In this document: positions 1 through 64,000 of the stretch, piece after piece
How the letters are laid out: each line of letters starts with the position of its first letter
Position numbering within the stretch: the first letter of the stretch is position 1
From: Shigella phage MK-13
Sequence record: MK509462
Direction: 5' to 3' (one strand)
Length of the DNA stretch: 64,000 nucleotides
Made by a program: the position numbers and the translations under genes
The notes under the pieces: model-generated
Database searches by the model: none
What the model was told of the DNA's origin: nothing
The model's input: only the letters and a program-made list of their open reading frames with translations

Positions 1-764
1 CCGCTATTCAAGAAACCGAAAACGCTGCCAACGTCGAGCGCCTGCGTCTGGTTGAAGCTCATCAGTCTGAGATTGCTCAGCTGAAAGAGTCTCACTTGAT
101 GGAGATCGCAACCAAAGTTGACAGCTTCCTGAACGCTGTTGTAGAAGAGTGGGCTAACACCAACGCTCCTGCAATCGATGCTCAGATCAAGCGTGAAGCA
201 GCTGAAAACCTGCTGACTGGCCTGACTGGCGTTCTGAAAGAAGCTGGTATCAACTTTGCGACTGACGAAAACGGCCAGATCGCTGCGCTGACTGCCCGCC
301 TGACAGAAGCAGAACAACGCGCTGCGGCTGCTGAAAGCGAAAACCGTCAAATCAAAGAAGCCGCGAATGCGACTCTGCGCGACTCTGTGATCGCCCGTAT
401 CTGTGAAGGCATGGTCGACACCAAGAAAGCAACGGTTGTCAATCTGCTGGAAGCGGTGCAGTTCACCACCGAAAGCGAATTCGCTTCCCGCGTACACACC
501 TTCCGCAACCTGGTAGAAGGTAAGTCCGCGAAGAAAGAAGGCGATGACGATGACGACTTCCAGGATAAAGTCGGCGGCAAAGATGGCGACGACGACAACA
601 AAGGCGACAAAGACAAAGTCGACGAAGGCAAAAAGTCTAAGAAAGAAGGCGATGACGGCGACGATGATGGCAAAGACGATGAAGATGAAACAGACAAAGA
701 GCTGAAAGAATCTATCAAGCGTCAGTTGGCCGACTATAATCGTCGCTTCGGCATCAACGGCTAA
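1..764 (+). CDS. prohead core scaffold protein, gp22-like (5' partial; reading frame opens at nt 3)
   Basis: Open frame runs to window start; coiled-coil then acidic K/D/G/E low-complexity tail; sits immediately upstream of gp23 homolog as in T4. Confidence 0.6.
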   Translation, partial: AIQETENAANVERLRLVEAHQSEIAQLKESHLMEIATKVDSFLNAVVEEWANTNAPAIDAQIKREAAENLLTGLTGVLKEAGINFATDENGQIAALTARLTEAEQRAAAAESENRQIKEAANATLRDSVIARICEGMVDTKKATVVNLLEAVQFTTESEFASRVHTFRNLVEGKSAKKEGDDDDDFQDKVGGKDGDDDNKGDKDKVDEGKKSKKEGDDGDDDGKDDEDETDKELKESIKRQLADYNRRFGING

Positions 765-846
765 TTTTAGCAGCCACAGCCCTCGAAAGGGGGCTTGATT
801 TTGAACTACTAAGTAATTTCAACTTAACTGAATATCAATGTAAGGA

Positions 847-2178
847 ATGACCATCATGGCTAAGAAACTTGTTACTGAACAAATGCGCGAGCAGTGGCTG
901 CCAGTTCTTCAGAAAGAATCTGAAAGTATCCAGCCGCTTTCTGCCGAAAACGTTGCTGTCCGCCTGCTGCAAAACCAGGCTGAGTGGAACGCCAAAAACC
1001 TGGGCGAATCTGACGCTCCTGGTTCTGTGAACAACTCTGTGGGCAAATGGCAGCCAGTCCTGATCGACATGGCAAAACGTCTGGCTCCGATCAACATCGC
1101 GATGGACTTCTTCGGCGTACAGCCGCTGTCTGGTCCTGACGGTCAGATCTTTGCTCTGCGTGCTCGCCAGGGCGTCGGCGACTCATCCAACACCCAACAG
1201 TCCCGTAAAGAACTGTTCATGCAGGAAGCTGATTCCGGCTACTCTGGTGACGGTACTGTACAGGCTGGCGATCCATCTGGCTTTACTCAGGCCGAGATCG
1301 AAGGTTCCGGCGCTGGCGTGACCACCATCGGTAAAGGCATGCCAACCACCGACGCTGAACTGCTGGGCACCACCACCAACCCATGGGCGCGTGTTGGTAT
1401 CACCGTTCAGAAAGCAACCGTGACTGCGAAGTCTCGTGGCCTGTACGCTGACTACAGCCATGAACTGCGCCAGGACATGATGGCGATCCACGGCGAAGAC
1501 GTTGACAGCATCCTGTCCGACGTGATGGTAACTGAAATTCAGGCGGAAATGAACCGTGAGTTCATCCGTACCATGAACTTCAGTGCAGTACGCTTCAAAA
1601 AATTCGGCGCAAACGGCGTTGTAGACATCTCCACCGACATCTCCGGTCGTTGGGCGCTGGAAAAATGGAAGTACATGACTTTCATGCTGGAAGTTGAAGC
1701 GAACGGCATCGGTGTTGACACCCGTCGTGGTAAAGGCAACCGTGTTCTGTGTTCTCCGAACGTAGCATCCGCTCTGGCAATGTCCGGCATGCTGGATTAC
1801 GCTCCGGCGCTGCAGGAAAACACCAAGCTGGCGATCGACCCAACTGGCCAGACCTTCGCTGGTGTTCTGTCTAACGGTATGCGTGTCTACATCGACCCGT
1901 ATGCAGTAGCAGAGTACATCACCCTGGCATACAAAGGCGCGACCGCGCTGGATGCTGGTATCTTCTTCGCGCCGTATGTGCCGCTGGAAATGTACCGCAC
2001 CCAGGGTGAAACCACCTTCAGCCCACGTATGGCGTTCAAAACTCGTTACGGCATCTGCGCGAACCCATTCGTACAGATCCCAGCGAACCAGGACCCACAG
2101 GTTTACGTGACTGCCGATGGTATCGCTCAGGACAGCAACCCTTACTTCCGTAAAGGTCTGATCAAAGGTCTGTTCTAA
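847..2178 (+). CDS. major capsid protein, T4 gp23-like
   Basis: N-terminus MTI..., blocks FFGVQPLSGPDGQIFALRA and NPW...KSRGL...ELRQD...EIQAEMNRE match T4 gp23; highly biased codon usage; alternative start at 856 has better RBS spacing. Confidence 0.85.
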   Translation: MTIMAKKLVTEQMREQWLPVLQKESESIQPLSAENVAVRLLQNQAEWNAKNLGESDAPGSVNNSVGKWQPVLIDMAKRLAPINIAMDFFGVQPLSGPDGQIFALRARQGVGDSSNTQQSRKELFMQEADSGYSGDGTVQAGDPSGFTQAEIEGSGAGVTTIGKGMPTTDAELLGTTTNPWARVGITVQKATVTAKSRGLYADYSHELRQDMMAIHGEDVDSILSDVMVTEIQAEMNREFIRTMNFSAVRFKKFGANGVVDISTDISGRWALEKWKYMTFMLEVEANGIGVDTRRGKGNRVLCSPNVASALAMSGMLDYAPALQENTKLAIDPTGQTFAGVLSNGMRVYIDPYAVAEYITLAYKGATALDAGIFFAPYVPLEMYRTQGETTFSPRMAFKTRYGICANPFVQIPANQDPQVYVTADGIAQDSNPYFRKGLIKGLF

Positions 2179-2197
2179 TCTAACAGGCTGGTCCTAC

Positions 2198-2224
2198 AAA
2201 ACCCCGCTTCGGCGGGGTTTTTCA
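2198..2224 (+). terminator. rho-independent terminator after capsid gene
   Basis: GC hairpin aaaccccgcttcggcggggttt followed by T-run. Confidence 0.7.
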
Positions 2225-2270
2225 TTATGGGGATTCGCTATATGATGTGCCAAACTAATTGGAGGCCATC

Positions 2271-2498
2271 ATGAACGATAAAGAAATAGACATCCGTGCT
2301 ATAGAGCTACAGGGCGCGAAGAAATACATCATGGGACAGATTGAAGAAGCGGAAAAGGAGTTGAGGCGTTTGAAATCTGGTATCTTCAGCTCATTCATGA
2401 ATTCCAAATCGATATTGGCTGTAGAGGTCTACAAAGATACGATGAGTATTCTGCTAGACGACATCAACAAGAAGATCGCTAGACACATTCCGAGTTAA
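2271..2498 (+). CDS. hypothetical protein (75 aa)
   Basis: ORF with GGAGG RBS 6 nt upstream of ATG. Confidence 0.4.
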   Translation: MNDKEIDIRAIELQGAKKYIMGQIEEAEKELRRLKSGIFSSFMNSKSILAVEVYKDTMSILLDDINKKIARHIPS

Positions 2499-2590
2499 TT
2501 CCTTTATCGTGTCGATTTAATACCCGCGTTGTTCAATACACCTGCCTGTTGTATGCTTGTACAGTCAACCATACAACAGGAGTACAAATC

Positions 2591-2923
2591 ATGTCAAGTA
2601 ACCTCGTATCACCAACACAATCCGTGTCCCAAATTCTGGTCAATGCTCGTTCTCATAAAGAGCGTTTGTGCAACCTCCTCACCAATATCAGAAACATCCG
2701 TATCCAACTCGACGGTGATTACCCAACCGCTCAGAAAGGTGAAGATAAAGAAATGGCCGCGCCTGGTCTGGTCGGCTCGGTGATTGACGTCCAGTCTGAC
2801 CAGGACGATATTATCGACGCTATCTTTACCCATCTGGATGTAATCCATGAAAAACTAGGCACTTCATGTCATCCAGAATGTGAAGATGGGGTTGGTTCCC
2901 AGAATATGACTTTGGCTGGATAA
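2591..2923 (+). CDS. hypothetical protein (110 aa)
   Basis: ORF with AGGAG RBS; start chosen by RBS rather than first ATG. Confidence 0.4.
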   Translation: MSSNLVSPTQSVSQILVNARSHKERLCNLLTNIRNIRIQLDGDYPTAQKGEDKEMAAPGLVGSVIDVQSDQDDIIDAIFTHLDVIHEKLGTSCHPECEDGVGSQNMTLAG

Positions 2924-2983
2924 AGAGTTTCAAAGATTGCATGATGGTATTATTACCCTCTCTATTAATCGAGGAAATCACAA

Positions 2984-3183
2984 TGAGCCTGAAAGAAGAT
3001 TCTGTAAACACCACAGTCGCCAACTCCACCTTCCGTGAGTGGCACGACGTATTGTGCAAAGTCGCGAAAAGCCAGGGTGGTTCAGCCGCCGACGCCGACG
3101 CCTGGCGTGATGATTACGAAGCGGGCAAGACCCCTCGCCAGTCTTGGGAAGATGAATGGGGTTGGGAAGAACAAGAAGGATAA
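2984..3183 (+). CDS. hypothetical small acidic Trp-rich protein (66 aa)
   Basis: ORF with GAGGAA RBS. Confidence 0.3.
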
Positions 3184-3243
3184 CAGTTTTCAATAACGGG
3201 GTGAGAGGTATTATTGCCCCGTCTACTATCCGAGGGCTGTGCC

Positions 3244-3471
3244 ATGTACCTGAAAAAGATCGTGAAGAAGCCGAAAGGTGATGTTGTCGAAGTATGTCTC
3301 ATTGAGGCTTACGTTGACTCCTGGAACAACGAGCAGCGTTACTTCATGGTCGACACGATGGTGTATGTGCCAGCCTCTCACCTGAACCGTGATTTCATCA
3401 CAACCGAAAATGTCGTCCGCTGGGAGATTGCAACGCAGTCCGATATCGACGAACATCCCATTTTGAACTGA
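3244..3471 (+). CDS. hypothetical protein (75 aa)
   Basis: ORF with GAGGG RBS. Confidence 0.35.
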   Translation: MYLKKIVKKPKGDVVEVCLIEAYVDSWNNEQRYFMVDTMVYVPASHLNRDFITTENVVRWEIATQSDIDEHPILN

Positions 3472-3483
3472 AGGATCTATATC

Positions 3484-3927
3484 ATGTGTGATAAGAATTT
3501 CATTTTCATTAGTCCCGCCAAGAAACAGTTCTTCCGTAGCTCCGTTGGGGACAAGGTGGAAGGTTTCCGTAAACTCAAAGATTATCGCCTGGCATGCGGT
3601 GATGTTGATTTTCAGAGCTTCGACAATGATCGCCAGGATTTGAACGATGAGGGTTGGACAGAAGTTCCATCCCCACAGTTTATCGACGTCAAGCTGTACT
3701 ACATGAAGGACAGTGGGAAGTATTATTCAGAAGGTGTGATCAAAATCAACCGTGGGGAGGCCGAGGCCGAACCTGCTAAGTCCTGGATGGAGACTATGGA
3801 TAAAATCCGCTATCTGCTTGACTCAGGCAATTTGCCTGGTTTGGTTAAAGGTGCCCGGTACGAGGTCTTCGTGACCGGAGAAGGGCATCCAGGTGGGTAT
3901 CCGGCGGCATTCCACATTAACAACTGA
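3484..3927 (+). CDS. hypothetical protein (147 aa)
   Basis: ORF preceded by conserved aaggaNctatatcATG initiation context. Confidence 0.5.
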   Translation: MCDKNFIFISPAKKQFFRSSVGDKVEGFRKLKDYRLACGDVDFQSFDNDRQDLNDEGWTEVPSPQFIDVKLYYMKDSGKYYSEGVIKINRGEAEAEPAKSWMETMDKIRYLLDSGNLPGLVKGARYEVFVTGEGHPGGYPAAFHINN

Positions 3928-3934
3928 GGTCATC

Positions 3935-4171
3935 ATGAGAATCAAAAAGATCGGCGCAAGTCCTCTCACTGGGACAATCTTCCAGGGCACCCTGAACACC
4001 AAGACCAGCATGTGGATCGGTGAGAAGACTGATGTGACCGAAGACTGCGTGGCGGCCACGGCTGAACACATGCGACACATCAAGAAAGACTATTGCTTCC
4101 CAACGACGGATGGTAAGTTCTTGGTGCTGTCAGCTGAACTGCACGACACCCTTCCTGACCGTTTTAAATAA
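3935..4171 (+). CDS. hypothetical protein (78 aa)
   Basis: ORF with GAGG RBS. Confidence 0.4.
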   Translation: MRIKKIGASPLTGTIFQGTLNTKTSMWIGEKTDVTEDCVAATAEHMRHIKKDYCFPTTDGKFLVLSAELHDTLPDRFK

Positions 4172-4195
4172 ATTCAATAAAAAGTTGAATACGGG

Positions 4196-4224
4196 GTTTA
4201 CTTCTTCAATAAACCCCGTATACT
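4196..4224 (+). promoter_or_regulatory. T4-type early promoter (-35 GTTTAC, 17-nt spacer, -10 TATACT) embedded in stem-loop
   Basis: acggggTTTACttcttcaataaaccccgTATACT; hairpin spans the -35 (PeSL-like cassette). Confidence 0.5.
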
Positions 4225-4273
4225 TCATTCCATAAGCAGCACAACACTGACTCTGAAATGAAGGAAATACATC

Positions 4274-4540
4274 ATGGCACGTTCAATCCACGATTTTAAA
4301 GACTCTGATATCCTGGCTTTCATCATGGACGGTCGAATGGTAGTTGTAAACGATGGCGACGACCGCCACAATACCACTCTGGTGATGAACAACGAAGTTG
4401 TTTACAGCAACACCCGCGAAGGCATGATCAAGATGCTTCAAAACCCTCAGCGCTTCGGCAGCAAAATACACAAAGATTACAAAAGCCGCTGCCCGATGCT
4501 GGCTCAGCGCCTGATTTGGGCGATGCAAAGCGCCGCATAA
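4274..4540 (+). CDS. hypothetical protein (88 aa)
   Basis: ORF with AAGGAA RBS downstream of promoter cassette. Confidence 0.45.
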   Translation: MARSIHDFKDSDILAFIMDGRMVVVNDGDDRHNTTLVMNNEVVYSNTREGMIKMLQNPQRFGSKIHKDYKSRCPMLAQRLIWAMQSAA

Positions 4541-4545
4541 CAAAC

Positions 4546-4565
4546 AAGCCCCTCCGGGGGCTTCT
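4546..4565 (+). terminator. intergenic GC hairpin, probable terminator
   Basis: aagcccctccgggggctt followed by T-containing tract. Confidence 0.5.
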
Positions 4566-4595
4566 GTCTCCCATTTGAATTGAAGGAACTATATC

Positions 4596-4877
4596 ATGAC
4601 AACTAAAGCGCAATTGATCGAAGCCCTGAATGCTGGCGCTATCACCCACTCTCGTTACAAAGTAACATTGCAGCAATTTGTTGGTATGGCCGTCGGAAAT
4701 GCCAAATTCACCCCAATCTCTTCCCCTGAAAAATTTCCAGTTAAGGCCAGCCAGCCGAAGTTTTCGGTAGTTTGCCAGGGTGAAGAAATCACCGCTCTGT
4801 GGGAATATGATAACATGTATTTTGAATGTTCTGACGGCGTGTTAGCATACCATGTGGAAGGCGAGCATTTGTTCTAA
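4596..4877 (+). CDS. hypothetical protein (93 aa)
   Basis: ORF with conserved aaggaactatatcATG context. Confidence 0.45.
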   Translation: MTTKAQLIEALNAGAITHSRYKVTLQQFVGMAVGNAKFTPISSPEKFPVKASQPKFSVVCQGEEITALWEYDNMYFECSDGVLAYHVEGEHLF

Positions 4878-4936
4878 ACCTTTGAACGGGGTATGTTAAC
4901 CGCATACCCTATCCCCTACAAATAGAGGACTTTATC

Positions 4937-5257
4937 ATGGCTAACAGCATCCCAATTTTAGAAGCGGTCGTAAAAGAGAACCCTCGTGCGCGCAAATCGC
5001 GTCGTCGACTGGTCACCAAGCTGGACCTTCTGAAACAGAAGTTCGGCGACCACAGTGTGTTCGCTCGTATCCGTAATGCATTAAAGGAAGGAAGAACCGA
5101 GCTGGAGCTTTATCGCCCGAACGGTTCGACACGCGCGTATCAAACCACTGACGGCTTACTGGAACTGATCCGCCTGAGCGGGATGACAATCGAACCCCGT
5201 TCGTCAGGCACTCCTCTGTGCTCCCTGTATGTCATCGGCAATCTTGGGGCGCTGTGA
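4937..5257 (+). CDS. hypothetical protein (106 aa)
   Basis: ORF with GAGGA RBS after hairpin. Confidence 0.45.
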   Translation: MANSIPILEAVVKENPRARKSRRRLVTKLDLLKQKFGDHSVFARIRNALKEGRTELELYRPNGSTRAYQTTDGLLELIRLSGMTIEPRSSGTPLCSLYVIGNLGAL

Positions 5258-5262
5258 GTTCC

Positions 5263-5685
5263 ATGAAGAAATATATCGTACTCGTTACAGGTTCCCGCTC
5301 AATCACCGAGCGGGATAAGGTATTCGCCAAGCTGGACGAACTCCTCGATCCTCATGAAGTCTATACGTTGATCGAGGGTGAGGCCACGGGTGTCGACACG
5401 ATTTGCCGTGATTGGGCTGAAATCAATTATGTTCATACCACTCCTATGCCAATCCCTCCGAGCTATTATGAAAAGTATGGGAACGGGATGGGCAACAAAC
5501 GCAATCAGGACATGTTAGACAAGGCATTGGATCTCGCCAGGCAGACCAAGCTGGAAGTGTATCCGATTGCGATGTGGGATGGTTCGTCCACTGGCACCCT
5601 GGACATGATCAACCGTTGCAAGAAAGCTGGCCTCCCTGTGGACATCACACTGATGGGCAAGCCGAAGACCAAGCGCCTTTTGTAA
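5263..5685 (+). CDS. hypothetical protein, possible Rossmann-like (SLOG/LOG-like) fold
   Basis: N-terminal MKKYIVLVTGSRSI motif resembles Rossmann-type nucleotide-binding families; weak call. Confidence 0.35.
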   Translation: MKKYIVLVTGSRSITERDKVFAKLDELLDPHEVYTLIEGEATGVDTICRDWAEINYVHTTPMPIPPSYYEKYGNGMGNKRNQDMLDKALDLARQTKLEVYPIAMWDGSSTGTLDMINRCKKAGLPVDITLMGKPKTKRLL

Positions 5686-5726
5686 CATACCATAAATAAT
5701 TTGAGTTCACACAGCGGAGATACATC

Positions 5727-5894
5727 ATGTTTGTCGTCAATCTGTTCTGCTATATCTTCACGGCGTACTTCCTGGGAGCAGTAGGGTTCGAGACCTACAA
5801 TGACCTGAAGGAGGGCGAATACGCCGACTGGAAGGTCTATGCCAAGAAGTTCGCTCGGAAGTTCTGGTCCAACTTCGTTTACAAACTGCCATGA
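5727..5894 (+). CDS. hypothetical small hydrophobic protein (55 aa)
   Basis: ORF below 60 aa with GGAGA RBS, hydrophobic N-terminus. Confidence 0.3.
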   Translation: MFVVNLFCYIFTAYFLGAVGFETYNDLKEGEYADWKVYAKKFARKFWSNFVYKLP

Positions 5895-5931
5895 TCACCT
5901 AAATACCCCCATCATCCATGGGGGTATTTTC

Positions 5932-6661
5932 TATGAACGCACAGATCTATGACGCCCTTGAGCAGGGCAACGCATTTAACAATCCTCTCCCGTCCCTCAG
6001 CAGCACGTCTCAGGGTTTAATCACCAGCGGCAAGGCGACTACAGCTGCACTGGCAAACACCGGAAATACGCAAATCCAGGGCGCTCTGACGGCAGGCGGT
6101 CTAACCACGGCCAAGCTCAATGAAACGAACACGATGTTCACCTCTGCCAACACCAGCCTCACCACGCTGAACAACTATGGTGATCAGACTGTGAACGAAG
6201 CGTATTCCCGCATCGGGACTTCCGTGTCGTACAAATCTGGCCTGAAGTCAATCGAGCGCGAGCCGACCAACTGTGATCTGATCAATAATGCCTTCGGCGT
6301 CATACAGACTCTTGGGCGCCAGTGGATCGGCGCTATGGAGGGCGCTCTCAGCACTGTTACCGCCAAGATGGCCGAACTGGCTGAGTTAGTTGCGCAGGGT
6401 GTGAGCGCTGGCCTGGCAAAGATCCAGGCGCTGGCCGCCGAAGTTACCGGATATATCAACGATGCTATTGCTCAGGTGGCGCAAATCGGTCAGGATATCG
6501 CCAATGGTATTGCCTCAGAGTTGGCCCACATCCAAGACATGGTCAGCAAGTGTCTGAACTTCTCGTTCGCCAATGTACTGTCTGAGTGGGCTAAAGACCT
6601 GTGCGCTGGTGGTGTTATCAACAACATCGGTTCTGATAATCTGAAGAGCGCCCTGAAGTAA
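5932..6661 (+). CDS. hypothetical Ala/Thr/Gly-rich protein (243 aa)
   Basis: Long ORF; low-complexity T/A/G-rich N half, helical C half. Confidence 0.5.
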
Positions 6662-7312
6662 TCAGCGCTCCCGCGCCGGAAGAACTCCCACTGGTTCGAT
6701 ACCGTCCAACAGTAGGGAGTTCACCCCGACGTTGCTCAGCCTGATCCAGATCGTCCCCTCTGGCTTCACTTCGAAGATGTTCATCTCATTCCCAACAGCA
6801 TCGTTGTTGACAAACACACCCTGAGTTGCGATTCGTACTGGCTTGTCTGAGTCATTCATGATCTTGAACGTCACGATTATATCCGATGTTTCACTCAGTC
6901 GCCCAACCATGTGTTGCTTCAGTTTGGCGTAGAATGATGGATTAAAAGTGATGATGATGCTGTTGTTCTGAGAGTAATAAATACTTGCTGATAGGTATGG
7001 AATCTTCCCTTCATCGCCACGACGCAGGAGGGGAATCGTGGTCTTCCAGTATGGCTTGAGGGTGCTCGTGTTCTCCTCGAAGCAACCCAAAGGCACGAGC
7101 TTCTGGAAGGTCTGGAACTCTTGCACGATGATGTCCAGCATACCCTTGTTACAAGTAGGAACACTGGCCGACAACGTCACGGGCACGGTGCGTACTTCTG
7201 GGTTCCAGAGTTCGGAAACAGAAATTATTGGCGTGACAAAGATGCGACAGCTCGTAAGCAAGAGCATCGCGCATGCCAACAACAATCTACTGATCCCGCG
7301 CATCAGGGTCAC
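6662..7312 (-). CDS. putative lipoprotein
   Basis: N-terminus MTLMRGISRLLLACAMLLLTSC has signal-peptide shape with lipobox-like L-T-S-C; GTG start with GGAGA RBS (ATG alternative at 7303). Confidence 0.45.
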   Translation of the reverse strand: MTLMRGISRLLLACAMLLLTSCRIFVTPIISVSELWNPEVRTVPVTLSASVPTCNKGMLDIIVQEFQTFQKLVPLGCFEENTSTLKPYWKTTIPLLRRGDEGKIPYLSASIYYSQNNSIIITFNPSFYAKLKQHMVGRLSETSDIIVTFKIMNDSDKPVRIATQGVFVNNDAVGNEMNIFEVKPEGTIWIRLSNVGVNSLLLDGIEPVGVLPARER

Positions 7313-7341
7313 AAAATATCTCCACAGCAAAAGGTGCTATT

Positions 7342-7842
7342 ATGTCCGACGTACAATTCAAGAACGAAAACCCTAATTTCGCGGCGTCCGATAAGTGGCG
7401 TCTGACTATCGGAGACCTTGTACTCCTAACCCGTAACATCCACGACTTCAGTATACCAGGAGTGTACTCTGAAGGCATCGATGGTCCGTCTCCTGGCGAC
7501 GTACTGGTTTCTATCCCTTCAGAACGTTTAACCTATGATCCCGTCGTATTTACTTTCGTTATAGACGAGGACTGGAAATCATGGTTACAGATCCACCAAT
7601 GGATCACCAGCAACGTCGGCAAGGATTTGGCTGTCTCCAAGGACATTACCATTGAATTACTGGATAACCTCAACCGACCGATTGGCCTCACTCTCGTGCT
7701 GGAGGAAGCCCGTCCGACTGCTCTGGACAACGTACTGGTGGATGTGGACGCGGCTGTACCTCAGCTGGTGACGACAGTGACGTTCAAGTTCCAGCAGCTG
7801 GTCCCACTATCTGGTGGGAAGGTGATTGATTCTAATCCATGA
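7342..7842 (+). CDS. hypothetical protein (166 aa), weak resemblance to tail-tube/gp19-like fold
   Basis: Some sequence pattern similarity to T4 gp19 family by eye; not decisive. Confidence 0.4.
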   Translation: MSDVQFKNENPNFAASDKWRLTIGDLVLLTRNIHDFSIPGVYSEGIDGPSPGDVLVSIPSERLTYDPVVFTFVIDEDWKSWLQIHQWITSNVGKDLAVSKDITIELLDNLNRPIGLTLVLEEARPTALDNVLVDVDAAVPQLVTTVTFKFQQLVPLSGGKVIDSNP

Positions 7843-7884
7843 AATACGGTATAATTCTATGACATTGACAAGCTGGGATATTTT

Positions 7885-8337
7885 ATGAAAGAACAACTAC
7901 AGACAATGGCAACCGAGGACATCATGAACGAACTGGAGCCGCTGATTACAGTGGACCCAGAAGACATGAACCTTGACCAGATCTCACTGAAAATCGGGCG
8001 CTCTTGGATGGCCGTACAACGGCATTATCTGCGTGAGGGGCGTTATCTTGAATTCCTCAACGGGCGCTTCCGCCAGATCGATCTCTATCTGCGCCGCTAC
8101 TACGCAGGGGAGTTACCCCCGAACATCTACGCAGAGCGCCCCCTGAAGGTTCGCCCCCTGAAGTCTGACCTGGACACATGGGTCAAAGCCGACGATGACT
8201 ATGTAGAACTGTCTGTTCTGTTACAAGAACAAAAAGCAAAAGTCAAGTTCATCGAGACTTGTTTGGATCGCCTGAACAAGCTGGGATACGAAGTGAAGAA
8301 TGCCATCGATTGGCGAAAATATATGGATGGTTCCTGA
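7885..8337 (+). CDS. uvsY: recombination mediator UvsY-like
   Basis: Size and C-terminal block TCLDRLNKLGYEVKNAIDWRKY resemble T4 UvsY; adjacent to uvsW. Confidence 0.6.
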   Translation: MKEQLQTMATEDIMNELEPLITVDPEDMNLDQISLKIGRSWMAVQRHYLREGRYLEFLNGRFRQIDLYLRRYYAGELPPNIYAERPLKVRPLKSDLDTWVKADDDYVELSVLLQEQKAKVKFIETCLDRLNKLGYEVKNAIDWRKYMDGS

Positions 8338-9083
8338 TGGCATCTCTCCAAGCCCTGCGCAAGCTGAACGACTTCGAAAATCGTCATTACACATTCCAGC
8401 AGTACGAACTTCCTCATAAGGAACTGGAGTGTGTGACGACGGAGAACGGTCGTCATTATGTGTCACCAACTGGTGTCAAGCTGACGTCTGTAACGACGAT
8501 GCTGGGGCGTACTGGTGATCATGAATGGCTTGAGGCTTGGAGGGAGAAGCTGGGTGCAGAGGCCGCCGACCTTGAGACCATGCGTTGCGCTGACCGAGGG
8601 GAGAAGCTGCACCTCGCATGTGAACTGTATTTGAAGAACCGCCCAATGAAAGAAGTGTTGGAAGCGGCTGGCGAATACATGTTCATGTTCAAGCAGCTGT
8701 TCCCCTATCTGAACAAGATGACAAAGATCTATGCTCAGGAGATCCCGTTATATAGCGAGGTGCTTGGTCTCGCAGGTCGAGTGGACCTTATCGGGGTTTA
8801 TGAGGGTAAGCCTGCTATCATCGACTTCAAGACATCGAACACCATGAAGACGCGGGGAATGATCGAGGACTACAGTATCCAGCTGTGCTTGTACTCTGTT
8901 ATGTTCCAGCAGATGTTCGGTGTCAAGATCACCCGCCTCATCAATGTGATTGCCAACGAGTCATCGTTGACGCCAACCATCATAGAGTTCAACCGCGATG
9001 ACATACTGACGAAGATGTTTGAGCGTGTTCGTCTGTACCATCGCATGGATAAAGAACAGAACGGAGTCTGGCCGGATCGCTAA
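8337..9083 (+). CDS. PD-(D/E)XK superfamily nuclease (YqaJ/Cas4-like exonuclease fold, no Fe-S cysteines)
   Basis: Motif GRVDLIG...IIDFKTS (D...D-x-K) typical of PD-(D/E)XK nucleases; start overlaps uvsY stop (ATGA). Confidence 0.5.
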   Translation: MASLQALRKLNDFENRHYTFQQYELPHKELECVTTENGRHYVSPTGVKLTSVTTMLGRTGDHEWLEAWREKLGAEAADLETMRCADRGEKLHLACELYLKNRPMKEVLEAAGEYMFMFKQLFPYLNKMTKIYAQEIPLYSEVLGLAGRVDLIGVYEGKPAIIDFKTSNTMKTRGMIEDYSIQLCLYSVMFQQMFGVKITRLINVIANESSLTPTIIEFNRDDILTKMFERVRLYHRMDKEQNGVWPDR

Positions 9084-9111
9084 ATACCCCATATATCTTG
9101 GGAGATTTTGT

Positions 9112-10620
9112 ATGGCAGACATTCAGATTGTTAAGGTTAACGAAGTCCGCATGCGTTGCATCGCAGATCTTTCTATCAGGGAAGAGCTGAATGACTACTT
9201 CAAATTCGAAGACCCGAACTTCGTTCCCAACCCCTTCTCTAAATGGGACGGGGTTGTTCGCTTGTTCACCAAGTCATCCGGTCTGATTGATATCGGCCTA
9301 CTGTTTGAGGTGTTCAAGTTCTGCAAGAACAACAAATACACCATTGAACTGGATCCGGCTCTGAAGTACATTCAGGACATCCCAGATCAAGAAATCCATG
9401 ACTTCATCGACAGTCTCCATCCAAAGATCCGCACCGAAAATCACGAATACATCGATGCTGAGACCCGCGACTATCAGTACGACACCATCGCCAAGGCTAT
9501 GCGTCAAACCAGATGCGTCTGTGAACTGGCTACGAGTGCTGGTAAGTCCTTTATTCTGTATGTCATGGCGCGGTACTACAGGCAGCGCAGAGAAGCTCTC
9601 GAAAGTCCTCTGAAGACGCTTATCGTGGTGCCGTCGATTCACCTGGTCACTCAGCTGTACGACAACTTTGAAGAGTACGCACACGGCAGCGATTGGAAGC
9701 CCGTTGCCAACACTCAGTTGATCTTTGAGGGCGCGACAAAGGAAATCAGCAAACCAATCGTCATCAGTACATGGCAGGGCATTCAAGACCAGCCGAAAGA
9801 ATGGTTCCACCAGTTCGGTGACATCGTGGTGGATGAAGTGCACACCTCCAAGTCTGAGAAACTGTCCTACATCCTCAACAACTGCATCTACGCCGACCAG
9901 CGCCTGGGGGTTACAGGTACGCTGTCGAACACCAAAGTTGCCGGGCTTCAGGTGGTGGCTCACTTCGGGGCGTACCATAAGATCATCACGGCTCGCGACC
10001 TTATCAATCTCGGGTACGCCACTGACATCAAAGTGAAGATGATTCAGCTGAAGCACACTCCGGCGGATGCTGTTGGTCTGGACGGGGATTATACCAAGGA
10101 AATAGAATACCTTATTACACACCAGTCCCGCAACGAACTGATCGCCAAGATGGCACTGAATCTGAAAGGGAACGTGGCCATCATGTTCGAGCGTATTGAC
10201 GCCCACATGATGGTTGTGTACGATATGCTGAGCGCAGTCAAGCCCAACGTGTTTGTCATCAACGGGGAAGTGAAGATCGAAGACCGCCGCCGCATACAGA
10301 AAGCGATGGAGGATGGAGAGGATATCACGTTGTTGGCTTCATACGGGACAATGCAACAGGGTGTGTCAATCAAGAAGCTACACCACCTTGTACTGGCGCA
10401 CCCGAGCAAGTCATATATCCGCGTCATACAGACATTGGGTCGTCTGATGCGTCAGCACTCCTCCAAGGACGTCGCGTGGATATGGGACTTAGTGGATGAT
10501 GTGTCGTACAACGCCAGCACGAACCACGCTATCAGGCACTCTCATGAGCGATACAAGTTCTACCTGACAGAGCGCCACCCTGTGGAGTTCATGAAGGTGG
10601 CGCTGGGTAATCACGACTGA
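9112..10620 (+). CDS. uvsW: UvsW SF2 DNA helicase
   Basis: Colinear similarity to T4 UvsW: N-terminal domain, Walker A ATSAGKS, DEVH box, VTGTLS, helicase C motifs. Confidence 0.9.
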   Translation: MADIQIVKVNEVRMRCIADLSIREELNDYFKFEDPNFVPNPFSKWDGVVRLFTKSSGLIDIGLLFEVFKFCKNNKYTIELDPALKYIQDIPDQEIHDFIDSLHPKIRTENHEYIDAETRDYQYDTIAKAMRQTRCVCELATSAGKSFILYVMARYYRQRREALESPLKTLIVVPSIHLVTQLYDNFEEYAHGSDWKPVANTQLIFEGATKEISKPIVISTWQGIQDQPKEWFHQFGDIVVDEVHTSKSEKLSYILNNCIYADQRLGVTGTLSNTKVAGLQVVAHFGAYHKIITARDLINLGYATDIKVKMIQLKHTPADAVGLDGDYTKEIEYLITHQSRNELIAKMALNLKGNVAIMFERIDAHMMVVYDMLSAVKPNVFVINGEVKIEDRRRIQKAMEDGEDITLLASYGTMQQGVSIKKLHHLVLAHPSKSYIRVIQTLGRLMRQHSSKDVAWIWDLVDDVSYNASTNHAIRHSHERYKFYLTERHPVEFMKVALGNHD

Positions 10621-10988
10621 TCTTGATTCACATAGGCGGGGGTGGCCTCGCCTTCATCAGATACTGCGCCGAACAATTTGTCCAGAGAAACCAGACATTG
10701 TGCGTTCAGGTGTTCACTGATAGTGTCCTTCAGCATTTGTTCGCTGCCCAATTTGAATGGCAGAACCTTCGCTTCGACGCCGTTTTCAAACGTCACCACA
10801 CCGACATACAGACCAACTTTCAGGCCTGCCATCAAACCCAGAGGGACAAATCGCGGCTCCGATGGTAAGTTCTTGTCTGACGCCAGCTGCGCCAGATAAA
10901 CTGGGGTGCCTGTGACAAATTGCCCTGCGGTGAGGATGGCGTCTGGCTTACTGCATCCGACCGCATATAATCCTACGAACTGTTTCAT
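10611..10988 (-). CDS. hypothetical protein (125 aa)
   Basis: Minus-strand ORF with GAGAG RBS, convergent with uvsW. Confidence 0.4.
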   Translation of the reverse strand: MKQFVGLYAVGCSKPDAILTAGQFVTGTPVYLAQLASDKNLPSEPRFVPLGLMAGLKVGLYVGVVTFENGVEAKVLPFKLGSEQMLKDTISEHLNAQCLVSLDKLFGAVSDEGEATPAYVNQDQS

Positions 10989-11328
10989 ATATTACTCTCG
11001 TGTGTTGGTTAACATGACATACATATTATTTCGCGTGCATGTTTAGACCAAATAAATTAATTTTGCTGTTGAATAAAAATTGCTTTCCTGTTGAACAAAT
11101 GGCGCGGTATTATACGAGTTGTGAGTGTTAACGAACAACGAGTATTTGTTTTATGAGCGAAGCGAATAGGATTAATAAAGGTTATTATCTTTAATAAAGT
11201 CCATAAATGCCGAAGGCATTTATTAATAACGCGTAGCGCAATTTGCCACTTGTTCTATAAGCACAACACAGCGATACTAGATTGCGTCAAACATGACTTG
11301 AACCCCACTATATTTTGAGGATACATAA

Positions 11329-11997
11329 ATGCAAGAGATCACTCTCTCCGAACGTACACTCCAGTTGCTGGCCAACTTTGAGACCATCAACCCATCTATC
11401 GTTCTGACACCGGGTAAGATGCTGCGCAGCATTAACGATTCGTCTACTGTTATCGCCGTGGCACAGATCGAAGAAGACTTCCCGTTTGAGTTCCCTATCC
11501 TGGACCTGACCAAACTTCTGGCCATCCAGCGCCTGCCTTCCTTCAAAGGCGGTAAAGCCGAATTCCATCAGGACTACATCCTGTTGAAAGGCGAAAGCTC
11601 TCAGCTGCAATTCTGGCGTTCTGCTAAAGAACTCACTGTTGTTCCGGCTGACACCATTGAACTGCCGTCTGTCGACTTTGAAGCGATCATCACTCCAGAG
11701 AAGATGAAAGAACTGACCCGCGCCTGTTCTACCCTCGGTCACAAGACTGTGCGCCTGGTTGCTCAGGGTGGCAAAACTCGTCTGGTTGCAACCACCACTA
11801 CCCTGGATAACTCCAACAACTACACCGTTGAGCTGGGTGAAACCGCGCTGCCGGACTTCGTCATGCCACTGGACGTTGCCAACCTGAAGATGATCGAAGG
11901 CAACTACACTCTGCGTGCCTGCGCTGAGCTGCAGATGGTGAACTTCCAATCATCCGACGCGACGATCAATTACTTCGTCGGCGCACAGATTGAGTAA
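11329..11997 (+). CDS. sliding clamp, gp45-like
   Basis: Length and sequence pattern match T4 gp45; precedes gp44/gp62 as in T4. Confidence 0.9.
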   Translation: MQEITLSERTLQLLANFETINPSIVLTPGKMLRSINDSSTVIAVAQIEEDFPFEFPILDLTKLLAIQRLPSFKGGKAEFHQDYILLKGESSQLQFWRSAKELTVVPADTIELPSVDFEAIITPEKMKELTRACSTLGHKTVRLVAQGGKTRLVATTTTLDNSNNYTVELGETALPDFVMPLDVANLKMIEGNYTLRACAELQMVNFQSSDATINYFVGAQIE

Positions 11998-12078
11998 TCA
12001 ATCTCCAGCCTGATGCTATAATGTGTGGGCGGGGGCGTTCCCCGCCTATTTGAAATGATTCTTCTACACGAGGCTGAA

Positions 12079-13068
12079 ATGTCTAATATCACTATCGTTT
12101 CCGACCAGTACGCATGGGAAAACAAGTACCGCCCTGACAACCTGGACGAGATCATCATCCCTCAAGACGTCCGCGCTAAAATCCATGGCTACATTACCAG
12201 TGGCAACGGTAACATCCCGTCTATGCTGTTCTACTCCCCTCAGCCTGGTACTGGCAAGACTACCTCTGCCCTGGCCGTGTGTAATGAAATCGGCTGTAAG
12301 CAACCACTGATGATCAACGCATCCCTGGACAACAGCATCGACGTTATCCGTGACCGCGTGATTCAGTACTCTACTGGTGTGAGTGTATTCGGTGGCCGCA
12401 AAGTCGTTATCCTCGACGAAGTAGAGCGTCTGTCTATGGCGGCACAGGAGTCGCTGAAGGGTATTGTGGAGAAGGTCTCCAAGAACTGTTCATTCATCCT
12501 GACCACCAACGCCAAGCAACGTGTGAACGAACCTCTGCGCTCTCGTTGCCGTGAAATCGACTTTATCTGGAATGAGACCGAGGCTGATGAGGTAAAACTT
12601 CAGTTCATGCGCCGCTGTGCTGAAATCCTTCGCAGCGAAGGTGTTGAGTATGACCCTCCTGTGTTGGCTGCTATTGTCAAACGTCATTTCCCCGATAACC
12701 GCCGCATCATGGGTGCCCTACAGGATAACGTCACCACCTACGGCAAGATCGATGAACGCGCCCTCGCCGTATTGAAATCTGCCGACATGGGTGTGTTGGT
12801 TGATATGCTGAAAGGCAATGACTGGGCTGGCATGAAGCAGTGGGTGACTGACAACCAGAACTACATCACCGAAGACTTCTATTCCCGCTTCTTCCAGTTC
12901 TGTGTACCACAGGATAAAGAGAAGCCGATGCTGGTTCAGAATGAGTCTATCCCTGATCTGGTATGCGTATGTGGTCAGTCTCAGATTGAACACCGTCAGG
13001 TCGGCGATGTCTGGCTGCATGCTGTGTTTTTCCTGACCAACGTCATGCTCAACATCAAGTGGAAGTGA
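12079..13068 (+). CDS. clamp loader large subunit, gp44-like (AAA+)
   Basis: Walker A PQPGTGKTT, DEVE box, SRC motif; T4 gp44-like N-terminus. Confidence 0.9.
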   Translation: MSNITIVSDQYAWENKYRPDNLDEIIIPQDVRAKIHGYITSGNGNIPSMLFYSPQPGTGKTTSALAVCNEIGCKQPLMINASLDNSIDVIRDRVIQYSTGVSVFGGRKVVILDEVERLSMAAQESLKGIVEKVSKNCSFILTTNAKQRVNEPLRSRCREIDFIWNETEADEVKLQFMRRCAEILRSEGVEYDPPVLAAIVKRHFPDNRRIMGALQDNVTTYGKIDERALAVLKSADMGVLVDMLKGNDWAGMKQWVTDNQNYITEDFYSRFFQFCVPQDKEKPMLVQNESIPDLVCVCGQSQIEHRQVGDVWLHAVFFLTNVMLNIKWK

Positions 13069-13072
13069 TACT

Positions 13073-13495
13073 ATGGCCGCCCCTGGATTGTTCGATTACC
13101 TGGCTGCTCTGAACAGCAGCAAAGAAAACCTTCTGCAGTCTGATGACCCAGAAGTGTTGAAAGGATTCGACCCGTTTATGACGCGGCGTGGTTTAGCTCA
13201 GAGCAAAGACACTCTGGTGACTGCACAGCAGATGAACAAGCTGCATGCCGTTACTCCATGGATGCAATGGTCATATGCCTTTCACACCATTCCGGCGCGG
13301 AAACGCTACGACAAATGGTCTAAGAAAGGTCCGATTGATCCTGACGTGAAGTTGCTCTCCGAGTACTTCTACATCAGCATGGAGAAGGCATCCGAGTACG
13401 TCCGTTTCTTGCCGAAGGAAGTCCTGGCCGAGATACGCGAGAAGATGGGACGTACTGAGCTGAACGCCAAAGCGAAACCGCGCAAGGCTAAGTAG
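13073..13495 (+). CDS. clamp loader small subunit, gp62-like
   Basis: Position after gp44 and block ARKRYDKWSKK resembling T4 gp62 RGKRYGKWAKL. Confidence 0.75.
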   Translation: MAAPGLFDYLAALNSSKENLLQSDDPEVLKGFDPFMTRRGLAQSKDTLVTAQQMNKLHAVTPWMQWSYAFHTIPARKRYDKWSKKGPIDPDVKLLSEYFYISMEKASEYVRFLPKEVLAEIREKMGRTELNAKAKPRKAK

Positions 13496-13524
13496 TTCAA
13501 ACTATTGTAAAAGGGGAATGAGTC

Positions 13525-13989
13525 ATGGCGCGCAATACGCTAGACATATTGAACATTTCAGCCGTCAACGATGAGGCCAGCATCGTTGATTGTATGGTTG
13601 AAGTTCAATTGAACCAAGATCGGCCAGGAATATTCCTGGGGATCAAGGAAACACTGAGCCGAATTGGGGTAAACACGCGCCAAGAGCCGAATACTCTGTA
13701 TCAGACTTGTCATATTCTTCACAAGTATGGCAAGTATTATATCGTCCACTTCAAGCATCTGTTTATGCTGGACGGGCATTACAACGGGTTTAACCGCGAA
13801 GATGTCCTGAGGATGAACCGCATCATCAAGCTGCTCGAGCAGTGGAATATGGTGAAGGTCATTCATCCCGAGCAGGTCACCGAAGCCGCCGATATGTCAC
13901 GCATTAAAGTGGTTAAACACGATCAGGTTCCTGAATGGAAGCTGGTTCCAAAATACATTATCCGGCCTACAAAGGCCAAAAGCGAATAA
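13525..13989 (+). CDS. regA: translational repressor RegA
   Basis: Strong similarity to T4 RegA (LYQTCHILHKYGKYYIVHFKHLF...EWKLVPKYIIRP). Confidence 0.85.
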   Translation: MARNTLDILNISAVNDEASIVDCMVEVQLNQDRPGIFLGIKETLSRIGVNTRQEPNTLYQTCHILHKYGKYYIVHFKHLFMLDGHYNGFNREDVLRMNRIIKLLEQWNMVKVIHPEQVTEAADMSRIKVVKHDQVPEWKLVPKYIIRPTKAKSE

Positions 13990-14005
13990 CTGGAGTCGCT
14001 AAATC

Positions 14006-14875
14006 ATGACAACTACATTTTCTAAGAACGTGAATCTGAATCTGGCTTTCGGTAATGCAAAGGGCGATGTCACATCGCCCGACTTTGGTAAGATCCGCAA
14101 TCAGGCGAAACTGGTGCTGGAAGAGACCCGTGAACTGTTGGAGGCGGCGTACTACGATTGCGATGTGAAACTGGATCTGGTGCTCACACCTAAACAAGAA
14201 CCTTACCAGACCAGAACCATTCAGGAAATCCTGAAGGATATCATGGACGCCCAGGGTGATATCACCACTGTCAACGACGGTGTGGCTCATATTGCTGGTT
14301 TCGACGGTGACGAATGCTTACAGCGCGTGTATGCCTCTAACATGAGCAAGTTCATTCGTAATGAAGGTGAAGTTGTGCCTGCACTGGATTACTACTACAA
14401 CAAAGGCTTCCCACGCGAAAGTCTGCGCATCGAAGGGGAATTCCCCCAGGCGTGCATCAAAGTGGTAGACACCATCACCGTCGACGGCAAAGAGTACCCG
14501 GCTGGTAAGTTCCTGAAGAACATGGCAACCTTCAAAGAGCCGGACTTCAGTGATATGCTGACCACCGAGCCTAAGCGCCAGATCACCGAAATCATTCTGA
14601 CGGGCACGGCTACCCCAGGTCGACTCGGATGCAACGAACACGCTGGTGTTGCCTTCGCTCCGTTCGACTTTGTTGACGAGATCGTGGGATACACCAAGAT
14701 GGGCTTCCAGGCGTTCTCTGGCGAAACAGTCGAGAGTTATATTCCCGTGTTTGTTTTCAATGAAGACAACTTCCCAACTCTACCGTTGATCTGGGGTGAA
14801 TGGAAAGCCAACGTCCGTATCTATGTGGCCAGCCCAGTGCAATCATCTATCACCCAGCTGACCCGTATCGATTAA
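14006..14875 (+). CDS. hypothetical protein; N-terminus possibly MazG/gp56-like all-alpha NTP pyrophosphatase
   Basis: LVLEETRELLEAAYYD resembles the EExxE metal-binding helix of MazG-type enzymes; rest unassigned. Confidence 0.3.
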   Translation: MTTTFSKNVNLNLAFGNAKGDVTSPDFGKIRNQAKLVLEETRELLEAAYYDCDVKLDLVLTPKQEPYQTRTIQEILKDIMDAQGDITTVNDGVAHIAGFDGDECLQRVYASNMSKFIRNEGEVVPALDYYYNKGFPRESLRIEGEFPQACIKVVDTITVDGKEYPAGKFLKNMATFKEPDFSDMLTTEPKRQITEIILTGTATPGRLGCNEHAGVAFAPFDFVDEIVGYTKMGFQAFSGETVESYIPVFVFNEDNFPTLPLIWGEWKANVRIYVASPVQSSITQLTRID

Positions 14876-14944
14876 GATATACAGTTATTCACTAAACAAC
14901 AGAGGCTATAATGGCCTCTGTTTTTCGTATTCTAAGAGGATACC

Positions 14945-16165
14945 ATGAAAGATAAAGCCCTGGACGTCCCGTACTGCGGTGTCCGTGAAGAAAAGATAAA
15001 GTCGGCCAAACCGGTTCTCAGTCCGACCCATACCCGCCTTTCTTACGAATGGATGAGCGAGCGCTATAAGATCCACGTCAAGAAGGACGTCCAGCGTCTT
15101 CCTGCTCCTTGGACGAATAATCCTATACTACGGCAGGTCAAGTTCTGTAACGTCCGGAGAGAGCACGACAGGCAGTCTCTTAACCTGATCAACAACATCG
15201 TCAACAACGATGCTCTGGGTATGGCAGACAAGATGTTTAACTGCGTGCTGTTCCGCATGTTCAACCTCTGGGATCCGATCCAGGCTATCGGCGGCGCGAT
15301 GGCGATCAAAGAATTCGCCAAGATCAACCTTGACGCAACCCGCGAACGACTTCAGAAGTTCGAGGCCGACGGCGGCAAGGTGTTCACCAATGCCTTCAAC
15401 ACAGGCGGCCTGAAGCAATGCCTGGCTTTCCCTGAGCTGGTTGTCAACCACAAAGAGCAGCGCTTCGGTGGGATGATGGTGAACCTGATCTGTAAGGACG
15501 GTTCGACCCAGAACATGGATTATAAGGAAGCCAAGGCTATTGCTGAAGCAGAGCCGGACTTCTACACCATAGAAGGCTGGGAGCCGTACATGCCAATGCG
15601 TGTCATCCGTTCCCTGAAGGCATTCGTCAACAAGTATCCAAATTACTTCCATGACCTACTGCGCCTTGGTACTCCTCTGGAAGTATACCAGCGCATGTAC
15701 GACGACATCGAAGGTCTTGGTCCATTCCTGGCCTATCAGATCTGGGTTGATTTCACGTACATGCCTGGTTATCCGTTCAGTGAGAACCACTTCACGATCG
15801 CCGGACCGGGCTGTCGCGCAGGTATTGATCTGCTGTTCCTGAACAAGGACGGCATGACTCACGAAGAATGCATATTCTGGCTACGGGATAATCAGGACGC
15901 AGTATACTCCCAATATGGGTATGTTCGCGAGCAATTCTGGTCGGCCGAAGAGCCTGTAGACCAATGCATGAACGTTATGCAGCTGGAGAACATGTTCTGT
16001 GAACTGAGCAAGTACACTCGCTGTGTTGAGGCGGTTGGGCGCGGTGAAAAACCTCGGGGCAAGGTCAGCTATGACGGCGGTGGGGAATACAAAAAGCGCT
16101 GTGATGAAGTCGTGCTCAAACGTGGTTCCGTCAATTTGCTGGACCGTTTGAAGAAACCTGAATAA
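14945..16165 (+). CDS. hypothetical protein (406 aa)
   Basis: Long ORF with AGAGGA RBS; no motif recognised. Confidence 0.6.
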   Translation: MKDKALDVPYCGVREEKIKSAKPVLSPTHTRLSYEWMSERYKIHVKKDVQRLPAPWTNNPILRQVKFCNVRREHDRQSLNLINNIVNNDALGMADKMFNCVLFRMFNLWDPIQAIGGAMAIKEFAKINLDATRERLQKFEADGGKVFTNAFNTGGLKQCLAFPELVVNHKEQRFGGMMVNLICKDGSTQNMDYKEAKAIAEAEPDFYTIEGWEPYMPMRVIRSLKAFVNKYPNYFHDLLRLGTPLEVYQRMYDDIEGLGPFLAYQIWVDFTYMPGYPFSENHFTIAGPGCRAGIDLLFLNKDGMTHEECIFWLRDNQDAVYSQYGYVREQFWSAEEPVDQCMNVMQLENMFCELSKYTRCVEAVGRGEKPRGKVSYDGGGEYKKRCDEVVLKRGSVNLLDRLKKPE

Positions 16166-16280
16166 AGATTCCCTTTACTTCATTCTTCAATAACTTTTTT
16201 CAACGTATTATTGACCTCACTTAAACGAAGCGCCCTGGCAAACGGGGCGCACATTTGAACTGAAACAGGAAGACTACATC

Positions 16281-18299
16281 ATGTCAGAATTTAAGCCCTT
16301 CGCAGTAGCCGTAAACAATAATGTGCTGGCCATGTCAGCAACTGGTCTGTTCATGACCAACATCGATAAAGATGCTCTGTGGGATCTGTACCTGAACTCT
16401 TTCCCTGCTGGCACCAACCCGCTCTACCGTGAGCGCACCGAGCACGACTGCACCTGCTGTAAACAATTCATCCGTAACATCGGCGGTGTGGTGACCATCG
16501 ACGCCGACCTGAACGTGATCTCTATCTGGGATAACATTCAGCTGGGTAACGAATACGACGTTGTCGCTGCGGCGCTGTCTGCGTATGTCAAGCAACACGC
16601 AATCGTCGACGTGTACTTCAACGATACCAAGAAAGTCGGTGTTGAGTCGAATCACGAAATGAAAGACGGTAATGTCCGCACCTACAACCACTTCCACACC
16701 GACCTGCTGCCCAGCTATGTTCTGCGGGCTGATGCCATCGCTTCTAAGAAGGGTGAAATCCGCCAGGCGATTGAAGTGTTTGAGCGCGGCCTGCGTGAAC
16801 TGTCTCTGGAATCGGCCGAAATCGTTCTGGAACTGATTGATCAGAATTCTCTGTATCGTGGTGAAGAGCACAAAGCTGCTGTGCAGGCGTTCGTGACGAG
16901 CAAGACCATGTACGAACAAACTGCAGAAGAGAAACGCGCTCTGTGGGCTTGGCGTACTGGCTACCGTGCAAACGGACACACCCCTCACGGCATCCGCAAT
17001 ACCGTGATTGGCTCTCTGTTGGTAGACCTCAATGAAGGTCGGGATCTGGAAACCGCCGTGAAGTCCTTTGAAGCCAAAGTCGCTCCGACGAACTACAAGC
17101 GCCCAACCGCGCTGGTCACGAAGTCCATGATTGAAAACGCGCAGAAAGAAGTCGAAGCGCTGGGTCTGACTGATTCACTGGGTCGCCGTTATGCCGTGTA
17201 TGACGATCTGACCATCAACAACGTTTTGTTTGCCGACCTGGCAGCACAGAAGAAGATGGACCCGTTTGCTCAGCTGGCGTCTGAAGTGAAGACTCCGACC
17301 AAGTCCCTGGACAAGGTTGAAGAGATCACCATCGACGACTTCCTGACCAACGTGTTGCCAAAGGCGCATTCCCTGGAAGTGCTGGTTGAGAACTCTCACA
17401 CTGGCAACCTGATGTCCCTGATCGCCCCGGCTACGGTGGGTGCTCCTAACCTGTTCAAGTGGAACAACGGCTTCAGCTGGTCATACAATGGCGAAGTGGC
17501 CGACTCCATCAAAGAGCGCGTGAAGACAGCAGGCGGCAACGTCGACAGCTTCCTCCGTGTGTCGCTGGCGTGGCATAACAACGACGACCTGGATCTGAGC
17601 CTGAACGATCCTCTTCACAACCACGTGTATTTCAACAACCGTCGTTCGGCAACTGGTGCAACCCTGGACATCGACATGAACGGTATGGACGGTATTGACC
17701 CGAACCGCCGTCCGGTGGAGAACATCTTCTTCAGCGATGAACGCAAGCTGCGTGACGGGAACTATGAGTTCTATGTCACCAACTACAGCAAGCGCGAAAC
17801 CTGCGATGTGGGCTTCGAAATCGAAGTTGAATACAAAGGCCAGACCAAGCGCTTCTCGCATCCTGGTCTGGGTAACAAAGACCGCACGTTGGCTGTTGTG
17901 GTTCAGGTACGCGCTGGTCAGGTGGTCGACATCAGTTCTACCCTGAAAGACGACGCTCGCTCTCAGGAAATCTGGGGCATCAAGACCTCCGTCTTCCAGA
18001 AGGTACAGCTGGTTCTGAACTCACCAAACCATTGGGACGGCGAGCAGACGGGCAACAAGCACGTGTTCTTCATCCTGGAAGGTTGTGCTAACCCTGTCGG
18101 CACCCGTGGCTTCTACAACGAATATCTGAAGCCGGAACTTGATAAACACCGCAAGGTTTTTGAAATGTTAGGTGGTAAGATTAAAGTACAGCCAAGCACT
18201 GAGCAGCTGTCCGGTCTGGGCTTCTCTACCACCCAACGCAACCACGTGTTCGTGAAGGTGAGCGGCTCGTTCAACCGCACTGTGAAAGTTGTGTTCTAA
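16281..18299 (+). CDS. hypothetical large protein (672 aa) with N-terminal Cys cluster
   Basis: Long ORF with AGGAAG RBS; HDCTCCKQF motif; no catalytic family recognised. Confidence 0.6.
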   Translation: MSEFKPFAVAVNNNVLAMSATGLFMTNIDKDALWDLYLNSFPAGTNPLYRERTEHDCTCCKQFIRNIGGVVTIDADLNVISIWDNIQLGNEYDVVAAALSAYVKQHAIVDVYFNDTKKVGVESNHEMKDGNVRTYNHFHTDLLPSYVLRADAIASKKGEIRQAIEVFERGLRELSLESAEIVLELIDQNSLYRGEEHKAAVQAFVTSKTMYEQTAEEKRALWAWRTGYRANGHTPHGIRNTVIGSLLVDLNEGRDLETAVKSFEAKVAPTNYKRPTALVTKSMIENAQKEVEALGLTDSLGRRYAVYDDLTINNVLFADLAAQKKMDPFAQLASEVKTPTKSLDKVEEITIDDFLTNVLPKAHSLEVLVENSHTGNLMSLIAPATVGAPNLFKWNNGFSWSYNGEVADSIKERVKTAGGNVDSFLRVSLAWHNNDDLDLSLNDPLHNHVYFNNRRSATGATLDIDMNGMDGIDPNRRPVENIFFSDERKLRDGNYEFYVTNYSKRETCDVGFEIEVEYKGQTKRFSHPGLGNKDRTLAVVVQVRAGQVVDISSTLKDDARSQEIWGIKTSVFQKVQLVLNSPNHWDGEQTGNKHVFFILEGCANPVGTRGFYNEYLKPELDKHRKVFEMLGGKIKVQPSTEQLSGLGFSTTQRNHVFVKVSGSFNRTVKVVF

Positions 18300-18343
18300 A
18301 CCTGATTTGAAATTGTAACCCATTCATCATTGAGGATAGTAAA

Positions 18344-18715
18344 ATGTTTGATAAAGCAACCCGTCTGAAACTGCGCTTCGAATCCAACAAAGGTCTGCTG
18401 TCTGTTGAGCAGGTCTGGGATCTGAGCCTGACTGCCCTGAACGAAATGGCGAAAAGCCTGAGCCGTCAGGTGAAGGCAGCGGAAACCGATGAAGAAGATT
18501 TCATCGGCACCAAAAGCAACGTTGACTCCGAACTGCAGCTGCGCTTCGACGTTGTCAAGCACATCATCGGCGTTAAGCTGAAAGAGCGTGACGACAGCAA
18601 AGACGCGGCAGAGCGTAAGGCGAACAACCAGGTTATCCTGGAGCTGATCCAGCGTAAGAAACAGCAGGAGCTGGAAGGCAAATCTGTTGAAGAACTGGAA
18701 GCGCTGCTGAAATAA
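18344..18715 (+). CDS. hypothetical charged helical protein (123 aa)
   Basis: ORF with GAGGA RBS, followed by terminator. Confidence 0.5.
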   Translation: MFDKATRLKLRFESNKGLLSVEQVWDLSLTALNEMAKSLSRQVKAAETDEEDFIGTKSNVDSELQLRFDVVKHIIGVKLKERDDSKDAAERKANNQVILELIQRKKQQELEGKSVEELEALLK

Positions 18716-18730
18716 CCTGTCGGCCTGAGC

Positions 18731-18757
18731 AACCCCGCCATGTGCGGGGTTTCTTTT
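18731..18757 (+). terminator. rho-independent terminator
   Basis: aaccccgccatgtgcggggtt followed by T-run. Confidence 0.7.
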
Positions 18758-18768
18758 GGACAAAGAAT

Positions 18769-19170
18769 ATGAAACCTGTCATCTGTGATTACTGCGGCCT
18801 CCCAGCCGAATTCGTCGGTGGTGACGTCCTCCACCCTCATCGCCCTGACCTCCGCAATCTGAAGTTCTGGGTATGCACTCCATGTGGCGCTCGCGTCGGT
18901 TGCCATGCCCATGGCGACGGTAGACAACCTCTGGGAAGGATGGCGAATGCCGCTCTCCGTGCCGAGAAGCGAAAAGCCCATAGATCGTTTGACCCATTGT
19001 GGAAAAGCGGAGAGAGGAGCAGGAGCGACGCTTACAGTTGGCTGGCGCATAAGCTGGGGATCAAGAAGCGTGATTGCCATATCGGCTTGTTCGATATCGA
19101 CATGTGCCGTAAAGTAGTTGTTGTATGCAACCAATTACGGGAAACACAGAATGGCAACCATCAATCGTAA
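18769..19170 (+). CDS. zinc-finger protein (Cys/His-rich, 133 aa)
   Basis: CDYC...C..CGARVGCH Cys/His cluster. Confidence 0.5.
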   Translation: MKPVICDYCGLPAEFVGGDVLHPHRPDLRNLKFWVCTPCGARVGCHAHGDGRQPLGRMANAALRAEKRKAHRSFDPLWKSGERSRSDAYSWLAHKLGIKKRDCHIGLFDIDMCRKVVVVCNQLRETQNGNHQS

Positions 19171-19945
19171 TGAACCCAAAGGTGTTGAGCTGAAGGGTAA
19201 ATCTGTTCGCGAAGGTCTGAAGCTGTCTCCAGACCTCCTGAAGTCCCACATTGCTGAAGTCATCTATGAAGACCGTGAAGTCGGTGGTCATCGTGTCATC
19301 ACCTGCCATTTCAAGATGGACAACGGCTTTGTCGTCTTTGGTAAGAATAGCTCTACTTCCATCGACCCTGCCAACTTTGATGAAGAGTTGGGCAAGAAGC
19401 TGGCCTATGACAAGACTTTCTCCCAGTTGTGGGAACTGGAAGCCTACCGCGCCGTTGTGGAGAAGCAGATGTTGGAGGTGGCTACCGCCGATGCGAAGAT
19501 AGACATTTTCCAGTACATCTTCGAAAGGGGGAAGATAAACCAGATGGCTGGTATGGCATTCTTGAAAGGTCATAGCCAGTCTTTCGTGTTCCATCATCCA
19601 CGAGACCCAAGTCGCGGATTCGGTGCTGAATTTATTCATACCGACAACGAACTTCACAATGACCAACACAACAGCAAAGTCCAGGCCAGAGTGGAAACAT
19701 ATTTGCGTTCACACATGCGGCCTGATGAACTGTATTCTGAACTCGTTGTTCGCCTGGCCAAGACTTGCACGGCGGCTTACAAGGGTGGGATCTACTTTAA
19801 TGCCACCACTTGGGATAAGATGAGCGCCGAAGAGCAGAAAGGCTGCTGTGAAGACATTAGGCGGCTCTTGCTGGCTCCGGCGGATTATATCCCAACCGAC
19901 CAGAAGGACGCGCTGTTCAAGGCCATCGTCGATTCCTACAAATAA
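19151..19945 (+). CDS. hypothetical protein (264 aa)
   Basis: ORF overlapping upstream gene end; no motif recognised. Confidence 0.5.
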   Translation: MATINRNEPKGVELKGKSVREGLKLSPDLLKSHIAEVIYEDREVGGHRVITCHFKMDNGFVVFGKNSSTSIDPANFDEELGKKLAYDKTFSQLWELEAYRAVVEKQMLEVATADAKIDIFQYIFERGKINQMAGMAFLKGHSQSFVFHHPRDPSRGFGAEFIHTDNELHNDQHNSKVQARVETYLRSHMRPDELYSELVVRLAKTCTAAYKGGIYFNATTWDKMSAEEQKGCCEDIRRLLLAPADYIPTDQKDALFKAIVDSYK

Positions 19946-20055
19946 CTGAATTATCAAACTCCTTCAATATCAATGACGCCCAGTATATTTGCTGGGTGTT
20001 TCAATTTGTGCATCACAGTATAATACGGCTGTACAATACACCATGAGGCTACATT

Positions 20056-20910
20056 ATGTTTCGTTTGAAATTGAACGACCAAGATGTGTTCTACAAACAC
20101 TTCACCTTCCCAGGTGGTGAGGAACATATCAAGATCCAAAAGTCTGGTATCCCTATCGGCCACGTCCAGAACGTGGCGATTGATGCTCACATCAAATCAT
20201 CAGCCGACTTCGTTGAGCTGGCACTGCTGGTTAACGCCGTGCGCGGCCTGGGTAACGTGGACCGTCTGACGACCTTCCATGCGTATATCCCTTACTTCCC
20301 GTATGCTCGCCAGGACCGCCATTGCGACTTCGGCGAGCCTCTGTCCGTGAAGTGGGCGGCTGAGTTCATCAATAGCATGAACTTTGACCGCGTGGCGATC
20401 AAAGACCCTCACAGCCATGTTGTGTCTTCTCTTATCAACAACGTCCATGTGGTCCCGCAAGATTACATCGTGCGGCAGTATCTGGGCTGGTTCATCCGTG
20501 GGAACAACGCTGTGTTGGTAGCCCCTGACGGCGGCGCGGCTAAGAAGACCGAAGCCCTCAGCCTGTCTCTGGATGGCGTTCCTGTTGTCTACGGACACAA
20601 GAACCGTGACGCCAAGACTGGTGAGATCATTGGGGTGAGTATTACAACCCCTGAACTGATCAAAGACCGTTATCTGGTGGTGGTCGATGATATCTGCGAC
20701 GGTGGGCGCACGTTCGTTGAGTTAGGCAAAGAGCTTCAGAAGCACAAGCCCAAACACATGACGCTCTTCGTTACCCATGGCATCTTCAGCAAAGGGCTTT
20801 CCGTGTTCGACGGGATCTACGATGCTGTGTATGCCGACACTGTCTGGTGGGAGAATATCACCGCCGACGGTCTTCCTTTCAAAACTGAAAATACAGGACG
20901 TGTAAAATGA
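20056..20910 (+). CDS. ribose-phosphate pyrophosphokinase (Prs)-like; candidate ADP-ribose pyrophosphokinase
   Basis: Prs signature YFPYARQDR and PRPP-binding loop VVVDDICDGGRT. Confidence 0.85.
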   Translation: MFRLKLNDQDVFYKHFTFPGGEEHIKIQKSGIPIGHVQNVAIDAHIKSSADFVELALLVNAVRGLGNVDRLTTFHAYIPYFPYARQDRHCDFGEPLSVKWAAEFINSMNFDRVAIKDPHSHVVSSLINNVHVVPQDYIVRQYLGWFIRGNNAVLVAPDGGAAKKTEALSLSLDGVPVVYGHKNRDAKTGEIIGVSITTPELIKDRYLVVVDDICDGGRTFVELGKELQKHKPKHMTLFVTHGIFSKGLSVFDGIYDAVYADTVWWENITADGLPFKTENTGRVK

Positions 20911-22571
20911 GCATGCGCCACTTAGACCCAATCCATGCAATCGACTTCTACAAATCAGGGCACATCTATCAGTTCCCTGAAGGCAGCGAGCTGGTGTTCT
21001 CCAACGGAACTCCGCGCTCCAACAAACTGTTCAACTCTCACCTGCCGAAGAACGGCGTGGTGGTCTGGGGCATCCAGGGTTTCATGACTTGGTTCCATGA
21101 ACTGTTTGACGAAGCATTCTTCCAGCGCCCGAAGGCCAAGGTGTTGAAGAAGTATGCCCGTCGCATGAACAAAGTCCTGGGTCCAGGCCGCGTCGGCACA
21201 GAGCATATTGAAGCCCTGCATGACCTCGGCTACCTGCCTATCGAAGTCCGCGCGCTGCCTGAAGGCACCATGTGCCCGTATGGCGTTCCGGTGTATGTGA
21301 TGTTCAACACCCTGCCGGAGTTCTACTGGCTGACCAACTATCTGGAGACTGTGTTCAGCTCTGAGATCTGGAAGCCGATGACGAACGCCACTATCGCTCT
21401 GCATTACAAGGCACTGATGGTGAAAGCTGCCCTCGCTACAGGCGTGTCACCGGACCATTGGTTCATCGACTACCAAGGCCACGACTTCTCCTTCCGTGGC
21501 ATGAGCGGGTGGCATGACGCGGCGTCTTCCGGTTCCGGTCATCTGGTGTTCTTCAAAGGCACCGATACCAACCCTGCCCTGGACTTCGTTGAAGAGTATT
21601 ATGGCGCAGACATCGACGAAGACTATGTCGTTGCTGGCTCCGTTGCGGCTACAGAACACGCCGTGATGTGTATGGGTACGAAGGATGGTGAATTCGAAAC
21701 CTTCCGCCGCCTGGTGCAGGACGTGTATCCTGATGGCATCGTCAGCATCGTGTCTGATGCGTGGGATTACTGGCAGGTCATCGACGACTATCTCCCTCGC
21801 CTGAAAGATATTATCATGGCGCGTAACGGTAAAGTCGTGATCCGCCCTGACTCGGGCGACCCAGTTCATATCGTCGGCGGCTACCGCATTGAGGGGTTCA
21901 AAGACCGCGCCACGCTGAACATCAGCGGCGTGTCTAGCAGCACTGAAGTCATTCACATCGAAGAGACGAACACCTATCACCTGATCACAGGCGAAGGCAC
22001 GATCAACTCTCTGATGGCAGACGACCGTAATATCATCAGCCGTTCTGAAGCAGTCGGCTCTATCCAGCGACTGTGGGAGATCTTTGGCGGTACTCAAACT
22101 GAAACTGGCCACTTCCTGTTGGACGAACACATCGGTCTGATCTACGGTGACTCCATCACCCTGGCGCGTGAAGACCAGATCTTTAGCCGTCTGGCTGGCC
22201 GGAACTTCGCTTCCATCAACGTGGTGTTCGGTATCGGTTCCTACACCTACCAGATGAACACCCGTGACAGTACTGGCACGGCGGTGAAAGCAACGGCTGG
22301 TAAGGTGAACGGTGAATTCCGTGAGATCTTCAAAGAGCCGAAGACCGACAAAGGCGGGACTAAAAAGTCTGCGCGTGGTTTCCTTAAAGTCATTAAAGAC
22401 TCTCAGGGTAAACTAGTGTTGGTTGACGGTATCACCTTTGATCAGGTGCAAGACGCCGACAACCAGCACCAGCTGGTGTATCGTGATGGCAAGTTCTTCA
22501 ACACTCAAACTCTGGAAGATGCGCGTGTCCGCGCCGCTCCTCTGGTAGCAGAACTGGCATCACAAATCTGA
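20907..22571 (+). CDS. nicotinamide phosphoribosyltransferase (Nampt/NadV)-like; candidate nicotinamide ADP-ribose transferase
   Basis: N-terminal DFYKSGHIYQFP matches Nampt DSYKVTHYKQYP block; length 554 aa; start overlaps Prs stop (ATGA). Confidence 0.85.
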   Translation: MSMRHLDPIHAIDFYKSGHIYQFPEGSELVFSNGTPRSNKLFNSHLPKNGVVVWGIQGFMTWFHELFDEAFFQRPKAKVLKKYARRMNKVLGPGRVGTEHIEALHDLGYLPIEVRALPEGTMCPYGVPVYVMFNTLPEFYWLTNYLETVFSSEIWKPMTNATIALHYKALMVKAALATGVSPDHWFIDYQGHDFSFRGMSGWHDAASSGSGHLVFFKGTDTNPALDFVEEYYGADIDEDYVVAGSVAATEHAVMCMGTKDGEFETFRRLVQDVYPDGIVSIVSDAWDYWQVIDDYLPRLKDIIMARNGKVVIRPDSGDPVHIVGGYRIEGFKDRATLNISGVSSSTEVIHIEETNTYHLITGEGTINSLMADDRNIISRSEAVGSIQRLWEIFGGTQTETGHFLLDEHIGLIYGDSITLAREDQIFSRLAGRNFASINVVFGIGSYTYQMNTRDSTGTAVKATAGKVNGEFREIFKEPKTDKGGTKKSARGFLKVIKDSQGKLVLVDGITFDQVQDADNQHQLVYRDGKFFNTQTLEDARVRAAPLVAELASQI

Positions 22572-22613
22572 TAACCGAAGGGGAGGAAACTCCCCTGTTT
22601 TGAGGGAAACCTG

Positions 22614-22973
22614 ATGTCTGTGAAGATGAAAGGTGTCGAGTTCAATGCGTACTACCACGATGATGAATATTGGGTGAACGGCGCTTGGCACGACGATCAT
22701 TGCATCAAAGTCAATGGTGAATATCGCGAAGATGTAGACGCAGATATCCCCGATGACGCCGATGTGGTTATTGAATCCGGCGTGGTCTATGTTCCTGTGA
22801 ATGGCGAAAGCGGGGTGGAAGAAAAAGACATCTCACTCGTCACCCATTTCAAGAACTGGCGCAAACAGAAGAATTTCTCCTTCATTGTCGTGACGGTGGA
22901 GAAGAACAAGGTCGCCGATGTTCGCCAAGCCCTGCGGTCGATCCCTGGTGTCACCGAAGTCAAAGGTGGCTGA
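22614..22973 (+). CDS. hypothetical acidic protein (119 aa)
   Basis: ORF with GAGGGAAA RBS. Confidence 0.45.
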   Translation: MSVKMKGVEFNAYYHDDEYWVNGAWHDDHCIKVNGEYREDVDADIPDDADVVIESGVVYVPVNGESGVEEKDISLVTHFKNWRKQKNFSFIVVTVEKNKVADVRQALRSIPGVTEVKGG

Positions 22974-22975
22974 CA

Positions 22976-23145
22976 TGGCCAAACCATTTGAACGTGCGGG
23001 CGTCGACAACCTCGACCGCCGCTTTAGCCCATCGGAAACGCTGATGAGTCAGATTGAACTCAATCGCGATTTCCTGGAACACATGCTGGTCAAGCCGGAA
23101 GGTGAGGCCGAAGACAACCCTGAAGAAGGCAATAACGATGATTGA
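22976..23145 (+). CDS. hypothetical small acidic protein (56 aa)
   Basis: Short ORF tightly packed between neighbours. Confidence 0.3.
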
Positions 23146-25339
23146 ATCATTAGAATTTAAGAATGCGGTTGAGACTGCTGCCCCGTCCAACCATGTAATC
23201 GTTGTGGACATCTCTTATTCGATGTACCGTGCGCTCCCTGAAGTCCGTAAGCATCTGAAGGAGAACCTGCCTTCTCTGGTGAAACCGGAAGACACTGTGA
23301 GTGTTCTGTATTTCTCCTCCAAAGGCGACTTTGGCACAGTGTTTGCTGGTCGTCAAATCAGCGCGGCTTCCGACCTGAGTGAGATGAACAAACTGATCGA
23401 CCGCTTCCTACAACCGTCCGGATGCACCGGATTCGTGGAACCTCTGGGTCTGGCTGTAGACACCGCTCGTAGTCTGAAGAAGCCTGGTTATGTCAACAAC
23501 CTGGCATTCATGACCGACGGCTATGACAACTGCTGGCGCTCCAATGAAATCCTGGCCGTCGCCGAAACCCTGCCATTTGCTTTCGATAACATTACATTTA
23601 TCGAATACGGCTGGTACTGTAACCGCGAACTGCTGGCTCTGATGTCTGAGCGCTCCGGTGCGACCCACGTGTTTGCCGAAGGTCAGGTTGAGTATCAGGC
23701 CGAGCTGGAAACCGTGCTGAAGTCTTCAGTGCCGAAGGTGGTTGTTGATGTGCCTCTGCTATACACCCACGCCATCTATGTTGAAAACGGCGTGGCAACT
23801 GTTCTGGCAGTACAGGCAGACTCAGAGCATCCCGTTGGCCACGTGAGCATCCCTGAGAGCGTCACGAAGCTGTGGGTCGTCAATCCTAACATGATCGACC
23901 AGCTTGATGCGCTGGCGGACATCCAGGCGGCATACGTGCTGGCGTTCTATGGCGTACACATCATGGACGCCGATTTGGTATGGGCTGCCCTGAAGAAAAC
24001 GGGTGACGTTCGCTTCATCAAACAGTACAGCAACTGCTTCACCAAGCAGGACTACTCCAACATCAAGATCGATCTGGTTCAGGCTATTGTTGACGACCAG
24101 CTGCGCGGCGTTGACGGTATTGACTATGACCTGGTTCCAGCTGAAGATGCGACGACCGTCGTTGACGTGCTGACGTATCTGGCTGAAGCTGGCGTGTGTG
24201 TTGCTACCAAACATCCTATGTTCTCCTACAAGAGCATCGGTCGCGGTACGGCTCAGAAACTGGACGATACCGAAGACAAGCTGGCAGAACAGATCGCGAA
24301 CGCCGAGTCCAAAGAAGAGCGCAAAGCCCTGGCTCTCAAGCTGGCCGAGCACGAAGAGTGGAACCCGACGTTCGAACCTAACAACGATCTGGGTGTTGTG
24401 CCAATCAGCGATTTGGTCTATAACTCCGAACGCCCTAATATCAGTGTACGCACTGTCCAGCACGGCACTGTGGCGATTCCGGAGTTCGTGCAGAAGAAGT
24501 TCGGTCTGCCTGAAGAACTGGATACTTTCCAATGGCGCAACTACACCATCGTCAAAGACGGCATCATCAACGTGAAGACTCTGCCGTTCAGGGCTGATGT
24601 TGAAGTTGTAACCAATCTGTGCCAGATGGGCGTCCATGTGTTCGGTGGTCCGGAAGTGTTTGTCCTGAACCTGGAAAGCGTACCGCTGGTCAACCGCGCC
24701 ATGGTCAAGAACATCAGTGCTGCTCAGTTCTTTGCGGATAATGTCCGTCTGGAAGCCCTGAAAGGCAAGCAGAAGGTGCTGAAGTTCTTCCGTGATGAAC
24801 TGGTTGGCAAAGGTAACGCCAAAGGCCTGGCAGTACAGTACGGTGCTGAGGCGGCCGAGTTCCTGTCCTTCTACGGCATCCGTGATTACGGCTTCTCACC
24901 GAAGACCGAACTGAAGGACTCCACGGATGTCTACATGAGCCGTGAGCTGAACGTTAAGATCGCTGGAGCGTCTTCTCTGCCTAGCATCGCGGCAGTACAG
25001 AAGAAGATTGCCGAGAACAAGAAACTCAATGCGGGTGACTTGTTCATCGCCAATGCTCTGAAGGAATACGAAGCATTCGTGAAGTCTCCTGCGATCACTG
25101 CCGTGCCTGAAGCCGTACAGAAACAGCTGATCGAAAACTGGATCGACGCTGCTGCCAAGGCGGCCATCACTGAAGTCCGCGCCCTGAACAAGACGCTGTC
25201 TAAAGTGGTGTATGGTATCGTTGCTGGTCACGGCTGGTTCACCGACCTCGACCTGGAAGAGTCCACCATGGAAGTTGAAGTGGATGGTGTGAAGTACAAG
25301 GTCACTGCCGAACTGGCAGAGAAAGAGATCAAAATCTAA
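23138..25339 (+). CDS. von Willebrand factor A (vWA) domain protein (733 aa)
   Basis: MIDAS-like VVVDISYSM (D-x-S-x-S) near N-terminus followed by TDG...D elements; long C-terminal extension of unknown function. Confidence 0.65.
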   Translation: MIESLEFKNAVETAAPSNHVIVVDISYSMYRALPEVRKHLKENLPSLVKPEDTVSVLYFSSKGDFGTVFAGRQISAASDLSEMNKLIDRFLQPSGCTGFVEPLGLAVDTARSLKKPGYVNNLAFMTDGYDNCWRSNEILAVAETLPFAFDNITFIEYGWYCNRELLALMSERSGATHVFAEGQVEYQAELETVLKSSVPKVVVDVPLLYTHAIYVENGVATVLAVQADSEHPVGHVSIPESVTKLWVVNPNMIDQLDALADIQAAYVLAFYGVHIMDADLVWAALKKTGDVRFIKQYSNCFTKQDYSNIKIDLVQAIVDDQLRGVDGIDYDLVPAEDATTVVDVLTYLAEAGVCVATKHPMFSYKSIGRGTAQKLDDTEDKLAEQIANAESKEERKALALKLAEHEEWNPTFEPNNDLGVVPISDLVYNSERPNISVRTVQHGTVAIPEFVQKKFGLPEELDTFQWRNYTIVKDGIINVKTLPFRADVEVVTNLCQMGVHVFGGPEVFVLNLESVPLVNRAMVKNISAAQFFADNVRLEALKGKQKVLKFFRDELVGKGNAKGLAVQYGAEAAEFLSFYGIRDYGFSPKTELKDSTDVYMSRELNVKIAGASSLPSIAAVQKKIAENKKLNAGDLFIANALKEYEAFVKSPAITAVPEAVQKQLIENWIDAAAKAAITEVRALNKTLSKVVYGIVAGHGWFTDLDLEESTMEVEVDGVKYKVTAELAEKEIKI

Positions 25340-25381
25340 TCCAACGGGCGGGGCAACCCGCCTTTCTTTGGGAGAAGTAGC

Positions 25382-25708
25382 ATGAGCAGTAAACCAACAT
25401 ATGTTGAAGTCATGCGTCATCTGGCTCAGTACGCCACTGACAATCTGAACTTAGATGCAGACGAGGTGAAATACCCAAACGTCAAGAAAATGATTGACGG
25501 TGAAGTTGCCACAGACGATGCGTTGGATAAGTTTGCAGGCCTCCGCACCAAGAAGGATCTCGGCGGTGATGAACTGGACGCTATCGAAATTGTAATGGAC
25601 CTCGAAGAAGAGTTTCAGGTCGAAATCGACGACGGTTGGCTGGGTAGTAAAGGCGATGACCCGACCATGGGTGAACTCGCTGAACTCGTGGTTGCCCTGC
25701 GCAAATAA
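25382..25708 (+). CDS. acyl carrier protein-like protein lacking the phosphopantetheine-attachment serine
   Basis: DLGGDELDAIEIVMDLEEEFQVEI aligns with ACP helix II [24 protein letters not shown] but has Glu where the modified Ser should be. Confidence 0.7.
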   Translation: MSSKPTYVEVMRHLAQYATDNLNLDADEVKYPNVKKMIDGEVATDDALDKFAGLRTKKDLGGDELDAIEIVMDLEEEFQVEIDDGWLGSKGDDPTMGELAELVVALRK

Positions 25709-25714
25709 CAGAAG

Positions 25715-25739
25715 TCCCCAACGTTTGTTGGGGATTTTT
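25715..25739 (+). terminator. rho-independent terminator
   Basis: tccccaacgtttgttgggga followed by T-run. Confidence 0.7.
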
Positions 25740-25749
25740 ACTTTTAGGG

Positions 25750-25779
25750 GTTTACTTCCTCTAAGGAATATCCTATTAT
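25750..25779 (+). promoter_or_regulatory. T4-type early promoter (-35 GTTTAC, -10 TATTAT)
   Basis: GTTTAC, 18-nt spacer, TATTAT directly after terminator. Confidence 0.45.
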
Positions 25780-25831
25780 TCAATAACTGGCGAACGATGG
25801 GGTTCACCAGGTTGAAAGGTAAGATTATATC

Positions 25832-26071
25832 ATGAAGAACAAAATGGTCGAAACTTCAGTAGAGATTGATCGCAATTGGGGCTTGCTCCGCGCTAAAGGG
25901 TTCCGCCGTGTGTATGCGACCAAAGAGGTATATGCCCAGCGCCGTGACGTTATCATCAGCAAGAAGGGCAAAGAGTGGGTTGCTGAAGAAGTCGATGTTG
26001 AGACAGGCGTCGTCGGCAAGGTGAAAGCCAAGGCCGCGATCCTCTTCGCTCTTCTGAAGCACATCAGCTAA
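25832..26071 (+). CDS. hypothetical protein (79 aa)
   Basis: ORF with conserved aaggtaagattatatcATG context. Confidence 0.4.
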   Translation: MKNKMVETSVEIDRNWGLLRAKGFRRVYATKEVYAQRRDVIISKKGKEWVAEEVDVETGVVGKVKAKAAILFALLKHIS

Positions 26072-26083
26072 TTCTATAAACTC

Positions 26084-26133
26084 CGGCGGGGTATGATTAC
26101 CCCGTCTATTTGAAATGCAGGAACTATATCATG
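26084..26133 (+). repeat. intergenic hairpin cassette copy 1 (near-identical copy at 26643..26692)
   Basis: cggcggggtatgattaccccg...atttgaaa...tatatcATG; about 40 of 50 positions shared with copy 2. Confidence 0.7.
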
Positions 26134-26637
26134 ACCGATCAACAAATTCAAGATTTATTTTACCTCGCCCATGATAAGTCCCACATCATGCGCCCCGGTA
26201 CTGTTTCCCCTGCCGTCCGTGATCTGGTGCAAGAATTACGCGAACCACAGACGACCACACTTTATCGCGGGCTGCCTAAGGAGGACGTTGCGCGTTTAGA
26301 GATGTTGTTTGAACGAGGCGACATGTTCCAGACATGGGATTCTTGTCTTAGCTTCAGTGAACTGAAGCATGTGGCCAAACAATTTTCTAAATCGTACGGA
26401 ACCAAAGCTGTTGCCCGCATTTGTTACAAACATCGAAACGGACTCCCGGAGGGGCTTAATGTCTATGGTTCTCTAGAAAAATTTGTGAACAAAGGCGATG
26501 AATCAGAAATGGATATGCTGGACTTGGCGTCCATGGAGAAAGAATGGATATTCTGCCAGCCTCGCGTCATACCAGTTTCAAGAAAAATGGCAACAGACGG
26601 GACGATGGTTTTTACCGTATCACTTGTTACCCTATAA
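26131..26637 (+). CDS. hypothetical protein (168 aa), flanked by direct-repeat cassettes
   Basis: Start placed at ATG after conserved ctatatc context; bracketed by the 26084 and 26643 repeats. Confidence 0.5.
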   Translation: MTDQQIQDLFYLAHDKSHIMRPGTVSPAVRDLVQELREPQTTTLYRGLPKEDVARLEMLFERGDMFQTWDSCLSFSELKHVAKQFSKSYGTKAVARICYKHRNGLPEGLNVYGSLEKFVNKGDESEMDMLDLASMEKEWIFCQPRVIPVSRKMATDGTMVFTVSLVTL

Positions 26638-26642
26638 ACCCA

Positions 26643-26692
26643 CGGCGGGGTATGATTACCCCGCCCATTTGAAACCAAGAGACTATATCATG
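26643..26692 (+). repeat. intergenic hairpin cassette copy 2
   Basis: See copy 1. Confidence 0.7.
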
Positions 26693-27064
26693 AAAAAGTT
26701 AATCCTCGCTGTTGCCCTGCTGGGTGCTTCCTTTGCTGCTGTTTCCGCCCCTCCTGTCATCACCGGAGTGTCTACCAACGGCGTTTATGCTTTCAAGGCG
26801 TATGGCCAAGACCTCGTTCTGTATAAGAACGGGAAGATGATTGAGCGCTGTGTAGCGGATGGTGTAAACCGTGGGATCGACAATCAGGGCAGTCCGTTCA
26901 TCCTGGACTTCTATGCCTGCTCCAACGGGACGAAGACCTTTGGTGTCAAGACCTTCGGCAACGTCGCCGACGGCGGCTGGGGCTTCATGATCGAAACCCG
27001 CAACCGCCGCCCGGTCACGACCATTGAAGAAGAGTTCTTGATCTCTGTCGGGGGCACGTTATGA
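26690..27064 (+). CDS. putative secreted protein (signal peptide, 124 aa)
   Basis: N-terminus MKKLILAVALLGASFAAVSA is a classical Sec signal peptide. Confidence 0.5.
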   Translation: MKKLILAVALLGASFAAVSAPPVITGVSTNGVYAFKAYGQDLVLYKNGKMIERCVADGVNRGIDNQGSPFILDFYACSNGTKTFGVKTFGNVADGGWGFMIETRNRRPVTTIEEEFLISVGGTL

Positions 27065-27348
27065 CACCATCAGAGAGAAGTTCTATCAAGGAGATGATCA
27101 GAGACAAGGCGTGTGTTGGCCATACTCAGTCAGAGAACATCTTGCGCCTGATGGAGGTCAAGAATCATATCGACAATGGCCGATTCCAATCAGCGTTGTA
27201 TGGTATGCTGGAGTTTATATCGCGGTCATCTGATCTTGGCACGGTCCGATATCTTGACGATCTGACCAAGCTGCTGAACACGGGCGGGGAAACTTTCGAC
27301 ACCGCTCGTATCCTGATTGACGGTGGACCTGAAGAAGACGAGGTGTGA
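27061..27348 (+). CDS. hypothetical protein (95 aa)
   Basis: ORF overlapping upstream stop (ATGA). Confidence 0.45.
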   Translation: MTPSERSSIKEMIRDKACVGHTQSENILRLMEVKNHIDNGRFQSALYGMLEFISRSSDLGTVRYLDDLTKLLNTGGETFDTARILIDGGPEEDEV

Positions 27349-27458
27349 TGGTGGACATTGAATTTTGGGGTTGGCTTATTGGATGTTCATTGGGCGTCTT
27401 GCTCGTTTTGTTGTGTGAATATCTCGGAGCCGTACTGTGTAAGACATTTCACGCCTAA
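27348..27458 (+). CDS. hypothetical small membrane peptide (36 aa)
   Basis: Sub-threshold ORF, start overlaps upstream stop; single hydrophobic helix GWLIGCSLGVLLVLL. Confidence 0.3.
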   Translation: MVDIEFWGWLIGCSLGVLLVLLCEYLGAVLCKTFHA

Positions 27459-27491
27459 CTAAGGGATAATCCATATCCCGAGGTGAATCTC

Positions 27492-27941
27492 ATGTTCATG
27501 TCTTCCTTCATAGACTGGTTGAACATTATCAACGGCCTGAGGATTCCTGTCGGAAACCTCGGGCTTTCTCGTTCTTCTATGCCACAGATCGACGATGACA
27601 AGCAGCAGGCGTTCCATGACTACCTGGAGGAACTTGGCATCACCATCGACGCTGGCCAGGTTCCTATCAAATCCCTCCGTCTCACCCAGAACGAAATCAA
27701 CAAGATGAAGGTCTGGAAGATCATGAAGAACATCAGAAACAAGAAGCCCATGGGTCGGGTTTGGGTGTCTTCTGATAACTATGTGGTCGACGGCTCGCAC
27801 CGCTATGTCGCCGCCCTGAACATGGATGACCGTCAGCGCATCAAGGTCTACAAAGTGGACATGCCAGCGATGGAGTTCGTCAAGGTCGCCAAGCAGTTCA
27901 AGGGTGTGAAGTTCAGAACCGTGTCTGACGCTCGCTTCTGA
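27492..27941 (+). CDS. ParB/sulfiredoxin-like nuclease-domain protein
   Basis: VVDGSHRYVAA resembles ParB N-terminal-domain GxxR-type motif; GAGG RBS. Confidence 0.45.
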   Translation: MFMSSFIDWLNIINGLRIPVGNLGLSRSSMPQIDDDKQQAFHDYLEELGITIDAGQVPIKSLRLTQNEINKMKVWKIMKNIRNKKPMGRVWVSSDNYVVDGSHRYVAALNMDDRQRIKVYKVDMPAMEFVKVAKQFKGVKFRTVSDARF

Positions 27942-27963
27942 ATACGATAGTTTATTGAAACCC

Positions 27964-27992
27964 TTTACTCAACATGGTGATCCGCCTATCAT
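27964..27992 (+). promoter_or_regulatory. T4-type early promoter (-35 TTTACT, 17 nt, -10 TATCAT)
   Basis: cccTTTACTcaacatggtgatccgccTATCAT. Confidence 0.4.
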
Positions 27993-28020
27993 TTCATCCA
28001 ATGAAATAAGGAGAATCACC

Positions 28021-28707
28021 ATGAAACGTTTAATCCTCGGGGTCGTGCTGGCTGGTCTGGCATTACCCGCCGTCGCCAAGCTGAACTCCACAGGTGACAA
28101 ACTGTGGTCTGATCTTTCCTACTGTGCTGGGTTCTCCCAGGCAGTCGCCATCGACAAGTCTGGTTCCATAGAGAACTTTGCTGAACTCTGGAACACAGGC
28201 AACGTCTCCACTGCAGTTGTTAACGCTGGGATTGAGTTCAACCGTTACAAACAGGGAGCCTATAACCTCAAGGGCTACCTCAATGACGACGAATTTAATC
28301 GAGGCGGCATGGAGGCTGGCGATCTTATCATGACTGGGCGTATGGGCACCCAAGGCCGAATGACAGTCAGACAGTGCCGTTCTCTCCCTTCTCCGGCATT
28401 ACAGAAGGGTGTGCAGATAGGCCGCCGCCACCTGAACCTCATCAACGATGGCAATCAGTGCATCAAAGTATTCGAATACAGCGCTACGCAGACCTCTGAT
28501 CGAGTCCTGAAGAAGGAATGGCGCACCCGCGCCCTCGACCTCAGGGCATGGTTGGTGGAGAACGATTATTACTTTGAAGACAGGGTTCAGAACGGCCTGA
28601 AAGACCTGGCCACGAATCTGAGCGTGAACCTTGATGATCCTCGCATGTCGCGCGAACTCCAGCAGACTCGTGTTGACTGCGACAATATGATGAAGGAGAA
28701 CGAGTGA
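28021..28707 (+). CDS. putative secreted protein (signal peptide, 228 aa)
   Basis: MKRLILGVVLAGLALPAVA signal peptide; AAGGAG RBS. Confidence 0.55.
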   Translation: MKRLILGVVLAGLALPAVAKLNSTGDKLWSDLSYCAGFSQAVAIDKSGSIENFAELWNTGNVSTAVVNAGIEFNRYKQGAYNLKGYLNDDEFNRGGMEAGDLIMTGRMGTQGRMTVRQCRSLPSPALQKGVQIGRRHLNLINDGNQCIKVFEYSATQTSDRVLKKEWRTRALDLRAWLVENDYYFEDRVQNGLKDLATNLSVNLDDPRMSRELQQTRVDCDNMMKENE

Positions 28708-29021
28708 TGAAAGGTAAAATCCTACTCCTGCTGTTACTGATGGCCGGGTGTGTAAACGCCACACCACCGTCTAAACTGAATACCTGCGCCGCCTGGATGG
28801 AGACGTATCAGCAATTCCATCCGGACGACAAAGATACATCTATCCTCCTGTCTGACTTCGAGGGAGAGCTGAAGCGCCTTGATCTGTTCAGTGTTGATCA
28901 GATAGAGAATGCGCTGGACCTACCAATGATGATGTCTGCGGCCGAAAACAGCCCACAAACGAAGAAAGACCTGATGTATTGTCGGGGGATTGCCCAGGAC
29001 TTTGTCGGATTTCAAAAATAA
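28707..29021 (+). CDS. putative lipoprotein (104 aa)
   Basis: MKGKILLLLLLMAGC: signal peptide with lipobox L-M-A-G-C. Confidence 0.5.
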   Translation: MKGKILLLLLLMAGCVNATPPSKLNTCAAWMETYQQFHPDDKDTSILLSDFEGELKRLDLFSVDQIENALDLPMMMSAAENSPQTKKDLMYCRGIAQDFVGFQK

Positions 29022-29072
29022 GTTTCGGGTTAAAATTTAGCCCTACATTGTGAACTGAAGGAATACACTGTG

Positions 29073-29978
29073 ATGCTCCTGACCAAATCAATCGCTGCGG
29101 CGATTATCGAAAAGAATAAGGCTTTTGCCCCCAACACAGCCAAAGTTATGTTGGTACACGAAGACGCTCGCGTGATCTTCGCCGAGAAGTTCGAGATGGG
29201 TGCGAAGTTCTGGTATGCCGACAACTTGCGTGAGAGCAAACTTCAGGGCATCATCCACAAACTGACTCTGGTCGCCAAGCGTAATGACCAGGGTGACTGG
29301 GTCGGTGTTTCTGACTTCAGTACGAAGATCACCCCAAAGGCTCCACTTTCTCGTCAAGAGCGCATTCTGGAAGCCCAGGAAAAGCTGCGTGCGGCTCGGA
29401 GTACCCCAAAGGCGAAGCCAGATGCAAGCCCGGTCATAACTCCTGCCACCAAACTGCCTCCGGTGAGTGACAAGTCCGTCGAGCAATATGCGGAGAAGCG
29501 CAACGGCAACGGGATGTCTGTATCCAAGATGTCTAAGACTGTTGAGCCATTTAAGACGAATCCGGCAGTTGAAGTTGTGTCCGCAGTAACTGAAGTTGTC
29601 AGTAAAATTCGCGAAGACATGATCGCCCTGGGTGCATTGGACGATCCCTCTGAATTTATCTCCCTGCGTGAACTCGAGCCACCCACCCGCCGCCGTATTG
29701 CCAATGAGATGTTTGTGTCGTTCAGGTCGGATGGCAAGATCATCCTGTGTAAAGCCTTGCGTGACATCATTCCGTGGACCACGTTGAACATGATGGTGAC
29801 ACGCGACTTCAAGCGCTTCGGTATTATGCAAGGCAAGGACTACAACGTCAACCAGAGCGGGACTTATGTCAATCGCGCCATGTGCTCTAAGCTGTCATTC
29901 CCTGAAGATACCGGAACGATCCGCGTCGTTCTGAACTGGGATGACAAGCTGAACATGTATGTTGGCGATTTCCAATAA
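29073..29978 (+). CDS. hypothetical protein (301 aa)
   Basis: Long ORF with conserved gaaggaatacac context; opposite-strand ORF rejected. Confidence 0.5.
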   Translation: MLLTKSIAAAIIEKNKAFAPNTAKVMLVHEDARVIFAEKFEMGAKFWYADNLRESKLQGIIHKLTLVAKRNDQGDWVGVSDFSTKITPKAPLSRQERILEAQEKLRAARSTPKAKPDASPVITPATKLPPVSDKSVEQYAEKRNGNGMSVSKMSKTVEPFKTNPAVEVVSAVTEVVSKIREDMIALGALDDPSEFISLRELEPPTRRRIANEMFVSFRSDGKIILCKALRDIIPWTTLNMMVTRDFKRFGIMQGKDYNVNQSGTYVNRAMCSKLSFPEDTGTIRVVLNWDDKLNMYVGDFQ

Positions 29979-30036
29979 ATCAATAACCTCGGGCGGCTAT
30001 CATAAAGTCGCTCCCTTTCATTTGAGAGACTATATC

Positions 30037-30699
30037 ATGGAAAAACTTTATTCTATTATCGTCGGTCCTGATCCTGACGGATTATTCTTCGCCCCGTTGT
30101 CTTATATTGCCCACGCCCGTATCGGCAGCCATTACGCATATTGCACACGTGGCCACGACGGTTCCAATGTCCTCCATTATAGCCGTTTTAACGATTTCCT
30201 GGCACTTCAACCAGAAGATGTTGTGTTGGCGCGTCGCGTGTTCATCGACTTCAACGCGATGCACAACAACGAAATCGACGCTCGCTATCATGCCATGCGT
30301 TCTATGGAAGGGGGAGACTGCATTTATCGCATCGACCATTTCGGCAAGTATGTTGAATCCATTGATTGGTTTATCTCTGATAAAGTGATGGGTGAAAGAA
30401 TCGTCACGACACCATGGGCGCATGCAGACCAACTTCGGGTGTCTACCGATGCGTACAAAGAAGTCGACAATCTGTGCAACAAGTTCCGCATCTCCGTGAC
30501 CTGTAATCAAGACCTGGGCGAAGAGATCCAATGGACAGCTGAGTCTCCTCATTTCAGCGACCTGGTGATGACGGCCGAAACCCGTTCCCGCGCTGTCGTT
30601 CAGTTGGTTCTGTGGGCATTCTACCAGCGCACCCCATTCTCCTACATGGGGCAGAAAGCTATTGACGAACTCCTGAAGTCTCACGCGGTGGAGGTATAA
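30037..30699 (+). CDS. hypothetical protein (220 aa)
   Basis: Conserved agagactatatcATG initiation context. Confidence 0.5.
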   Translation: MEKLYSIIVGPDPDGLFFAPLSYIAHARIGSHYAYCTRGHDGSNVLHYSRFNDFLALQPEDVVLARRVFIDFNAMHNNEIDARYHAMRSMEGGDCIYRIDHFGKYVESIDWFISDKVMGERIVTTPWAHADQLRVSTDAYKEVDNLCNKFRISVTCNQDLGEEIQWTAESPHFSDLVMTAETRSRAVVQLVLWAFYQRTPFSYMGQKAIDELLKSHAVEV

Positions 30700-30700
30700 C

Positions 30701-30985
30701 ATGGCTGGCGTATGGTGTGATGTCTTGCTGGTTCGTTACAGTGTAAATGGGTGCGCCCAAGTGTGTTCTGCTTTCTATCCGGTCCCATTCTCTTCTGGTG
30801 GCCTGACGGTTCAGCGAGTTCTCGACGTTGAGGCAGAACTGAACAAACGATCTTGGGGTGTGCGTGATGTGCAAGTCCTGGGGTACGATCTTCTGAACGA
30901 AATGTTGATCGATGAAGATCGTGTAGAAACGATTATTTCCCGGGCAGACATGGCATCATTCATCTCCAAAGGAAACACCCAATAA
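30701..30985 (+). CDS. hypothetical protein (94 aa)
   Basis: GGAGG RBS; adjacent to upstream stop. Confidence 0.45.
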   Translation: MAGVWCDVLLVRYSVNGCAQVCSAFYPVPFSSGGLTVQRVLDVEAELNKRSWGVRDVQVLGYDLLNEMLIDEDRVETIISRADMASFISKGNTQ

Positions 30986-31075
30986 TTCCGCTTTATTCAA
31001 TAAAATTTGTTAGTTAAACTGTAGTCCTCTTGTAGTGAACATGAAAGTAAACATTAACCCAACGGAGAAATCCAG

Positions 31076-31354
31076 ATGAATCGTACTGAATTTGTTGCCC
31101 ACATTGCTTCGACCCAGAACATCACCAAAGGCGAAGCGGAGAAAGTAGTGGCATCCTTTATCGACGGCGTTAAAACTGCAGTTGCTGCAGGTGCGTCTGT
31201 ACAGCTGGTCGGCTTCGGCGCGTTCGAAGTGAAGCACCAGGAAGCTCGTGAAGGTCGTAACCCTCTGAACGGCCAGACCATTCAGATCGAAGCGAAAAAC
31301 GTTGTGAAATTCAAAGTGGGCGAAGGTCTGAAGAACGCTGCCAACGGCAAGTAA
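31076..31354 (+). CDS. HU/IHF-family DNA-binding protein
   Basis: Near full-length match to bacterial HU: MNRTEF...VQLVGFGAFEVKHQEAREGRNPLNGQTIQIEA. Confidence 0.85.
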   Translation: MNRTEFVAHIASTQNITKGEAEKVVASFIDGVKTAVAAGASVQLVGFGAFEVKHQEAREGRNPLNGQTIQIEAKNVVKFKVGEGLKNAANGK

Positions 31355-31406
31355 TTCTATCTGACGCGCGGCCTGGCTCTGCGACGCAGGGCATGGCAAA
31401 AGAGAA

Positions 31407-31434
31407 AGCCGGAGCATTGTACTCCGGCTTTTTC
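31407..31434 (+). terminator. rho-independent terminator after HU gene
   Basis: agccggagcattgtactccggctt followed by TTTT. Confidence 0.7.
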
Positions 31435-31483
31435 GTTCCTGGGAATCGGTTAAACTAAAGGCGAATCCTATAGGAGGAAGAAA

Positions 31484-33202
31484 GTGACAGCATTCAACCA
31501 ATATACCAAGGCGCTTGATGGCGTCGGACCAGTTAGCATAGACCGCATCAAGTCTCTTGCCACTGAGTTCTTCCCATACGACACCGCCAACCCAGGACAG
31601 ATGGAGTGCATCGTTGAAGCCGTTGATGCCCTTGTGAATAAGAAATTCAAACACGTGATCATCGAGGCTCCGACTGGTGTGGGCAAATCCCTCATTGGCA
31701 CTACCATCCATAACGTGCTTCGCCATCTGGTTCTTGAGCGCAACCCATATGGTCAGTTCCGCACGTCTATCACAACACCGACCAAAGGGTTACAAGATCA
31801 GTATGCGGCTGAAAGGGCAGTGGCGATAGACATCCTGAAGGGCAAGAAGAACTATCGTTGTCATATCAGCCCTGACCTGTATTACAATGCTATCCAGTGC
31901 CGTATGGCATGCCGAGATGGCCACTGTAATAAAAATCGTTGCCCATATGTTCAGGCTCGTCGTCTTTGGACGGACATCTCTTCTCTGCGCTGCACCAACG
32001 CCGCCATGATGGTGGAGATGTGCACGACGATCTGTATGAAGCCCGAAAACCGCGCCGATATGCTGATCCTTGACGAGTGCCATAAAATGCCCTCTACGCT
32101 CCTAGAGCACACGATCATGGAATACAGCATAAAGGCTGTGGAAGGGTTGCTTACGATCCCCGAGGGAGTGCCTATCGTGGAACTCATCAAGGATATCATC
32201 ATCCGCACAGAGAACTATGAATTGGGCAAGCTGTATTCCCTGTCTGGTGAGATGCATGCGATATTTGACGACCTGCATGACAAGGTTGAAGCCCTGCTGG
32301 AAACCCTTGAGGAACTGGTAGAGGACGAGCGCCTGACTGAAGCCCAGGTGATGAAGTTGTCGGACATCATTGACACCCTTCACAACCTCAGCGACTACTG
32401 TGGGATCATGGGGCAGACCAACGCCAGCACCTTCATCGTGCAGGAGAAGGACAAGGGCATGATTCAGTTCAAGCCTGTCATCGCATCTGATGTATCCCAG
32501 TTCGGCCTGTTCCGCAAGGGTGACTACCACGTTCACATGTCGGCGACCATTTGTGGGATTGACTCGTACGCTCGGTCACTGGGTATCCGTGAGGGCGAGT
32601 ACCACAAGATTCAGATCGGAAACCCTATCCCGATTGAGAACCGGAAAGTCAACTACATGCCCATCATGAAGATGACGGCGAACATGGGTGACTATGAGAT
32701 GAAGAAGCTGGCCGAATACGTGGATGAAATCATCGCATTCCACCCTGGGCAGTCTGGCATCATTCACACAGTAAGTTATGACCGCGCCCTGGCTCTACAG
32801 AAGTTCAGTAAGTACCGGAATATGATTCACGTTCCTCGTACTCGTAAGGCTCTAATGGACATCATGGAACACGCGTTCCGGACCAAGAAGCCTTGTGTCA
32901 TCGCCAGTCCGGCTATGGAAGAGGGGTATGACTTCAAAGGCGATTACAGCCGATTTCAGATCTTGATCAAGGTTCCATACGATTACCTTGGTGATCCTCT
33001 GGTGGCTCACGTCAACAGTGTAGACCCATCGGCGTACTTCAGGATGGCGGTACTGCGTATCGTTCAGATGTGCGGGCGTTCGGTCAGGGGCGTGAATGAC
33101 TGGGCTGCGACATACATCCTTGATTCTTCTTTTGAATCACTGATGATGCGCAACCCAGAGTTCTTCCCCGCTTGGTTTACTGATGCCGTGTTCGAGGTTT
33201 AG
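31484..33202 (+). CDS. DinG/XPD-like SF2 helicase with Cys-rich (Fe-S-type) insertion
   Basis: Walker A APTGVGKS, DECH box, eight Cys between them; GTG start with TAGGAGG RBS. Confidence 0.7.
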   Translation: MTAFNQYTKALDGVGPVSIDRIKSLATEFFPYDTANPGQMECIVEAVDALVNKKFKHVIIEAPTGVGKSLIGTTIHNVLRHLVLERNPYGQFRTSITTPTKGLQDQYAAERAVAIDILKGKKNYRCHISPDLYYNAIQCRMACRDGHCNKNRCPYVQARRLWTDISSLRCTNAAMMVEMCTTICMKPENRADMLILDECHKMPSTLLEHTIMEYSIKAVEGLLTIPEGVPIVELIKDIIIRTENYELGKLYSLSGEMHAIFDDLHDKVEALLETLEELVEDERLTEAQVMKLSDIIDTLHNLSDYCGIMGQTNASTFIVQEKDKGMIQFKPVIASDVSQFGLFRKGDYHVHMSATICGIDSYARSLGIREGEYHKIQIGNPIPIENRKVNYMPIMKMTANMGDYEMKKLAEYVDEIIAFHPGQSGIIHTVSYDRALALQKFSKYRNMIHVPRTRKALMDIMEHAFRTKKPCVIASPAMEEGYDFKGDYSRFQILIKVPYDYLGDPLVAHVNSVDPSAYFRMAVLRIVQMCGRSVRGVNDWAATYILDSSFESLMMRNPEFFPAWFTDAVFEV

Positions 33203-33966
33203 TAACCAGCGATAAACGACAGATGGCATTTGACATTCGGCTCCAGGGAAGTAACAGAGACTGTCATGCTATCTGTGTCTTGACTGAAGTCAATGGTGGC
33301 GAGAGGTTTGGTCTGAACATGGTTGTAGACGCTGTAGAACAGATCCTCGCCACGATATCCTACTTTTCCGTCGGTGTCCTGCCAATGACCCAGTGTCTCA
33401 TCGTAGACATGCACTCTGAACTCGATCATATGGAAGAGCGCCTTGGGGATGTCCTTGAGTACGCTGGTGCCAACCACAGGGATCTCAATGGAAGAGTCAT
33501 TGGAGTTCCCTTCATAGACCGAAGCCCATGCAAAGGTAGGATCACCCCCAGCAACCGGGGTACGCTTCCAGTATTGGAATTCGGGGTTGCCTGAAGCGTT
33601 CTTCTGAAGTAGAATGACCTCACCACCCGTGAAGTTCGCGGTGTCGATGTCGCCTCGCTCAAGTTCATCTGCCGGAGACCCAATAAATTTCCAGCCTTCG
33701 CGATCCAGTAAAGACTTATAATAGTCAGTGAACACGTTGCTGTCTTCTGCAGCGTTGATGGCATCTTTGAGGCCTTGGCCTGTTACCATCTCGTTGAGCT
33801 TCAACCACATGTTCTTGACGGCAGACGCTGCTGCGACTTGCCCAACAGTCCCACCTGCAGCATAATCATAGATGATATCTTCTGACTTGATAGCATCATT
33901 GATAGAAAGGAGCAATTGCTCAATCTGCGGGGCGGTGAGACTGAAACGATATGCGCGGGGTGCCAT
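33199..33966 (-). CDS. hypothetical late protein (255 aa), probably virion-associated
   Basis: Minus-strand ORF with GAGGAA RBS and an exact TATAAATA late-promoter motif about 35 nt upstream. Confidence 0.5.
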   Translation of the reverse strand: MAPRAYRFSLTAPQIEQLLLSINDAIKSEDIIYDYAAGGTVGQVAAASAVKNMWLKLNEMVTGQGLKDAINAAEDSNVFTDYYKSLLDREGWKFIGSPADELERGDIDTANFTGGEVILLQKNASGNPEFQYWKRTPVAGGDPTFAWASVYEGNSNDSSIEIPVVGTSVLKDIPKALFHMIEFRVHVYDETLGHWQDTDGKVGYRGEDLFYSVYNHVQTKPLATIDFSQDTDSMTVSVTSLEPNVKCHLSFIAGY

Positions 33967-34001
33967 AGTTTCATTCCTCTTTCTATAAAACCAGTTTGGG
34001 A

Positions 34002-34009
34002 TATTTATA
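34002..34009 (-). promoter_or_regulatory. T4-type late promoter motif TATAAATA (minus strand)
   Basis: Exact TATAAATA on minus strand upstream of 33966 start. Confidence 0.5.
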
Positions 34010-34011
34010 TC

Positions 34012-34539
34012 ATGATAGAAATTTATTCTGACGGGGGTTCTAACCCGAAGACCAACCAGGCCGCAGGATGGGCATTTGTCATCAGGCCAATATCGGGTAT
34101 GCAATGGAAGGTGTTCTTCGGTCACCTGCCTCCCCCGTCCACCAACAACATCGCCGAGTTGTTGGGTGTGACCAACGCATTGAAGCTGCTGTGGGCATTC
34201 TCAGGAAAGGGTGAGCGCAGAATACCAAAGGCAACAATTTGGTCTGACAGTCAATACACCATCAAGAGCGTCACCGAATGGCGAGCGAAGTGGGAGTATC
34301 AGGGTTTCCCAGACAAGAACGTTGAACTCATCAAAGATCTGTTCAGAATCTATGATCTCGTTTGTTCAATTTGTGAAGTTGAACTAAAATGGGTTAAGGG
34401 TCATGCGGGGCACGAAGGTAACGAACTTGCCGATGACTGGGCCACAGCAGCCAAAAACGACAGCAACTTCCTGATTGAGAATGACAAGATCTCAGTGAAG
34501 AAGGTTGTTGGATCTTTTGATGAATTTATCGGTATCTGA
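34012..34539 (+). CDS. rnhA: ribonuclease HI
   Basis: DGG...TNNIAEL...SDSQY...KWVKGHAGHEGNELADDWA matches RNase HI DEDD active-site pattern. Confidence 0.85.
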   Translation: MIEIYSDGGSNPKTNQAAGWAFVIRPISGMQWKVFFGHLPPPSTNNIAELLGVTNALKLLWAFSGKGERRIPKATIWSDSQYTIKSVTEWRAKWEYQGFPDKNVELIKDLFRIYDLVCSICEVELKWVKGHAGHEGNELADDWATAAKNDSNFLIENDKISVKKVVGSFDEFIGI

Positions 34540-34550
34540 GGGTTCCCACA

Positions 34551-35279
34551 ATGGGTATGAATTATGTTGATCGTGGCGAGAATGTCGTCAAATATTTCAC
34601 GGACGAAGATAACGAGCGTGTCATCAGTATCCTTCGTGATTGGATCCCTGCTCGTAAGAAGGCTCTGGCTGAAGGCACCAGGCTTCCAAAGATCCCCAAC
34701 TATGTTGCTCTACAGGTCCAGCGCATCATCACCAAGATGAGCACCCGCTACAACTATCGCGACTATCCCTTCCGTGAAGACATGGTCTCTGAAGCAATCG
34801 TCAACATCCTGCGTTACCTCCACACCTTTGACGTCGACCACATTGGAAAGAAAGGGAAGATCAACTTCTTCTCTTGGGTGACCATGTGTGCGGATCGCTC
34901 ATTTGCTCGTAAACTGAATATCGAAGAAGAACATACGTACATCAAATTGCGCTCATTTGAAGAGGCGGGTGGGTTCGCAGGCCTAGCAGACGATCCCGAC
35001 TTCCAACAAGAGATCTTTGTTGACGCGACAGGGATTGGTATGGACTTCCGTGAACGTATCGGCAACTTTGAGAACAAAAAGGACGCTCAAAGGCAGAAGG
35101 AGCGAGAGAAGGTGGAGGCAGCTCGTCTCGCAGAATCGAATAAAAAGATTGCGAAAGGCATACTTCAATACATGGCGCAGGCTAAGAATACGGTAACAGC
35201 GCAGGCCGAAGACAATTCAGATCAGGACTTCGGCAAAACCCAATTCGATTTGGACGAAACCGAAGGAGAAACAGAATAA
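34551..35279 (+). CDS. late-transcription sigma factor, gp55-like
   Basis: Central region resembles T4 gp55 (ILRDW...NILRYLHTFD vs IIDW...IKGLHNFD); precedes gp47/gp46 as in T4. Confidence 0.7.
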   Translation: MGMNYVDRGENVVKYFTDEDNERVISILRDWIPARKKALAEGTRLPKIPNYVALQVQRIITKMSTRYNYRDYPFREDMVSEAIVNILRYLHTFDVDHIGKKGKINFFSWVTMCADRSFARKLNIEEEHTYIKLRSFEEAGGFAGLADDPDFQQEIFVDATGIGMDFRERIGNFENKKDAQRQKEREKVEAARLAESNKKIAKGILQYMAQAKNTVTAQAEDNSDQDFGKTQFDLDETEGETE

Positions 35280-36394
35280 TGGCGATTGCTAAAATCGGCG
35301 ATCTGCATATCGGGAGCCGTAATGGTTCCCGTTACGTTCGCGACTTCATCAAGAACTACCTCATCAATTATTTCATCCCTGAACTTGTCGCCTCCGACAT
35401 CCATGAGGTGTGGCAGTTTGGTGACACATTTGATGTCCGCAAATTCATGTACGGTCGTGACAAGGACTGGTTGAAAGATGAGCTGACTCCGGCGCTGAAA
35501 GAGGCTGGTATCAAGTGGAATGGCATTGTTGGCAACCACGACATCACCCTGGAAGAGTCCAACCGCATCAACTGGCCATCCTACCTGAACGAACTCGACC
35601 CAGATGTGTACTGCTACTACAGCGAACCGACCGAAGTGATGATCGAGGGTGTCAAGACTCTGCTCCTACCGTGGATCAATAAGGAAAACTACGATGCATC
35701 TATTGCGGCGATACACGCTACGGACGCCAAGTACTGTTTTGCGCATCTGGAGTTGGCGGGGTTCAAAATGTACCAGTCCTCTACTTGTGATCACGGTCAG
35801 ATCGACGTTGCGCTCCTTTCCAAGTTTGACAGGGTCGACACGGGGCATTTCCATACCCGTTCGATGGAAGGTAACATTCAGTATCTTGGGACTCCGTATC
35901 ACCTGAATTGGGAAGACTACAAAGACGGCACCAACCGTGGCTTCTATGTGGACGACATGCGCGGCGGAGAGGTATTCATCCCCAACAGCGAGCACCAGAC
36001 GTTGTTCCGCTATGTGGAGTATGACTACACCAAGCTGTCCTCAGACGATGAGGGTAACTGGATCGACCCGGAATGGCTGAACACAGGCTTGGGTATTGAA
36101 GGACAGATCGTTAAGGTAATCGTACAGAACCGCGACAATGCTAAGCATTATGAAAAGTTCTGTGATGCCATGAAGCGCTGCAAGTGCATTGACTACAACT
36201 TCATCGACCGGACTATCACCGTGGCGGCTGAGAAGGTTGAGGTCACCGAAGAGATGGTGGCAACCGATGCAGTGGAAGTCCTGAAGAAGGATATCCGCGC
36301 CGGGAACAACATCCAGCGCCCTGAAAACGTCTGTAAACTTGCAGAGCACTTCTACAATGCTGCCCAACAACGCCTGAACAAACTGGACGCATAA
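35279..36394 (+). CDS. recombination nuclease subunit gp47-like (Mre11 family)
   Basis: Phosphoesterase motifs GDLH, GDTFD, GNHD, H..H; T4 gp47-like. Confidence 0.85.
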   Translation: MAIAKIGDLHIGSRNGSRYVRDFIKNYLINYFIPELVASDIHEVWQFGDTFDVRKFMYGRDKDWLKDELTPALKEAGIKWNGIVGNHDITLEESNRINWPSYLNELDPDVYCYYSEPTEVMIEGVKTLLLPWINKENYDASIAAIHATDAKYCFAHLELAGFKMYQSSTCDHGQIDVALLSKFDRVDTGHFHTRSMEGNIQYLGTPYHLNWEDYKDGTNRGFYVDDMRGGEVFIPNSEHQTLFRYVEYDYTKLSSDDEGNWIDPEWLNTGLGIEGQIVKVIVQNRDNAKHYEKFCDAMKRCKCIDYNFIDRTITVAAEKVEVTEEMVATDAVEVLKKDIRAGNNIQRPENVCKLAEHFYNAAQQRLNKLDA

Positions 36395-36395
36395 C

Positions 36396-38732
36396 ATGAC
36401 TCAGAGCACAGATATCCTGGCCAAATTTGGCAATCTTTTGAAGGAAGCCGACACTCCGGTTGAGGTCGAAGTCCCATTTGAAGTGCGTGACAACATTACG
36501 CACAAACTGACCTTCCGCAAAGGCCGTGCCAAGAACTTCCGCTCCATCGGTAATCAGTTCATGGAGATTGATTACCAGCGCAACCCGGCTACCCTCGTCA
36601 CGTCTGACGATAACGGCGCGGGTAAATCCACGATGCTGGTGTGGCTGCTGTTCTTCGTACTGTACAACGACACGTACAGCAAGAAGGAGAAGAAGGCAGG
36701 CCTGGTAAACTCACAGAGCCGCAAGGAATGTGTGGGTGAGGTGGAGTTTGCCTGCCGTGGTAGCGAATGGAAGGTTCGCCGTGGCATTAAACCTGACTTT
36801 GTTGAAGTCTACCAGATGGTGGACGGCAAGTGGTTGCAGATCGATAACGAAGCAGCCAAAGCCGACATGAACAAGTACATCGTGAACCTCATCGGCGTGG
36901 ACCAGAAGATGTTTGAGAACTCTCTGGTGCTGGGCAAAGAGAAGTTCATTCCGTTCACGGAGATGTACACCGCCGACCGCCGCGCCATGGTGGAGACTAT
37001 CTGGGACTTGGGCTTCTTCAGCCTGATGAACGAAGATGTCAAGGCGTCCATCAAGAAAGCGAACGAAAAGCTGGACACGATCGCGAATGAATGTGCGTTG
37101 AAGGTTGTTGACCACACCAACAAGAAGACGCAGCTGCAGCAGATAGAGCAATCCAATGCCCTTATCCAACAGCAGTCGGCCGATATCCTTGTACAGCAAC
37201 AGGAAGCCCTGGTATCGCTGGACGCTGACATTGCCGCGCAGAATGAGGAGCGCACCCGTCTCACTGCCGTGGAATTCGAAGCCACTCAGGAAATGAAGAC
37301 GGTGGAAAGCCGCCTGCATGACGAATCCATGGTGGAGATCGAGGCTGTCAAGAAAGACTTTGAAGCCAAGATCCAGGCGGTGAAGGATGCCGCTCAGGAA
37401 AAGGCCGATGATTATGAGCGCATCGAAGTGTCTACTGCGGAGCATGATCTTCAGGTCTTGCGTGACCGCGCCTTTACGGTGGCCGAAAGCAAGAACACCC
37501 TGCTCACCGAGCGCAACGCCAACCTGGACACCCTGAACGCTGCTATCCAGCGCCGCCAACAGGGTGAGAACTTCCGTATCCGTTTCCAAACAGAAATGGA
37601 TGGTCATCAAGCGGCCATCAAGCGCTTCCACGATATGGGGACTTGCCCAACATGCACCCAGCTGGTGTCCGACGATACCAAAGCGCGCATTGAGAGCGAG
37701 TACAGCCCTCAGATACAGGAACTGCAGGCGAAGTTGGATCAGCTGGATAAGGTCACTGCCGATGTCACAACCCTGATTGATGGTCACAAGGCTCAGGACG
37801 ACAAGCTGGTTGCTGACATTGCTGTGTTGGATGCCGAACTGGATGCAATGCGCAAGCAGGCCGACGAAATCGTTGACAACATCAAGCAGCTGCACCGTGA
37901 CATTCAGGGCTTCCATGAAGCGGCCACGATTGAGTGTAATTCGCTGAACCGTGAATGCCAACAGAAGATCCTTGACATCCGCAAGGCGTTGAACGTTCGT
38001 TTTGAAGATATCACTGCGTCGCTGCAACAGACGCGAGAGAATGCCGTCAGCGGGATTAAAGCCGTCGATGATAAGATCGCCGAGCTGAAAGCCCGTCGTG
38101 CTCCTCTCGTGGCGTCCATTGCCGATCTGGAGCGTAAACTGGCTGTAAAGCCGACGCCTACCGCCGACCTGGAGAACTCTATCGCTGCGTTGGAAGGTGA
38201 ACTGGAGGCTCTGTATGAACTCCGTGAAGATGCAGATGAGGAACTCCAGGATCTACAGCACCTGTTATTCTTCCTGAAGGATGACCAGACCAAGGCGCGC
38301 ATCATCGCCCTGTACTTGCCATTCCTCAATAGCAAGATCAACGAGTATCTTGAAGCCCTCAACATGTTCTTGGACATCGTTGTTGACGATACCTTTGAGA
38401 TCACGATGAGCGCAGCAGGCCGCAAGGGGCAGAGCATCTTCTCCCTGTCTACTGGCCAACGCAGCCGCCTGAACCTGGCTGTGACACTGGCTCTGCGCGA
38501 CGTGGCTAACCTCAAGGCATCGGTGCAATGTAACCTGTTTGTCCTGGACGAAATCCTTGAGAACATGAGCGAGCGCGGGGTGCAGGAATCGGTTGAGATG
38601 CTGAAGCATAAGTTCGGCGGGAACAACCTGTTTGTCATCAGTCAGCGTGAGCAGGAGTTCCAAGAGTACTTCCCTCACAACATCCGCTATGGCCTGCGCA
38701 ACGGCCTGACCGAAGTTATCAAGAAGGATTGA
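36396..38732 (+). CDS. recombination ATPase subunit gp46-like (Rad50/SbcC family)
   Basis: Walker A DNGAGKST, long coiled coil with CPTC zinc hook, C-terminal signature and D-loop (LFVLDE). Confidence 0.9.
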   Translation: MTQSTDILAKFGNLLKEADTPVEVEVPFEVRDNITHKLTFRKGRAKNFRSIGNQFMEIDYQRNPATLVTSDDNGAGKSTMLVWLLFFVLYNDTYSKKEKKAGLVNSQSRKECVGEVEFACRGSEWKVRRGIKPDFVEVYQMVDGKWLQIDNEAAKADMNKYIVNLIGVDQKMFENSLVLGKEKFIPFTEMYTADRRAMVETIWDLGFFSLMNEDVKASIKKANEKLDTIANECALKVVDHTNKKTQLQQIEQSNALIQQQSADILVQQQEALVSLDADIAAQNEERTRLTAVEFEATQEMKTVESRLHDESMVEIEAVKKDFEAKIQAVKDAAQEKADDYERIEVSTAEHDLQVLRDRAFTVAESKNTLLTERNANLDTLNAAIQRRQQGENFRIRFQTEMDGHQAAIKRFHDMGTCPTCTQLVSDDTKARIESEYSPQIQELQAKLDQLDKVTADVTTLIDGHKAQDDKLVADIAVLDAELDAMRKQADEIVDNIKQLHRDIQGFHEAATIECNSLNRECQQKILDIRKALNVRFEDITASLQQTRENAVSGIKAVDDKIAELKARRAPLVASIADLERKLAVKPTPTADLENSIAALEGELEALYELREDADEELQDLQHLLFFLKDDQTKARIIALYLPFLNSKINEYLEALNMFLDIVVDDTFEITMSAAGRKGQSIFSLSTGQRSRLNLAVTLALRDVANLKASVQCNLFVLDEILENMSERGVQESVEMLKHKFGGNNLFVISQREQEFQEYFPHNIRYGLRNGLTEVIKKD

Positions 38733-38734
38733 TC

Positions 38735-39043
38735 ATGGGTAGTCTGATCCGTGTTTCAAAGAAATCCAAGGGCGCTGAAAAGCGCCTGTACAAAGCCGTC
38801 CGGTTGATGATTCTCTACAAATACATTGCTGAGAATCAGTGCTGGCGCAAGAAGACACGTGTCCGTTATGAGGTCGCGCAGTATAATATGAAACAACGTG
38901 TGATCCGTCTGGCGTTGAAGATCGCGGGGAATTACAGTTATTGGACATGTGATGCCGTGGGCAGCCGCAAGGCCATTGACCTCATACATGGCCGGAATCT
39001 GTCCTTCTTGATCAGTCTGTCTAACCATGAGGATATGTCATGA
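38735..39043 (+). CDS. hypothetical protein (102 aa)
   Basis: ORF with GAAGGA RBS directly after gp46. Confidence 0.4.
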   Translation: MGSLIRVSKKSKGAEKRLYKAVRLMILYKYIAENQCWRKKTRVRYEVAQYNMKQRVIRLALKIAGNYSYWTCDAVGSRKAIDLIHGRNLSFLISLSNHEDMS

Positions 39044-39201
39044 CTAATGTTCTGATTGCCACCGTTTTTCTAATTGCTTCTATAACCACGTTCATCTTAG
39101 GTTACAGGCGTGTATTTCAGGCCGATATTATCACTGGCCTGATGTATATCGCGCTGGGTTCATTTCTGGCGTTCGGCTTCTCTGGGTTTACGTTAGAATG
39201 A
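39040..39201 (+). CDS. hypothetical small membrane protein (53 aa)
   Basis: Sub-threshold ORF with ATGA overlaps at both ends; two hydrophobic segments. Confidence 0.35.
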   Translation: MTNVLIATVFLIASITTFILGYRRVFQADIITGLMYIALGSFLAFGFSGFTLE

Positions 39202-39527
39202 AAGTCGTCCACTTCAAGAAGGAGCCATACGACATCTACATTGGTCGTCCGGGCAAATGGGGGAACCCGTTCGAGGTCAGAGACCACGGGCGGGGCAACT
39301 GCGTAGAGTTGTTTGAGGACGACCTGTATGCGCGCCTGATTGAAGGAAATATCACCGAGGATGAACTCCTTGAGCTTGATGGGAAGATCCTGGGGTGCTG
39401 GTGTAAGCCGCGCCCCTGCCATGGAGATGTTTACGTCAAAGTCATCGGGCGTATTAAACTATTCCGCAAGCTGGGTAAATCCTTTACTGAACACCTGAGA
39501 CAAACATATGTCAGAAAACAAAGATGA
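39198..39527 (+). CDS. DUF4326-like protein
   Basis: YDIYIGRPGKWGNPF ... LGCWCKPRPCHGDV matches the DUF4326 signature as recalled. Confidence 0.55.
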   Translation: MKVVHFKKEPYDIYIGRPGKWGNPFEVRDHGRGNCVELFEDDLYARLIEGNITEDELLELDGKILGCWCKPRPCHGDVYVKVIGRIKLFRKLGKSFTEHLRQTYVRKQR

Positions 39528-39792
39528 AATTCAGGAATCCTGTGACATTGCTGTGGAGATATGGAACCGCCGGAACCCGCATTACCAGGTGACAGTCACG
39601 CCAAATCGCTACCTTGAGCAGGGCGGTTTGATTGTTGTTGATGCTGTGCTTGCGTTCAACAAGTACACCGACATGCAGATCTTGGACGGCAACTTCACCG
39701 TCGCGACCAAGACGGCTTGGGATGACCCGATGGAGTTCGTCTACGGCTGGCTAGAGTGTATCGAGGAATCCTACCACCTCATCTACGAATAA
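39508..39792 (+). CDS. hypothetical protein (94 aa)
   Basis: ORF overlapping upstream gene end. Confidence 0.4.
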   Translation: MSENKDEIQESCDIAVEIWNRRNPHYQVTVTPNRYLEQGGLIVVDAVLAFNKYTDMQILDGNFTVATKTAWDDPMEFVYGWLECIEESYHLIYE

Positions 39793-39891
39793 GGGTGAAG
39801 GGCACTAAATACCACGTGCCCTTTATCTTTTAACCCCTGTCAGGAGGCTCAAGCGAGCTGCAAGTCGACAATCCACATAAGGAACGCCATC

Positions 39892-40506
39892 ATGACGATG
39901 ACAACGTTGAAGGCCATGGCCTTGTCCGTGACCTTTACCATTGCCAGCGGGAATGTGCACGCTTCCCAAAATACAAGTCAATGTGTTTATGATTTCTCTG
40001 AGCAACAACTTAATACGCTGGCAACTGCCTATCACATAGGCAAGACACAAGATCTTGGTTACACCCTGGCTGCCATATCTTGGCGAGAGAGCCGTGCTGG
40101 TGAAGATGTAGTGTCAATGCGCTACGGTCTCAAGGCGGCCAACATGGGAGCCTTTCAGAACAAGGTGAAGACAGTTGGCGATCGCGAAGGTTGTAAGAAT
40201 CGCAAGTGCTATGCCAATGTCGCCATCAAGTTGTTGACCGACCAAGAATATGCCGCGCAAGCCGCCCTCGATGAGATGCAGTTCTGGCTGACCTATCACA
40301 AGCAGAATGTACGCAAATCCCTCTCCTCTTACAATGCTGGCTTCGCCCGTAATCCCGCATCGAACGCTTATGCCGCTGACGTCGTGAAGAAAGCTAAATA
40401 TCTTCAGAAATGTGTGTCCTTCAAAGGCCGGACCATCTCCGAGGTAGATCCTCGGGTGATCGCCATGAACAAGCGCACGATAGAGAAACTGAAGAGGACA
40501 AGATAA
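39892..40506 (+). CDS. putative secreted protein (signal peptide, 204 aa)
   Basis: N-terminal signal peptide ...ASGNVHA; AAGGAA RBS. Confidence 0.5.
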   Translation: MTMTTLKAMALSVTFTIASGNVHASQNTSQCVYDFSEQQLNTLATAYHIGKTQDLGYTLAAISWRESRAGEDVVSMRYGLKAANMGAFQNKVKTVGDREGCKNRKCYANVAIKLLTDQEYAAQAALDEMQFWLTYHKQNVRKSLSSYNAGFARNPASNAYAADVVKKAKYLQKCVSFKGRTISEVDPRVIAMNKRTIEKLKRTR

Positions 40507-41144
40507 TGAACATCACTCCATCTCAGACCGGATATGAACATATCTTGGTCTTCATCGCTCTACAGGGCGCGAAGGAAGGCATCATCGTATCCGAGTACTC
40601 GGGGACTGTGCGCCTTGCCGATTACGTCGCACCCGAGGCATTCATTAAGAAGTGCATTGATGCATGGTGCCTCTATGCCCTCGGCACGTATCCTGCTCCT
40701 CCTGAGGGCGAGCTGTTGTTTACTGTACCGACTCCGGCTGCTGGCGATACGGACGCGATCTTTGCCGATATGCTGGCCAAGGGGTATCTGGTGTATGACA
40801 TCACTCACGATGTCTACTCCTTCACCTCGCTGAACACCGTGTTTGGATTCACCATCACATCTGAAGCCAACATCCCTGACTGGGGCATCTTGGCGTGGGG
40901 TGTTGACGGTCTGGGTGCAACCTACGCATCGTCTGACGTCGGTGCGGTTCTGATTGATGAGGGTGTCACCATGGAGCAGTACCTTGCCCAGTTCCCTCAG
41001 CACAATATCACAGGCAGCGACATCATTTTAGTTCAGCCTGGTGCTATCGCTCTCCCCCGTTTGGTGGATGGATGGAAGCCTCAGCTGAAGGATATCATCG
41101 CCGGGATCAGATTCCATATTCCTGTGGTGAACCCAACGCCGTAA
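40506..41144 (+). CDS. hypothetical protein (212 aa)
   Basis: ATGA-overlapped start; opposite-strand ORF rejected. Confidence 0.5.
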   Translation: MNITPSQTGYEHILVFIALQGAKEGIIVSEYSGTVRLADYVAPEAFIKKCIDAWCLYALGTYPAPPEGELLFTVPTPAAGDTDAIFADMLAKGYLVYDITHDVYSFTSLNTVFGFTITSEANIPDWGILAWGVDGLGATYASSDVGAVLIDEGVTMEQYLAQFPQHNITGSDIILVQPGAIALPRLVDGWKPQLKDIIAGIRFHIPVVNPTP

Positions 41145-41156
41145 AAATAATTCAAT

Positions 41157-41177
41157 AAAAGGGGCTTTCGCCCCTTT
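41157..41177 (+). terminator. terminator hairpin of promoter cassette
   Basis: aaaaggggctttcgccccttt. Confidence 0.6.
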
Positions 41178-41203
41178 ACTTCTTCAATATCCTTCCCTAT
41201 ACT
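41175..41203 (+). promoter_or_regulatory. T4-type early promoter (-35 TTTACT, 17 nt, -10 TATACT)
   Basis: Same cassette as 4196..4224; downstream leader is near-identical. Confidence 0.5.
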
Positions 41204-41251
41204 TCATTCCATAAGCAGTACGACACCAACTTGAAACGAAGGAACTATATC

Positions 41252-41623
41252 ATGAACGCGATCAAAACAGATTTCACCAAACCAGAAATGTCTATCCTTG
41301 AATCCCTTGGCTTCGGCGTTGTAACCCTCGAAGGTCAGATTGTTGACCGTGGTTTGGTAGACAACGTTGAAATGGGTATCACGACAAACGGTGATCGCGA
41401 CGCTACGATGAAAGCGGTCCACGCAAAATTCCTGGCTGAAGGTTGGAATTTCAAAAATTCCCCAGTGAATGGTTTGCCAGTTGACCACATGCACCACACG
41501 ATCTTCCTGAAAGATGGGTTCCAGATTGGATTCTACTCCATGGACGCCATCGTCAAATCCGGTAAAGAACTGATCGAGTCTAAAGATCACTACCTTTCCG
41601 TAAGTAAATCCACCTGGGCATGA
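41252..41623 (+). CDS. hypothetical protein (123 aa)
   Basis: Conserved aaggaactatatcATG context. Confidence 0.45.
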   Translation: MNAIKTDFTKPEMSILESLGFGVVTLEGQIVDRGLVDNVEMGITTNGDRDATMKAVHAKFLAEGWNFKNSPVNGLPVDHMHHTIFLKDGFQIGFYSMDAIVKSGKELIESKDHYLSVSKSTWA

Positions 41624-41700
41624 TCTGACAAGAGAGCTTCGGCTCTCTTTTGGTTTCGCTAATTAGAAGAAACCGCCATAATTCCATCAGGAGATACAAA

Positions 41701-43746
41701 ATGTCAAAGCCAAATTTCCTTCAGTTCATGCAGGAAAAGGATCAGTTGGACGAAGCGTTCAACTCCGCTCCGTATGAGCTGACCATGGGCAAGAAGAACG
41801 CAGGCGATGTGTTCTTCACCTTCATCGACGAAGATGAAAAGGAATACCGCATTCAGTTCTATACCCCTCAGGGGCTGGGCAAGAACGTTCGTCAGGTATT
41901 CATCGGCCAGAAGCGCGGCTCTGTCTATCCTGATGCCATCGCTCGCTTCAAGAACCCAATGCGCGTTATTGCTTCCATGATCGAAGCGACCAAGCAGTTC
42001 CTGGCGACCCCTCTTGGCAAGACTATCGATGGCTATGCTGTCAACTTCTCTAAGAAAGCGCTGGAACGCGGGATGACACTGATTCCTAAGATCATCCGCC
42101 AGTCCGGCCTGAAGCAGAAACTCAATGTCATGGACCTGACCTACGCGCCTGTCCCTGACCGTGGTTATGTGTGGCTGGTTCGTAAGGGTAAAGATCCGGC
42201 TCAGGTATTCGACGGTCCGAAGATGCAGGGCATCACTTGGGATGATCCAGACAAGGTTGGTGACGTTCCGGTTCAGAACAACACCCCTGATGTGGGGACT
42301 TCGTCAAACAACCCCGACTGGAACATTTCCGTCATGGCGAAATCCAACGGTATCTTCAGTTCTGTTGTGAAGGTAGTCGGTGCCAACGACGTGACTCTGA
42401 GTTCCAACGATCTGGCCATCATGGTCAAAGACGGCGCAATGGCGAAGATTGCTCGCACCCAAACCATCGCTCAGGTGACTGTGTTCAACAAAGAGTATGT
42501 TGGTCGTGGTGAAGTAGATCGCAAACTCATGGCGGCTTCTGACCGTCAGGGCATGGGTTGGGAACTGAAGTCTGGTGGTAAGATTGTGGCTTATGTTGAA
42601 TTTGGCGTTGGGGCTATACAGTCCAATCCCGACTATGAAGATAAAGGACAATGGAAATACGACAACCGCAATCAGCGCGGTAAACAACCTCAGATGGTGT
42701 ATTCTATCACAAAAGGTCGAAACACTTATTCGGCCATGCTATCTGCTCATTCTTCTGAACCAGGCACGTATGTACTTCATGGCAGCGATGGCAAATCATT
42801 TCGTGGGCCATCTGCCGATCTGATTATTGGGCAAGCTCGTTTGCCGTCTCCCCCTATTGATATGTACAACCAGTTCACACGCGATTCCAAAGAATTCTGG
42901 GCACAGATCGACATCACCGAAGGCGTGAAAGTTCCCAGCAATGGTGAGGTCATCACCAAAACCAAATCCACCTTCACCATACGTTGGAACATGGGATTTC
43001 CTCCATCAGGGCCATACGCTGGGGCAGTGCTAGAAACAACGGTACTGCGGGTGCGTGAAAATGACTACGTGATAAGCAACATTGCGTCCACTAAAAACAA
43101 AACTCTGAATGATTTGAAGTCATATGACTACAGAGGAGATATTAACTCTTTGTTGAAAGAAGAGGGCGAGCGTTATTCTTTGGCCAACTCCCAATTGTCT
43201 ACACTGACTTCTATTTCCTATAACCCAAATAAACTGGGATATGACCTTGTTTCTGTAGGGAGTTACGGGGAAGTCAGGTTCAATGGTCAAGACATCGGCC
43301 TCCCTAGTAATCGGCAGGTTGTGATCAACGCCGTAATGAAGATGAACAATGAATACGAGAAGACTGGCGGTGGTAAGAAGACTGGTGTTGACCTGGCAAC
43401 ATACGCAGGCTCCATCCGCGACAACGCTCCAAAAGGCCGCGACCTGGATTGGCAGATCTATGCAAGCCGCGATGGCCAGACCCTGAACGTGGACTGGGAT
43501 ATCACCTTCCGCCGCAACACAACTGAAGGTGCATATCGCGAGTTCAAAGCTCAGATTGACCGCGCCAACCAGTACCTGCAGACTCTGTACCAGGATGCGA
43601 AGTCCAAGGGTTACAACCCGACTGAACCAAACCTGATGACTCTGGCTCGCGCCCAGCAGTCTGACCAGTGGGCGAAAGACGACGGGGAGAGCGCATACAG
43701 TGAGTATGAGCAGTCCCTGGGCGGCAACATGCAGATTAAAATCTGA
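41701..43746 (+). CDS. large hypothetical protein (681 aa) with capsid-targeting-like N-terminus
   Basis: N-terminus MSKPNFLQFMQE resembles T4 capsid targeting sequence MKTYQEFIAE; located just upstream of internal-head-protein genes. Confidence 0.55.
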   Translation: MSKPNFLQFMQEKDQLDEAFNSAPYELTMGKKNAGDVFFTFIDEDEKEYRIQFYTPQGLGKNVRQVFIGQKRGSVYPDAIARFKNPMRVIASMIEATKQFLATPLGKTIDGYAVNFSKKALERGMTLIPKIIRQSGLKQKLNVMDLTYAPVPDRGYVWLVRKGKDPAQVFDGPKMQGITWDDPDKVGDVPVQNNTPDVGTSSNNPDWNISVMAKSNGIFSSVVKVVGANDVTLSSNDLAIMVKDGAMAKIARTQTIAQVTVFNKEYVGRGEVDRKLMAASDRQGMGWELKSGGKIVAYVEFGVGAIQSNPDYEDKGQWKYDNRNQRGKQPQMVYSITKGRNTYSAMLSAHSSEPGTYVLHGSDGKSFRGPSADLIIGQARLPSPPIDMYNQFTRDSKEFWAQIDITEGVKVPSNGEVITKTKSTFTIRWNMGFPPSGPYAGAVLETTVLRVRENDYVISNIASTKNKTLNDLKSYDYRGDINSLLKEEGERYSLANSQLSTLTSISYNPNKLGYDLVSVGSYGEVRFNGQDIGLPSNRQVVINAVMKMNNEYEKTGGGKKTGVDLATYAGSIRDNAPKGRDLDWQIYASRDGQTLNVDWDITFRRNTTEGAYREFKAQIDRANQYLQTLYQDAKSKGYNPTEPNLMTLARAQQSDQWAKDDGESAYSEYEQSLGGNMQIKI

Positions 43747-43770
43747 TCATCTAAAGCCCCTTCGGGGGCT

Positions 43771-43778
43771 TATAAATA
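43771..43778 (+). promoter_or_regulatory. T4-type late promoter motif TATAAATA
   Basis: Exact TATAAATA 26 nt upstream of internal head protein gene start, after a terminator hairpin. Confidence 0.55.
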
Positions 43779-43803
43779 ACTGAAATCCCCGAGGAGATTC
43801 AAG

Positions 43804-44373
43804 ATGAAACCGTTCCTTCAATACTTTAAAGAACAAGCTGCTCAGCCTCAGACCCATGCTGGTGTCCAGGGCAAAAGCGTATCCATCACCAAGCAAGCTG
43901 ACGGCACTCAGTGGTGCTCCGGTGCTACCGTGACCCAGATCACTCCTGACAATCAGGCGGATGTCTACAACCTGGAGTTAACCAACGGCAACACCATCAA
44001 GGTGAAGCTGACCCCAGACCAGACTCACGGTATCTCCCAAGGTCAGGAAGTCGTTGCTGTCCATGACGGCTTCGAATTCTTCTTTGGCAAGTCTGCCGAC
44101 AAAGGCCAGGTGACCGAAGCCTACGCTCAGGAACTGGCGAACATGGACAAGATGATCGGTAAAGCACTGGGTGTTGGCAAGTCTCGCAAGAGTGGTCGCA
44201 CTGAGTTCGAATACTCTGGCATCCCTGGCATCGGCAAGGCGATCACCGTGAACTTCGGTGGTGAAGATGACCCGTATGTGATCGTCACCTGCAACGGCAA
44301 GGAGCAGGATATCAGCAAGGGTAAAAACCTGGCTGCTGACATTGCCAAGTTCCTCGGCGTTAAGCCTGTGTAG
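43804..44373 (+). CDS. internal head protein-like (capsid targeting sequence)
   Basis: N-terminus MKPFLQYFKE fits CTS and prohead-protease L/I-x-E cleavage pattern; late promoter upstream. Confidence 0.6.
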   Translation: MKPFLQYFKEQAAQPQTHAGVQGKSVSITKQADGTQWCSGATVTQITPDNQADVYNLELTNGNTIKVKLTPDQTHGISQGQEVVAVHDGFEFFFGKSADKGQVTEAYAQELANMDKMIGKALGVGKSRKSGRTEFEYSGIPGIGKAITVNFGGEDDPYVIVTCNGKEQDISKGKNLAADIAKFLGVKPV

Positions 44374-44381
44374 GGGGATGT

Positions 44382-44864
44382 ATGAAAGGGTTCCAGGACT
44401 TCCTAACGGAGGTCAAGCAAGTTGGTTGGCGTTTAGTCAAGACTGAATGGACTTGTTCCCTTGTGTACGACAGCAAAGGTCCGAGCTATTCAATCTATCA
44501 AGGCAAGACTCCTGGTACGTTCTACGGGCACAAGTCCCCTAGTGGTTCGACCATCAAAGGTGAGCCACAGGAATTGGCCGAGAAGCTGAAGCTGCCCCCT
44601 ATCCCAGACGATCTACTCAAAGCATTCCTGGAGGGGGTTAAGAATCTAAAGACCGAAGGCGTGGATCACCGGGCGCTGGGGAAGCGCGGCCAGTATGACA
44701 TCACCGATGTTGGCCGCCCAACCAAAGGCGAACTGATCGACTACTACAACCGCAACGGCGACAAGCGACAAGGGAAAGTGAAGTCTGTGAACGCACAAGA
44801 CGTCATGACCCTGACAGACACCGACACGGGTGAAACCGTCAAGATGACTCTGGTCAAGCCATAA
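44382..44864 (+). CDS. internal head protein-like (capsid targeting sequence)
   Basis: N-terminus MKGFQDFLTEV, near-identical pattern to T4 IP N-terminus MKTYQEFIAEA. Confidence 0.6.
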   Translation: MKGFQDFLTEVKQVGWRLVKTEWTCSLVYDSKGPSYSIYQGKTPGTFYGHKSPSGSTIKGEPQELAEKLKLPPIPDDLLKAFLEGVKNLKTEGVDHRALGKRGQYDITDVGRPTKGELIDYYNRNGDKRQGKVKSVNAQDVMTLTDTDTGETVKMTLVKP

Positions 44865-44867
44865 AAG

Positions 44868-44889
44868 AAACCCCGCTTTTGCGGGGTTT
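44868..44889. terminator. bidirectional terminator between convergent genes
   Basis: aaaccccgcttttgcggggttt flanked by A-run and T-run. Confidence 0.7.
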
Positions 44890-44891
44890 TG

Positions 44892-45497
44892 TTATTTCAC
44901 ATACATACTGACTTGTACTTTCTTACCTTTTTCGTTTTTGACGTCCATCAGTTTGGATGCACCATTCAGTTTCATGACGGTTCCGCGTTCTTTGCCGCCA
45001 TTCGGTAACTCGTATTCAATATCTTCCCCAGGAGATGGCATACCCGCATGAGGTCCCATAACCATGGCGATCTTATAACGAGCCAAGCCGGGGCGACCGC
45101 CTTTATACGCATACCAACCACCTTCGGTCATTTCTTTCCATTGCTTGTTACCGTCAATGGAGATAAAGGAATTGCCCATACCTGATTTGACATCCAACAA
45201 GTCAATATATTTGCCTGATTTGTTGTACTTGACAGCGGTGTCAGTATCAACCTTGTCAATCATCTGGGCACTGGCAAACTGCCCATCTTTCAATCCAGAT
45301 GCTGAGATGATGTCTTTAGCACCCGTCAGGATTATCTTGCGACCGTCAGGGGTTTCAAAGGTGGCTTTGTCGCCACTAACACTAACTCGCAAGAAAGTGC
45401 CGATATTGTCTTCGGTGGATTTGCCGATCTTGTCTGCCTTGATATGAACAGACATCGGCGGCACGGCTTCGGTCAGAAAGTCTTGAAAAGTTTTCAT
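44892..45497 (-). CDS. internal head protein-like (capsid targeting sequence)
   Basis: N-terminus MKTFQDFLTEA closely matches T4 IP CTS MKTYQEFIAEA. Confidence 0.6.
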   Translation of the reverse strand: MKTFQDFLTEAVPPMSVHIKADKIGKSTEDNIGTFLRVSVSGDKATFETPDGRKIILTGAKDIISASGLKDGQFASAQMIDKVDTDTAVKYNKSGKYIDLLDVKSGMGNSFISIDGNKQWKEMTEGGWYAYKGGRPGLARYKIAMVMGPHAGMPSPGEDIEYELPNGGKERGTVMKLNGASKLMDVKNEKGKKVQVSMYVK

Positions 45498-45586
45498 TTT
45501 CGTTCTCCAGTTATATTATTCTATATAGTACCTCATGGACCCATTAACACTAAATACTAGATGGTTCACAATACAGGAAACAAATC

Positions 45587-45940
45587 ATGGTTAACGCGAG
45601 TATTTTCATCAACCGTGGACTGCTTGCTATAGCCCACTCTCATGCCCTGCACTTCGTTACAACGTCCTACGCCAAGCACAAGGCGCTCGGGGAGTTCTAC
45701 GGGGAACTGGAGGACTTGCTGGACACGTTTACCGAAGCATACATCGGTGCGGGTGGCCAGTACGTTCCGTCGTTTGAGAACATCAAGCTCTATAACCCAG
45801 ACCCTATCTCCTATGTCAACAGCGTGGTGATAGACGTCGATGGCATCTACAGGCAGTGCGACTCCCACCTTCAGAACACGCTTGATGAAATCAAGACGCT
45901 GTGCTATCAGACGATCTACAAACTGAAGCAGCTGTCGTAA
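45587..45940 (+). CDS. hypothetical protein (117 aa)
   Basis: ORF with AGGAAA RBS. Confidence 0.45.
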   Translation: MVNASIFINRGLLAIAHSHALHFVTTSYAKHKALGEFYGELEDLLDTFTEAYIGAGGQYVPSFENIKLYNPDPISYVNSVVIDVDGIYRQCDSHLQNTLDEIKTLCYQTIYKLKQLS

Positions 45941-46002
45941 GTCAATACGAAATAAAGGCATATAATTTTGCTCATTATTCACCGAAAGGAAAGGAAAGGA
46001 CA

Positions 46003-46614
46003 ATGAGCAAAATCTTTACCCCGACACATCGTGAAGGATGTGAGATCGCGGCCAACTACCTGCGCGGTCGCATGAACTGCGGCGCTGTCTTCATCGAGCC
46101 AAATTCGTTTGACAACAAAGAATCACCTGATGCCATCGGGTTTCGTTCAGGCGGGTGCTCTGTCCTGATGGAAGTGAAGGTGTCCCGCGCCGACTTTCTC
46201 ACTGACAAGAAGAAGCCCCATCGGATGGACCCCACAACAGGGATGGGTGCATACCGCTTTTATGTCTGCCCTCAGGATGTGATCAGGGTTGAAGACCTGC
46301 CACCAAAGTGGGGGTTGTTCTACTTCACACCCCGCAAGTCCCTGATGCCAGTTCATGTGCCAGACATGCAGTACTCTTCATTGTCATCACCAGAGCATTA
46401 TCAGAAGTATCTTGATGAACAGATCAAGAGAGGAAGAACCGTTACCCGGCATATGCGCAGCTACATGGATCTCCTGGACGGCTTCGCCCACTTTGAGCGC
46501 AACACTGCCGGGGAGCAGAATATCCTGTATGGGGCTTGGCGCCAACTGTGTATAGCTCAAAGTCGTGGTGTAGACTATACTGTGACCGAAGTGTTCCAGA
46601 GGCCAGCGATTTAA
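46003..46614 (+). CDS. hypothetical protein, possible PD-(D/E)XK-like nuclease fold
   Basis: DAIGFRSGGCSVLMEVKVSRADF gives a D...E-x-K arrangement; weak. Confidence 0.4.
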   Translation: MSKIFTPTHREGCEIAANYLRGRMNCGAVFIEPNSFDNKESPDAIGFRSGGCSVLMEVKVSRADFLTDKKKPHRMDPTTGMGAYRFYVCPQDVIRVEDLPPKWGLFYFTPRKSLMPVHVPDMQYSSLSSPEHYQKYLDEQIKRGRTVTRHMRSYMDLLDGFAHFERNTAGEQNILYGAWRQLCIAQSRGVDYTVTEVFQRPAI

Positions 46615-46623
46615 GAGGTCATT

Positions 46624-46908
46624 ATGTCATTAGAAGCATACAACAGAGAGTTTTCAGAAATCAACTATGGTCTAATGTTCGCCAGAGAAAAACGATTTAT
46701 CCAGGCAAGTGAATATTTGGAAAGACATGGGATGGTTTCTGAGTACAAAAATAAATTGAATATGAAAGCCGCTATGGCTTCTGTGGAACTTGGCGCTGAT
46801 TGTGCTGAAGCCCAATCGTATTCCCGTCAAACTGATTACGACCAGGACATGGTGGAAGAGTATAAATCTATCCTTTTCCGTACCGGGTGGATAAATGAAA
46901 TTTCTTGA
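46624..46908 (+). CDS. hypothetical protein (94 aa)
   Basis: ORF with AAGAGG RBS. Confidence 0.4.
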   Translation: MSLEAYNREFSEINYGLMFAREKRFIQASEYLERHGMVSEYKNKLNMKAAMASVELGADCAEAQSYSRQTDYDQDMVEEYKSILFRTGWINEIS

Positions 46909-47953
46909 CGAGCAATTTATCAACAACGTGTCGCCCCGCCTTGACAAGTTCAAGTGGGAGCGCGTTGGTACTGTCGCAAACTTCCGTTGTCCCCTGTGTG
47001 GTGACTCCACGAAGTCTGCTAACAAGCGCCGTGGATACTTCTTCTATGATCGGGATCATGACTGCTTCCGGTTCAAGTGCCACAACTGCAACCAGATGAA
47101 TGGCTGGTCATTTGAGTTCTGGCTGAAGAAGTTCGACGAACGCCTCTCATCCGAGTACAACATGGAGAAGTTCCGTCTGCTGGGTGATACGTCGGGCAGA
47201 CCACTTCCTTCCCTGAAGCCGTTGCCGAAGCTGACACAGACCGCCCGTATTGGCTCAGTGGCGGCAAAACGCGACGAGAGCCTCCTCGGCAATATGCTCC
47301 GGCTTGATCTACTACCGCCTGACCATAAGGCTCGACAGTACGTACAGTGGCGAGGGCTGCCGGAGAGCACTTGGTCCTTACTGTACTACACACAGCGCTT
47401 TCGTGAAGACCTGAAGCTGTTTGAAACAGACCCCGAAAAGCAACTGAAGATCCCTGATGACGAACGGCTGGTGATTCCATTCTGGACGCAAGACGGGCGG
47501 ATGAAGGTCGTTCAGGGGCGTGCATTCGACAAGAACGCGACCCTGCGATACGCGACAGTCAAGCCCAAGGACGAGGACACCAAAGTCTATGGGGAAGACC
47601 GGGTGAACATTCACAAGACCAAGCTGGTGGTGGAAGGTCCGATTGATAGCCTCTTCCTGCCGAATTGTATGGCGTCAGCAGATGCCGACTTGTTGAGCGT
47701 GAAGGGCGACATCTATATCCCTGATAATCAGTACCGGAACCCGCAGGTCTGTGATGGTATTCAGAAGATGATAGATAAAGGTGTCAAGGTCGTGCTGTTC
47801 CCACCGGACGTTCCGTGGAAGGATATCAACGACATGGTCATGCCATCAAAGGGCAACATGCCGATACAAGACCTCCTGAAGCTGATCGCCAAGAACGTCT
47901 ACCAGGGTATGGCCGCTTCATTGCAATTCGCTGAACTGAGGAAAGTGAAATGA
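46895..47953 (+). CDS. DNA primase, gp61-like
   Basis: Zinc ribbon FRCPLCGDS...CHNC and TOPRIM VVEGPIDSLF match T4 gp61. Confidence 0.9.
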   Translation: MKFLDEQFINNVSPRLDKFKWERVGTVANFRCPLCGDSTKSANKRRGYFFYDRDHDCFRFKCHNCNQMNGWSFEFWLKKFDERLSSEYNMEKFRLLGDTSGRPLPSLKPLPKLTQTARIGSVAAKRDESLLGNMLRLDLLPPDHKARQYVQWRGLPESTWSLLYYTQRFREDLKLFETDPEKQLKIPDDERLVIPFWTQDGRMKVVQGRAFDKNATLRYATVKPKDEDTKVYGEDRVNIHKTKLVVEGPIDSLFLPNCMASADADLLSVKGDIYIPDNQYRNPQVCDGIQKMIDKGVKVVLFPPDVPWKDINDMVMPSKGNMPIQDLLKLIAKNVYQGMAASLQFAELRKVK

Positions 47954-48156
47954 CGTTAGAAGAACTGAACAAACTGGACGACGGGGAGATCGTGCGGGGA
48001 TACTTGAAATCTCGTGAGGGGTATGTCCTATCTGGGGAAGAGTCCCCGAGTTTCATCCACGGCTGGAAGAATGGCCAGGTGGACTTCCATGGGGTTCCTA
48101 TCAGTGCTGAGCAGGCCGAATTGGCTCGCGAGTTTGTAAGAGTTCGCCCGAGCTAA
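47950..48156 (+). CDS. hypothetical protein (68 aa)
   Basis: ATGA-overlapped ORF with GAGGAAA RBS. Confidence 0.4.
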   Translation: MTLEELNKLDDGEIVRGYLKSREGYVLSGEESPSFIHGWKNGQVDFHGVPISAEQAELAREFVRVRPS

Positions 48157-48249
48157 AACTTTTTACTTCACATCACCTCCCTCCAGGCCTCGTCGAATGA
48201 GGCCTTTTAAAATACTTCAAAATTATTTTAAAAATTTATTGAAAAAGAC

Positions 48250-48278
48250 TTTACTCTTCAATAATGATGCACTATTAT
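48250..48278 (+). promoter_or_regulatory. T4-type early promoter (-35 TTTACT, 17 nt, -10 TATTAT) with AT-rich upstream element
   Basis: ctTTACTcttcaataatgatgcacTATTAT preceded by a 40-nt A/T tract. Confidence 0.5.
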
Positions 48279-48351
48279 AGTTCACATAGGGCGGCAACAC
48301 ACCGCCGAATGAAAAGTGAAACGAACCAACTACATTATGAGGAATTACATC

Positions 48352-48840
48352 ATGGCTACTACCAAAACTCTGATCACCAACGGCACCATCTCTTTCGAAC
48401 TGAACACCGAAGTTGCTAAAGTTGAAATGTTCCGCATCGCTCAGGCAGCTGGCTTCACTGGTGGCAAAACTTCCTTCATGAACCTGCTGAACGGCAAAGT
48501 AAAAGCGACCAACGGCTTCACCCTGGTAGAGCAGGTTGTGGTTGACAAAGCTGTGGTTGCTAAGACCGCCGACAAAGTTGGCATGCTGAAAGACCTGGGT
48601 CACGACATCCACGTTGTCGAAGCGAACACCGAAACTTACGGCACCATCGTAGTCGGTAAAGGTCGCATCCAGCTGAACCCACTGAACAACGGTTCCTTCT
48701 CTGTGATGGTCTTCCCTAAGAAAGGCTACGCAAACGAAGACATCGTGAAAGCGGCTGGTGGTGAAGCAAAAGCTCAGTACGTCAAAATGGGTAAACTGGC
48801 CGCCAAAGACGTTCAGACCCTAGTGAGCAAACTGGCTTAA
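48352..48840 (+). CDS. hypothetical protein (162 aa), probably abundantly expressed
   Basis: Strongly biased codon choice similar to capsid gene; strong promoter and terminator flank it. Confidence 0.55.
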   Translation: MATTKTLITNGTISFELNTEVAKVEMFRIAQAAGFTGGKTSFMNLLNGKVKATNGFTLVEQVVVDKAVVAKTADKVGMLKDLGHDIHVVEANTETYGTIVVGKGRIQLNPLNNGSFSVMVFPKKGYANEDIVKAAGGEAKAQYVKMGKLAAKDVQTLVSKLA

Positions 48841-48894
48841 TCGAAAGGGGGAGGAAACTCCCCTCCTTATTCAGATTTTTGGTGGGAGACCATT

Positions 48895-49083
48895 ATGTCC
48901 CGCGCTGTCATCCAAGCCTCTTCAGGCGCTCTCTGGGTTGCCGACCGCATTCCGAACAAAGTCTTCCCTCAGTTCCAAGAGGAACTCGAGCAGGCGATGC
49001 TGGCAGTCCTTGAAAAATACGGGTACGACGTCGAAGTTCGTACGTCCTTCAGAGAAGTTATGCCAGTGGTGGTAACAAGATGA
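48895..49083 (+). CDS. hypothetical protein (62 aa)
   Basis: ORF with GGTGGGAGA RBS. Confidence 0.35.
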   Translation: MSRAVIQASSGALWVADRIPNKVFPQFQEELEQAMLAVLEKYGYDVEVRTSFREVMPVVVTR

Positions 49084-49415
49084 AACTAACAAAACAAGAG
49101 GCTTTGGCCATAACAGAGCCAGGTAAACCAGAAGGCACTCCAAAGAATAACTTGGAATTGTCAAGATTGGCTCTGTATGAACTCAAAATTTCTTTGGGCC
49201 AGGTGGACTGGGAAATACTCAGAAACATAGAAGGCGCAGACATCAAAATGTGTCGTAAGTCGTTTTTGATGACCTACCATCAGTATGAGAAACTTTGGTC
49301 GGCGAAAATCATCGGGTGGGATTCATTAGAAGGGCGTGGCAAATCGGCTCCGGAAGCGTACATCAGTTTGCGCAAGAAGGTGGAATTTATGGCAACGCTG
49401 CTCAAAGAAATGTAG
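49080..49415 (+). CDS. hypothetical protein (111 aa)
   Basis: ATGA-overlapped ORF. Confidence 0.4.
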   Translation: MKLTKQEALAITEPGKPEGTPKNNLELSRLALYELKISLGQVDWEILRNIEGADIKMCRKSFLMTYHQYEKLWSAKIIGWDSLEGRGKSAPEAYISLRKKVEFMATLLKEM

Positions 49416-49483
49416 TACACACTCCCTCAAGTAGTTCACTTTCACTTTAAATACCTTCGCATTCATTGCGGAGGTATTTTCTT

Positions 49484-50278
49484 ATGGCCATTCTAAAACT
49501 TGGCAACCGTGGCACTGAAGTGAAGGCACTTCAGCAGAGCCTCAACAAAATCGGCTTCACCCTCGTCGCTGACGGCATCTTTGGTAAGGCAACAGAGAAC
49601 GCTGTCAAGACTGTTCAGGCGGGTGCGGGGCTTGTCATTGATGGTATTGTGGGTCCAAAGACCTCCTATGCTATTCGCAACGCCGGAGACGCCCATCAGG
49701 ATCACCTGACTGAGGCTGACCTTATCGACGCGGCCAACCAGCTGGGAGTTGACCTCGCCTCTGTGAAGGCAGTCAATCAGGTTGAATCCCGTGGCACTGG
49801 CTTCACCAAGTCTGGTAAGATCAAGACGTTGTTTGAGCGTCACATCATGTACAAGAAGATGATGGCGAAGTTCGGGCAGGCTCGGGCGAATGCTGCTGGT
49901 CAGATGTATCCAACCCTTGTCAGTCCAGTGGCAGGCGGGTACACGGGCGGCGACGCGGAGTTGGATCGACTTCACGCAGCCATCAACATCGATGAGGATT
50001 GTGCGTACGAGAGCGCTTCATACGGCCTCTTCCAGATCATGGGCTTCAACTGCCAGGTCTGTGGGTACGCCAACGCCAAGGAGATGTTCAATGACTTCCT
50101 GACGGGCGAACGTGCTCATCTGATGGCATTCGTGAAGTTCATCAAGGCCGATGCCAAGCTCTGGCAGGCTCTGAAGGACAAGAACTGGGCTGAGTTTGCG
50201 CGGCGCTATAATGGTCCGGCGTATGCCAAGAACCAGTACGACACGAAGCTCGCTGCTGCATACAAGAGTTTCAGTTAA
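49484..50278 (+). CDS. endolysin: peptidoglycan-binding domain plus N-acetylmuramidase-type catalytic domain
   Basis: N-terminal PG-binding repeat pattern (ALQ..L...GF....DGIFG..T..AV..FQ) and C-terminal ESASYGLFQIMGFN muramidase-like block. Confidence 0.7.
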   Translation: MAILKLGNRGTEVKALQQSLNKIGFTLVADGIFGKATENAVKTVQAGAGLVIDGIVGPKTSYAIRNAGDAHQDHLTEADLIDAANQLGVDLASVKAVNQVESRGTGFTKSGKIKTLFERHIMYKKMMAKFGQARANAAGQMYPTLVSPVAGGYTGGDAELDRLHAAINIDEDCAYESASYGLFQIMGFNCQVCGYANAKEMFNDFLTGERAHLMAFVKFIKADAKLWQALKDKNWAEFARRYNGPAYAKNQYDTKLAAAYKSFS

Positions 50279-50282
50279 CTCA

Positions 50283-50306
50283 AAGGCCGGAAACGGCCTT
50301 TTTCTT
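50283..50306 (+). terminator. rho-independent terminator after endolysin
   Basis: aaaggccggaaacggccttttt. Confidence 0.7.
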
Positions 50307-50382
50307 TATCCACCCCTCGGGTATGCTGGGTGTGTCGCCTTAATTAAAGGTGATGACACCCCTGAGATATAGGAAGGTTCCC

Positions 50383-51225
50383 ATGCAATCTGCCACCAAA
50401 GTTGTAAGTATGAAGCCAGCGGGCAAGACCAAGTCAGCACGTAAGAAAGAGACTGTTCAGAAAGAAGATGACTGGATGAAGTTCTCCAAAGGTGACTTCA
50501 GAATCGCTCCGTTCAATGGCCTCTCAGAGAATCAGAACCTCGCATATCAATCTGCTCTTGAAGAAAACCTCACCATCGCGATCGGTCCTGCTGGTACAGG
50601 TAAATCGTACTGTGGTGCCTCAGCCGCCGCCAAGCTCCTGATCGATAAAGTTGTCAGCAAGATCGTCATCACGCGCTCTCCGCTGCCAACAGGCCAGACA
50701 GCAGGCTTCCGTCCTGGTGACACGTACGAAAAGCTCATGCCATACCTGATGCCCCTGATTCAGACGTTGAAGAAGGTGCTGAAGACCGACACAGGGAGCG
50801 ACGGTTTCTTCAACTATCTGTGGGAGAAGCGGATCATCGAGATCCAGGATCTGGAGACCATCAAGGGGATGACCTTTGACGACACCTTCTTGATCATCGA
50901 AGAAGCCCAAGAATGCGATATGGAGCAGCTGAAGAACCTGCTGACTCGCGCATCTGATTCAACCTACATCTTTGTCAACGGTGATATCAAACAGTCCAAC
51001 AAGCGCCTGCGTGATAGCGCCCTGGAAAGGTACGTCGGTTCCTTCCGCGACTTCAACGCCAAGCTGGAGGCCGGAACTCTGAAGATCGATGGTGTTGGTG
51101 TCGGTGATGAATATCCTGAATGGGTTCAGCCGTTCAGCATCATCGAATTCAACAAGACCGACCGCAACGGGCGCGGGGACTTCACCCGCCTGATGCTGGA
51201 AGTCAACGATCTGTACGACATTTAA
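50383..51225 (+). CDS. phoH: PhoH-like ATPase
   Basis: Walker A GPAGTGKS and PhoH-family architecture; AGGAAGG RBS. Confidence 0.8.
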   Translation: MQSATKVVSMKPAGKTKSARKKETVQKEDDWMKFSKGDFRIAPFNGLSENQNLAYQSALEENLTIAIGPAGTGKSYCGASAAAKLLIDKVVSKIVITRSPLPTGQTAGFRPGDTYEKLMPYLMPLIQTLKKVLKTDTGSDGFFNYLWEKRIIEIQDLETIKGMTFDDTFLIIEEAQECDMEQLKNLLTRASDSTYIFVNGDIKQSNKRLRDSALERYVGSFRDFNAKLEAGTLKIDGVGVGDEYPEWVQPFSIIEFNKTDRNGRGDFTRLMLEVNDLYDI

Positions 51226-51310
51226 GTAACTCACCAACACTCCCCGCCGCCTTCAATCTACGAGGGCGGCGTATAATAAAACCTGCTTATAACACAAACC
51301 GAGGATCGCT

Positions 51311-53590
51311 ATGATTAACGTCATTAAGCGGGACGGATCTTCTGTCCCCTTTGATATTGAGAAACTACACGCAGTCGTAGACCGCGCATGTGACGGCCTG
51401 ACTGGTGTATCAATGTCAGAGGTAATCGCTGCATCGAAGATTCAGTTCACCGACAACATGAGAACAGATCGCATTCAGGATATCCTCATCCAGGCTGCGG
51501 CTTCACTGATCTCTGTAGACAAACCCAATTACCAGTATGTGGCTGCTCGTCTGAAGTCATATGATCTGCGCAAGGCTGTCTATGGCCAGTACAAGCCGCC
51601 TCACCTGCTGGATATCTTCGTCAAGAACATCAAACAGCGCGTGTACGATCGTGAGTTCCTTGATCTCTACACGACCGAAGAGTTCAACGAGCTGAACGAT
51701 GTCATTAACCACAAACGCGATAAGAACTTCACGTGGGCGGCCATGGGCCAGCTGACAGAGAAGTATCTGCTGCGCGACCGTTCCAAGAAAGACAGCAAGA
51801 TCTTCTACGAAACCCCACAGGTCATGTACATGGGCATCGCCATGGCGTTGTTCTCTAACTGGGACAAAGACAGCCGCCTGGAGATGGTGAAGAAGTTCTA
51901 TGAATATGCCAGCACAGGCAAGTTCAGTCTTCCCACCCCGATTATGGCAGGTGTTCGTACTCCTACCCGTCAGTTCAGTTCCTGTGTCCTGATCAAAACT
52001 GGTGACACCCTGGACTCTATCAACGCAACGGCCAAGACCATCGTTGACTATGTGTCCAAACGTGCGGGTATCGGCTTTGACGTCGGGGCTATCCGTGGGA
52101 TTGGCAGTCCTATTCGCGGTGGAGAGATGGTTCACACAGGCCTGATCCCATTCATCAAGTATCTCACTGGGGCGCTCAAGTCGTGCTCCCAGGGCGGCAT
52201 TCGTGGTGGTGCGGCGACAGCGTACATCCCTCTGTGGCATTACCAGTTCGATGACGTCGTTGTACTGAAGAACAACCGTGGCACTGAAGAAAACCGCGAA
52301 CGCCGTATCGACTACGGTATTCAGATCAACCGCGTGATGTTTGAGCGCCTGGTTGCCAAGCAGCCTCTGTATCTGTTCGACCCGAAAGACAACCGCGAAA
52401 TGTACGAAGCATACTTCGCTGACGTTGACAAGTTCCGTACTCTGTATGAGAACATGATCAAGGCCGCCGATGCAGGCCTGGTTCGTTCTAAGAAGCTGCA
52501 GGCCGAAGAAGTGTTCCAGATGCTGTTAGACCAGCGTTCAGACACAGGCCGCATCTACATCGCATTCGTCGATCACATGAATGAATACAGCCCATTCAAC
52601 CTCGACACCATCTACAGCTCCAACCTGTGTCTTGAAATCGCCCTGCCGACCCGTGAGTTCGAGCAGTACAACGATGAAAACGGACGCGTGGCTCTGTGTA
52701 CCCTGGCTTCCTTTAACCTGACGGCGTTCGAAGACCCGACCGAAATGGAAGACGTGGCGTTCGTGTTGGTGTCTGCGCTGGACATGCTGCTTGAATATCA
52801 GGACTATCCAGCGATTCAGGCTCGCAAGGCTGTTGAAGACTATCGTCCTCTGGGTGTTGGTATCGTGAACGTGGCTCACTTCCTGGCCAAGAACTTCACG
52901 GGCTACGGCTCACCAGCTGGTCTTGAGATGTTGGATGCGTGGATGGCACACCTTCACTTCTATCTGGTCAAGGCTTCCAACCGTCTGGCTATGAAGTTCG
53001 GCGCTTGCAAACGTGGAACCATCCATGGTATGGGTCAGGTCACCGCCGATCTTCAGCCGCTTCCGCTTGACATCCTGCCAAATGGTAAGAAGCCGGAAGG
53101 CATGGCATATGGGCTGGACTGGGATGACCTGAAGGATGACCTGAAGACCTATGGTATCCGCAATGCCACCCTGCTGGCAGTAGCCCCTACCGAAAGCTCC
53201 TCACAAGTCCTCAACGCAACGAACGGCATTGAGCCACCGAAGGGCTTGGTAAGCATTAAGGGCAGCAAGGACGGCACGTACAAACAGGTTGTTCCGGATG
53301 TAGAGACCCTTGGACCGCTGTATGACCTCAAGTGGGACCTGGACTGCATCGAGTACCTGAAGACTGCTGCTGTCATCCAGCGCTGGGTTGACCAGTCCAT
53401 CAGTACCAACACGTGGTATGACCCAGAGAAGTACCCAGATGGCAAGATCCCTCGCGCCAAGATGATGCAGGATATCCTGTCCTTCTATATGTGGGGTGGT
53501 AAGACTCTGTATTACAACACGAACAAGGACGCCAAGGAAGACGAAGAGTTGAAACAGGCTGAGGAAATTTGTGACACCTGTGTTGTCTGA
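51311..53590 (+). CDS. nrdA: ribonucleotide reductase class Ia large subunit NrdA
   Basis: ATP-cone N-terminus VIKRDGS..PFD..K; full-length match to NrdA including C-terminal Cys pair. Confidence 0.95.
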   Translation: MINVIKRDGSSVPFDIEKLHAVVDRACDGLTGVSMSEVIAASKIQFTDNMRTDRIQDILIQAAASLISVDKPNYQYVAARLKSYDLRKAVYGQYKPPHLLDIFVKNIKQRVYDREFLDLYTTEEFNELNDVINHKRDKNFTWAAMGQLTEKYLLRDRSKKDSKIFYETPQVMYMGIAMALFSNWDKDSRLEMVKKFYEYASTGKFSLPTPIMAGVRTPTRQFSSCVLIKTGDTLDSINATAKTIVDYVSKRAGIGFDVGAIRGIGSPIRGGEMVHTGLIPFIKYLTGALKSCSQGGIRGGAATAYIPLWHYQFDDVVVLKNNRGTEENRERRIDYGIQINRVMFERLVAKQPLYLFDPKDNREMYEAYFADVDKFRTLYENMIKAADAGLVRSKKLQAEEVFQMLLDQRSDTGRIYIAFVDHMNEYSPFNLDTIYSSNLCLEIALPTREFEQYNDENGRVALCTLASFNLTAFEDPTEMEDVAFVLVSALDMLLEYQDYPAIQARKAVEDYRPLGVGIVNVAHFLAKNFTGYGSPAGLEMLDAWMAHLHFYLVKASNRLAMKFGACKRGTIHGMGQVTADLQPLPLDILPNGKKPEGMAYGLDWDDLKDDLKTYGIRNATLLAVAPTESSSQVLNATNGIEPPKGLVSIKGSKDGTYKQVVPDVETLGPLYDLKWDLDCIEYLKTAAVIQRWVDQSISTNTWYDPEKYPDGKIPRAKMMQDILSFYMWGGKTLYYNTNKDAKEDEELKQAEEICDTCVV

Positions 53591-53659
53591 GTTGGTCTAA
53601 ACCTGCTACCGTTATATCATCAGGGGTGAGAGATCACCCCTATTCATCAGGAAAGAAAC

Positions 53660-54763
53660 ATGAGCGAACAGAAACAATTCTCCGTATTCGACCCAAGCTC
53701 GAACAACACTGGTCTGCCGTTCTTCGGTGACCCAGTGAGCATCCAGCGCTATGATATTGTGGCCTGGCCATTCGTACAGAAGTGGTATGAGAAAGGTCTC
53801 AGCCAGTTCTGGCGTCCTGAAGAGGTGGACATCACCAAGGACAAGGCCGACTATGCAACCCTCACACCTGCTGAAAAGCGCATCTATGAGAGCAACCTGA
53901 AGCGCCAGACCATGCTGGATTCTATTCAGGGTGCGGCTCCGTTCGAGGCGTTTGGTCCGTGGGCGTCTACCCCTGAAATGCAGTTCGCCGTCCTTGAGTG
54001 GACACGCCAGGAAGCCATTCACTCTCTGTCGTACACCCACATCCTGCGCAACACTGTGAACGATCCTGGCATCGTGTTTGACCACGTGTTGGACGTTGCA
54101 GAGATCGTGGATTGCGCGCATCAGATTAGTACTCACTATGACGATATGGTTCGTTACAGTGGCATGCGTATGGCTGGTCGCGCCTTTACCCGTGAAGACA
54201 TTATGAATGCCAAACGTGCATTCTGGCGTGCTCTGTTTGCTGCCAACACACTGGAAGGTATCCGCTTCTACGTGTCCTTTGCATGCTCTTGGGCGTTCAC
54301 ACAGTTCCAGAAGAAGATGGAAGGCAATGCTAAAATCATTCGCCAGATCGCCCGTGATGAGCAAGATCACCTGATCCTGACCCAGACTCTGCTGAACCGC
54401 CTGCCTGGTATGGACCCTGACTTCGAAATCATCCGTGAGGAACTGCGCGGTGAGATGACCCAGATGTTCTTGGACGTGGGCAATCAGGAGAAGCAATGGG
54501 CTGACTATCTGTTCCAGGACGGCTCTATGCTTGGTCTGAACGCGAAGATCCTACACCATATGGTAGACTGGTTGCTCACCCACCGCATGGGTGCTATCGG
54601 ACACCCATATCCTGGGGAACCACGTAAGGAATGCCCAGTGCCATGGATCAACGAGTGGCTAAATAATAAGACAATGCAGTACGCGTTGCAGGAAGCTGAA
54701 GCTCCTGATTATCTGATGGGTGTACTGACTGGTTCAGTATCCGACGGCCTCAAATTCGCTTAA
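53660..54763 (+). CDS. nrdB: ribonucleotide reductase small subunit NrdB
   Basis: Diiron/tyrosyl-radical R2 pattern; immediately after nrdA. Confidence 0.9.
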   Translation: MSEQKQFSVFDPSSNNTGLPFFGDPVSIQRYDIVAWPFVQKWYEKGLSQFWRPEEVDITKDKADYATLTPAEKRIYESNLKRQTMLDSIQGAAPFEAFGPWASTPEMQFAVLEWTRQEAIHSLSYTHILRNTVNDPGIVFDHVLDVAEIVDCAHQISTHYDDMVRYSGMRMAGRAFTREDIMNAKRAFWRALFAANTLEGIRFYVSFACSWAFTQFQKKMEGNAKIIRQIARDEQDHLILTQTLLNRLPGMDPDFEIIREELRGEMTQMFLDVGNQEKQWADYLFQDGSMLGLNAKILHHMVDWLLTHRMGAIGHPYPGEPRKECPVPWINEWLNNKTMQYALQEAEAPDYLMGVLTGSVSDGLKFA

Positions 54764-54772
54764 AGGTGAGAA

Positions 54773-54997
54773 ATGATTACGATCTATTCCAAACAAGGTT
54801 GCGCTCAGTGTGTAACAGCCGAAAATCTGTGCAAGATGAAAGGGCTGGAACACAAGATCCTCAAGCTGGACAAAGACTACCAGCTGGAAGAACTTCAGAA
54901 GTTGACTGGTAAACAGCGCATGTCTATGCCTGTTATCGTCCTCGCTGACCAGACCGTGACCGACGTTAGTGGACTCGCCGCCAGCCTCAAACGCTGA
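54773..54997 (+). CDS. glutaredoxin/NrdH-like redoxin
   Basis: CAQC active-site motif near N-terminus, about 74 aa, follows nrdB. Confidence 0.65.
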   Translation: MITIYSKQGCAQCVTAENLCKMKGLEHKILKLDKDYQLEELQKLTGKQRMSMPVIVLADQTVTDVSGLAASLKR

Positions 54998-55003
54998 TCT
55001 GTC

Positions 55004-55026
55004 AAAGCCCCTTTATTAGGGGCTTT
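55004..55026 (+). terminator. terminator hairpin of promoter cassette
   Basis: aaagcccctttattaggggcttt. Confidence 0.6.
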
Positions 55027-55050
55027 ACTTTTCAAAACAATTTTTATAGT
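55024..55050 (+). promoter_or_regulatory. possible early promoter (-35 TTTACT, -10 TATAGT, short 15-nt spacer)
   Basis: gcTTTACTtttcaaaacaattttTATAGT. Confidence 0.3.
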
Positions 55051-55098
55051 ATTCTAGGCCGCGGCAACAATGCCGCATTTGACCAGAAGGACTATATC

Positions 55099-55485
55099 AT
55101 GGATCTACACTCCCGTAGTATGTTAGACGCCACCACCGCTTTCCCTATCCAAGGCCTGGCTTTGTCTTTACCATTTAAACAATATGTGCCATATATGTTT
55201 ACAGTTATCGGGGAAGAGTATCCCCGCTCTATCATCAGAGCGTTGCGTGATGCTCTTCATGGGGGCGCAGCGTTATCCAAGGAGACTATGCGCTCGAAGA
55301 ACGTTATGGTAATTGATCCCGAATGTTTGTCTGAAGACCAAAAATTATACAAAGAGTTTCAAGGTAATGCTCAACATGCGGAATTTCTGTATCAATCTGA
55401 ACGCCTCACGTTCAGAAAGGACAACCAACTCTTGTACGTGATCGACCGTGGCACAAACTTGCCGTTGGCTCTCTATATTCAATAA
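55099..55485 (+). CDS. hypothetical protein (128 aa)
   Basis: Conserved aaggactatatcATG context. Confidence 0.45.
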   Translation: MDLHSRSMLDATTAFPIQGLALSLPFKQYVPYMFTVIGEEYPRSIIRALRDALHGGAALSKETMRSKNVMVIDPECLSEDQKLYKEFQGNAQHAEFLYQSERLTFRKDNQLLYVIDRGTNLPLALYIQ

Positions 55486-55500
55486 AATACAGTAAATTCA

Positions 55501-55521
55501 AAGCCCTCACTGAGGGCTTTA
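55501..55521 (+). terminator. terminator hairpin of promoter cassette
   Basis: aagccctcactgagggcttt. Confidence 0.6.
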
Positions 55522-55546
55522 CTTTTGAAACGCCCTCCCCTATACT
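55518..55546 (+). promoter_or_regulatory. T4-type early promoter (-35 TTTACT, 17 nt, -10 TATACT)
   Basis: gcTTTACTtttgaaacgccctccccTATACT. Confidence 0.5.
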
Positions 55547-55596
55547 TCCCAGTAATTCATTGGCATTCGCCACAAATTGAAAGCGGGAACTATATC

Positions 55597-55836
55597 ATGA
55601 CCGACTCCGAAGTCTACGACGCCTCAATGAAATACCACGCCATGACAGCCAAACGCGGCTGTGCTGCTGACAAGGTCTATTGGATAGGTGAACTCAGAAC
55701 CCTCCGCGCCGTGGTCAACCACGAAATCATTATGAATCGCGGCAACAACGGTCAAGGTAAAGACCGGGAAGAATTGAAGGTTGCTCGTGAACGCCTTCGC
55801 TTTGGTCTGACCAAAGCCCTTGAATATGTGAAATAA
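55597..55836 (+). CDS. hypothetical protein (79 aa)
   Basis: Conserved gggaactatatcATG context. Confidence 0.4.
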   Translation: MTDSEVYDASMKYHAMTAKRGCAADKVYWIGELRTLRAVVNHEIIMNRGNNGQGKDREELKVARERLRFGLTKALEYVK

Positions 55837-55847
55837 GGAACTATATC

Positions 55848-56309
55848 ATGACAAACAAAGTACTCACCAACCCACTGCACAACTTCGGTTACATTCAACT
55901 CCCTCTGGTGATCGACACCCTGTACGCCGACGACAAAGAAGAGATCTGCTGGTCACCCGCTGCACTGATTGAACGCGAAATCTTCAAGTCTGTTGTTGAT
56001 GTTATGTTCCGTATCGGTCGCAATGGACCTCTGGTCTACCTCGGCAAAGTAACTGAACTGAAGACAAGCCACAGTGAACGCTTCCTGCGTATTGATACCA
56101 CAGGGTGCTATCAGCAGGACTTCAACACACTGCGTAACTATGTACTGATCAACCGTCCGGTCAGCCAGCACCGCCCGTACCTGACGTCAATGCACATCGA
56201 CAATTTCATCACCGACGTACACCTCCGCGCCGAAACCCTCCATGAAGAGGAAACAGGCCGAGCTATCGACACAGTCTTAAATATGGTTGTGATCACCCTG
56301 GCGGAGTAG
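55848..56309 (+). CDS. hypothetical protein (153 aa)
   Basis: Conserved aaggaactatatcATG context. Confidence 0.45.
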   Translation: MTNKVLTNPLHNFGYIQLPLVIDTLYADDKEEICWSPAALIEREIFKSVVDVMFRIGRNGPLVYLGKVTELKTSHSERFLRIDTTGCYQQDFNTLRNYVLINRPVSQHRPYLTSMHIDNFITDVHLRAETLHEEETGRAIDTVLNMVVITLAE

Positions 56310-56314
56310 ACCTC

Positions 56315-56665
56315 ATGCAAGATTACAAAGAGTTGAGAATGCAGCTGGCAGTCCCCATACCAGACAAAGGTTTATACCAGAACCTGCAACATCTGATGTC
56401 TGAAGGGCACATGCTACCATTGCGGTCTGAGGATGGATCTCAGATCGGTTATGCCACCAGTTGCGTGGTCTACGACAAACCAGGAGACGAAGAGCGTGGG
56501 AAGGTCAGTGTCGGTTCCAGATTTGTGTTGAACAAGAAGCTGGAGGGATCAGTGGTTGACGTCAGACCGATGATTATCCTCTACCACTTCAACGGTAAAG
56601 AGATGTTCAGGTTATTGAGCCACTTTATGCTGGTCGTGGCTCCGGCATTCAGGACGAAATTCTAA
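56315..56665 (+). CDS. hypothetical protein (116 aa)
   Basis: ORF closely following upstream gene. Confidence 0.45.
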   Translation: MQDYKELRMQLAVPIPDKGLYQNLQHLMSEGHMLPLRSEDGSQIGYATSCVVYDKPGDEERGKVSVGSRFVLNKKLEGSVVDVRPMIILYHFNGKEMFRLLSHFMLVVAPAFRTKF

Positions 56666-57042
56666 TTCGTCCTTTTCAACCACACGGTGTCTGTTATTGG
56701 ATCTGGATTGTTGACCACATAGAATGTGATGGTCACACCCAGAGAATGGTAATCCTCTGACAGACTCACCGTGACTTCTTCTACCTCGGCTCGCCGTTCA
56801 TACAGAGCAATAGCATCTTCAACTTTGTTCTTCACATCTACCTGAATCGTTGGGGTGGTGTTCTCTCCAAGGAGATTATACAGCCCTGCGCCGATCCCAG
56901 GATAAGTGGGCCAGTCACCGACTGAAGACATGACGATATTCCGCACAGATTGCAAGACAGCGTATACGCCTGATTTCATGGTGACATCTTTGGTCACCGG
57001 GTGCATGCCGAACTTCAGATCGACATCTTTGTACTCTTTCAT
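56662..57042 (-). CDS. baseplate wedge protein, gp25/GPW-like
   Basis: Size and pattern (PGIGAGLYNLLGE..., ...YVVNNPDPI...) resemble T4 gp25; adjacent to gp5 homolog. Confidence 0.7.
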   Translation of the reverse strand: MKEYKDVDLKFGMHPVTKDVTMKSGVYAVLQSVRNIVMSSVGDWPTYPGIGAGLYNLLGENTTPTIQVDVKNKVEDAIALYERRAEVEEVTVSLSEDYHSLGVTITFYVVNNPDPITDTVWLKRTN

Positions 57043-57115
57043 TTCGCGATCCTCTCAGGATGCCTATAAGGAGCAGAGAGGCATGCTGCCCCTCTGCCAC
57101 TAAACTTATACCAAC

Positions 57116-58726
57116 TTACTCTTCGGTGCCGAAATTACCACCATTGTCTTTTAATTCTGCCTTGATATCAATCTCACCTGGTCCCGTAGGGGATGCAGGG
57201 GTTGCACCTGACAGAGAAGAAGCGCGACCAGCACCTTCGGCATATATGATGTTACCATTAATCGTCTGAGCAACCGTCAGTTTGTCGGCGATGATCTCTG
57301 TTGCCAGAATCTTAGGAACCTTCAACGTCCCGCCGACCTCCAGAGTCTCGCAGATGATGCGCAGAATATTCTGTGCTTGCAACTCAGCCAGGTCACTGAA
57401 TTTCATCAGCGCTGTACCCGCAACCACGTTGGAGTAGTTGTTGGAGTGAAGGTGATAGACCTCGCCAGTCTTGCGCTGCACTTCAGTTCCTTTGACCGTC
57501 AGGTTGTGGTCCCCGCCGACATAATAGCGCTTGTCAAACATGGTCAGGTCATAATGATCCTTCACTGACTTGTTGACGACGTCGCCGTTCGGGAGCATCT
57601 GTTTGTAGGAGCCGGACATGTGCATCCAATGAAGACGCTCACCACCAGGAGTGTCGTCCACCTCCATTATGTGACCTGCTCGGGATGCCATGACGTTGTT
57701 GTACGGGTACTTGGAGCCACCCGCTGCCGGAACCATAGTTTCGCCCGTGTTATCAATATCCTGTACGCGCCCTGTAGGAGCCGGAGTTGCCTGCTCTTTT
57801 GGGGTACGATCAGGGATAGGCTCAGACCATTTCCCGTTCTGTTGTGCTGGGGCGGCTGAAGCTGTATTCGCCGGACCAGGCCAGCGGTAGCCCAGGACTG
57901 ACGAACGGCTGAATCGGCTGACCTTCACTGAATCGGATTGGTTGCCACCGATACACCAGACATAGTTTGCATCGAACTTCTGTACAAACGCCACGTGTCC
58001 AAATGTAGGGTTGTTACCGCGCCGGAAGACTACGATAGCACCATATTGTGGCGCTGACAGTGCACTACCCCATGTAAGGTAAGATCGGGCAAGAGCGGAG
58101 CGCGTAGACGTGTATCCAGCCTGCAACATAACCCAGCCCACGAACGCCGCACACCACGACACTTCATCTTCAGAAGCACCAAGGGAGGTTGTCTTGTGAT
58201 ATTCTATAATGCGCGGGTTGTTGTTGAACTTTCCGGCGTACTCCTTGACACCCAGCTCACCACGAGCGATGGTCATCCATTTTTCAGGATCATACCCACC
58301 AACAGGTGGTTGTGGATCTGGTTGTGGTTCGTCTTCTTGTTTCACAGGAACGTCAGTGACGGCGTTGTACGCCTGACGTTCTACCGATTGAACGACCTGT
58401 CCGAGAGCCAGCGGGTTCGTGTCAGCTCCATCAGTGGGACTTGCCCCAGGCCAAGTCCAAGTGATACGCAGGTTCTGGTATGCTTCGTCAAGGGCGAACC
58501 CCATAACCTCAGTGCCAGGAATGATACCCGTTGGAGACCAACCTAAACCAGCAGAGGAGGCGTTTGAAGCAGGCATCAGTACCTTCGCCCATGGGAGTTT
58601 GTCCGTAGGCAGGAGGACGGTGTCATCAGTGTGGACGCCATAGATGCGGACGGCGACGCGCCCGTTTTGGTCTGGATCGTTGACATCTTCAACGGTGCCA
58701 TAAAACCATCTCATATTGTCTAACAT
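57116..58726 (-). CDS. baseplate central spike gp5-like with CHAP-type peptidoglycan hydrolase domain
   Basis: N-terminus MLDNMRWFYGTVEDVNDP matches T4 gp5 OB-fold start; central WCAAFVGWV...GHVAFV resembles CHAP Cys/His peptidase rather than T4 lysozyme. Confidence 0.7.
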   Translation of the reverse strand: MLDNMRWFYGTVEDVNDPDQNGRVAVRIYGVHTDDTVLLPTDKLPWAKVLMPASNASSAGLGWSPTGIIPGTEVMGFALDEAYQNLRITWTWPGASPTDGADTNPLALGQVVQSVERQAYNAVTDVPVKQEDEPQPDPQPPVGGYDPEKWMTIARGELGVKEYAGKFNNNPRIIEYHKTTSLGASEDEVSWCAAFVGWVMLQAGYTSTRSALARSYLTWGSALSAPQYGAIVVFRRGNNPTFGHVAFVQKFDANYVWCIGGNQSDSVKVSRFSRSSVLGYRWPGPANTASAAPAQQNGKWSEPIPDRTPKEQATPAPTGRVQDIDNTGETMVPAAGGSKYPYNNVMASRAGHIMEVDDTPGGERLHWMHMSGSYKQMLPNGDVVNKSVKDHYDLTMFDKRYYVGGDHNLTVKGTEVQRKTGEVYHLHSNNYSNVVAGTALMKFSDLAELQAQNILRIICETLEVGGTLKVPKILATEIIADKLTVAQTINGNIIYAEGAGRASSLSGATPASPTGPGEIDIKAELKDNGGNFGTEE

Positions 58727-59069
58727 ATTGAGTTCCGGTTGTCAAACAAGGATTTGAAGGTATTTATGCGCAGCGGATTTTGCCTTATATACTATAGGAA
58801 GCTCTGCTTCCGTTCATTTTATTTGTTATTCGATCCTATTCGCTTCGCTCATCACACCGCCTTATGCAGGCAGCACCATTCCAATGCCATGGAGGCATAA
58901 GAGCGAGGCAATAACTGTACACCTCAGAACACTCCTTGAAAAATGGTATTTTACTGACAATCTGATTCAAAATAGACGATCCCCAACAAATGACTCAGGA
59001 ACAAGCCCATTATAACAATTTCAGGTAAAGAGAGCACGCGTTAACCTGTTTTACAGTTAAGCCAATAAA

Positions 59070-59089
59070 AATCCCGCCGAAGCGGGATT
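59070..59089 (-). terminator. rho-independent terminator (minus strand)
   Basis: aatcccgccgaagcgggatt with A-run upstream on + strand, i.e. T-run downstream on minus strand. Confidence 0.6.
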
Positions 59090-59236
59090 ACTGTTTCTTA
59101 GACAACCTGACCTTGAGGGCTTCGGTTAACAAGTCAAGATGCCACGGCATCGACTCGTTGATTTCAAATATGCTATAGCCGTGTAACTTCAATTCATCAC
59201 ACATCACGAAGTAGGATAGTAAATCAGTTTCAAACA

Positions 59237-60043
59237 TTAGATGAAAATTTCATTAATGCTATTGAATTCGATCTTGTGTTCCTTACCACACTTCGGACAC
59301 TTGATTGAACTCTTGTAGTGGATGCGCGGTATTTTGTGGAAGAAGTTCTTCGTAATGCTGTCGATGACATCTGATTCGATGTTATCCTTCACCCACCCAA
59401 CAAACGCTTCTTTCACACGGCGGCGCTCGGTGGCCTCTTCCGGAGTGATCCCGATTTCTTCAGGATTCTCAACCTTCCACACCTGACCGTCATCGTCGTA
59501 CAGACAGTCGATAAAGGTGGCCAGCATCATCTCAACACTTGCAGCATCAGACAGCGCCGTAGCGTCTGAGAAGGAAGGTTGGCGCATCTTGAGGTGATAT
59601 CCGCCTGGCAGGTCAAACGTCTCCTGGAAGCCGTCCTGTGCAATGCATTTTACATTGTTCAGCGGGATAGGCAGAGTCAGTTCCTGCTCACAGGGAACCA
59701 TCTGGCGCTTTTCTTGGCCATCTCCCAGATCGATCGTTTCTTCAACCTGATTATTGCACTTGTAGCGAATCTTCATCAATTCGCCGATGGCGATCATGCG
59801 CATACGGATGAACACTTCCTCAACAACACCGATTGGCAGTTTGCTGAAAGGCGCACCTGCATTCACACACTCGCTGAAGAGGCTCTCCATCATGGCCGCG
59901 CGTTCTTCAATCGGCGTTTGCGGATCTGACACCTGAAGTAATAAAGTTTGTTGCCCCGCAGTAAAGGCGCGATATTTGATCACAGTAGGCCAAAAGTCGC
60001 TTTTATATGTCTTTTCTGTTCTGGGCAATGATGGCAAATTCAT
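59237..60043 (-). CDS. hypothetical protein with C-terminal zinc ribbon (268 aa), possibly baseplate-associated
   Basis: GGAG RBS; CPKCGKEH near C-terminus; upstream of gp5 on same strand. Confidence 0.5.
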   Translation of the reverse strand: MNLPSLPRTEKTYKSDFWPTVIKYRAFTAGQQTLLLQVSDPQTPIEERAAMMESLFSECVNAGAPFSKLPIGVVEEVFIRMRMIAIGELMKIRYKCNNQVEETIDLGDGQEKRQMVPCEQELTLPIPLNNVKCIAQDGFQETFDLPGGYHLKMRQPSFSDATALSDAASVEMMLATFIDCLYDDDGQVWKVENPEEIGITPEEATERRRVKEAFVGWVKDNIESDVIDSITKNFFHKIPRIHYKSSIKCPKCGKEHKIEFNSINEIFI

Positions 60044-60092
60044 AATGTATCTCCACGGTATATTGTAAGAGTAATTATAACGAGGAATGAAA

Positions 60093-60617
60093 ATGCGCGG
60101 ATTTTGTTTTAGTGAAATAGGCAAAGAATTGTCTATACAATATCCCGATCCCAACACAGACTTCTTTATCTTCCTGTCCGATTATGCCAAGAAAGAGAAT
60201 ATTCTCCAGGTGGCAATGAAGCACGAAGATTATAAGTTCTGTCGTCTGGGCGTCAAGGATTTATTGTCGTATGGCCTACAGGTGGTCATCGTAGACCCGT
60301 GCTACAGCCCTATCGACGATGAAGAAGTGTTGCCTGTCTATGTCCACCGCAATATTGACACCCTTGACAAAAATTATCCCGATTGTATTGTTATCGGTGA
60401 ACTCATCTCTTATTATCATCGTGGGCGAAAGCTGGAACAGATTAAAAGTTATTTTCAAGAGGGGGTTGGTCAATATAAGATGAATGCCCTCAGTAGTGGA
60501 TGGAGGGTGCTGTCTTCAGCAGGTGGTGCCGACTATATTAAGATGCGTGTCTACCAATATGTTGTGGAGCGCGATTATGAACTGGAGAAAAGTAATGCAA
60601 AACGAAAAACCCGTTGA
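60093..60617 (+). CDS. hypothetical protein (174 aa)
   Basis: GAGGAA RBS; second ATG chosen by spacing. Confidence 0.45.
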   Translation: MRGFCFSEIGKELSIQYPDPNTDFFIFLSDYAKKENILQVAMKHEDYKFCRLGVKDLLSYGLQVVIVDPCYSPIDDEEVLPVYVHRNIDTLDKNYPDCIVIGELISYYHRGRKLEQIKSYFQEGVGQYKMNALSSGWRVLSSAGGADYIKMRVYQYVVERDYELEKSNAKRKTR

Positions 60618-61086
60618 ACGTGCTCCGATTGAGGAAGTACAACAACACGTCCTGGACCTTATGAAACACACAGTTTCTGATGCCGAAGGTAAAGTGCCGG
60701 ATGAGTTCATCGGTGCGTTCGATCAGGTGGCTTTCGATACCGAGGGAGTTCCTTTGATCCAGACGATCGCTGGTATGGTGTTGTTTGACCCGACAGCAGC
60801 AGAAAACGGCGCTATCGTCTACTCAGCCAACATCGGCGTTGACGGTGAATCCCTGTCGCTGGAAGTCAGCAACATCGCCAAGTACCTGATGAAATGCGGG
60901 TATGATCTGCAGGTTGTGTCGGCTCATTATATCGATCCTCAGGGGCAGATCTCTTATGGTGATGAGGCTCGCAAAGTGAAACGCCACATCGACACTACCG
61001 TGATCCTGCAGAGTATCCAACAGATGCAGAAGAACCTGGACCACCCTGGTCTGATCCTGCCTGATAGCAAAATCATCACCCGTTAA
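60595..61086 (+). CDS. hypothetical protein (163 aa)
   Basis: GGAG RBS; overlaps upstream gene end. Confidence 0.45.
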   Translation: MQNEKPVERAPIEEVQQHVLDLMKHTVSDAEGKVPDEFIGAFDQVAFDTEGVPLIQTIAGMVLFDPTAAENGAIVYSANIGVDGESLSLEVSNIAKYLMKCGYDLQVVSAHYIDPQGQISYGDEARKVKRHIDTTVILQSIQQMQKNLDHPGLILPDSKIITR

Positions 61087-61094
61087 CCCGGCGT

Positions 61095-61136
61095 AAATAG
61101 CCCATACACCAATGAAACTTCGTTATGGGCTATTTA
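61095..61136 (+). promoter_or_regulatory. perfect 12-bp inverted repeat hairpin directly upstream of resolvase gene
   Basis: aatagcccata ... tatgggctatt with 16-nt loop, ending 2 nt before ATG. Confidence 0.4.
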
Positions 61137-61137
61137 C

Positions 61138-61728
61138 ATGAAATATTGCGGAATCGACTACTCCTATGGTTGCCCATCCCTGTGCTTCTGGGATGACAAA
61201 GACCCTCTTGATTTTGATCATCTGCGCTTCTACGCATATTATACTGTGGAGAAGTACTGCACTCAGATTCGCCAGAACATCCTCATCATGAAGCAGCCGA
61301 AGTGGGAGACCCCAGAAGAGCGCTTCTATAACATCTGTAAATGGGCTGAGGCTGTCCTGTTGACCGAGAAGCCGGATGCGATCACTCTTGAAGGGTATGC
61401 CATGGGCAACTCTAAGAACTCCAACAACATCTGCCAGACCGCAGAGAATACCTCTCTGTTGAAGCAAGCCCTGCGCCGTAACAATTTCGACTTCCAGATC
61501 GTGACGCCATCCCATGTGAAGAAGATGTTCACCGACAAGGGCAACGCGGATAAACACGCCATGATCGCTCACTTCGAGTCGCTGTTCAATGTTAATATGC
61601 GCGGTATAATGGACATGTTGGAAGTTAAGGATCCCAAGCCAATCGATGACCTCGTGGATTCGTTTGCGATAATGGCTTGTGGCTCTTACTTCATTGAGAA
61701 TAATCCAGACTTCAACAGAGGTGTATAA
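61138..61728 (+). CDS. RuvC-like Holliday junction resolvase
   Basis: MKYCGIDYS (GID), ITLEGYA (E), DLVDSFAIMACG (D..D) fit RuvC-fold catalytic residues. Confidence 0.6.
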   Translation: MKYCGIDYSYGCPSLCFWDDKDPLDFDHLRFYAYYTVEKYCTQIRQNILIMKQPKWETPEERFYNICKWAEAVLLTEKPDAITLEGYAMGNSKNSNNICQTAENTSLLKQALRRNNFDFQIVTPSHVKKMFTDKGNADKHAMIAHFESLFNVNMRGIMDMLEVKDPKPIDDLVDSFAIMACGSYFIENNPDFNRGV

Positions 61729-62039
61729 TGGTCGATTACTGGTTGTTGGCGAACTTCCTGACGTTCGCTTTGTTGTTAGTGGTTGTCTTGGTCTGGGTGA
61801 AGTCGTTCTTCACTCTGGTTCATGCGTATGTGTACCAGATCAACTTCTACACACTGTCACCACATCGTGACACGAACGTTCGTGCCGATCAACAGGCCGA
61901 GGCTATCCTCTCATATCAGTTCATTCAGATCCGTGACAAAATGATTAAACGCATTGTGTTTTCTACAGTGTTGCTGCTGGTTATCATTATGGTTCGTTTT
62001 GTGCTGACAACTGTGGGGGTGTTCCATGCCGCTGTATGA
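61728..62039 (+). CDS. hypothetical membrane protein (103 aa)
   Basis: Two hydrophobic segments; AGAGG RBS; ATGA overlap. Confidence 0.45.
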   Translation: MVDYWLLANFLTFALLLVVVLVWVKSFFTLVHAYVYQINFYTLSPHRDTNVRADQQAEAILSYQFIQIRDKMIKRIVFSTVLLLVIIMVRFVLTTVGVFHAAV

Positions 62040-62271
62040 TTATCAATGCAAGGGCTGTGGTAACGCGTTGACACTGCGTAAATCTATTGCAGATCGCCAT
62101 GAGCCTGAATCCAACCCCTGCACTGAGTGCGGAGGGGAGATTAAAATGGTGGTGGGTGCTCCCAAGATTGTCTCTGGGGTGAAGGGACCACAATCGGCTC
62201 CAGACGGCTTCAAGGACGTCTTGCGCACGATAAAGAAGGGTTCGGGCAAGGGGAACACGATCGATGTCTGA
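62026..62271 (+). CDS. FmdB-family zinc-ribbon protein
   Basis: MPLYDYQCKGCG...CTECGG pattern. Confidence 0.6.
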   Translation: MPLYDYQCKGCGNALTLRKSIADRHEPESNPCTECGGEIKMVVGAPKIVSGVKGPQSAPDGFKDVLRTIKKGSGKGNTIDV

Positions 62272-62509
62272 CGAAAAACTACCAGCGCTTGTAATGACAC
62301 CAGAATCATTTTCTGAAATTGTCCTACTGCGCGCCGCCCAAACCAAGGATAGTATCCTTGAGACTCTGGCTGCTGTCTGTGAAGAGAACGACATAGACGA
62401 AACCAAAGTCAGAAAGATGATTACAGCACCATTGTTGTCGCGACTGACAGCTGAGTGCTCCGATGCGCGCCTGATCAAAGACACGCTGAAGTCCAAGAAA
62501 TTAGTGTAG
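62264..62509 (+). CDS. hypothetical protein (81 aa)
   Basis: ORF overlapping upstream stop. Confidence 0.4.
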   Translation: MSDEKLPALVMTPESFSEIVLLRAAQTKDSILETLAAVCEENDIDETKVRKMITAPLLSRLTAECSDARLIKDTLKSKKLV

Positions 62510-62516
62510 GTTTATT

Positions 62517-62756
62517 ATGAGCAAAGAATCAATTTACAGCGCAATGAAAGCTGCCGAGTTTCTTCCTGGCGCAATGCGCTGGCGAGTGGGTAGCCTGAAC
62601 GAGCATGCCGACCAGACGGATCGTATTCGTTACGTTACCCCTGATGGTCGCTCATATGTCGTTGAGTACCATACCCACGAGGAAGGCAAGAAGACGTTTT
62701 CGGACGTGTTCGACATTATTGAAATTGACCCAGCAAATCAAGTGCTTAAAGGTTAA
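62517..62756 (+). CDS. hypothetical protein (79 aa)
   Basis: ORF with short intergenic spacing. Confidence 0.4.
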   Translation: MSKESIYSAMKAAEFLPGAMRWRVGSLNEHADQTDRIRYVTPDGRSYVVEYHTHEEGKKTFSDVFDIIEIDPANQVLKG

Positions 62757-62854
62757 ATCAATGTAGTATCGGGGTATAATTACCCCGCTTGTAACAAAAC
62801 TGAAAATACATGTAACAGAATAGCCCTGAGGGGCGGAAACAGAGGAATTAAGAA

Positions 62855-63886
62855 ATGGGTAATTTATTCGATCGTCTGAAAGCGTCCCGTGGCCAGCAAG
62901 CTGACGCAATGCAGGCGCGTCTTGCACAGCAAGGCCAGAAGTCCGGCTTCCAGAAGGATCCTCGCATCTGGAAATGGACTTGGAACAAAGATGGCATCTC
63001 CGAGAACACCATCCGCTTCCTACCAGTCCCACTGGTAGACATCAAGGCACAGGAAGAAGGAACGATCGATAAAGATCAGATCCTGACCCCTTGCGCCATG
63101 ATCATGAAGCATCAGTTCCAGGGACCTGGTGGTTGGTACATTGAGAACTCACCTCAGACGTTCGGCAACGACGATCCGGTGCGCGACCATGACCGTCCGC
63201 TGTGGGCGCAACAGAAAGAAACGAACGACGAAAAGCTGAAGGACATCCTGAAGAAACGTCTGCCTGACACCAAATACTACGCCAACATCCTGGTGATCAA
63301 CGATGTCAACGTACCGGAAAACAACGGCAAGGTCTTCCTGCTGGAGTTTGGTAACGCCATCAAGAAAATCCTGGATCAGGCGCAGAATCCTAAGTTCCCA
63401 ACCGACCCTAAATTCGATCCGTTCGATCTGTGGGAAGGTGCCAACCTGAACCTGAAGCTCTTTGGTGAGCAGAAGAAGTTTGGGAACTGGGAAGGTCTGG
63501 TGGCCAACTTCTCCAACGTCAGTTGGGCTGCTCCGGCTCCACTGAGCGACGACGAAGCCTACATGGAAGACGTGTGGTCTCGTGAACACAGCCTGTTTGA
63601 ATTCTTCAATCCGGCTAACTTCAAAGACTACGACTCTCTGGAAAAGCGTCTGCGTAAAGTTCTGGCAATCCCTGATGGCCAGCCTCTGGTTGAAGGTGGT
63701 GCGGCCACGATGGCACATGCCCCTAACACCCAGACTGCTCACCAGCAGCCAACTGCTCAAGACAGCCTGAAACAACAGCAGGCCGCGCCGTCACAGACTC
63801 AGACTCAAATTCAGTCTCAGCCTACACCGGATGCCAAGAACACGGCTTCCATTGACGACTTCGAGCAGTATCTCAAGTCTAACTAA
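62855..63886 (+). CDS. single-stranded DNA-binding protein, gp32-like
   Basis: IRFLPV, WY, ANILVINDVNVPENNGKVFLLEFG, WEGANLNLK match T4 gp32; acidic low-complexity C-terminus. Confidence 0.9.
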   Translation: MGNLFDRLKASRGQQADAMQARLAQQGQKSGFQKDPRIWKWTWNKDGISENTIRFLPVPLVDIKAQEEGTIDKDQILTPCAMIMKHQFQGPGGWYIENSPQTFGNDDPVRDHDRPLWAQQKETNDEKLKDILKKRLPDTKYYANILVINDVNVPENNGKVFLLEFGNAIKKILDQAQNPKFPTDPKFDPFDLWEGANLNLKLFGEQKKFGNWEGLVANFSNVSWAAPAPLSDDEAYMEDVWSREHSLFEFFNPANFKDYDSLEKRLRKVLAIPDGQPLVEGGAATMAHAPNTQTAHQQPTAQDSLKQQQAAPSQTQTQIQSQPTPDAKNTASIDDFEQYLKSN

Positions 63887-63891
63887 TGAAC

Positions 63892-63916
63892 AAGCCCTCT
63901 TCGGAGGGCTTTTTAT
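63892..63916. terminator. terminator hairpin between convergent genes
   Basis: aagccctcttcggagggctt followed by T-run. Confidence 0.65.
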
Positions 63917-64000
63917 TTGCCCATCACGTCTTGCAATATCCCCAACAGGTTTGTCTTCTCCGCCGCCGTCAGGTTATCGTTGCCCATGATGTCACGAGAG
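63913..64000 (-). CDS. hypothetical protein (3' end only; gene continues beyond window)
   Basis: Minus-strand open frame entering from window end, stop at 63913..63915. Confidence 0.3.
   Translation of the reverse strand, partial: SRDIMGNDNLTAAEKTNLLGILQDVMGK

Follow-up and report, generated by a model that had tools for sequence, protein, structure and literature searches.

Genes around the gap upstream of gp45

The window analysed here is a 64-kb stretch of the genome of Shigella phage MK-13 (MK509462). Between bases 9000 and 13000, it shares 99.5% identity with Shigella phage Ag3, an Agtrevirus of the Ackermannviridae. The gap under study, 340 bp at 10989-11328, separates a minus-strand gene from gp45 and is surrounded by the following genes.

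7885-8337, uvsY
8259-9083, PD-(D/E)XK exonuclease gene
9019-10620, plus strand, uvsW (Pfam UvsW_N, ResIII)
10611-10988, minus strand, gene for a 125-aa protein of unknown function (phrog_4255)
11329-11997, plus strand, gp45 (phrog_223), followed on the same strand by gp44, gp62, RegA and others
13525-13989, downstream of gp45, RegA (Pfam PF01818)

A preliminary description of this DNA had singled out the gap as AT-rich relative to its surroundings, and its GC content is indeed 34.4% compared with 50.6% for the whole window. The 60-mer at 11170-11229 (23% GC) has the second lowest GC content of the 64 kb, and that at 11019-11078 the fourth lowest. A scan for tRNA and tmRNA genes returned none.

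Using blastn, 270 of the 273 Ackermannviridae records could be aligned to 80% or more of the gap, and a search for related loci with gp45 returned mostly close relatives. Compared with phage CBA120 (Kuttervirus), identity was 78.8% for the intergenic gap, 77.7% for the gp45 coding sequence, 54.7% for the third codon positions of gp45 and 57% for the coding sequence of the adjoining 125-aa gene. Because the gap matches the gp45 coding sequence and exceeds the third positions in this comparison, it is under purifying selection along nearly its whole length. On these comparative grounds, the gap is shown to be a non-coding control region that selection maintains in this Ag3-like member of the Ackermannviridae. 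In the Ag3 genome paper, neither a promoter nor a terminator is listed within the gap (PMC3121705 suppl. 2), and the LIMEstone1 record offers only consensus-based promoter guesses at this place.

Conserved boxes and hairpins in the gap

The following features were recognized between the 125-aa gene and gp45.

11023-11051, minus strand, putative leftward sigma70-type promoter for the 125-aa gene: TTGGTC (11051-11046), N17, TAATAT (11028-11023)
11074-11113, plus strand, promoter-like module: TAAAAAT (11074-11080, UP-like), TTTCCT (11084-11089), TTGAAC (11091-11096), TATTAT (11108-11113, -10-like)
11112-11145, plus strand, hairpin H1: 11 Watson-Crick or wobble pairs, two tandem G.A/A.G interruptions, loop GUUA
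11153-11172, plus strand, 20-bp motif ATGAGCGAAGCGAATAGGAT, the first 15 nt of which (11153-11167) form hairpin H2
11168-11229, no strand assigned, A+T-rich tract, about 75% AT, with the direct repeat TTAATAAAG present twice
11203-11223, no strand assigned, perfect 9-bp hairpin within the tract, AUAAAUGCC-GAA-GGCAUUUAU, resembling a terminator, the T-run being better on the minus strand
11230-11239, plus strand, conserved GC box CGCGTAGCGC, containing GCGTAGC
11251-11279, plus strand, putative gp45-proximal promoter: TTGTTC (11251-11256), N17, GATACT (11274-11279)
11282-11328, plus strand, nearly invariant 47-nt 5' leader of gp45 (invariant columns of alignment A1) with the Shine-Dalgarno sequence GAGGA (11317-11321)

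The preliminary description had also read the gap as a multi-promoter control region. In consensus scanning, no plus-strand site reached the threshold, the single minus-strand site was within shuffle expectation, and the promoter and terminator scan as a whole did no better than shuffles. The idea fits the comparative alignments, in which three putative hexamer pairs (leftward, central and gp45-proximal) are conserved at the 16-18 nt spacing of sigma70-type promoters while their spacers vary. The leftward hexamers stand at a suitable position for the 125-aa gene, are kept in Agtre-, Limestone-, Kutter- and Taipeivirus (alignment A1), and the consensus scan missed them because the -35 box matches at only three of six positions. 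The gp45-proximal boxes are invariant across genera (alignment A1) and overlap a late-promoter-like CTATAAG. From these footprints we infer a leftward promoter for the 125-aa gene on one side of the core of the gap and, on the other, a gp45-proximal promoter with its invariant 5' leader. The leader may be a translational operator, RegA being encoded downstream of gp45; in T4, gene 45 is RegA-controlled.

The core itself (11074-11239, plus strand) is shown by alignment to be one of three paralogous modules per genome, located upstream of gp45 (IGR1), gp5 (IGR2) and gp6 (IGR3). It consists, in this order, of the promoter-like box, hairpins H1 and H2, the A+T-rich tract and a CGCG box. In the promoter-like module, TTTCCT and TATTAT are separated by 18 nt, and the hexamers are conserved around a variable spacer (alignment A1). 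A layout of A-tract, TTTyCT, 17-18 nt and TAnnnT is common to all three paralogous IGRs (alignment A3), and within the 64 kb the pattern TAAAA-N3-7-yTTTyC occurs only at the IGR1 element and its IGR2 paralog. The position of the transcription start is uncertain because the foot of H1 and the -10-like hexamer overlap; if transcription began 7 nt after the hexamer, the start would fall inside the 5' arm of H1 and cut this arm from the RNA.

Across 11 orthologs plus paralogs, 99.2% of the H1 cells are paired and four pairs show compensatory double changes (alignment A4), while pairing drops to 19-56% in slid controls; it has to be kept in mind for these values that related sequences can beat shuffle controls without real structure. 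H1 was also predicted independently by RNAalifold. The 20-bp motif, already noticed in the preliminary description as a shared sequence, has an exact second copy at 58833-58852 on the minus strand, and these are the only two copies of ATGAGCGAAGCGAATAGGAT in the window at up to three mismatches, with a chance expectation of 0.01. Its H2 part forms the pairs A-U, U-A, G.A, A.G, G-C and C-G around a GAA loop and contains GCGAAGC. The closing pair covaries, being U-A in Aglimvirinae and C-G in Kutter- and Taipeivirus in both paralogs, and the loop varies between GAA, GUA, UUCA and AAC. The 'middle promoter' that the LIMEstone1 GenBank record places over H2 on the opposite strand is an in-silico match to a T4 consensus, and H2 pairing explains the conservation better.

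Folded as RNA, H1-H2 reached -14.2 kcal/mol on the plus strand versus -5.7 on the minus strand, and the larger segment 11100-11235 reached -40.9 kcal/mol (z = -4.7) versus -26.6. G.U pairs are conserved in the element. Searched against Rfam 15 at gathering and permissive thresholds, the window and the IGR2 and IGR3 paralogs gave no family match; the best sub-threshold score in the window was 17.8 bits for RAGATH-36, the threshold of which is 70. A single-sequence fold had paired GGCGCGG of the promoter spacer with the CGCG box in a closing stem, but this stem found no support from RNAalifold and was rejected. RNAalifold did indicate weak long-range pairing of the GC box with the 5' half of H2.

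In the IGR1 orthologs of every genus, H2 is followed by an A+T tract of 42-61 nt with 75-93% AT, which is conserved in composition and not in sequence. In RPN242, a 19-bp tandem duplication lies within the tract. The hairpin reported in the preliminary description, aaatgccgaaggcattt at 11205-11221, is present in the tract and can be extended to a 9-bp stem at 11203-11223 that folds as DNA with -6.8 kcal/mol (z = -5.2). It is lineage-specific, occurring in Aglimvirinae and Kuttervirus (loop GUCA) and being replaced by other sequence in Taipeivirus, Miltonvirus 3M and Nezavisimistyvirus phiEa2809. With three G-C pairs among nine and a plus-strand tail of UAAUAA, it does not have the make-up of an intrinsic terminator; the scan called it a terminator on the minus strand only, and it does not appear in the Ag3 terminator list (PMC3121705 suppl. 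2). In all genera, the AT tract of both IGR1 and IGR3 is followed by CGCG(N)AG.

Paralogous copies upstream of gp5 and gp6

In all three copies, the element has the orientation of the downstream gene. The full form, with H1, Ma, Mb and H2, is found in IGR3, the copy of which lies upstream of gp6 beyond the 64-kb window; IGR1 is without Ma and Mb and IGR2 without H1. IGR2, the gap between gp26/orf083 and gp5 on the minus strand, is home to the second copy of the 20-mer and has the following features.

58797-58953, minus strand, paralogous element upstream of gp5
58953-58938, minus strand, A-tract/TTTTTC box
58919-58914, minus strand, -10-like TACAGT
58905-58898, minus strand, boxA-like CGCTCTTA
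about 58899-58856, minus strand, hairpins Ma and Mb
58852-58838, minus strand, H2
58811-58797, minus strand, hairpin GGAAGC-AGA-GCTTCC
58768-58761, minus strand, gp5 late promoter CATAAATA (Porf084 in PMC3121705 suppl. 2)

RNAalifold gave Ma, Mb and H2 exactly as in the model drawn by hand. In these hairpins 96.5% of the cells are paired and there are five compensatory pairs, a conserved U.G included. The Ma loop and the linker that follows it covary perfectly (CCAU:AUGG versus CCCU:AGGG, 10 of 10 sequences), which suggests a pseudoknot or an alternative helix. Both the conserved U.G and the loop-linker covariation point to RNA as the molecule in which the fold would be selected. In IGR2 and IGR3, the A+T tract measures 15-23 nt; behind it come a hairpin that has no U-run and, next, the gp5 or gp6 late promoter. 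A micro-ORF in IGR2 (MPPWHW...), raised by apparent third-position changes, was dropped because stem and loop-linker covariation explain these changes; its ATG is lost in IGR3 and in Taipeivirus.

Distribution of the element

When only sequences of Aglim-, Kutter- and Taipeivirus were used to build a covariance model of H1-H2, the model detected within the window just IGR1 (87.5 bits) and, weakly, IGR2 (58834-58902, minus strand, E = 0.012). It recovered Serratia phage 3M (Miltonvirus) at 34.8 bits, Erwinia phage phiEa2809 at 35.6 bits and the IGR3 loci at about 36 bits. With blastn, about 100 nt of 3M aligned at the left edge of the gap and H1-H2 was missed, and phiEa2809 was not among the matches to the gap. 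Vibrio phage VAP7 has kept only an H2-like hairpin, beside a 95-nt run of pure A/T. The model also matched unrelated viral contigs (L085, 38.6 bits, and L077), where genes for RNR, dUTPase, PIF1 helicase and PD-(D/E)XK nuclease are neighbours. A pattern scan of IMG/VR gave more than 120 matches, about half of which are expected by chance at the estimated collection size and many of which are coding; singletons were not used. The contig L066, which carries a tandem array, had no blastn match among cultured phages.

To judge from covariation and distribution, the real content of the region is a new and well-supported family of structured elements that is absent from Rfam. The preliminary description had missed this main content, the strand-specific H1-H2 element with its three paralogs and its Ackermannviridae-wide occurrence.

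A possible role in replication initiation

The element possibly marks a place at which DNA replication or early transcription is organised. The preliminary description had already considered a replication-origin-like element, for which the evidence is circumstantial. As the preferred mechanism, we tentatively suggest that an early structured transcript and the A+T-rich tract might together serve as an R-loop origin like those of T4. Host sigma70 RNA polymerase would start at the module's own promoter early in infection and transcribe rightward. The G-rich, structure-prone transcript and non-template strand, together with the easily melted A+T tract, would favour a persistent RNA-DNA hybrid, the RNA end of which would prime leading-strand synthesis. 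Such an origin would be of the type of T4 oriF, oriG and oriE, with a structured pre-primer as in ColE1 RNA II. The latter RNA is about 550 nt long, is under the control of the antisense RNA I, and host RNase H processes it for use by Pol I. The likeness to the element lies in a promoter-driven, highly structured non-coding transcript the fold of which is needed for a persistent priming hybrid, and with a ColE1-like pre-primer, the conservation of RNA structure at an R-loop origin would make sense. In contrast to ColE1, neither an antisense partner nor homology was seen at the element.

Several observations are consistent with an R-loop origin. The G-over-C skew of the sense strand across H1-H2 is in the 99.7-99.9th percentile of the window, and the A+T tract of IGR1 includes the 60-mer with the second lowest GC content. 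GCGNAGC mini-hairpins recur at phage initiation sites (PMC13037366), and the matches of the covariance model in unrelated viral contigs have genes of replication and nucleotide metabolism as neighbours. An early transcript without obvious coding purpose upstream of the late genes gp5 and gp6 fits a role apart from expression of the downstream gene. In T4, oriF and oriG consist of a promoter and an A+T-rich unwinding element at which an R-loop is formed, oriE uses an early-mode promoter, and the origins lie near points of transcriptional divergence (PMC3016281). The modules studied here likewise have a putative promoter followed within about 150 bp by an A+T-rich tract that may unwind easily, are present in several copies per genome at local transcriptional divergence and, as in the case of oriE, place a putative early-type promoter within a late-gene region. 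They lie beside homologs of uvsW/uvsY and of gp5, gp6 and gp26; the annotation of T4 puts oriF at uvsY, with uvsW on one side and genes 25/26 on the other, and oriE inside gene 5, next to gene 6, and the genes beside the three copies are homologs of these oriF and oriE neighbours.

There are also differences from T4. About 55 nt of conserved structured sequence lie between promoter and A+T tract here, the tract of IGR1 starting about 55 nt after the predicted transcription start, and the elements are sense to and upstream of their genes, whereas the primer of T4 oriE is antisense to gene 5. T4 origins share no motif among themselves. R-loop formation in T4 needs no specific sequence (PMC3016281), so that the T4 model would not lead one to expect a strongly conserved RNA fold, nor the covarying loop-linker helix in the M domain that is part of it. 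No sequence relatedness to T4 oriF or oriE was detected, and T4 positions 115321 and 79355 have neither a tandem-G.A hairpin nor a mini-hairpin. The geometry of a MotA-dependent promoter (box at -30) is not found at the element: the MotA-like TGCTTTC (11082-11088) ends 19 nt before TATTAT, compared with about 12-13 nt for MotA, and is not conserved in Taipeivirus or in the paralogs. The A+T tracts of IGR2 and IGR3 are too short for a T4-like DUE. At the 2-kb scale, the window shows no large-scale inflection of GC skew. Its lowest-GC spot (48205-48264) is a gap with an early promoter and a terminator, and AT-richness alone therefore says 'promoter' and not 'origin'. The literature searched contained no transcript, transcription start map, R-loop or replication data for Ackermannviridae phages.

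Alternative explanations

Nearly as likely as an R-loop origin is a purely post-transcriptional function, which is likewise tentative. H1-H2 would then be the 5' leader of the early gp45-operon transcript or a processed small RNA that controls mRNA stability, terminator read-through or translation, or that titrates a host RNA-binding protein, and would have no role in replication. The compensatory pairs, the conserved G.U, the strand specificity, the covarying loop-linker helix of the paralogs and the orientation shared with the downstream gene in all three copies all argue for this explanation, as does the AU-rich tract between the hairpins, which is typical of RNase E or Hfq sites. There is some resemblance to HK022 put and to lambda nut boxA/boxB, which are promoter-proximal antitermination RNAs: like them, the element would have two RNA hairpins shortly after an early promoter, with terminator-like hairpins further on. 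In a nut site, boxA (CGCUCUUA) is followed by the boxB hairpin just downstream of the early promoter, and the IGR2 copy begins with CGCUCUUA, identical to lambda boxA. On the side of a post-transcriptional function, too, the genome carries about 40 intergenic terminators, one of which lies between gp45 and gp44 (PMC3121705 suppl. 2).

There are differences from nut as well. A boxA-like sequence is absent from IGR1, and CGCTCTTA (58905-58898) is confined to the IGR2 of Aglimvirinae and degenerate in Kutter- and Taipeivirus. The hairpins are not boxB- or put-like, and evidence for an N or Q homolog was not seen. Further points weigh against a leader or small RNA more generally. The late promoters of IGR2 and IGR3 are situated downstream of the element and bypass it, so that it would be missing from the late mRNAs of gp5 and gp6. 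Transcription is predicted to start inside H1, the element matches no Rfam family, and a discrete small RNA is not evident because no conserved intrinsic terminator follows H1-H2.

It is less probable that the element works at the level of DNA, with RNA being irrelevant. The hairpins would then arise at an open promoter, where the non-template strand is single-stranded, or the DNA would be bound by a phage or host protein, for example as an operator, as a loading site for primase or helicase, or as a clamp-loading 'enhancer' for the adjacent late promoters. In line with this, the first hairpin stands immediately next to the -10-like hexamer, both here and in the unrelated contigs L031, L077, L085 and VAP7, and all tandem G.A steps stand in the context Y-GA-R, a known context for sheared pairs in DNA. 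The loops fit the DNA mini-hairpin consensus GCGNAGC/GCGNNAGC, defined as G-C-G-N(1-2)-A-G-C capping a stem. This sequence is present as GCGAAGC at 11157-11163, in the loop of H2, and as GCGTAGC at 11232-11238, and orthologous loops read GCGTAGC, GCGGAGC, GCGTCAGC and GCGTTAGC. GCGNAGC mini-hairpins recur at sites of replication and transcription initiation in phages, and such hairpins are used by G4 primase, RSF1010 RepB' and N4 vRNAP (PMC13037366).

When compared with the Hirao mini-hairpins (G4 primase site, RSF1010 ssiA, N4 vRNAP promoters), H2 has the GCGAAGC loop in common with them but carries tandem G.A pairs and a covarying closing pair in addition and sits in a larger element with RNA-type covariation. 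The H1 loops of Kutter- and Taipeivirus (GCTTTGC) are off the consensus, and Ackermannviridae are not known to have an N4-like virion RNA polymerase. Folding with DNA nearest-neighbour parameters, which ignore sheared G.A pairs, gave only -4.2 kcal/mol (z = -0.8). The conserved U.G, the A-U to G.U transitions and the loop-linker covariation of the paralogs speak for RNA and against a DNA-level element, and a cruciform is unlikely because the complementary strand would have C.T mismatches.

A more far-reaching version of the origin model, which we regard as doubtful, would take all three modules of promoter, tandem-G.A hairpins and A/T tract as the replication origins of Ackermannviridae, coupled to late genes. 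The early transcript made by the host polymerase would be locked in an R-loop by unusually stable sheared-G.A mini-hairpins in the displaced non-template strand, in the nascent RNA or in both. The RNA 3' end would prime DNA synthesis and provide the clamp loader with a junction for gp45. Since this loading would take place close to where the late promoters of gp5 and gp6 lie, origin firing would be linked to late-gene activation. If this were true, the occurrence of the module beside genes of replication and nucleotide metabolism in unrelated contigs would reflect a widespread design of phage origins.

It appears improbable that the gap holds only ordinary divergent promoters, UP elements and a terminator, with the hairpins and the 20-mer being incidental and the conservation due to these signals and to recent ancestry. 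Other AT-rich gaps in the window are plain promoter or terminator regions, the Ag3 and LIMEstone papers treat such gaps only as promoter space, and shuffle controls could be exceeded by related sequences without real structure. However, about 100 nt outside any hexamer are conserved at the level of coding DNA, compensatory changes occur both between paralogs and between genera with a collapse of pairing in the slid controls, the covariance model finds the element in genera where blastn fails to align the gap, and an exact repeat of the 20-mer is hardly expected by chance. The PeSL (promoter-early stem-loop) repeats reportedly described by Arbiol et al. in 2010 for T4-type phages are similar in being repeated intergenic cassettes with a sigma70-type early promoter and stem-loops, dispersed in a T4-related genome. 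PeSLs are short, number in the tens, lie in hyperplastic regions and carry their stem-loop ahead of the promoter, whereas the present element is found in three copies at fixed sites beside core genes and has its conserved structure of about 100 nt after the promoter.

That the gap encodes a small protein is very improbable and was rejected: ORFs of 21-31 aa do exist in the gap, a 35-aa CDS is annotated in the homologous gap of Salmonella phage Mutine (L003 1671-1778) and some records carry extra 'hypothetical proteins', but different genera share no ORF, most candidates start with TTG, 1-nt indels break the frames and the substitutions are those of base-pair covariation and not of third-position wobble. 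The statement of the preliminary description that the gap is free of ORFs therefore holds in the sense that none is conserved across genera.

Significance for Ackermannviridae

Phages of the Ackermannviridae (ViI-, CBA120-, Ag3- and LIMEstone-like) are widely used in biocontrol and therapy, and their promoters, origins and non-coding RNAs have so far been known from consensus guesses only. Here, a gap that is annotated as empty holds a deeply conserved structured element that is supported by covariation and has three paralogs. Whichever function applies, small ORFs in this gap should no longer be annotated. If the element is a leader or a small RNA, it would represent a new family of phage regulatory RNAs built on tandem G.A hairpins. 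If it serves as an origin or as a primer module, the place of replication initiation in Ackermannviridae would become known, and the R-loop paradigm of T4 would be extended to a case in which the structure of the RNA or DNA matters.

Reading frames and direct repeats in the gap upstream of gp45

A 35-aa CDS recorded as a 'hypothetical protein' in Salmonella phage Mutine (L003 1671-1778), and likewise in similar records, lies within the gap homologous to IGR1, the region upstream of gp45, and overlaps the tandem-G.A hairpins H1 and H2. Since the gap holds no conserved ORF, this CDS is probably a spurious call. By annotation, the uvsW-gp45 gap extends over 610-820 bp in Serratia phage 3M (L006 1647-2362) and Erwinia phage phiEa2809 (L028 682-1503), and in both a long unannotated minus-strand reading frame occupies the place of the 125-aa gene of other genera.

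Two sets of direct repeats were found in the gap:
11069-11074, 11091-11096 and 11298-11303: TTGAAy, three copies
11012-11019 and 11291-11298: AACATGAC, two copies, one per end of the gap

Two of the three TTGAAy copies extend to CTGTTGAAyAAA and lie 22 bp apart, on either side of the -35-like box. Both repeats could be protein-binding sites.

A 19-bp tandem duplication (TTAATAAAGrTTATTATCT) in phage RPN242 (L008), aligned to window positions 11173-11191, falls within the A+T-rich tract of IGR1, which therefore tolerates change of length. As a control for composition we considered the lowest-GC 60-mer of the window (48205-48264, 13% GC). With terminator Torf101 on one side and early promoter Porf100 on the other, both features of the Ag3 paper (PMC3121705), it is an ordinary terminator-promoter gap, and it shows that AT-richness alone marks promoters in the MK-13 genome.

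Paralogous elements upstream of gp5 and gp6

The paralogs are arranged as follows:
58727-59236, minus strand: IGR2, 510-bp gap upstream of gp5 with the paralogous element
~59027-59007, minus strand: second promoter-like site in IGR2, apart from the element (TTTACC-N9-TATAAT with TGT extension)
L042 (~2080-2230, minus strand), L049, L055, L144 and L151 (456-787), outside the window: copies of IGR3

The additional promoter-like site of IGR2 follows terminator Torf083 and lies upstream of the element. The element RNA is predicted to start with CGCUCUUA (58905-58898), which matches lambda boxA exactly, and a single-sequence fold offers an alternative to the H2 hairpin in which this 5' end pairs with the H2 sequence. 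IGR3, a 332-bp divergent gap upstream of the gp6 baseplate wedge gene, is the third and fullest paralog and combines H1, the further hairpins Ma and Mb, and H2. Its Kuttervirus copy appears to be cut down to promoter and H2 only (L038, L043, L056).

H2-like hairpins in unrelated viral contigs

A TATAAT-like hexamer directly abutting a ACGAGCGAAGCGAG hairpin or a GNA-triloop hairpin recurs in several unrelated contigs, and in other unrelated viral contigs a unit is repeated in tandem every 63 nt:
L031 ~5413-5465; L077 100-167; L085 12600-12651; L030 (VAP7) 1225-1262: -10-like hexamer abutting a hairpin
L066 4540-4960 (IMGVR_UViG_3300049215_000320); also L096, L113, L131, L132, L142: 63-nt-period arrays

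Comparison of the L066 contig with cultured phages by blastn gave no match, and the proteins flanking the array had no Pfam hits. The array unit, TTTCCTTTAAATA + ACGAGCGAAGCGAGTTG + GAGCGyCAGCGAC, contains the same H2 motif together with a second tandem-G.A hairpin, and the array may represent a promoter cluster or iterons.

Follow-up and report, generated by a model that had tools for sequence, protein, structure and literature searches.

We have found that the 64 kb of Shigella phage MK-13 analyzed here (the whole stretch of DNA, hereafter the window) is almost certainly part of an Agtrevirus genome (Ackermannviridae, Aglimvirinae; ViI-like phages of Enterobacteriaceae), in which the arrangement of the T4-type core blocks represents the fixed architecture of the family. 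This block arrangement is already known, being the published gene order of Ackermannviridae, a well characterised lineage (Ag3 paper 2011, PMC3121705; LIMEstone paper 2012, PMC3296691; review 2024, PMC11721090) whose genomes have been described as "more scattered" in organization than those of Tevenviruses (PMC11721090). Kin of the genus include Salmonella phage ViI and Shigella phage Ag3.

A search with positions 11000-35900 of the window gave 290 matching records of Ackermannviridae type, with 96.1% nucleotide identity over 99% coverage to Shigella phage ChubbyThor (OL615013) and 96.4% over 96% to Salmonella phage SKML-39 (NC_019910). These two, together with Ag3 (NC_013693), P46FS4 (NC_049509) and Gloob (OL615011), are the five published Agtrevirus genomes used for comparison, and for each kilobase of 11-39 kb one or more of them reached an identity of 95% or higher. 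Four segments of the window matched Agtrevirus genomes with 96-98% identity over 80-100% of each (values that refer to the 64 kb only), and the remainder beyond 11000-35900 was also collinear with them. The similarity within the 64 kb window thus exceeds the ICTV genus threshold, set at ~70% nucleotide similarity over the genome. Regarding the species criterion (95% over the full genome length), identity multiplied by coverage was ~95% against ChubbyThor for 11000-35900 and ~79-89% against the best genomes for 35900-60800. In the NCBI taxonomy, the order Pantevenvirales holds Ackermannviridae, Straboviridae and Kyanoviridae, and the core genes of the order were found: gp23, gp3, gp45/44/62, gp55, gp46/47, uvsW/uvsY, gp61, nrdAB, gp32 and gp5. 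The polymerase gene gp43 is absent from the 64 kb window. Ackermannviridae carry up to four tail-spike protein genes that give rise to a branched receptor-binding complex (PMC11721090); no such gene cluster appeared within the 64 kb, and it could lie elsewhere in the genome.

By tblastn, 17 of the 89 ORFs in the window have a match in T4, and uvsY and gp55 join them through Pfam, PHROG and comparison with cyanophage S-PM2. The genes of the two blocks and of the backbone upstream are the following.

847-2178, + strand, gp23-like major capsid protein (36% identity to T4 gp23, E 2e-64; 35% to S-PM2 gp23)
7342-7842, + strand, gp3-like tail completion protein (tblastn to T4 gp3, E 5e-7; annotated gp3 in Ag3)
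7885-8337, + strand, UvsY recombination mediator (Pfam UvsY 2.1e-11; 28% to T4 UvsY, E 4e-4)
8337-9083, + strand, PD-(D/E)XK exonuclease between uvsY and uvsW (Pfam PDDEXK_1 1.7e-7)
9112-10620, + strand, UvsW helicase (33% to T4 UvsW, E 3e-84; Pfam UvsW_N, ResIII, Helicase_C)
11329-11997, + strand, gp45 sliding clamp (30% to T4 gp45, E 5e-15; weak Pfam gp45-slide_C)
12025-13068, + strand, gp44 clamp-loader large subunit (31% to T4 gp44, E 6e-48; Pfam AAA, Gp44_lid)
13073-13495, + strand, gp62 clamp-loader small subunit (24% to T4 gp62, E 2.5e-6; Pfam Phage_clamp_A 2.7e-11)
13525-13989, + strand, RegA translational repressor (43% to T4 RegA, E 1e-30; Pfam Translat_reg 1.9e-34)
34551-35279, + strand, gp55 late sigma factor (phrog_234 "late sigma transcription factor" 3.6e-52; 31% to S-PM2 gp55, E 1.7e-11)
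35279-36394, + strand, gp47 (Mre11/SbcD-like) recombination nuclease subunit (33% to T4 gp47, E 6e-31; phrog_100 1.9e-106)
36396-38732, + strand, gp46 (Rad50/SbcC-like) recombination nuclease subunit (26-32% to T4 gp46 in three segments, E 1e-19; Pfam SMC_N)

BLAST, Pfam and PHROG uphold the identities and coordinates that an earlier note on this DNA had given for gp45-gp44-gp62-regA (11329-13989) and gp55-gp47-gp46 (34551-38732), both on the + strand. BLASTP of the gp55 product (34551-35279) against T4 gp55 gave no direct match. The gp23-like gene (847-2178), annotated as major capsid protein in the relatives, lies upstream of both blocks and anchors the synteny of the backbone. The start of gp44 is uncertain (1044 or 990 nt in annotations of relatives), and gp45 is 99-100% identical in Agtrevirus and Limestonevirus (gene-by-gene tblastn). 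Judging from homology, the clamp and its loader would act in replication and, with gp55, in late transcription, presumably as in T4; in the same way, RegA would be a translational repressor and gp46/47 a recombination nuclease.

In T4 (NC_000866) the order is 55...47-46-45-44-62-regA-43, in one transcription direction. The earlier note had taken this cluster as contiguous; the order is right, but the contiguity is only approximate, with ~3 kb (a-gt, mobB and small ORFs) between 55 and 47, and rpbA/45.2 between 46 and 45. The T4 homologues gp45, gp44, gp62, RegA, gp47, gp46, UvsW and UvsY share 24-43% identity with the window proteins, and within each block gene order and co-orientation agree. 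However, in the window the clamp block precedes 55-47-46, 20.6 kb lie between them and gp43 is not adjacent, i.e., the contiguous 55-47-46-45-44-62-regA-43 cluster of Tevenvirinae type is not found here. S-PM2 (Kyanoviridae) shares with the window a collinear one-strand backbone, gp22-gp23-gp3-uvsY-uvsW...gp61-nrdA-nrdB. Its order is uvsW-55-47-46-(peptidase, CobS)-45-44-62-regA-43-uvsX-41-MazG, so that compared with S-PM2 the two blocks are swapped, 43/uvsX/41 are missing from the window and other genes lie between the blocks. As judged by gene order, a single exchange of the two blocks is all that breaks the collinearity of the window with S-PM2; relative to both T4 and S-PM2, the family architecture has these blocks swapped and gp43/uvsX/gp41 away from regA.

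The taxa compared cannot polarise this swap. That the clamp-first order of Ackermannviridae is the ancestral one for Pantevenvirales, and the T4/cyanophage order derived, would be compatible with a fixed family architecture, and we consider it possible although rather doubtful. Should Ackermannviridae be the sister group of Straboviridae plus Kyanoviridae, one event is needed either way, and the peripheral T4-like phage PhiW-14 is differently rearranged, with uvsW divergent from uvsY-exonuclease and a DNA polymerase beside gp3. On the other hand, the distant Straboviridae (T4) and Kyanoviridae (S-PM2) both have 55-47-46-45-44-62-regA-43, and outside the swap the window keeps the S-PM2 order.

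The gap between the clamp block and the 55-47-46 block (13990-34550) measures 20.56 kb and contains 26 ORFs, for none of which a T4 homologue was detected by tblastn at E <= 1e-3 (T4 bases 1-168000 of 168,903), in agreement with the ~20 kb of non-T4 genes described before. About half of the gap genes occur throughout the five genera sampled, and most of the others were found in three or four (tblastn); among these conserved genes are MazG, the 5-hmdU DNA kinase, DUF8224, the vWFA protein, ACP, the spanins, HU, a helicase and RNase HI. The gap genes with an assigned identity are listed here.

14006-14875, + strand, MazG-like nucleotide pyrophosphohydrolase (phrog_2144 1.2e-131; all five genera)
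14945-16165, + strand, 5-hmdU DNA kinase of thymidine hypermodification, ViI gp67 family (Pfam HMUDK_hel 3e-81; all five genera)
16281-18299, + strand, DUF8224 protein, 672 aa (PF26675/DUF8224, precomputed Pfam)
18344-18715, + strand, 123-aa partner of the DUF8224 protein
18742-19170, + strand, DUF3268 zinc-finger protein (Pfam DUF3268 2.8e-35)
19118-19945, + strand, N4 gp49/Sf6 gp66-family protein (Pfam Phage_gp49_66 4.6e-12)
20056-20910, + strand, RPPK (PRPP synthetase; Pfam Pribosyltran, Pribosyltran_N)
20907-22571, + strand, NAMPT (Pfam NAPRTase 6.7e-32)
23054-25339, + strand, vWFA-domain protein (weak Pfam VWA; all five genera)
25382-25708, + strand, acyl carrier protein, ACP (weak Pfam PP-binding)
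26110-26637, + strand, small ADP-ribosyltransferase-like ORF (phrog_832 "RNA polymerase ADP-ribosylase" 1.8e-15)
27955-29021, + strand, i-spanin/o-spanin pair (phrog_3843 "Rz-like spanin" 1.7e-54 for 28704-29021; i-/o-spanin in the ChubbyThor annotation)
31076-31354, + strand, HU-like DNA-binding protein (Pfam Bac_DNA_binding 5.9e-30; all five genera)
31484-33202, + strand, DEAD/Helicase_C_2 helicase (Pfam Helicase_C_2 3.6e-12; all five genera)
33199-34125, - strand, conserved protein, virion structural in Limestonevirus (phrog_3833 2.5e-160; "unknown structural protein" in XF4)
33916-34539, + strand, RNase HI (Pfam RNase_H 4.6e-25)

The vWFA-domain protein, whose start in relatives is ~84 nt downstream, is also present in RB43/KP15-type Straboviridae (46-49% identity), and the vWFA/ACP pair (23054-25708) matches phrog_2426. 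For the minus-strand gene at 33199-34125, relatives annotate a 768-nt version. Going by their domains, the gap genes may fulfil roles typical of the family: MazG would sanitise the dNTP pool, the 5-hmdU DNA kinase would take part in thymidine hypermodification after replication, the spanins would serve lysis, and HU, the helicase and RNase HI would bind or unwind DNA. ViI gp67 has been demonstrated to be a 5-hmdU DNA kinase (PMC8989533). The 5-hmdU pathway also includes aGPT-Pplase2 and a PLP decarboxylase; a scan of the window ORFs gave no equivalent of ViI gp226, gp243 or gp247 (PMC8989533), and the hypermodification genes other than the kinase are probably located outside the 64 kb.

Gene-by-gene tblastn showed the same gene order and orientation in Agtrevirus, Limestonevirus XF4, Kuttervirus PhiSH19, Taipeivirus cp18 and Miltonvirus KNP4, and an identical succession of genes is annotated in the published records of Ag3, SKML-39, P46FS4, PhiSH19 and XF4. 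The conserved ViI-like gene order is therefore apparent in both the five-genus synteny table and the annotated gene tables, and, being shared by five genera, is a family trait and not a recent insertion. The order gp23...gp3-uvsY-nuclease-uvsW-[45-44-62-regA]-20 kb-[55-47-46]...gp61-nrdA-nrdB is almost certainly a fixed architecture, vertically inherited, with the T4-type core genes of Ackermannviridae forming small conserved clusters set among family-specific genes. The five Agtrevirus genomes keep the same T4-like blocks, gap genes and uvsY-exonuclease-uvsW as MK-13, in identical order along the whole window and with 96-98% nucleotide identity, the differences being small indels. ChubbyThor has two endonuclease genes that are absent from the window, one separating uvsY from the exonuclease and the other, a NUMOD3 gene, preceding the i-spanin; in SKML-39 the ADP-ribosyltransferase-like ORF is missing and one additional small ORF follows DUF7425; the Ag3 annotation has NAMPT only, with no separate RPPK. 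Outside the block region, the middle of a 698-aa ORF (41650-43746) is unlike all five. The other genera, Kuttervirus (ViI, PhiSH19), Limestonevirus (LIMEstone1, XF4), Taipeivirus and Miltonvirus, have 33-90% amino-acid identity to the window and share uvsY-nuclease-uvsW and 45-44-62-regA-MazG-5-hmdU kinase...vWFA-ACP...spanins...HU-helicase-RNase H-55-47-46. They differ in lacking RPPK-NAMPT, save for a remnant in Limestonevirus. In Kuttervirus and Limestonevirus, RNase H and gp55 are separated by a homing endonuclease; in XF4, the DUF8224 gene is largely lost and uvsW contains an intron-like insertion.

The sporadic gap genes are only the RPPK-NAMPT pair and the small ADP-ribosyltransferase-like ORF (five-genus tblastn). 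Among the five genera, the pair is confined to Agtrevirus, with a 19% remnant in Limestonevirus; its variation has already been published (8 of 14 Agtrevirus genomes, PMC10791037), and from its domains it would be an optional accessory NAD+ salvage cassette. The NARP2 NAD+ reconstitution pathway consists of NAMPT and NMN adenylyltransferase, NMNAT (PMC13464706); here NAMPT is paired with RPPK, and no NMNAT/CTP_transf_like domain was found by Pfam among the window ORFs scanned. The ORF at 26110-26637, whose translation read by eye has candidate R-S-E motifs YRG, SFS and EKE, was found by tblastn only in ChubbyThor (100%) and Kuttervirus PhiSH19 (56%).

A recent break-up of a contiguous T4 module by ~20 kb of lineage-specific, largely novel accessory genes could be invoked, as tblastn (E <= 1e-3) detected no T4 homologue for any of the 26 gap ORFs and a few of these are sporadic. 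We consider it very improbable: the same gap genes are found in the same order in five genera, with amino-acid identities down to ~33-70% in the most distant, indicating that the arrangement is older than the diversification of the family; all of 11-39 kb has a close published match; and insertion does not explain the order, because a clamp block upstream of 55-47-46 requires a transposition or swap. The earlier note's divergent T4-superfamily lineage is borne out by the Pantevenvirales taxonomy, but its reading of the insertions as accessory or novel content is not, the gap being mostly conserved family genes; well-characterised relatives have the same order, and synteny with annotated Agtrevirus genomes shows that the rearrangement is not peculiar to the window. 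That the contig is a chimera of one or more T4-like phages can practically be dismissed: nothing specific points to this artefact beyond a best-matching relative that shifts from kilobase to kilobase, superficially chimera-like, whereas in 31 independent published genomes a single collinear place accounts for at least 80% of 11000-35900, the window is uniform in GC content and strand bias, and the mosaic is confined to one genus (95-100% identity), a pattern to be expected when co-circulating phages recombine.

The extra nuclease that had been described between uvsY and uvsW is indeed a PD-(D/E)XK protein, and an exonuclease is annotated in the same place in SKML-39, Ag3, P46FS4, Gloob, ChubbyThor, PhiSH19 and XF4; its row in the five-genus tblastn was left out of the evidence (frame-shifted query, 8338-9083). 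An exonuclease also adjoins uvsY in Delftia phage PhiW-14 (34% identity, E 1.6e-30). T4, unlike MK-13, has uvsW and uvsY next to each other in convergent orientation, and no nuclease separates them.

The two-gene DUF8224 module immediately follows MazG and the 5-hmdU DNA kinase. The DUF8224 family counts >5400 homologues; many of its polar residues are invariant, including those of the motifs D-C-x-x-C and DDLDLH/LDVDMN, and the pair with the 123-aa partner is kept in unrelated phages. The confident AF2 model of the DUF8224 protein (mean pLDDT 82.8) gave no match in the PDB at E <= 0.001. Conservation and neighbourhood are the basis for a highly speculative reading, to which we give little weight, as an uncharacterised enzyme on DNA or nucleotides, e.g., another step or a regulator in base modification, or one in host takeover.

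The significance of these results is small: they provide the taxonomic placement of the window, and the apparent rearrangement is the known architecture of the family, which makes the region unsuitable for mining as novel accessory content. The DUF8224 module, widespread, conserved and uncharacterised, is a useful pointer. A further useful by-product is the explicit statement that the backbone of the family is collinear with that of the cyanophage T4-likes save for one block swap.

The earlier note had placed two T4-like blocks on the + strand between positions 11329 and 38732 of the window, and BLASTP, phrog, Pfam and S-PM2 matches confirmed both at those positions, together with a nuclease gene between uvsY and uvsW.

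Genes of the two blocks and of the uvsY-uvsW region (BLASTP values are against the T4 proteins)
7885-8337, +, UvsY, head to tail with the nuclease and UvsW
8337-9083, +, PD-(D/E)XK nuclease, between UvsY and UvsW, head to tail
9112-10620, +, UvsW, head to tail, downstream of the nuclease
11329-11997, +, gp45, BLASTP 30%, E 5e-15; Pfam weak
12025-13068, +, gp44, BLASTP 31%, E 6e-48; Pfam agrees
13073-13495, +, gp62, BLASTP 24%, E 2.5e-6; Pfam agrees
13525-13989, +, RegA, BLASTP 43%, E 1e-30; Pfam agrees
34551-35279, +, gp55, phrog_234 'late sigma transcription factor', 3.6e-52; S-PM2 gp55 31%, E 1.7e-11; no direct BLASTP match to T4 gp55
35279-36394, +, gp47, BLASTP 33%, E 6e-31
36396-38732, +, gp46, BLASTP 26-32%, E 1e-19; Pfam agrees

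Annotations of relatives disagree on the start of gp44, giving the gene 1044 nt (ChubbyThor, Gloob) or 990 nt (SKML-39, Ag3, P46FS4); in the window its longest ORF opens with a GTG at 12025. From regA to gene 55 there are 20.56 kb with 26 ORFs, and tblastn (E <= 1e-3, T4 bases 1-168000) gave no T4 homologue for any of these; of all 89 ORFs of the window, only 17 found a T4 match in that search. The T4 order 55 ... 47-46-45-44-62-regA-43, as described before, was correct when checked in NC_000866, although the cluster had been called contiguous and is so in a loose sense, 55 and 47 being separated by a-gt, mobB and several small ORFs. Since the block coordinates, the identities, the gap without T4 matches and this reference order all hold, the observation itself is confirmed.

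The split and swapped arrangement is, however, already known. We have taken the homologous region (42-50 kb) of Kuttervirus PhiSH19, Limestonevirus XF4, Taipeivirus cp18, Miltonvirus KNP4 and five Agtrevirus genomes, with RB43, T4, PhiW-14 and S-PM2 as comparators, and placed every window protein in the fetched genomes by tblastn. Order and orientation were identical in all five Ackermannviridae genera sampled: gp3, uvsY, nuclease, uvsW, a small minus-strand ORF (not found by tblastn in Miltonvirus), 45-44-62-regA, MazG, 5-hmdU DNA kinase, DUF8224 and its partner, and further on a vWFA protein, an acyl carrier protein (ACP) and, later, the spanins, followed by HU, helicase, a minus-strand structural protein, RNase HI and 55-47-46. 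Under this single order, amino-acid identity was about 100% within Agtrevirus and as low as roughly 33-70% in Miltonvirus, indicating that the arrangement is older than the radiation of the family. Strong conservation of gene order among ViI-like phages was described in the LIMEstone paper of 2012 (PMC3296691). The proposal that the blocks are separated by accessory or novel insertions was thus largely wrong, as known relatives share the order and most of the genes between the blocks: about half of the 26 intervening ORFs were detectable in all five genera and most of the others in three or four. Truly sporadic were only RPPK-NAMPT and a 175-aa ADP-ribosyltransferase-like ORF, and the variable extras that relatives carry in this region were mostly homing endonucleases.

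At closer range, a megablast search of GenBank phages with 11000-35900 matched 290 records, nearly all of them Ackermannviridae. The best match was Shigella phage ChubbyThor (99% coverage, 96.1% identity), with Salmonella phage SKML-39 (96% coverage, 96.4% identity), SW16-7, P46FS4, Gloob and Shigella phage Ag3 among the other best ones, and the window flanks likewise matched Agtrevirus-type phages. These phages are classified in Agtrevirus, Aglimvirinae, Ackermannviridae, within the order Pantevenvirales that also takes in Straboviridae (T4) and Kyanoviridae (T4-like cyanophages). The reading as a divergent T4-superfamily lineage was therefore correct, but the lineage is one long known. At base level, each kb of 11-39 kb had a counterpart of at least 95% identity, mostly 98% or more, in one or more of the five Agtrevirus genomes, and the best-matching genome switched along the region, as would be expected for recombination within the genus. 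Against ChubbyThor, the region around the two blocks formed one collinear alignment, broken only at two extra endonuclease genes of that phage:

ChubbyThor 8634-9337, putative endonuclease, none at window junction 8337
ChubbyThor 28934-29792, NUMOD3 protein, none at window junction 27941-27955

In PhiSH19 and XF4, RNase H and gp55 are separated by a homing endonuclease that the window lacks, and no homing endonuclease was found anywhere in this region of the window. Judged by these alignments, there is no new sequence within 11329-38732.

Regarding the sporadic genes, RPPK-NAMPT (20056-22571, +) was detected by tblastn over the five genera in Agtrevirus alone, apart from a remnant in Limestonevirus. 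How its occurrence varies among Agtrevirus genomes has been published before: the AV101 paper found NAMPT and RPPK in 8 of 14 (PMC10791037), and a review summarises these variable genes together with the 5-NeOmdU thymidine hypermodification (PMC11721090). No NMNAT partner was found among the window ORFs scanned. As a NARP2-like set for NAD+ salvage, RPPK-NAMPT would be incomplete and depend on the NMN adenylyltransferase of the host or on a phage gene lying outside the window. The 175-aa ORF (26110-26637, +) has a PHROG match to 'RNA polymerase ADP-ribosylase' and candidate R-S-E motifs of ADP-ribosyltransferases (YRG, SFS, EKE) read by eye. ChubbyThor has it at 100% identity and Kuttervirus PhiSH19 at 56%, and it is missing from SKML-39, Limestonevirus, Taipeivirus and Miltonvirus.

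Other genes of the gap are more widespread. The ORF at 14945-16165 belongs to the same Pfam family (3e-81) as gp67, one of two 5-hmdU DNA kinases in ViI; the kinase activity of gp67 has been shown biochemically (PMC8989533). Directly downstream of this ORF lies a module (16281-18715) formed by a 672-aa DUF8224 (PF26675) protein (16281-18299, +) and a 123-aa partner. Homologues of the former number more than 5400, at about 50% identity, and come from many large phages, with numerous invariant residues; a homologue of the partner of about 130 aa follows DUF8224 in two other sampled genomes or contigs of unrelated large phages, and in Limestonevirus XF4 the DUF8224 gene is mostly deleted. Its AlphaFold (AF2) model was confident (mean pLDDT 82.8). 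In the PDB, phmmer found no relative and Foldseek none at E <= 0.001 (its best match had 0.011, with low TM-scores); the matches in BFVD were all uncharacterised phage proteins, and NCBIfam and a local Pfam copy gave no matches. The vWFA-domain protein (23054-25339, +; 761 aa), always followed by the acyl carrier protein in Ackermannviridae, is shared, at 46-49% identity, with RB43/KP15-type Straboviridae, and its remoter homologues include proteins of Rhizobium and Bacillus jumbo phages. Its homology to the S-PM2 740-aa 'peptidase' between gp46 and gp45 was rejected (best E 0.88). A PDB sequence search with this protein and the ADP-ribosyltransferase-like ORF gave nothing useful.

Beyond the second block, ChubbyThor, Gloob, XF4 and PhiSH19 have the ORF at 39892-40506 (+) annotated as 'RegB endoribonuclease'. 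The T4 gene that it matches is vs.1 rather than regB (30% identity, E 6e-12), with a weak Pfam hit to SLT transglycosylase, and the label is probably a propagated misannotation. The 698-aa ORF at 41650-43746 (+), whose Limestonevirus counterpart is annotated 'unknown structural protein', had no full-length high-identity match among phage records, other phages matching only piecewise; its middle third, especially 42528-43446, lacked a close match in the five Agtrevirus genomes. It would seem to encode a virion protein of hypervariable, mosaic make-up. Short segments at 3469-4009, 38954-39283 and 39445-39799 were less than 85% identical to all five, and the ORF at 39508-39792 showed 93% amino-acid identity to Limestonevirus XF4, pointing to an exchange across genera. 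The window as a whole has about 50% G+C and nearly all coding sequence on the + strand. No tRNA genes or Rfam families were found in the 64 kb, where the T4 late-promoter motif TATAAATA had only 2 matches, not clearly over chance. Sigma-70 promoters between 10.5 and 30 kb were not enriched against shuffles; terminator-like sites numbered 26 against 18.7 +/- 4.3 in shuffles.

By homology, the clamp, clamp loader and gp55 would function as in T4, in replication and in the late transcription coupled to it, and RegA would repress the translation of early mRNAs. UvsW, UvsY and the PD-(D/E)XK nuclease may act together with gp46/47 in recombination-dependent replication, MazG and the 5-hmdU DNA kinase in nucleotide-pool control and post-replicative thymidine hypermodification, and RPPK and NAMPT would yield PRPP and NMN from nicotinamide by a partial NARP2-like route, without NMNAT in the window.

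The window appears heavily shuffled against T4 and is nearly collinear with the genome of cyanophage S-PM2, which reads on one strand gp20-21-22-23-gp3-uvsY-uvsW-55-47-46-(two genes)-45-44-...-62-regA-...-43-uvsX-41-MazG-...-61-nrdA-nrdB. Relative to this order, the clamp block has changed places with the 55-47-46 block, and 43, uvsX and 41 are absent from the window. The 'extra nuclease' is nothing new either: a homologue also adjoins uvsY in the Delftia phage PhiW-14, and one in S-PM2 is noted in the Ag3 annotation. The order common to Straboviridae and Kyanoviridae favours, over the three families compared, a block swap derived in Ackermannviridae.

Follow-up and report, generated by a model that had tools for sequence, protein, structure and literature searches.

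The genes after regA in Shigella phage MK-13 probably combine a thymidine-hypermodification unit with an unrelated DUF8224 cassette

Introduction

On the T4 map, gene 43, the DNA polymerase gene, adjoins regA. In Shigella phage MK-13 (sequence record MK509462), three large open reading frames (ORFs) stand at this position, which raises the question of what they encode and whether they belong together. The original prediction regarded the three proteins as uncharacterised, guessed that they form a single module for nucleotide-pool or DNA-base modification, and proposed a search against DNA-modification families. Here we analysed a 64-kb stretch of this genome (64,000 nucleotides, referred to as the window) together with related loci from other phages, bacteria and archaea. 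We consider it likely, with a probability of about 80%, that the block is made up of two units that are unrelated to each other and whose order is conserved in Ackermannviridae: a first unit involved in hypermodification and a second one formed by a DUF8224 cassette.

Gene order after regA in ViI-like phages

The source phage is an Agtrevirus (Ackermannviridae), and its DNA at this locus is 99% identical to that of Salmonella phage P46FS4. Upstream, gp45 (11329-11997), gp44 (12025-13068) and gp62 (13073-13495, identified by Pfam) lead to the gene of the translational repressor RegA (13525-13989, plus strand; Pfam Translat_reg, 1.9e-34), which anchors the locus on this side. ViI, P46FS4 and Serratia phage Kevin share this gp45-gp44-gp62-regA order. 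Directly after regA, and exactly as first described, the ORF list places ORFs of 289, 406 and 672 aa (14006-14875, 14945-16165 and 16281-18299, respectively), all on the plus strand. The 4.3-kb stretch that they span matches 279 phage records by megablast, and the individual proteins are also widely matched (339 phage records by tblastn for the 289-aa protein, 1072 database proteins for the 406-aa protein and 557 phage records for the 672-aa protein). Thus, the three ORFs are genuine genes and not chance.

The three genes are well conserved in the ViI-like phages (Ackermannviridae), standing side by side on one strand in 22 of 23 loci from this family. Their ViI (Vi01) counterparts are orf00161, orf00160 and orf00158, corresponding to Vi01_131c, Vi01_130c and Vi01_129c plus Vi01_128c, with identities of ~60% (289 aa), 83.5% (406 aa) and about 80% (672 aa). 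These genes show no substantive difference between ViI and MK-13; the last one is split into two CDS in the ViI record and is a single 672-aa ORF here. Further downstream, the MK-13 window carries RPPK and NAMPT genes, both of which are absent from ViI. The order regA, MazG-like gene, HMUDK_hel gene, DUF8224 gene and a small partner gene, as we name them below, is common to ViI, P46FS4, SKML-39, Ag3 and CBA120.

A T4 gp43-type polymerase was rejected for all three proteins, as none has a DNA_pol_B Pfam match. In agreement with the original prediction, none of them matched a polymerase, helicase or radical-SAM Pfam family, and a motif scan found neither a Walker A nor a CxxxCxxC motif in any of the three. 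ViI and P46FS4 annotate a DNA polymerase of ~1000 aa elsewhere in the genome (87% identical to each other), and two gene clusters discussed below (L150 and L151) include polymerase genes with DNA_pol_B domains. The three genes do not replace the polymerase, since relatives encode a B-family polymerase elsewhere.

The MazG-like protein and a possible role in the nucleotide pool

In the published ViI pathway, phage enzymes produce 5-hmdUTP and also deplete the pools of dTTP and dUTP. After the polymerase has placed 5-hmdU in DNA, the kinases gp67 and gp243 phosphorylate it there; the ADDT transferase gp247 adds serine, and the PLP decarboxylase gp226 converts the product to 5-(2-aminoethoxy)methyl-dU (5-NeOmdU). 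The kinase, serine transferase, decarboxylase and polymerase genes lie outside the 64-kb window, in which tblastn gave no match for the pathway kinases or the dUMP hydroxymethylase. The 99%-identical relative P46FS4 has the full ViI gene set elsewhere in its genome (62-93% identity), with the 5-hmdU DNA kinase and dUMP hydroxymethylase genes among them, and in L150 and L151 these two genes are contiguous with an HMUDK_hel gene. We propose that the 289-aa and 406-aa proteins make up the first unit of the block and would be part of this ViI-type thymidine-hypermodification system.

Residues 1 to ~190 of the 289-aa protein are predicted to be a MazG/PRA-PH-type all-alpha NTP pyrophosphohydrolase domain, because the acidic motifs are invariant and a transitive link to Pfam exists. 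The LVLEETRELLEAAYYD motif is present from residue 36, as had been noted, and the acidic metal-binding motifs are E39-E40-x-x-E43 and D81-x-x-x-D85. E40, E43, D81 and D85 are invariant in homologs down to 38% identity, and S111-N112-x-x-K115-F116 (SNxxKF) is invariant in distant homologs. The EExxE and DxxxD motifs are shared with DR2231, PRA-PH/HisE and phage dTTPases/dUTPases such as Acinetobacter phage 15599 gp18. Unlike the MazG-like enzymes, the protein itself falls below every Pfam threshold, with no match in Pfam at E<=10 and none in NCBIfam. It also contains an inserted beta-rich segment (GKxxPxGKFLK) and is extended at its C-terminus by ~100 residues (~190-289), an extension that Kuttervirus, Agtrevirus, Limestonevirus and Taipeivirus have in common. 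The transitive link is provided by a short homolog, gp125 of Pseudomonas phage SM1 (tblastn E=3e-19), which scores 31.6 bits against PRA-PH (Pfam gathering cut-off 21.3) and 22.0 against MazG (cut-off 22). Moreover, the protein matches phrog_2144 (1.2e-131) and phrog_671 (2e-20), which carry an NTP-pyrophosphohydrolase annotation, and the best PDB match of the family profile is the MazG-like DR2231, a weak one (E=0.031). The AF2 model, built on a shallow alignment, had a mean pLDDT of 44.8 and was not used.

Most likely, this enzyme would hydrolyse canonical or unwanted (d)NTPs and bias the nucleotide pool, our best guess for the substrate being dTTP or dUTP. In a thymidine-hypermodifying phage, the dTTPase/dUTPase is a dUTPase/dCTP-pyrophosphatase-like enzyme (PMC13458397). 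Besides the 289-aa protein, the ViI-type phages have two more all-alpha NTP-PPases. One of them, encoded by a dUTPase_2 gene beside the hydroxymethylase, is a more obvious dTTPase/dUTPase than the 289-aa protein and counts against this assignment. Short homologs of the 289-aa protein also occur in the N4-like Pectobacterium phage CB4, the Pseudomonas phages SM1 and Cygsa01, and others, and these N4-like and Pseudomonas phages are not known to hypermodify T. Both observations favour a general house-cleaning or counter-defence NTP pyrophosphatase acting outside thymidine replacement, possibly on aberrant dNTPs or on nucleotide alarmones or signals, that came to lie beside the gp160 gene through lineage history. 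We regard this as a serious possibility, albeit one short of even odds. Against it, the gene lies directly upstream of HMUDK_hel in all 23 Ackermannviridae loci and MazG-like genes recur across other base-modification islands, neither point being decisive; a MazG-like gene is also found near HMUDK_hel in an unrelated locus (L196). For the hypermodification guess as applied to this gene, the verdict is plausible but unproven.

A consensus scan also marked a terminator-like hairpin (14898-14922, plus strand; 11-bp stem and T run, a pattern match only) that separates the MazG-like gene from the HMUDK_hel gene.

The HMUDK_hel protein and its probable link to 5-hmdU DNA kinases

The proposed family search returned an aGPT-Pplase match for the 406-aa protein. 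Its family is PF18723, now called HMUDK_hel and previously aGPT-Pplase clade 1; the match scores 273.3 bits against a gathering cut-off of 25 (E=3e-81) and covers positions 4-278 of the 281 in the profile. It is 83.5% identical over 407 aa to Vi01_130c (orf00160, gp160) and has the same flanking genes, which identifies it, by sequence and position, as the syntenic ortholog of ViI gp160. To call this gene uncharacterised was therefore an overstatement, as it belongs to a named Pfam family and its ortholog has already been handled experimentally. A gp160 lysate was one of the five with which 5-NeOmdU was reconstituted (PMC5889632). In vitro, the kinase, gp247 and gp226 in purified form suffice for 5-NeOmdU synthesis, and gp160 is missing from the enzyme table of 2021 (PMC8989533); gp160 may therefore be dispensable or serve another purpose. 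The hypermodification guess holds for this gene, with the link already published for ViI-like phages.

A 5-hmdU DNA kinase (PF18748/PF18747) was rejected, as the 406-aa protein has no [AG]xxxxGK[ST] motif and no kinase Pfam match. In SP10 gp186, a 5-hmdU DNA kinase and an aGPT-Pplase1/HMUDK_hel domain form a single protein (Table 3, PMC5889632), and this fusion gave the Pfam family its name; by that table and the Pfam naming, the C-terminal domain of gp186 belongs to the family of the 406-aa protein. In contrast to gp186, the protein here stands alone without a P-loop, and the kinases are separate, distant genes. A helix-hairpin-helix, DNA-glycosylase-like fold has been stated or predicted for the family (PMC5889632, PMC8989533), and the sequence contains GLGPFLAYQ, a hairpin-like motif. 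GLGxFLAYQ, GPGC and FCELSKY are conserved in homologs down to 38% identity, and the Ackermannviridae members have an insertion of ~80 residues compared with shorter homologs. Homologs at about 45% identity sit directly after the HMUD2 kinase in the contiguous hypermodification clusters L150 and L151, arranged as HMUD2-ADDT-HMUDK_hel...HMUD1-ThyA-like-dUTPase_2. The most likely role would be that of a non-kinase, DNA-binding accessory of a 5-hmdU DNA kinase rather than that of the transferase. Of 41 HMUDK_hel loci outside Ackermannviridae, 17 carry one or more further pathway genes within 10 kb, and in 24 our small HMMs detect no kinase over this distance. L196 has a TAGT glycosyltransferase and an HD-domain protein as neighbours and no detectable kinase. 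Because of these loci, the kinase-accessory role may not be general.

It is also tempting to speculate that the protein is a catalytic group transferase like ADDT, installing a second, minor or sequence-specific thymidine modification. The family was first classed as a transferase paralog (aGPT-Pplase1; PMC5889632), and ADDT, or aGPT-Pplase clade 2 (ViI gp247, M6 gp51), acts in the same pathway, is similar in size and has historically been treated as a paralog of the 406-aa protein. A conserved Cys beside a Glu is common to the two: C290 (in GPGC) and the adjacent C352-E353 pair (in FCELSKY) are invariant down to 38% identity and recall the essential Cys and neighbouring Glu of ADDT (PMC8989533). 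In addition, SP10 makes glutamyl-T without a clade 2 enzyme (Table 3, PMC5889632), and in L196 the family member lies beside a glycosyltransferase. However, sequence comparison detects no homology with ADDT: the 406-aa protein does not match clade 2 (PF18724) even at E<=10, and against gp247 it gives a BLASTP E=1.1 and an hhalign probability of 2%. Moreover, clade 1 is not known to have transferase activity, ViI and CBA120 are reported to have only one hypermodified base, and the Pfam curators have given the family a new name that designates a kinase helical domain. We therefore consider a transferase unlikely, and favour the kinase accessory.

The proposed DUF8224 cassette

The 672-aa protein had no match in our local Pfam copy; proteins 97-99% identical to it carry the precomputed family PF26675, whose name is DUF8224. 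The family comprises about 4,900 representatives, at least 150 of which align with the 672-aa protein over its full length at 40-53% identity, and it is found in phages of all morphotypes (among them rV5-like, phiCbK-like, Bastille-like and N4-like phages, and cyanophages) as well as in bacterial and archaeal genomes. The structural model has five domains: an alpha/beta domain at the N-terminus, in which C57, C60 and H137 are conserved and which includes the HDCTCCKQF cluster that had been noticed from residue 55, a helical domain, a further alpha/beta domain, a beta-sandwich and a conserved C-terminal domain. In the model, the beta-sandwich (residues about 420-560) has the fold of TerD (2kxt, 2qz7), a Ca-binding tellurite-resistance protein, and the other domains have no structural relatives in the PDB. 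The resemblance is structural only: unlike TerD, this domain is embedded in a larger protein, none of 12 DUF8224 family members has a Pfam TerD match, and the domain profile found no TerD chain among the PDB sequences.

The gene that follows (18344-18715, plus strand) encodes a charged helical protein of 123 aa (phrog_2018), which is 37-46% identical to the product of the gene after DUF8224 in unrelated contigs. DUF8224 pairs almost universally with this gene just downstream. Of 83 viral DUF8224 loci, 79 have this gene on the same strand. A DUF8224 ORF could be called in 51 bacterial or archaeal loci, and among these the partner gene is immediately downstream in 42 and on the same strand in 47; the loci in which it is missing lack the downstream sequence. 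We propose that the two genes constitute an autonomous cassette that would move between very different phages and have no link to base modification. Our best guess, at low confidence, is that during takeover DUF8224 would act on a universal host target, either as an enzyme or as a sensor, in a metal-dependent manner, and that the 123-aa protein would be its adaptor or regulator. The metal dependence is suggested by the conserved Cys/His site and by the TerD-like, possibly Ca-binding, domain.

A single DNA-base-modification module of the three proteins, in which the 672-aa protein would be a further modification enzyme, is very improbable. In its favour, the genes are adjacent and co-oriented in nearly all Ackermannviridae loci, the consensus scan shows no terminator-like site between the 406-aa and 672-aa genes, and some 60% of the thymidines in ViI are something other than 5-NeOmdU (PMC11721090), which leaves room for other chemistry. 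Against it, 118 of 125 DUF8224 loci have no hypermodification gene nearby, many phage groups with DUF8224 lack 5-HMUDK, the constant companion of DUF8224 is the 123-aa gene and not HMUDK_hel, the two genes HMUDK_hel and DUF8224 are 74 to 1349 nt apart, depending on the Ackermannviridae member, and 5-NeOmdU synthesis in vitro needs none of the three proteins (PMC8989533). The seven DUF8224 loci with HMUDK_hel nearby are all from Ackermannviridae, and kinase, ADDT, hydroxymethylase and PLP genes are near none of the 125. The original guess thus finds no support for the 672-aa gene, and the idea of a single three-gene module gives way to a DUF8224 gene that travels with its small downstream partner.

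In phages Marshall and Maynard, homing endonucleases are annotated inside the aligned block. In MK-13, the DUF8224 gene and its partner are closed by a strong terminator-like hairpin (18731-18751, plus strand), a pattern match of the consensus scan with an 8-bp stem (6 GC pairs) and a T run.

Three genes shared with ViI-like phages

The three open reading frames run co-oriented at 14006-14875 (289 aa), 14945-16165 (406 aa) and 16281-18299 (672 aa) in the ORF listing, directly 3' of homologs of T4 gp45, gp44, gp62 and regA, the last two recognized by Pfam. Their coordinates and the motifs quoted in the original prediction were confirmed exactly, the two peptides lying at residue 36 of the 289-aa protein and residue 55 of the 672-aa protein, and a motif scan found neither a P-loop nor a CxxxCxxC motif in any of the three. 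This 4.3-kb stretch matches 279 phage records; it shares 99.0% identity with Salmonella phage P46FS4, a member of the Agtrevirus genus in the Ackermannviridae (the ViI-like phages), and 96-98% with SKML-39 and Shigella phage Ag3. Salmonella phage ViI keeps the same order, from regA (orf00162) through a MazG-like gene (orf00161) to orf00160 and orf00158, with tblastn identities of ~60%, 83.5% and 76-83% to the 289-, 406- and 672-aa proteins, respectively. A role for the three genes as a functional replacement of gp43 was rejected, as the polymerase is encoded elsewhere in the genome.

The idea that this block serves the nucleotide pool or DNA hypermodification divides along gene boundaries: it holds for the 406-aa gene, a PF18723 member and ortholog of ViI gp160, and is plausible for the 289-aa gene, but it fails for the 672-aa gene, which encodes a DUF8224 protein.

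The 406-aa protein belongs to the hypermodification gene set

ViI-like phages are the textbook case of hypermodification with 5-(2-aminoethoxy)methyl-dU (5-NeOmdU), and the 406-aa gene is a listed member of the corresponding gene set. The correct part of the prediction is thus already known from the literature on these phages, which makes the finding as posed an ordinary one that adds little to the question.

The 406-aa protein matches PF18723 (HMUDK_hel, '5-hmdU DNA kinase helical domain') at 3e-81 and 273 bits, against a cut-off of 25. Because the 'gp' numbers of Lee et al. track the orf000NN notes in the ViI entry (YP_004327432 being gp67 and YP_004327553 gp226, for example), ViI orf00160 corresponds to gp160. 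This protein appears as aG/PT-PPlase1 in Table 3 of PMC5889632, and was among five recombinant lysates that jointly turned 5-hmdU DNA into 5-(2-aminoethoxy)methyl-dU. In current Pfam, clade 1 of these proteins is named HMUDK_hel and clade 2 ADDT, the latter matched by ViI gp247 at 3.2e-58. A later mechanistic paper showed that a purified kinase, gp247 (the serine:DNA transferase) and gp226 (the PLP decarboxylase) suffice for the chemistry, and its enzyme table omits gp160 (PMC8989533). Thus gp160 counts as a recognized member of the hypermodification set. Here lies the puzzle of this family: the pathway runs in vitro without the clade 1 protein, yet HMUDK_hel is embedded in hypermodification clusters and is conserved in every Ackermannviridae genome examined.

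Since it lacks a P-loop in the motif scan, the 406-aa protein is not a kinase; no kinship to ADDT was detectable, and an hhalign comparison of HMUDK_hel with ADDT was not significant. The motifs GLGxFLAYQ, GPGC and FCELSKY are kept in homologs down to 38% identity.

Every other pathway gene was found in P46FS4 by tblastn with the ViI proteins, always outside the region equivalent to the window, and the same searches against the window gave no matches. Identities between ViI and P46FS4 are 88% for kinase 1 (gp67), 78% for the dUMP hydroxymethylase, 92% for the dNMP kinase, 62% for dUTPase_2, 93% for the PLP decarboxylase (gp226), 85% for kinase 2 (gp243), 92% for ADDT (gp247) and 87% for the DNA polymerase. 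Judged by gene content, phage MK-13 very probably makes 5-NeOmdU as do ViI and CBA120, where the base replaces ~40% of T (PMC11721090).

HMUDK_hel in other phages

Homologs of ~45% identity sit within contiguous hypermodification clusters, in the order DNA polymerase B, HMUD2 kinase, (ADDT), HMUDK_hel, HMUD1 kinase, thymidylate-synthase-like gene, dNMP kinase and dUTPase_2; in one cluster HMUDK_hel starts 4 nt past HMUD2. When 64 viral loci were searched with small home-made HMMs over a 10-kb radius, at least one other pathway gene was present in 17 of the 41 that fall outside the Ackermannviridae. This genomic context supports a role for the family in the hypermodification pathway. As a smaller possibility, HMUDK_hel proteins that stand alone may themselves catalyse the addition of a second thymidine modification.

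Among the loci without pathway-gene matches, an uncultured phage of ~50 kb (L196, 9417-13254) carries a short HMUDK_hel homolog of 335 aa together with an HD-domain protein, a TET-associated glycosyltransferase (PF20691), a dCMP deaminase and a MazG-like protein, and no gene for a 5-hmdU kinase came up within 10 kb of it. These neighbours hint that the family is also active in glycosylation-type base modification, and it may therefore serve more than one route. In addition, a DUF2786/DUF7168 protein adjoins HMUDK_hel in three otherwise differing phage contexts (L150, 8240-8941; L151, 8609-9283; L196, 8566-9264), and may be a further conserved neighbour.

The 289-aa protein is MazG-like

The 289-aa protein reaches no Pfam or NCBIfam threshold but matches PHROG 2144 ('MazG-like pyrophosphatase') at 1e-131 and PHROG 671 at 2e-20. 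NCBIfam and PADLOC scans returned no matches, and none of the three proteins gave a meaningful match when compared directly with PDB sequences. Its family is small (277 database proteins, essentially all from Ackermannviridae), and the best PDB match of the family profile is the MazG-like DR2231, a weak one (E=0.031). The AF2 model is of unusably low confidence (pLDDT of 44.8), as the listed homologs are all at least 76% identical. Residues 1 to ~186 exist as stand-alone proteins in Serratia phage Kevin (Miltonvirus, with the same synteny), the N4-like Pectobacterium phage CB4 and the Pseudomonas phages Cygsa01 and SM1, the SM1 homolog being above the Pfam threshold for PRA-PH and barely at that for MazG. 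E40, E43, D81, D85 and an SNxxKF motif are invariant across the 289-aa protein and these homologs. We conclude that the protein comprises a putative all-alpha NTP-pyrophosphohydrolase domain and a lineage-specific C-terminal extension of ~100 residues.

The MazG-like gene always adjoins HMUDK_hel in the Ackermannviridae (23 of 23 loci), and the clearing of dTTP or dUTP is a reasonable predicted role. This idea is weakened, however, since ViI-type phages also carry dUTPase_2 beside the hydroxymethylase, and since phages that are not known for T hypermodification carry homologs too.

DUF8224 and its partner form a pair outside the modification module

Near-identical database proteins of the 672-aa protein carry PF26675 (DUF8224), a very large and unusually well conserved family. 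A library clustered at 50% identity contains 4942 representatives with E≤1e-3 and 1233 with E≤1e-30. The best 150 representatives are 40-53% identical, nearly all over essentially the full length. The family occurs in 557 GenBank phage records, including rV5-like phages (CR3, KpS8, Ro1), phiCbK-like Caulobacter and Bastille-like Bacillus phages, Alteromonas, Cellulophaga and Microcystis phages, and Vibrio and Pseudomonas phages with genomes of ~75 kb, as well as in 57 bacterial or archaeal genome loci (Bradyrhizobium, myxobacteria, Actinoplanes, Lachnospiraceae and Methanobrevibacter among them).

Immediately 3' of DUF8224 lies a gene for a 123-aa protein (18344-18715), with 37-46% identity to the gene that follows DUF8224 in unrelated contigs. 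Of 83 viral loci searched with an HMM of this partner, 79 carry it on the same strand, at most 150 nt downstream in 57 of them; each of the four loci without it has less than 540 nt of downstream sequence. Similarly, among 51 genome loci with a callable DUF8224 ORF, the partner is immediately downstream in 42 and on the same strand in 47, and in the remaining four less than 350 nt of sequence is available downstream. The pair spans phages of Gram-negatives, Gram-positives, cyanobacteria, Bacteroidota and archaea.

The modification genes do not share this constancy. An HMUDK_hel or MazG-like gene is near DUF8224 in only seven of 125 loci, all from Ackermannviridae, and no kinase, ADDT, hydroxymethylase, dUTPase_2 or PLP gene was found within the flanks of the 125. 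Clustering of the same neighbourhoods gave no conserved neighbour besides the partner. Across the Ackermannviridae, HMUDK_hel and DUF8224 lie anywhere from 74 to 1349 nt apart; homing endonucleases are annotated inside the aligned block in Marshall and Maynard, and terminator-like hairpins lie 3' of the MazG-like gene and 3' of the partner gene. With 118 of the 125 loci devoid of both genes and the partner as its constant companion, DUF8224 is outside the modification module, contrary to what had been proposed for the 672-aa protein.

We would put at roughly 40% the probability that DUF8224 and its partner of ~125 aa form an undescribed, autonomous two-gene phage system with an uncatalogued activity, for instance a new host-takeover or counter-defence enzyme. 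In DUF8224, a TerD-like domain that may bind Ca and a conserved Cys/His site occur alongside three other domains for which no relatives were detected among solved structures. As a low-confidence guess, the pair could act on a universal target in the host, through a metal-dependent enzyme or sensor and a small adaptor. Foldseek found no PDB match for the 672-aa model at E≤1e-3; profiles of the whole protein and of the TerD-like segment gave nothing significant against PDB sequences, and a Pfam scan of 12 family members nothing consistent. Literature searches found no papers on DUF8224, PF26675, phrog_1735 or phrog_2018, and nothing relevant on TerD in phages. Among phage gene pairs without an assigned function, this is one of the more widespread and better conserved, and its fixed association, independent of base modification, narrows the route by which it can be studied.

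In BFVD the 672-aa model matches only uncharacterized viral proteins, a giant-virus (Indivirus) protein among them. Xanthomonas phage Bosa, Stenotrophomonas phage DLP4, Pseudomonas phage AAT-1 and the jumbo phages Serratia Kodama and Xanthomonas LucasX match the N-terminal half only (residues ~24-400, 23-29% identity), and the N-terminal domains may be an independent, more widely distributed unit. In the ViI record (L003, 35300-37319) the DUF8224 gene is given as two CDS, Vi01_128c and Vi01_129c, matching residues 1-480 and 488-672, while related phages have a single intact 672-aa ORF; the split reflects a frameshift or sequencing error or else a true disruption in ViI.

Neighbouring genes and annotation

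Many apparent neighbour clusters are antisense ORFs within the conserved DUF8224 gene. Long antisense ORFs overlap the partner gene (18296-18763, minus strand) and DUF8224 (antisense frames of 16281-18299); their apparent conservation across loci simply mirrors that of the sense genes, and they can displace a true small gene under length-based gene calling. A DUF3268 zinc-finger protein is encoded at 18742-19170 on the plus strand (Pfam, 2.8e-35), and is near DUF8224 in just 12 of 125 loci, six of these outside the Ackermannviridae. The P46FS4 RefSeq record places a minus-strand 'hypothetical protein', ORF48 (L001, 16781-17149), wholly inside the DUF3268 ORF, probably a wrong-strand gene call.

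Further downstream (20056-22571, plus strand), a ribose-phosphate pyrophosphokinase-like gene (284 aa) is followed, with a 4-nt overlap, by a nicotinamide phosphoribosyltransferase-like gene (554 aa), a pair that ViI lacks at the corresponding position. It is variably present across Agtrevirus genomes, and has been tied in a review to the reconstitution of NAD+ by phages that face NAD-depleting defences (PMC11721090).
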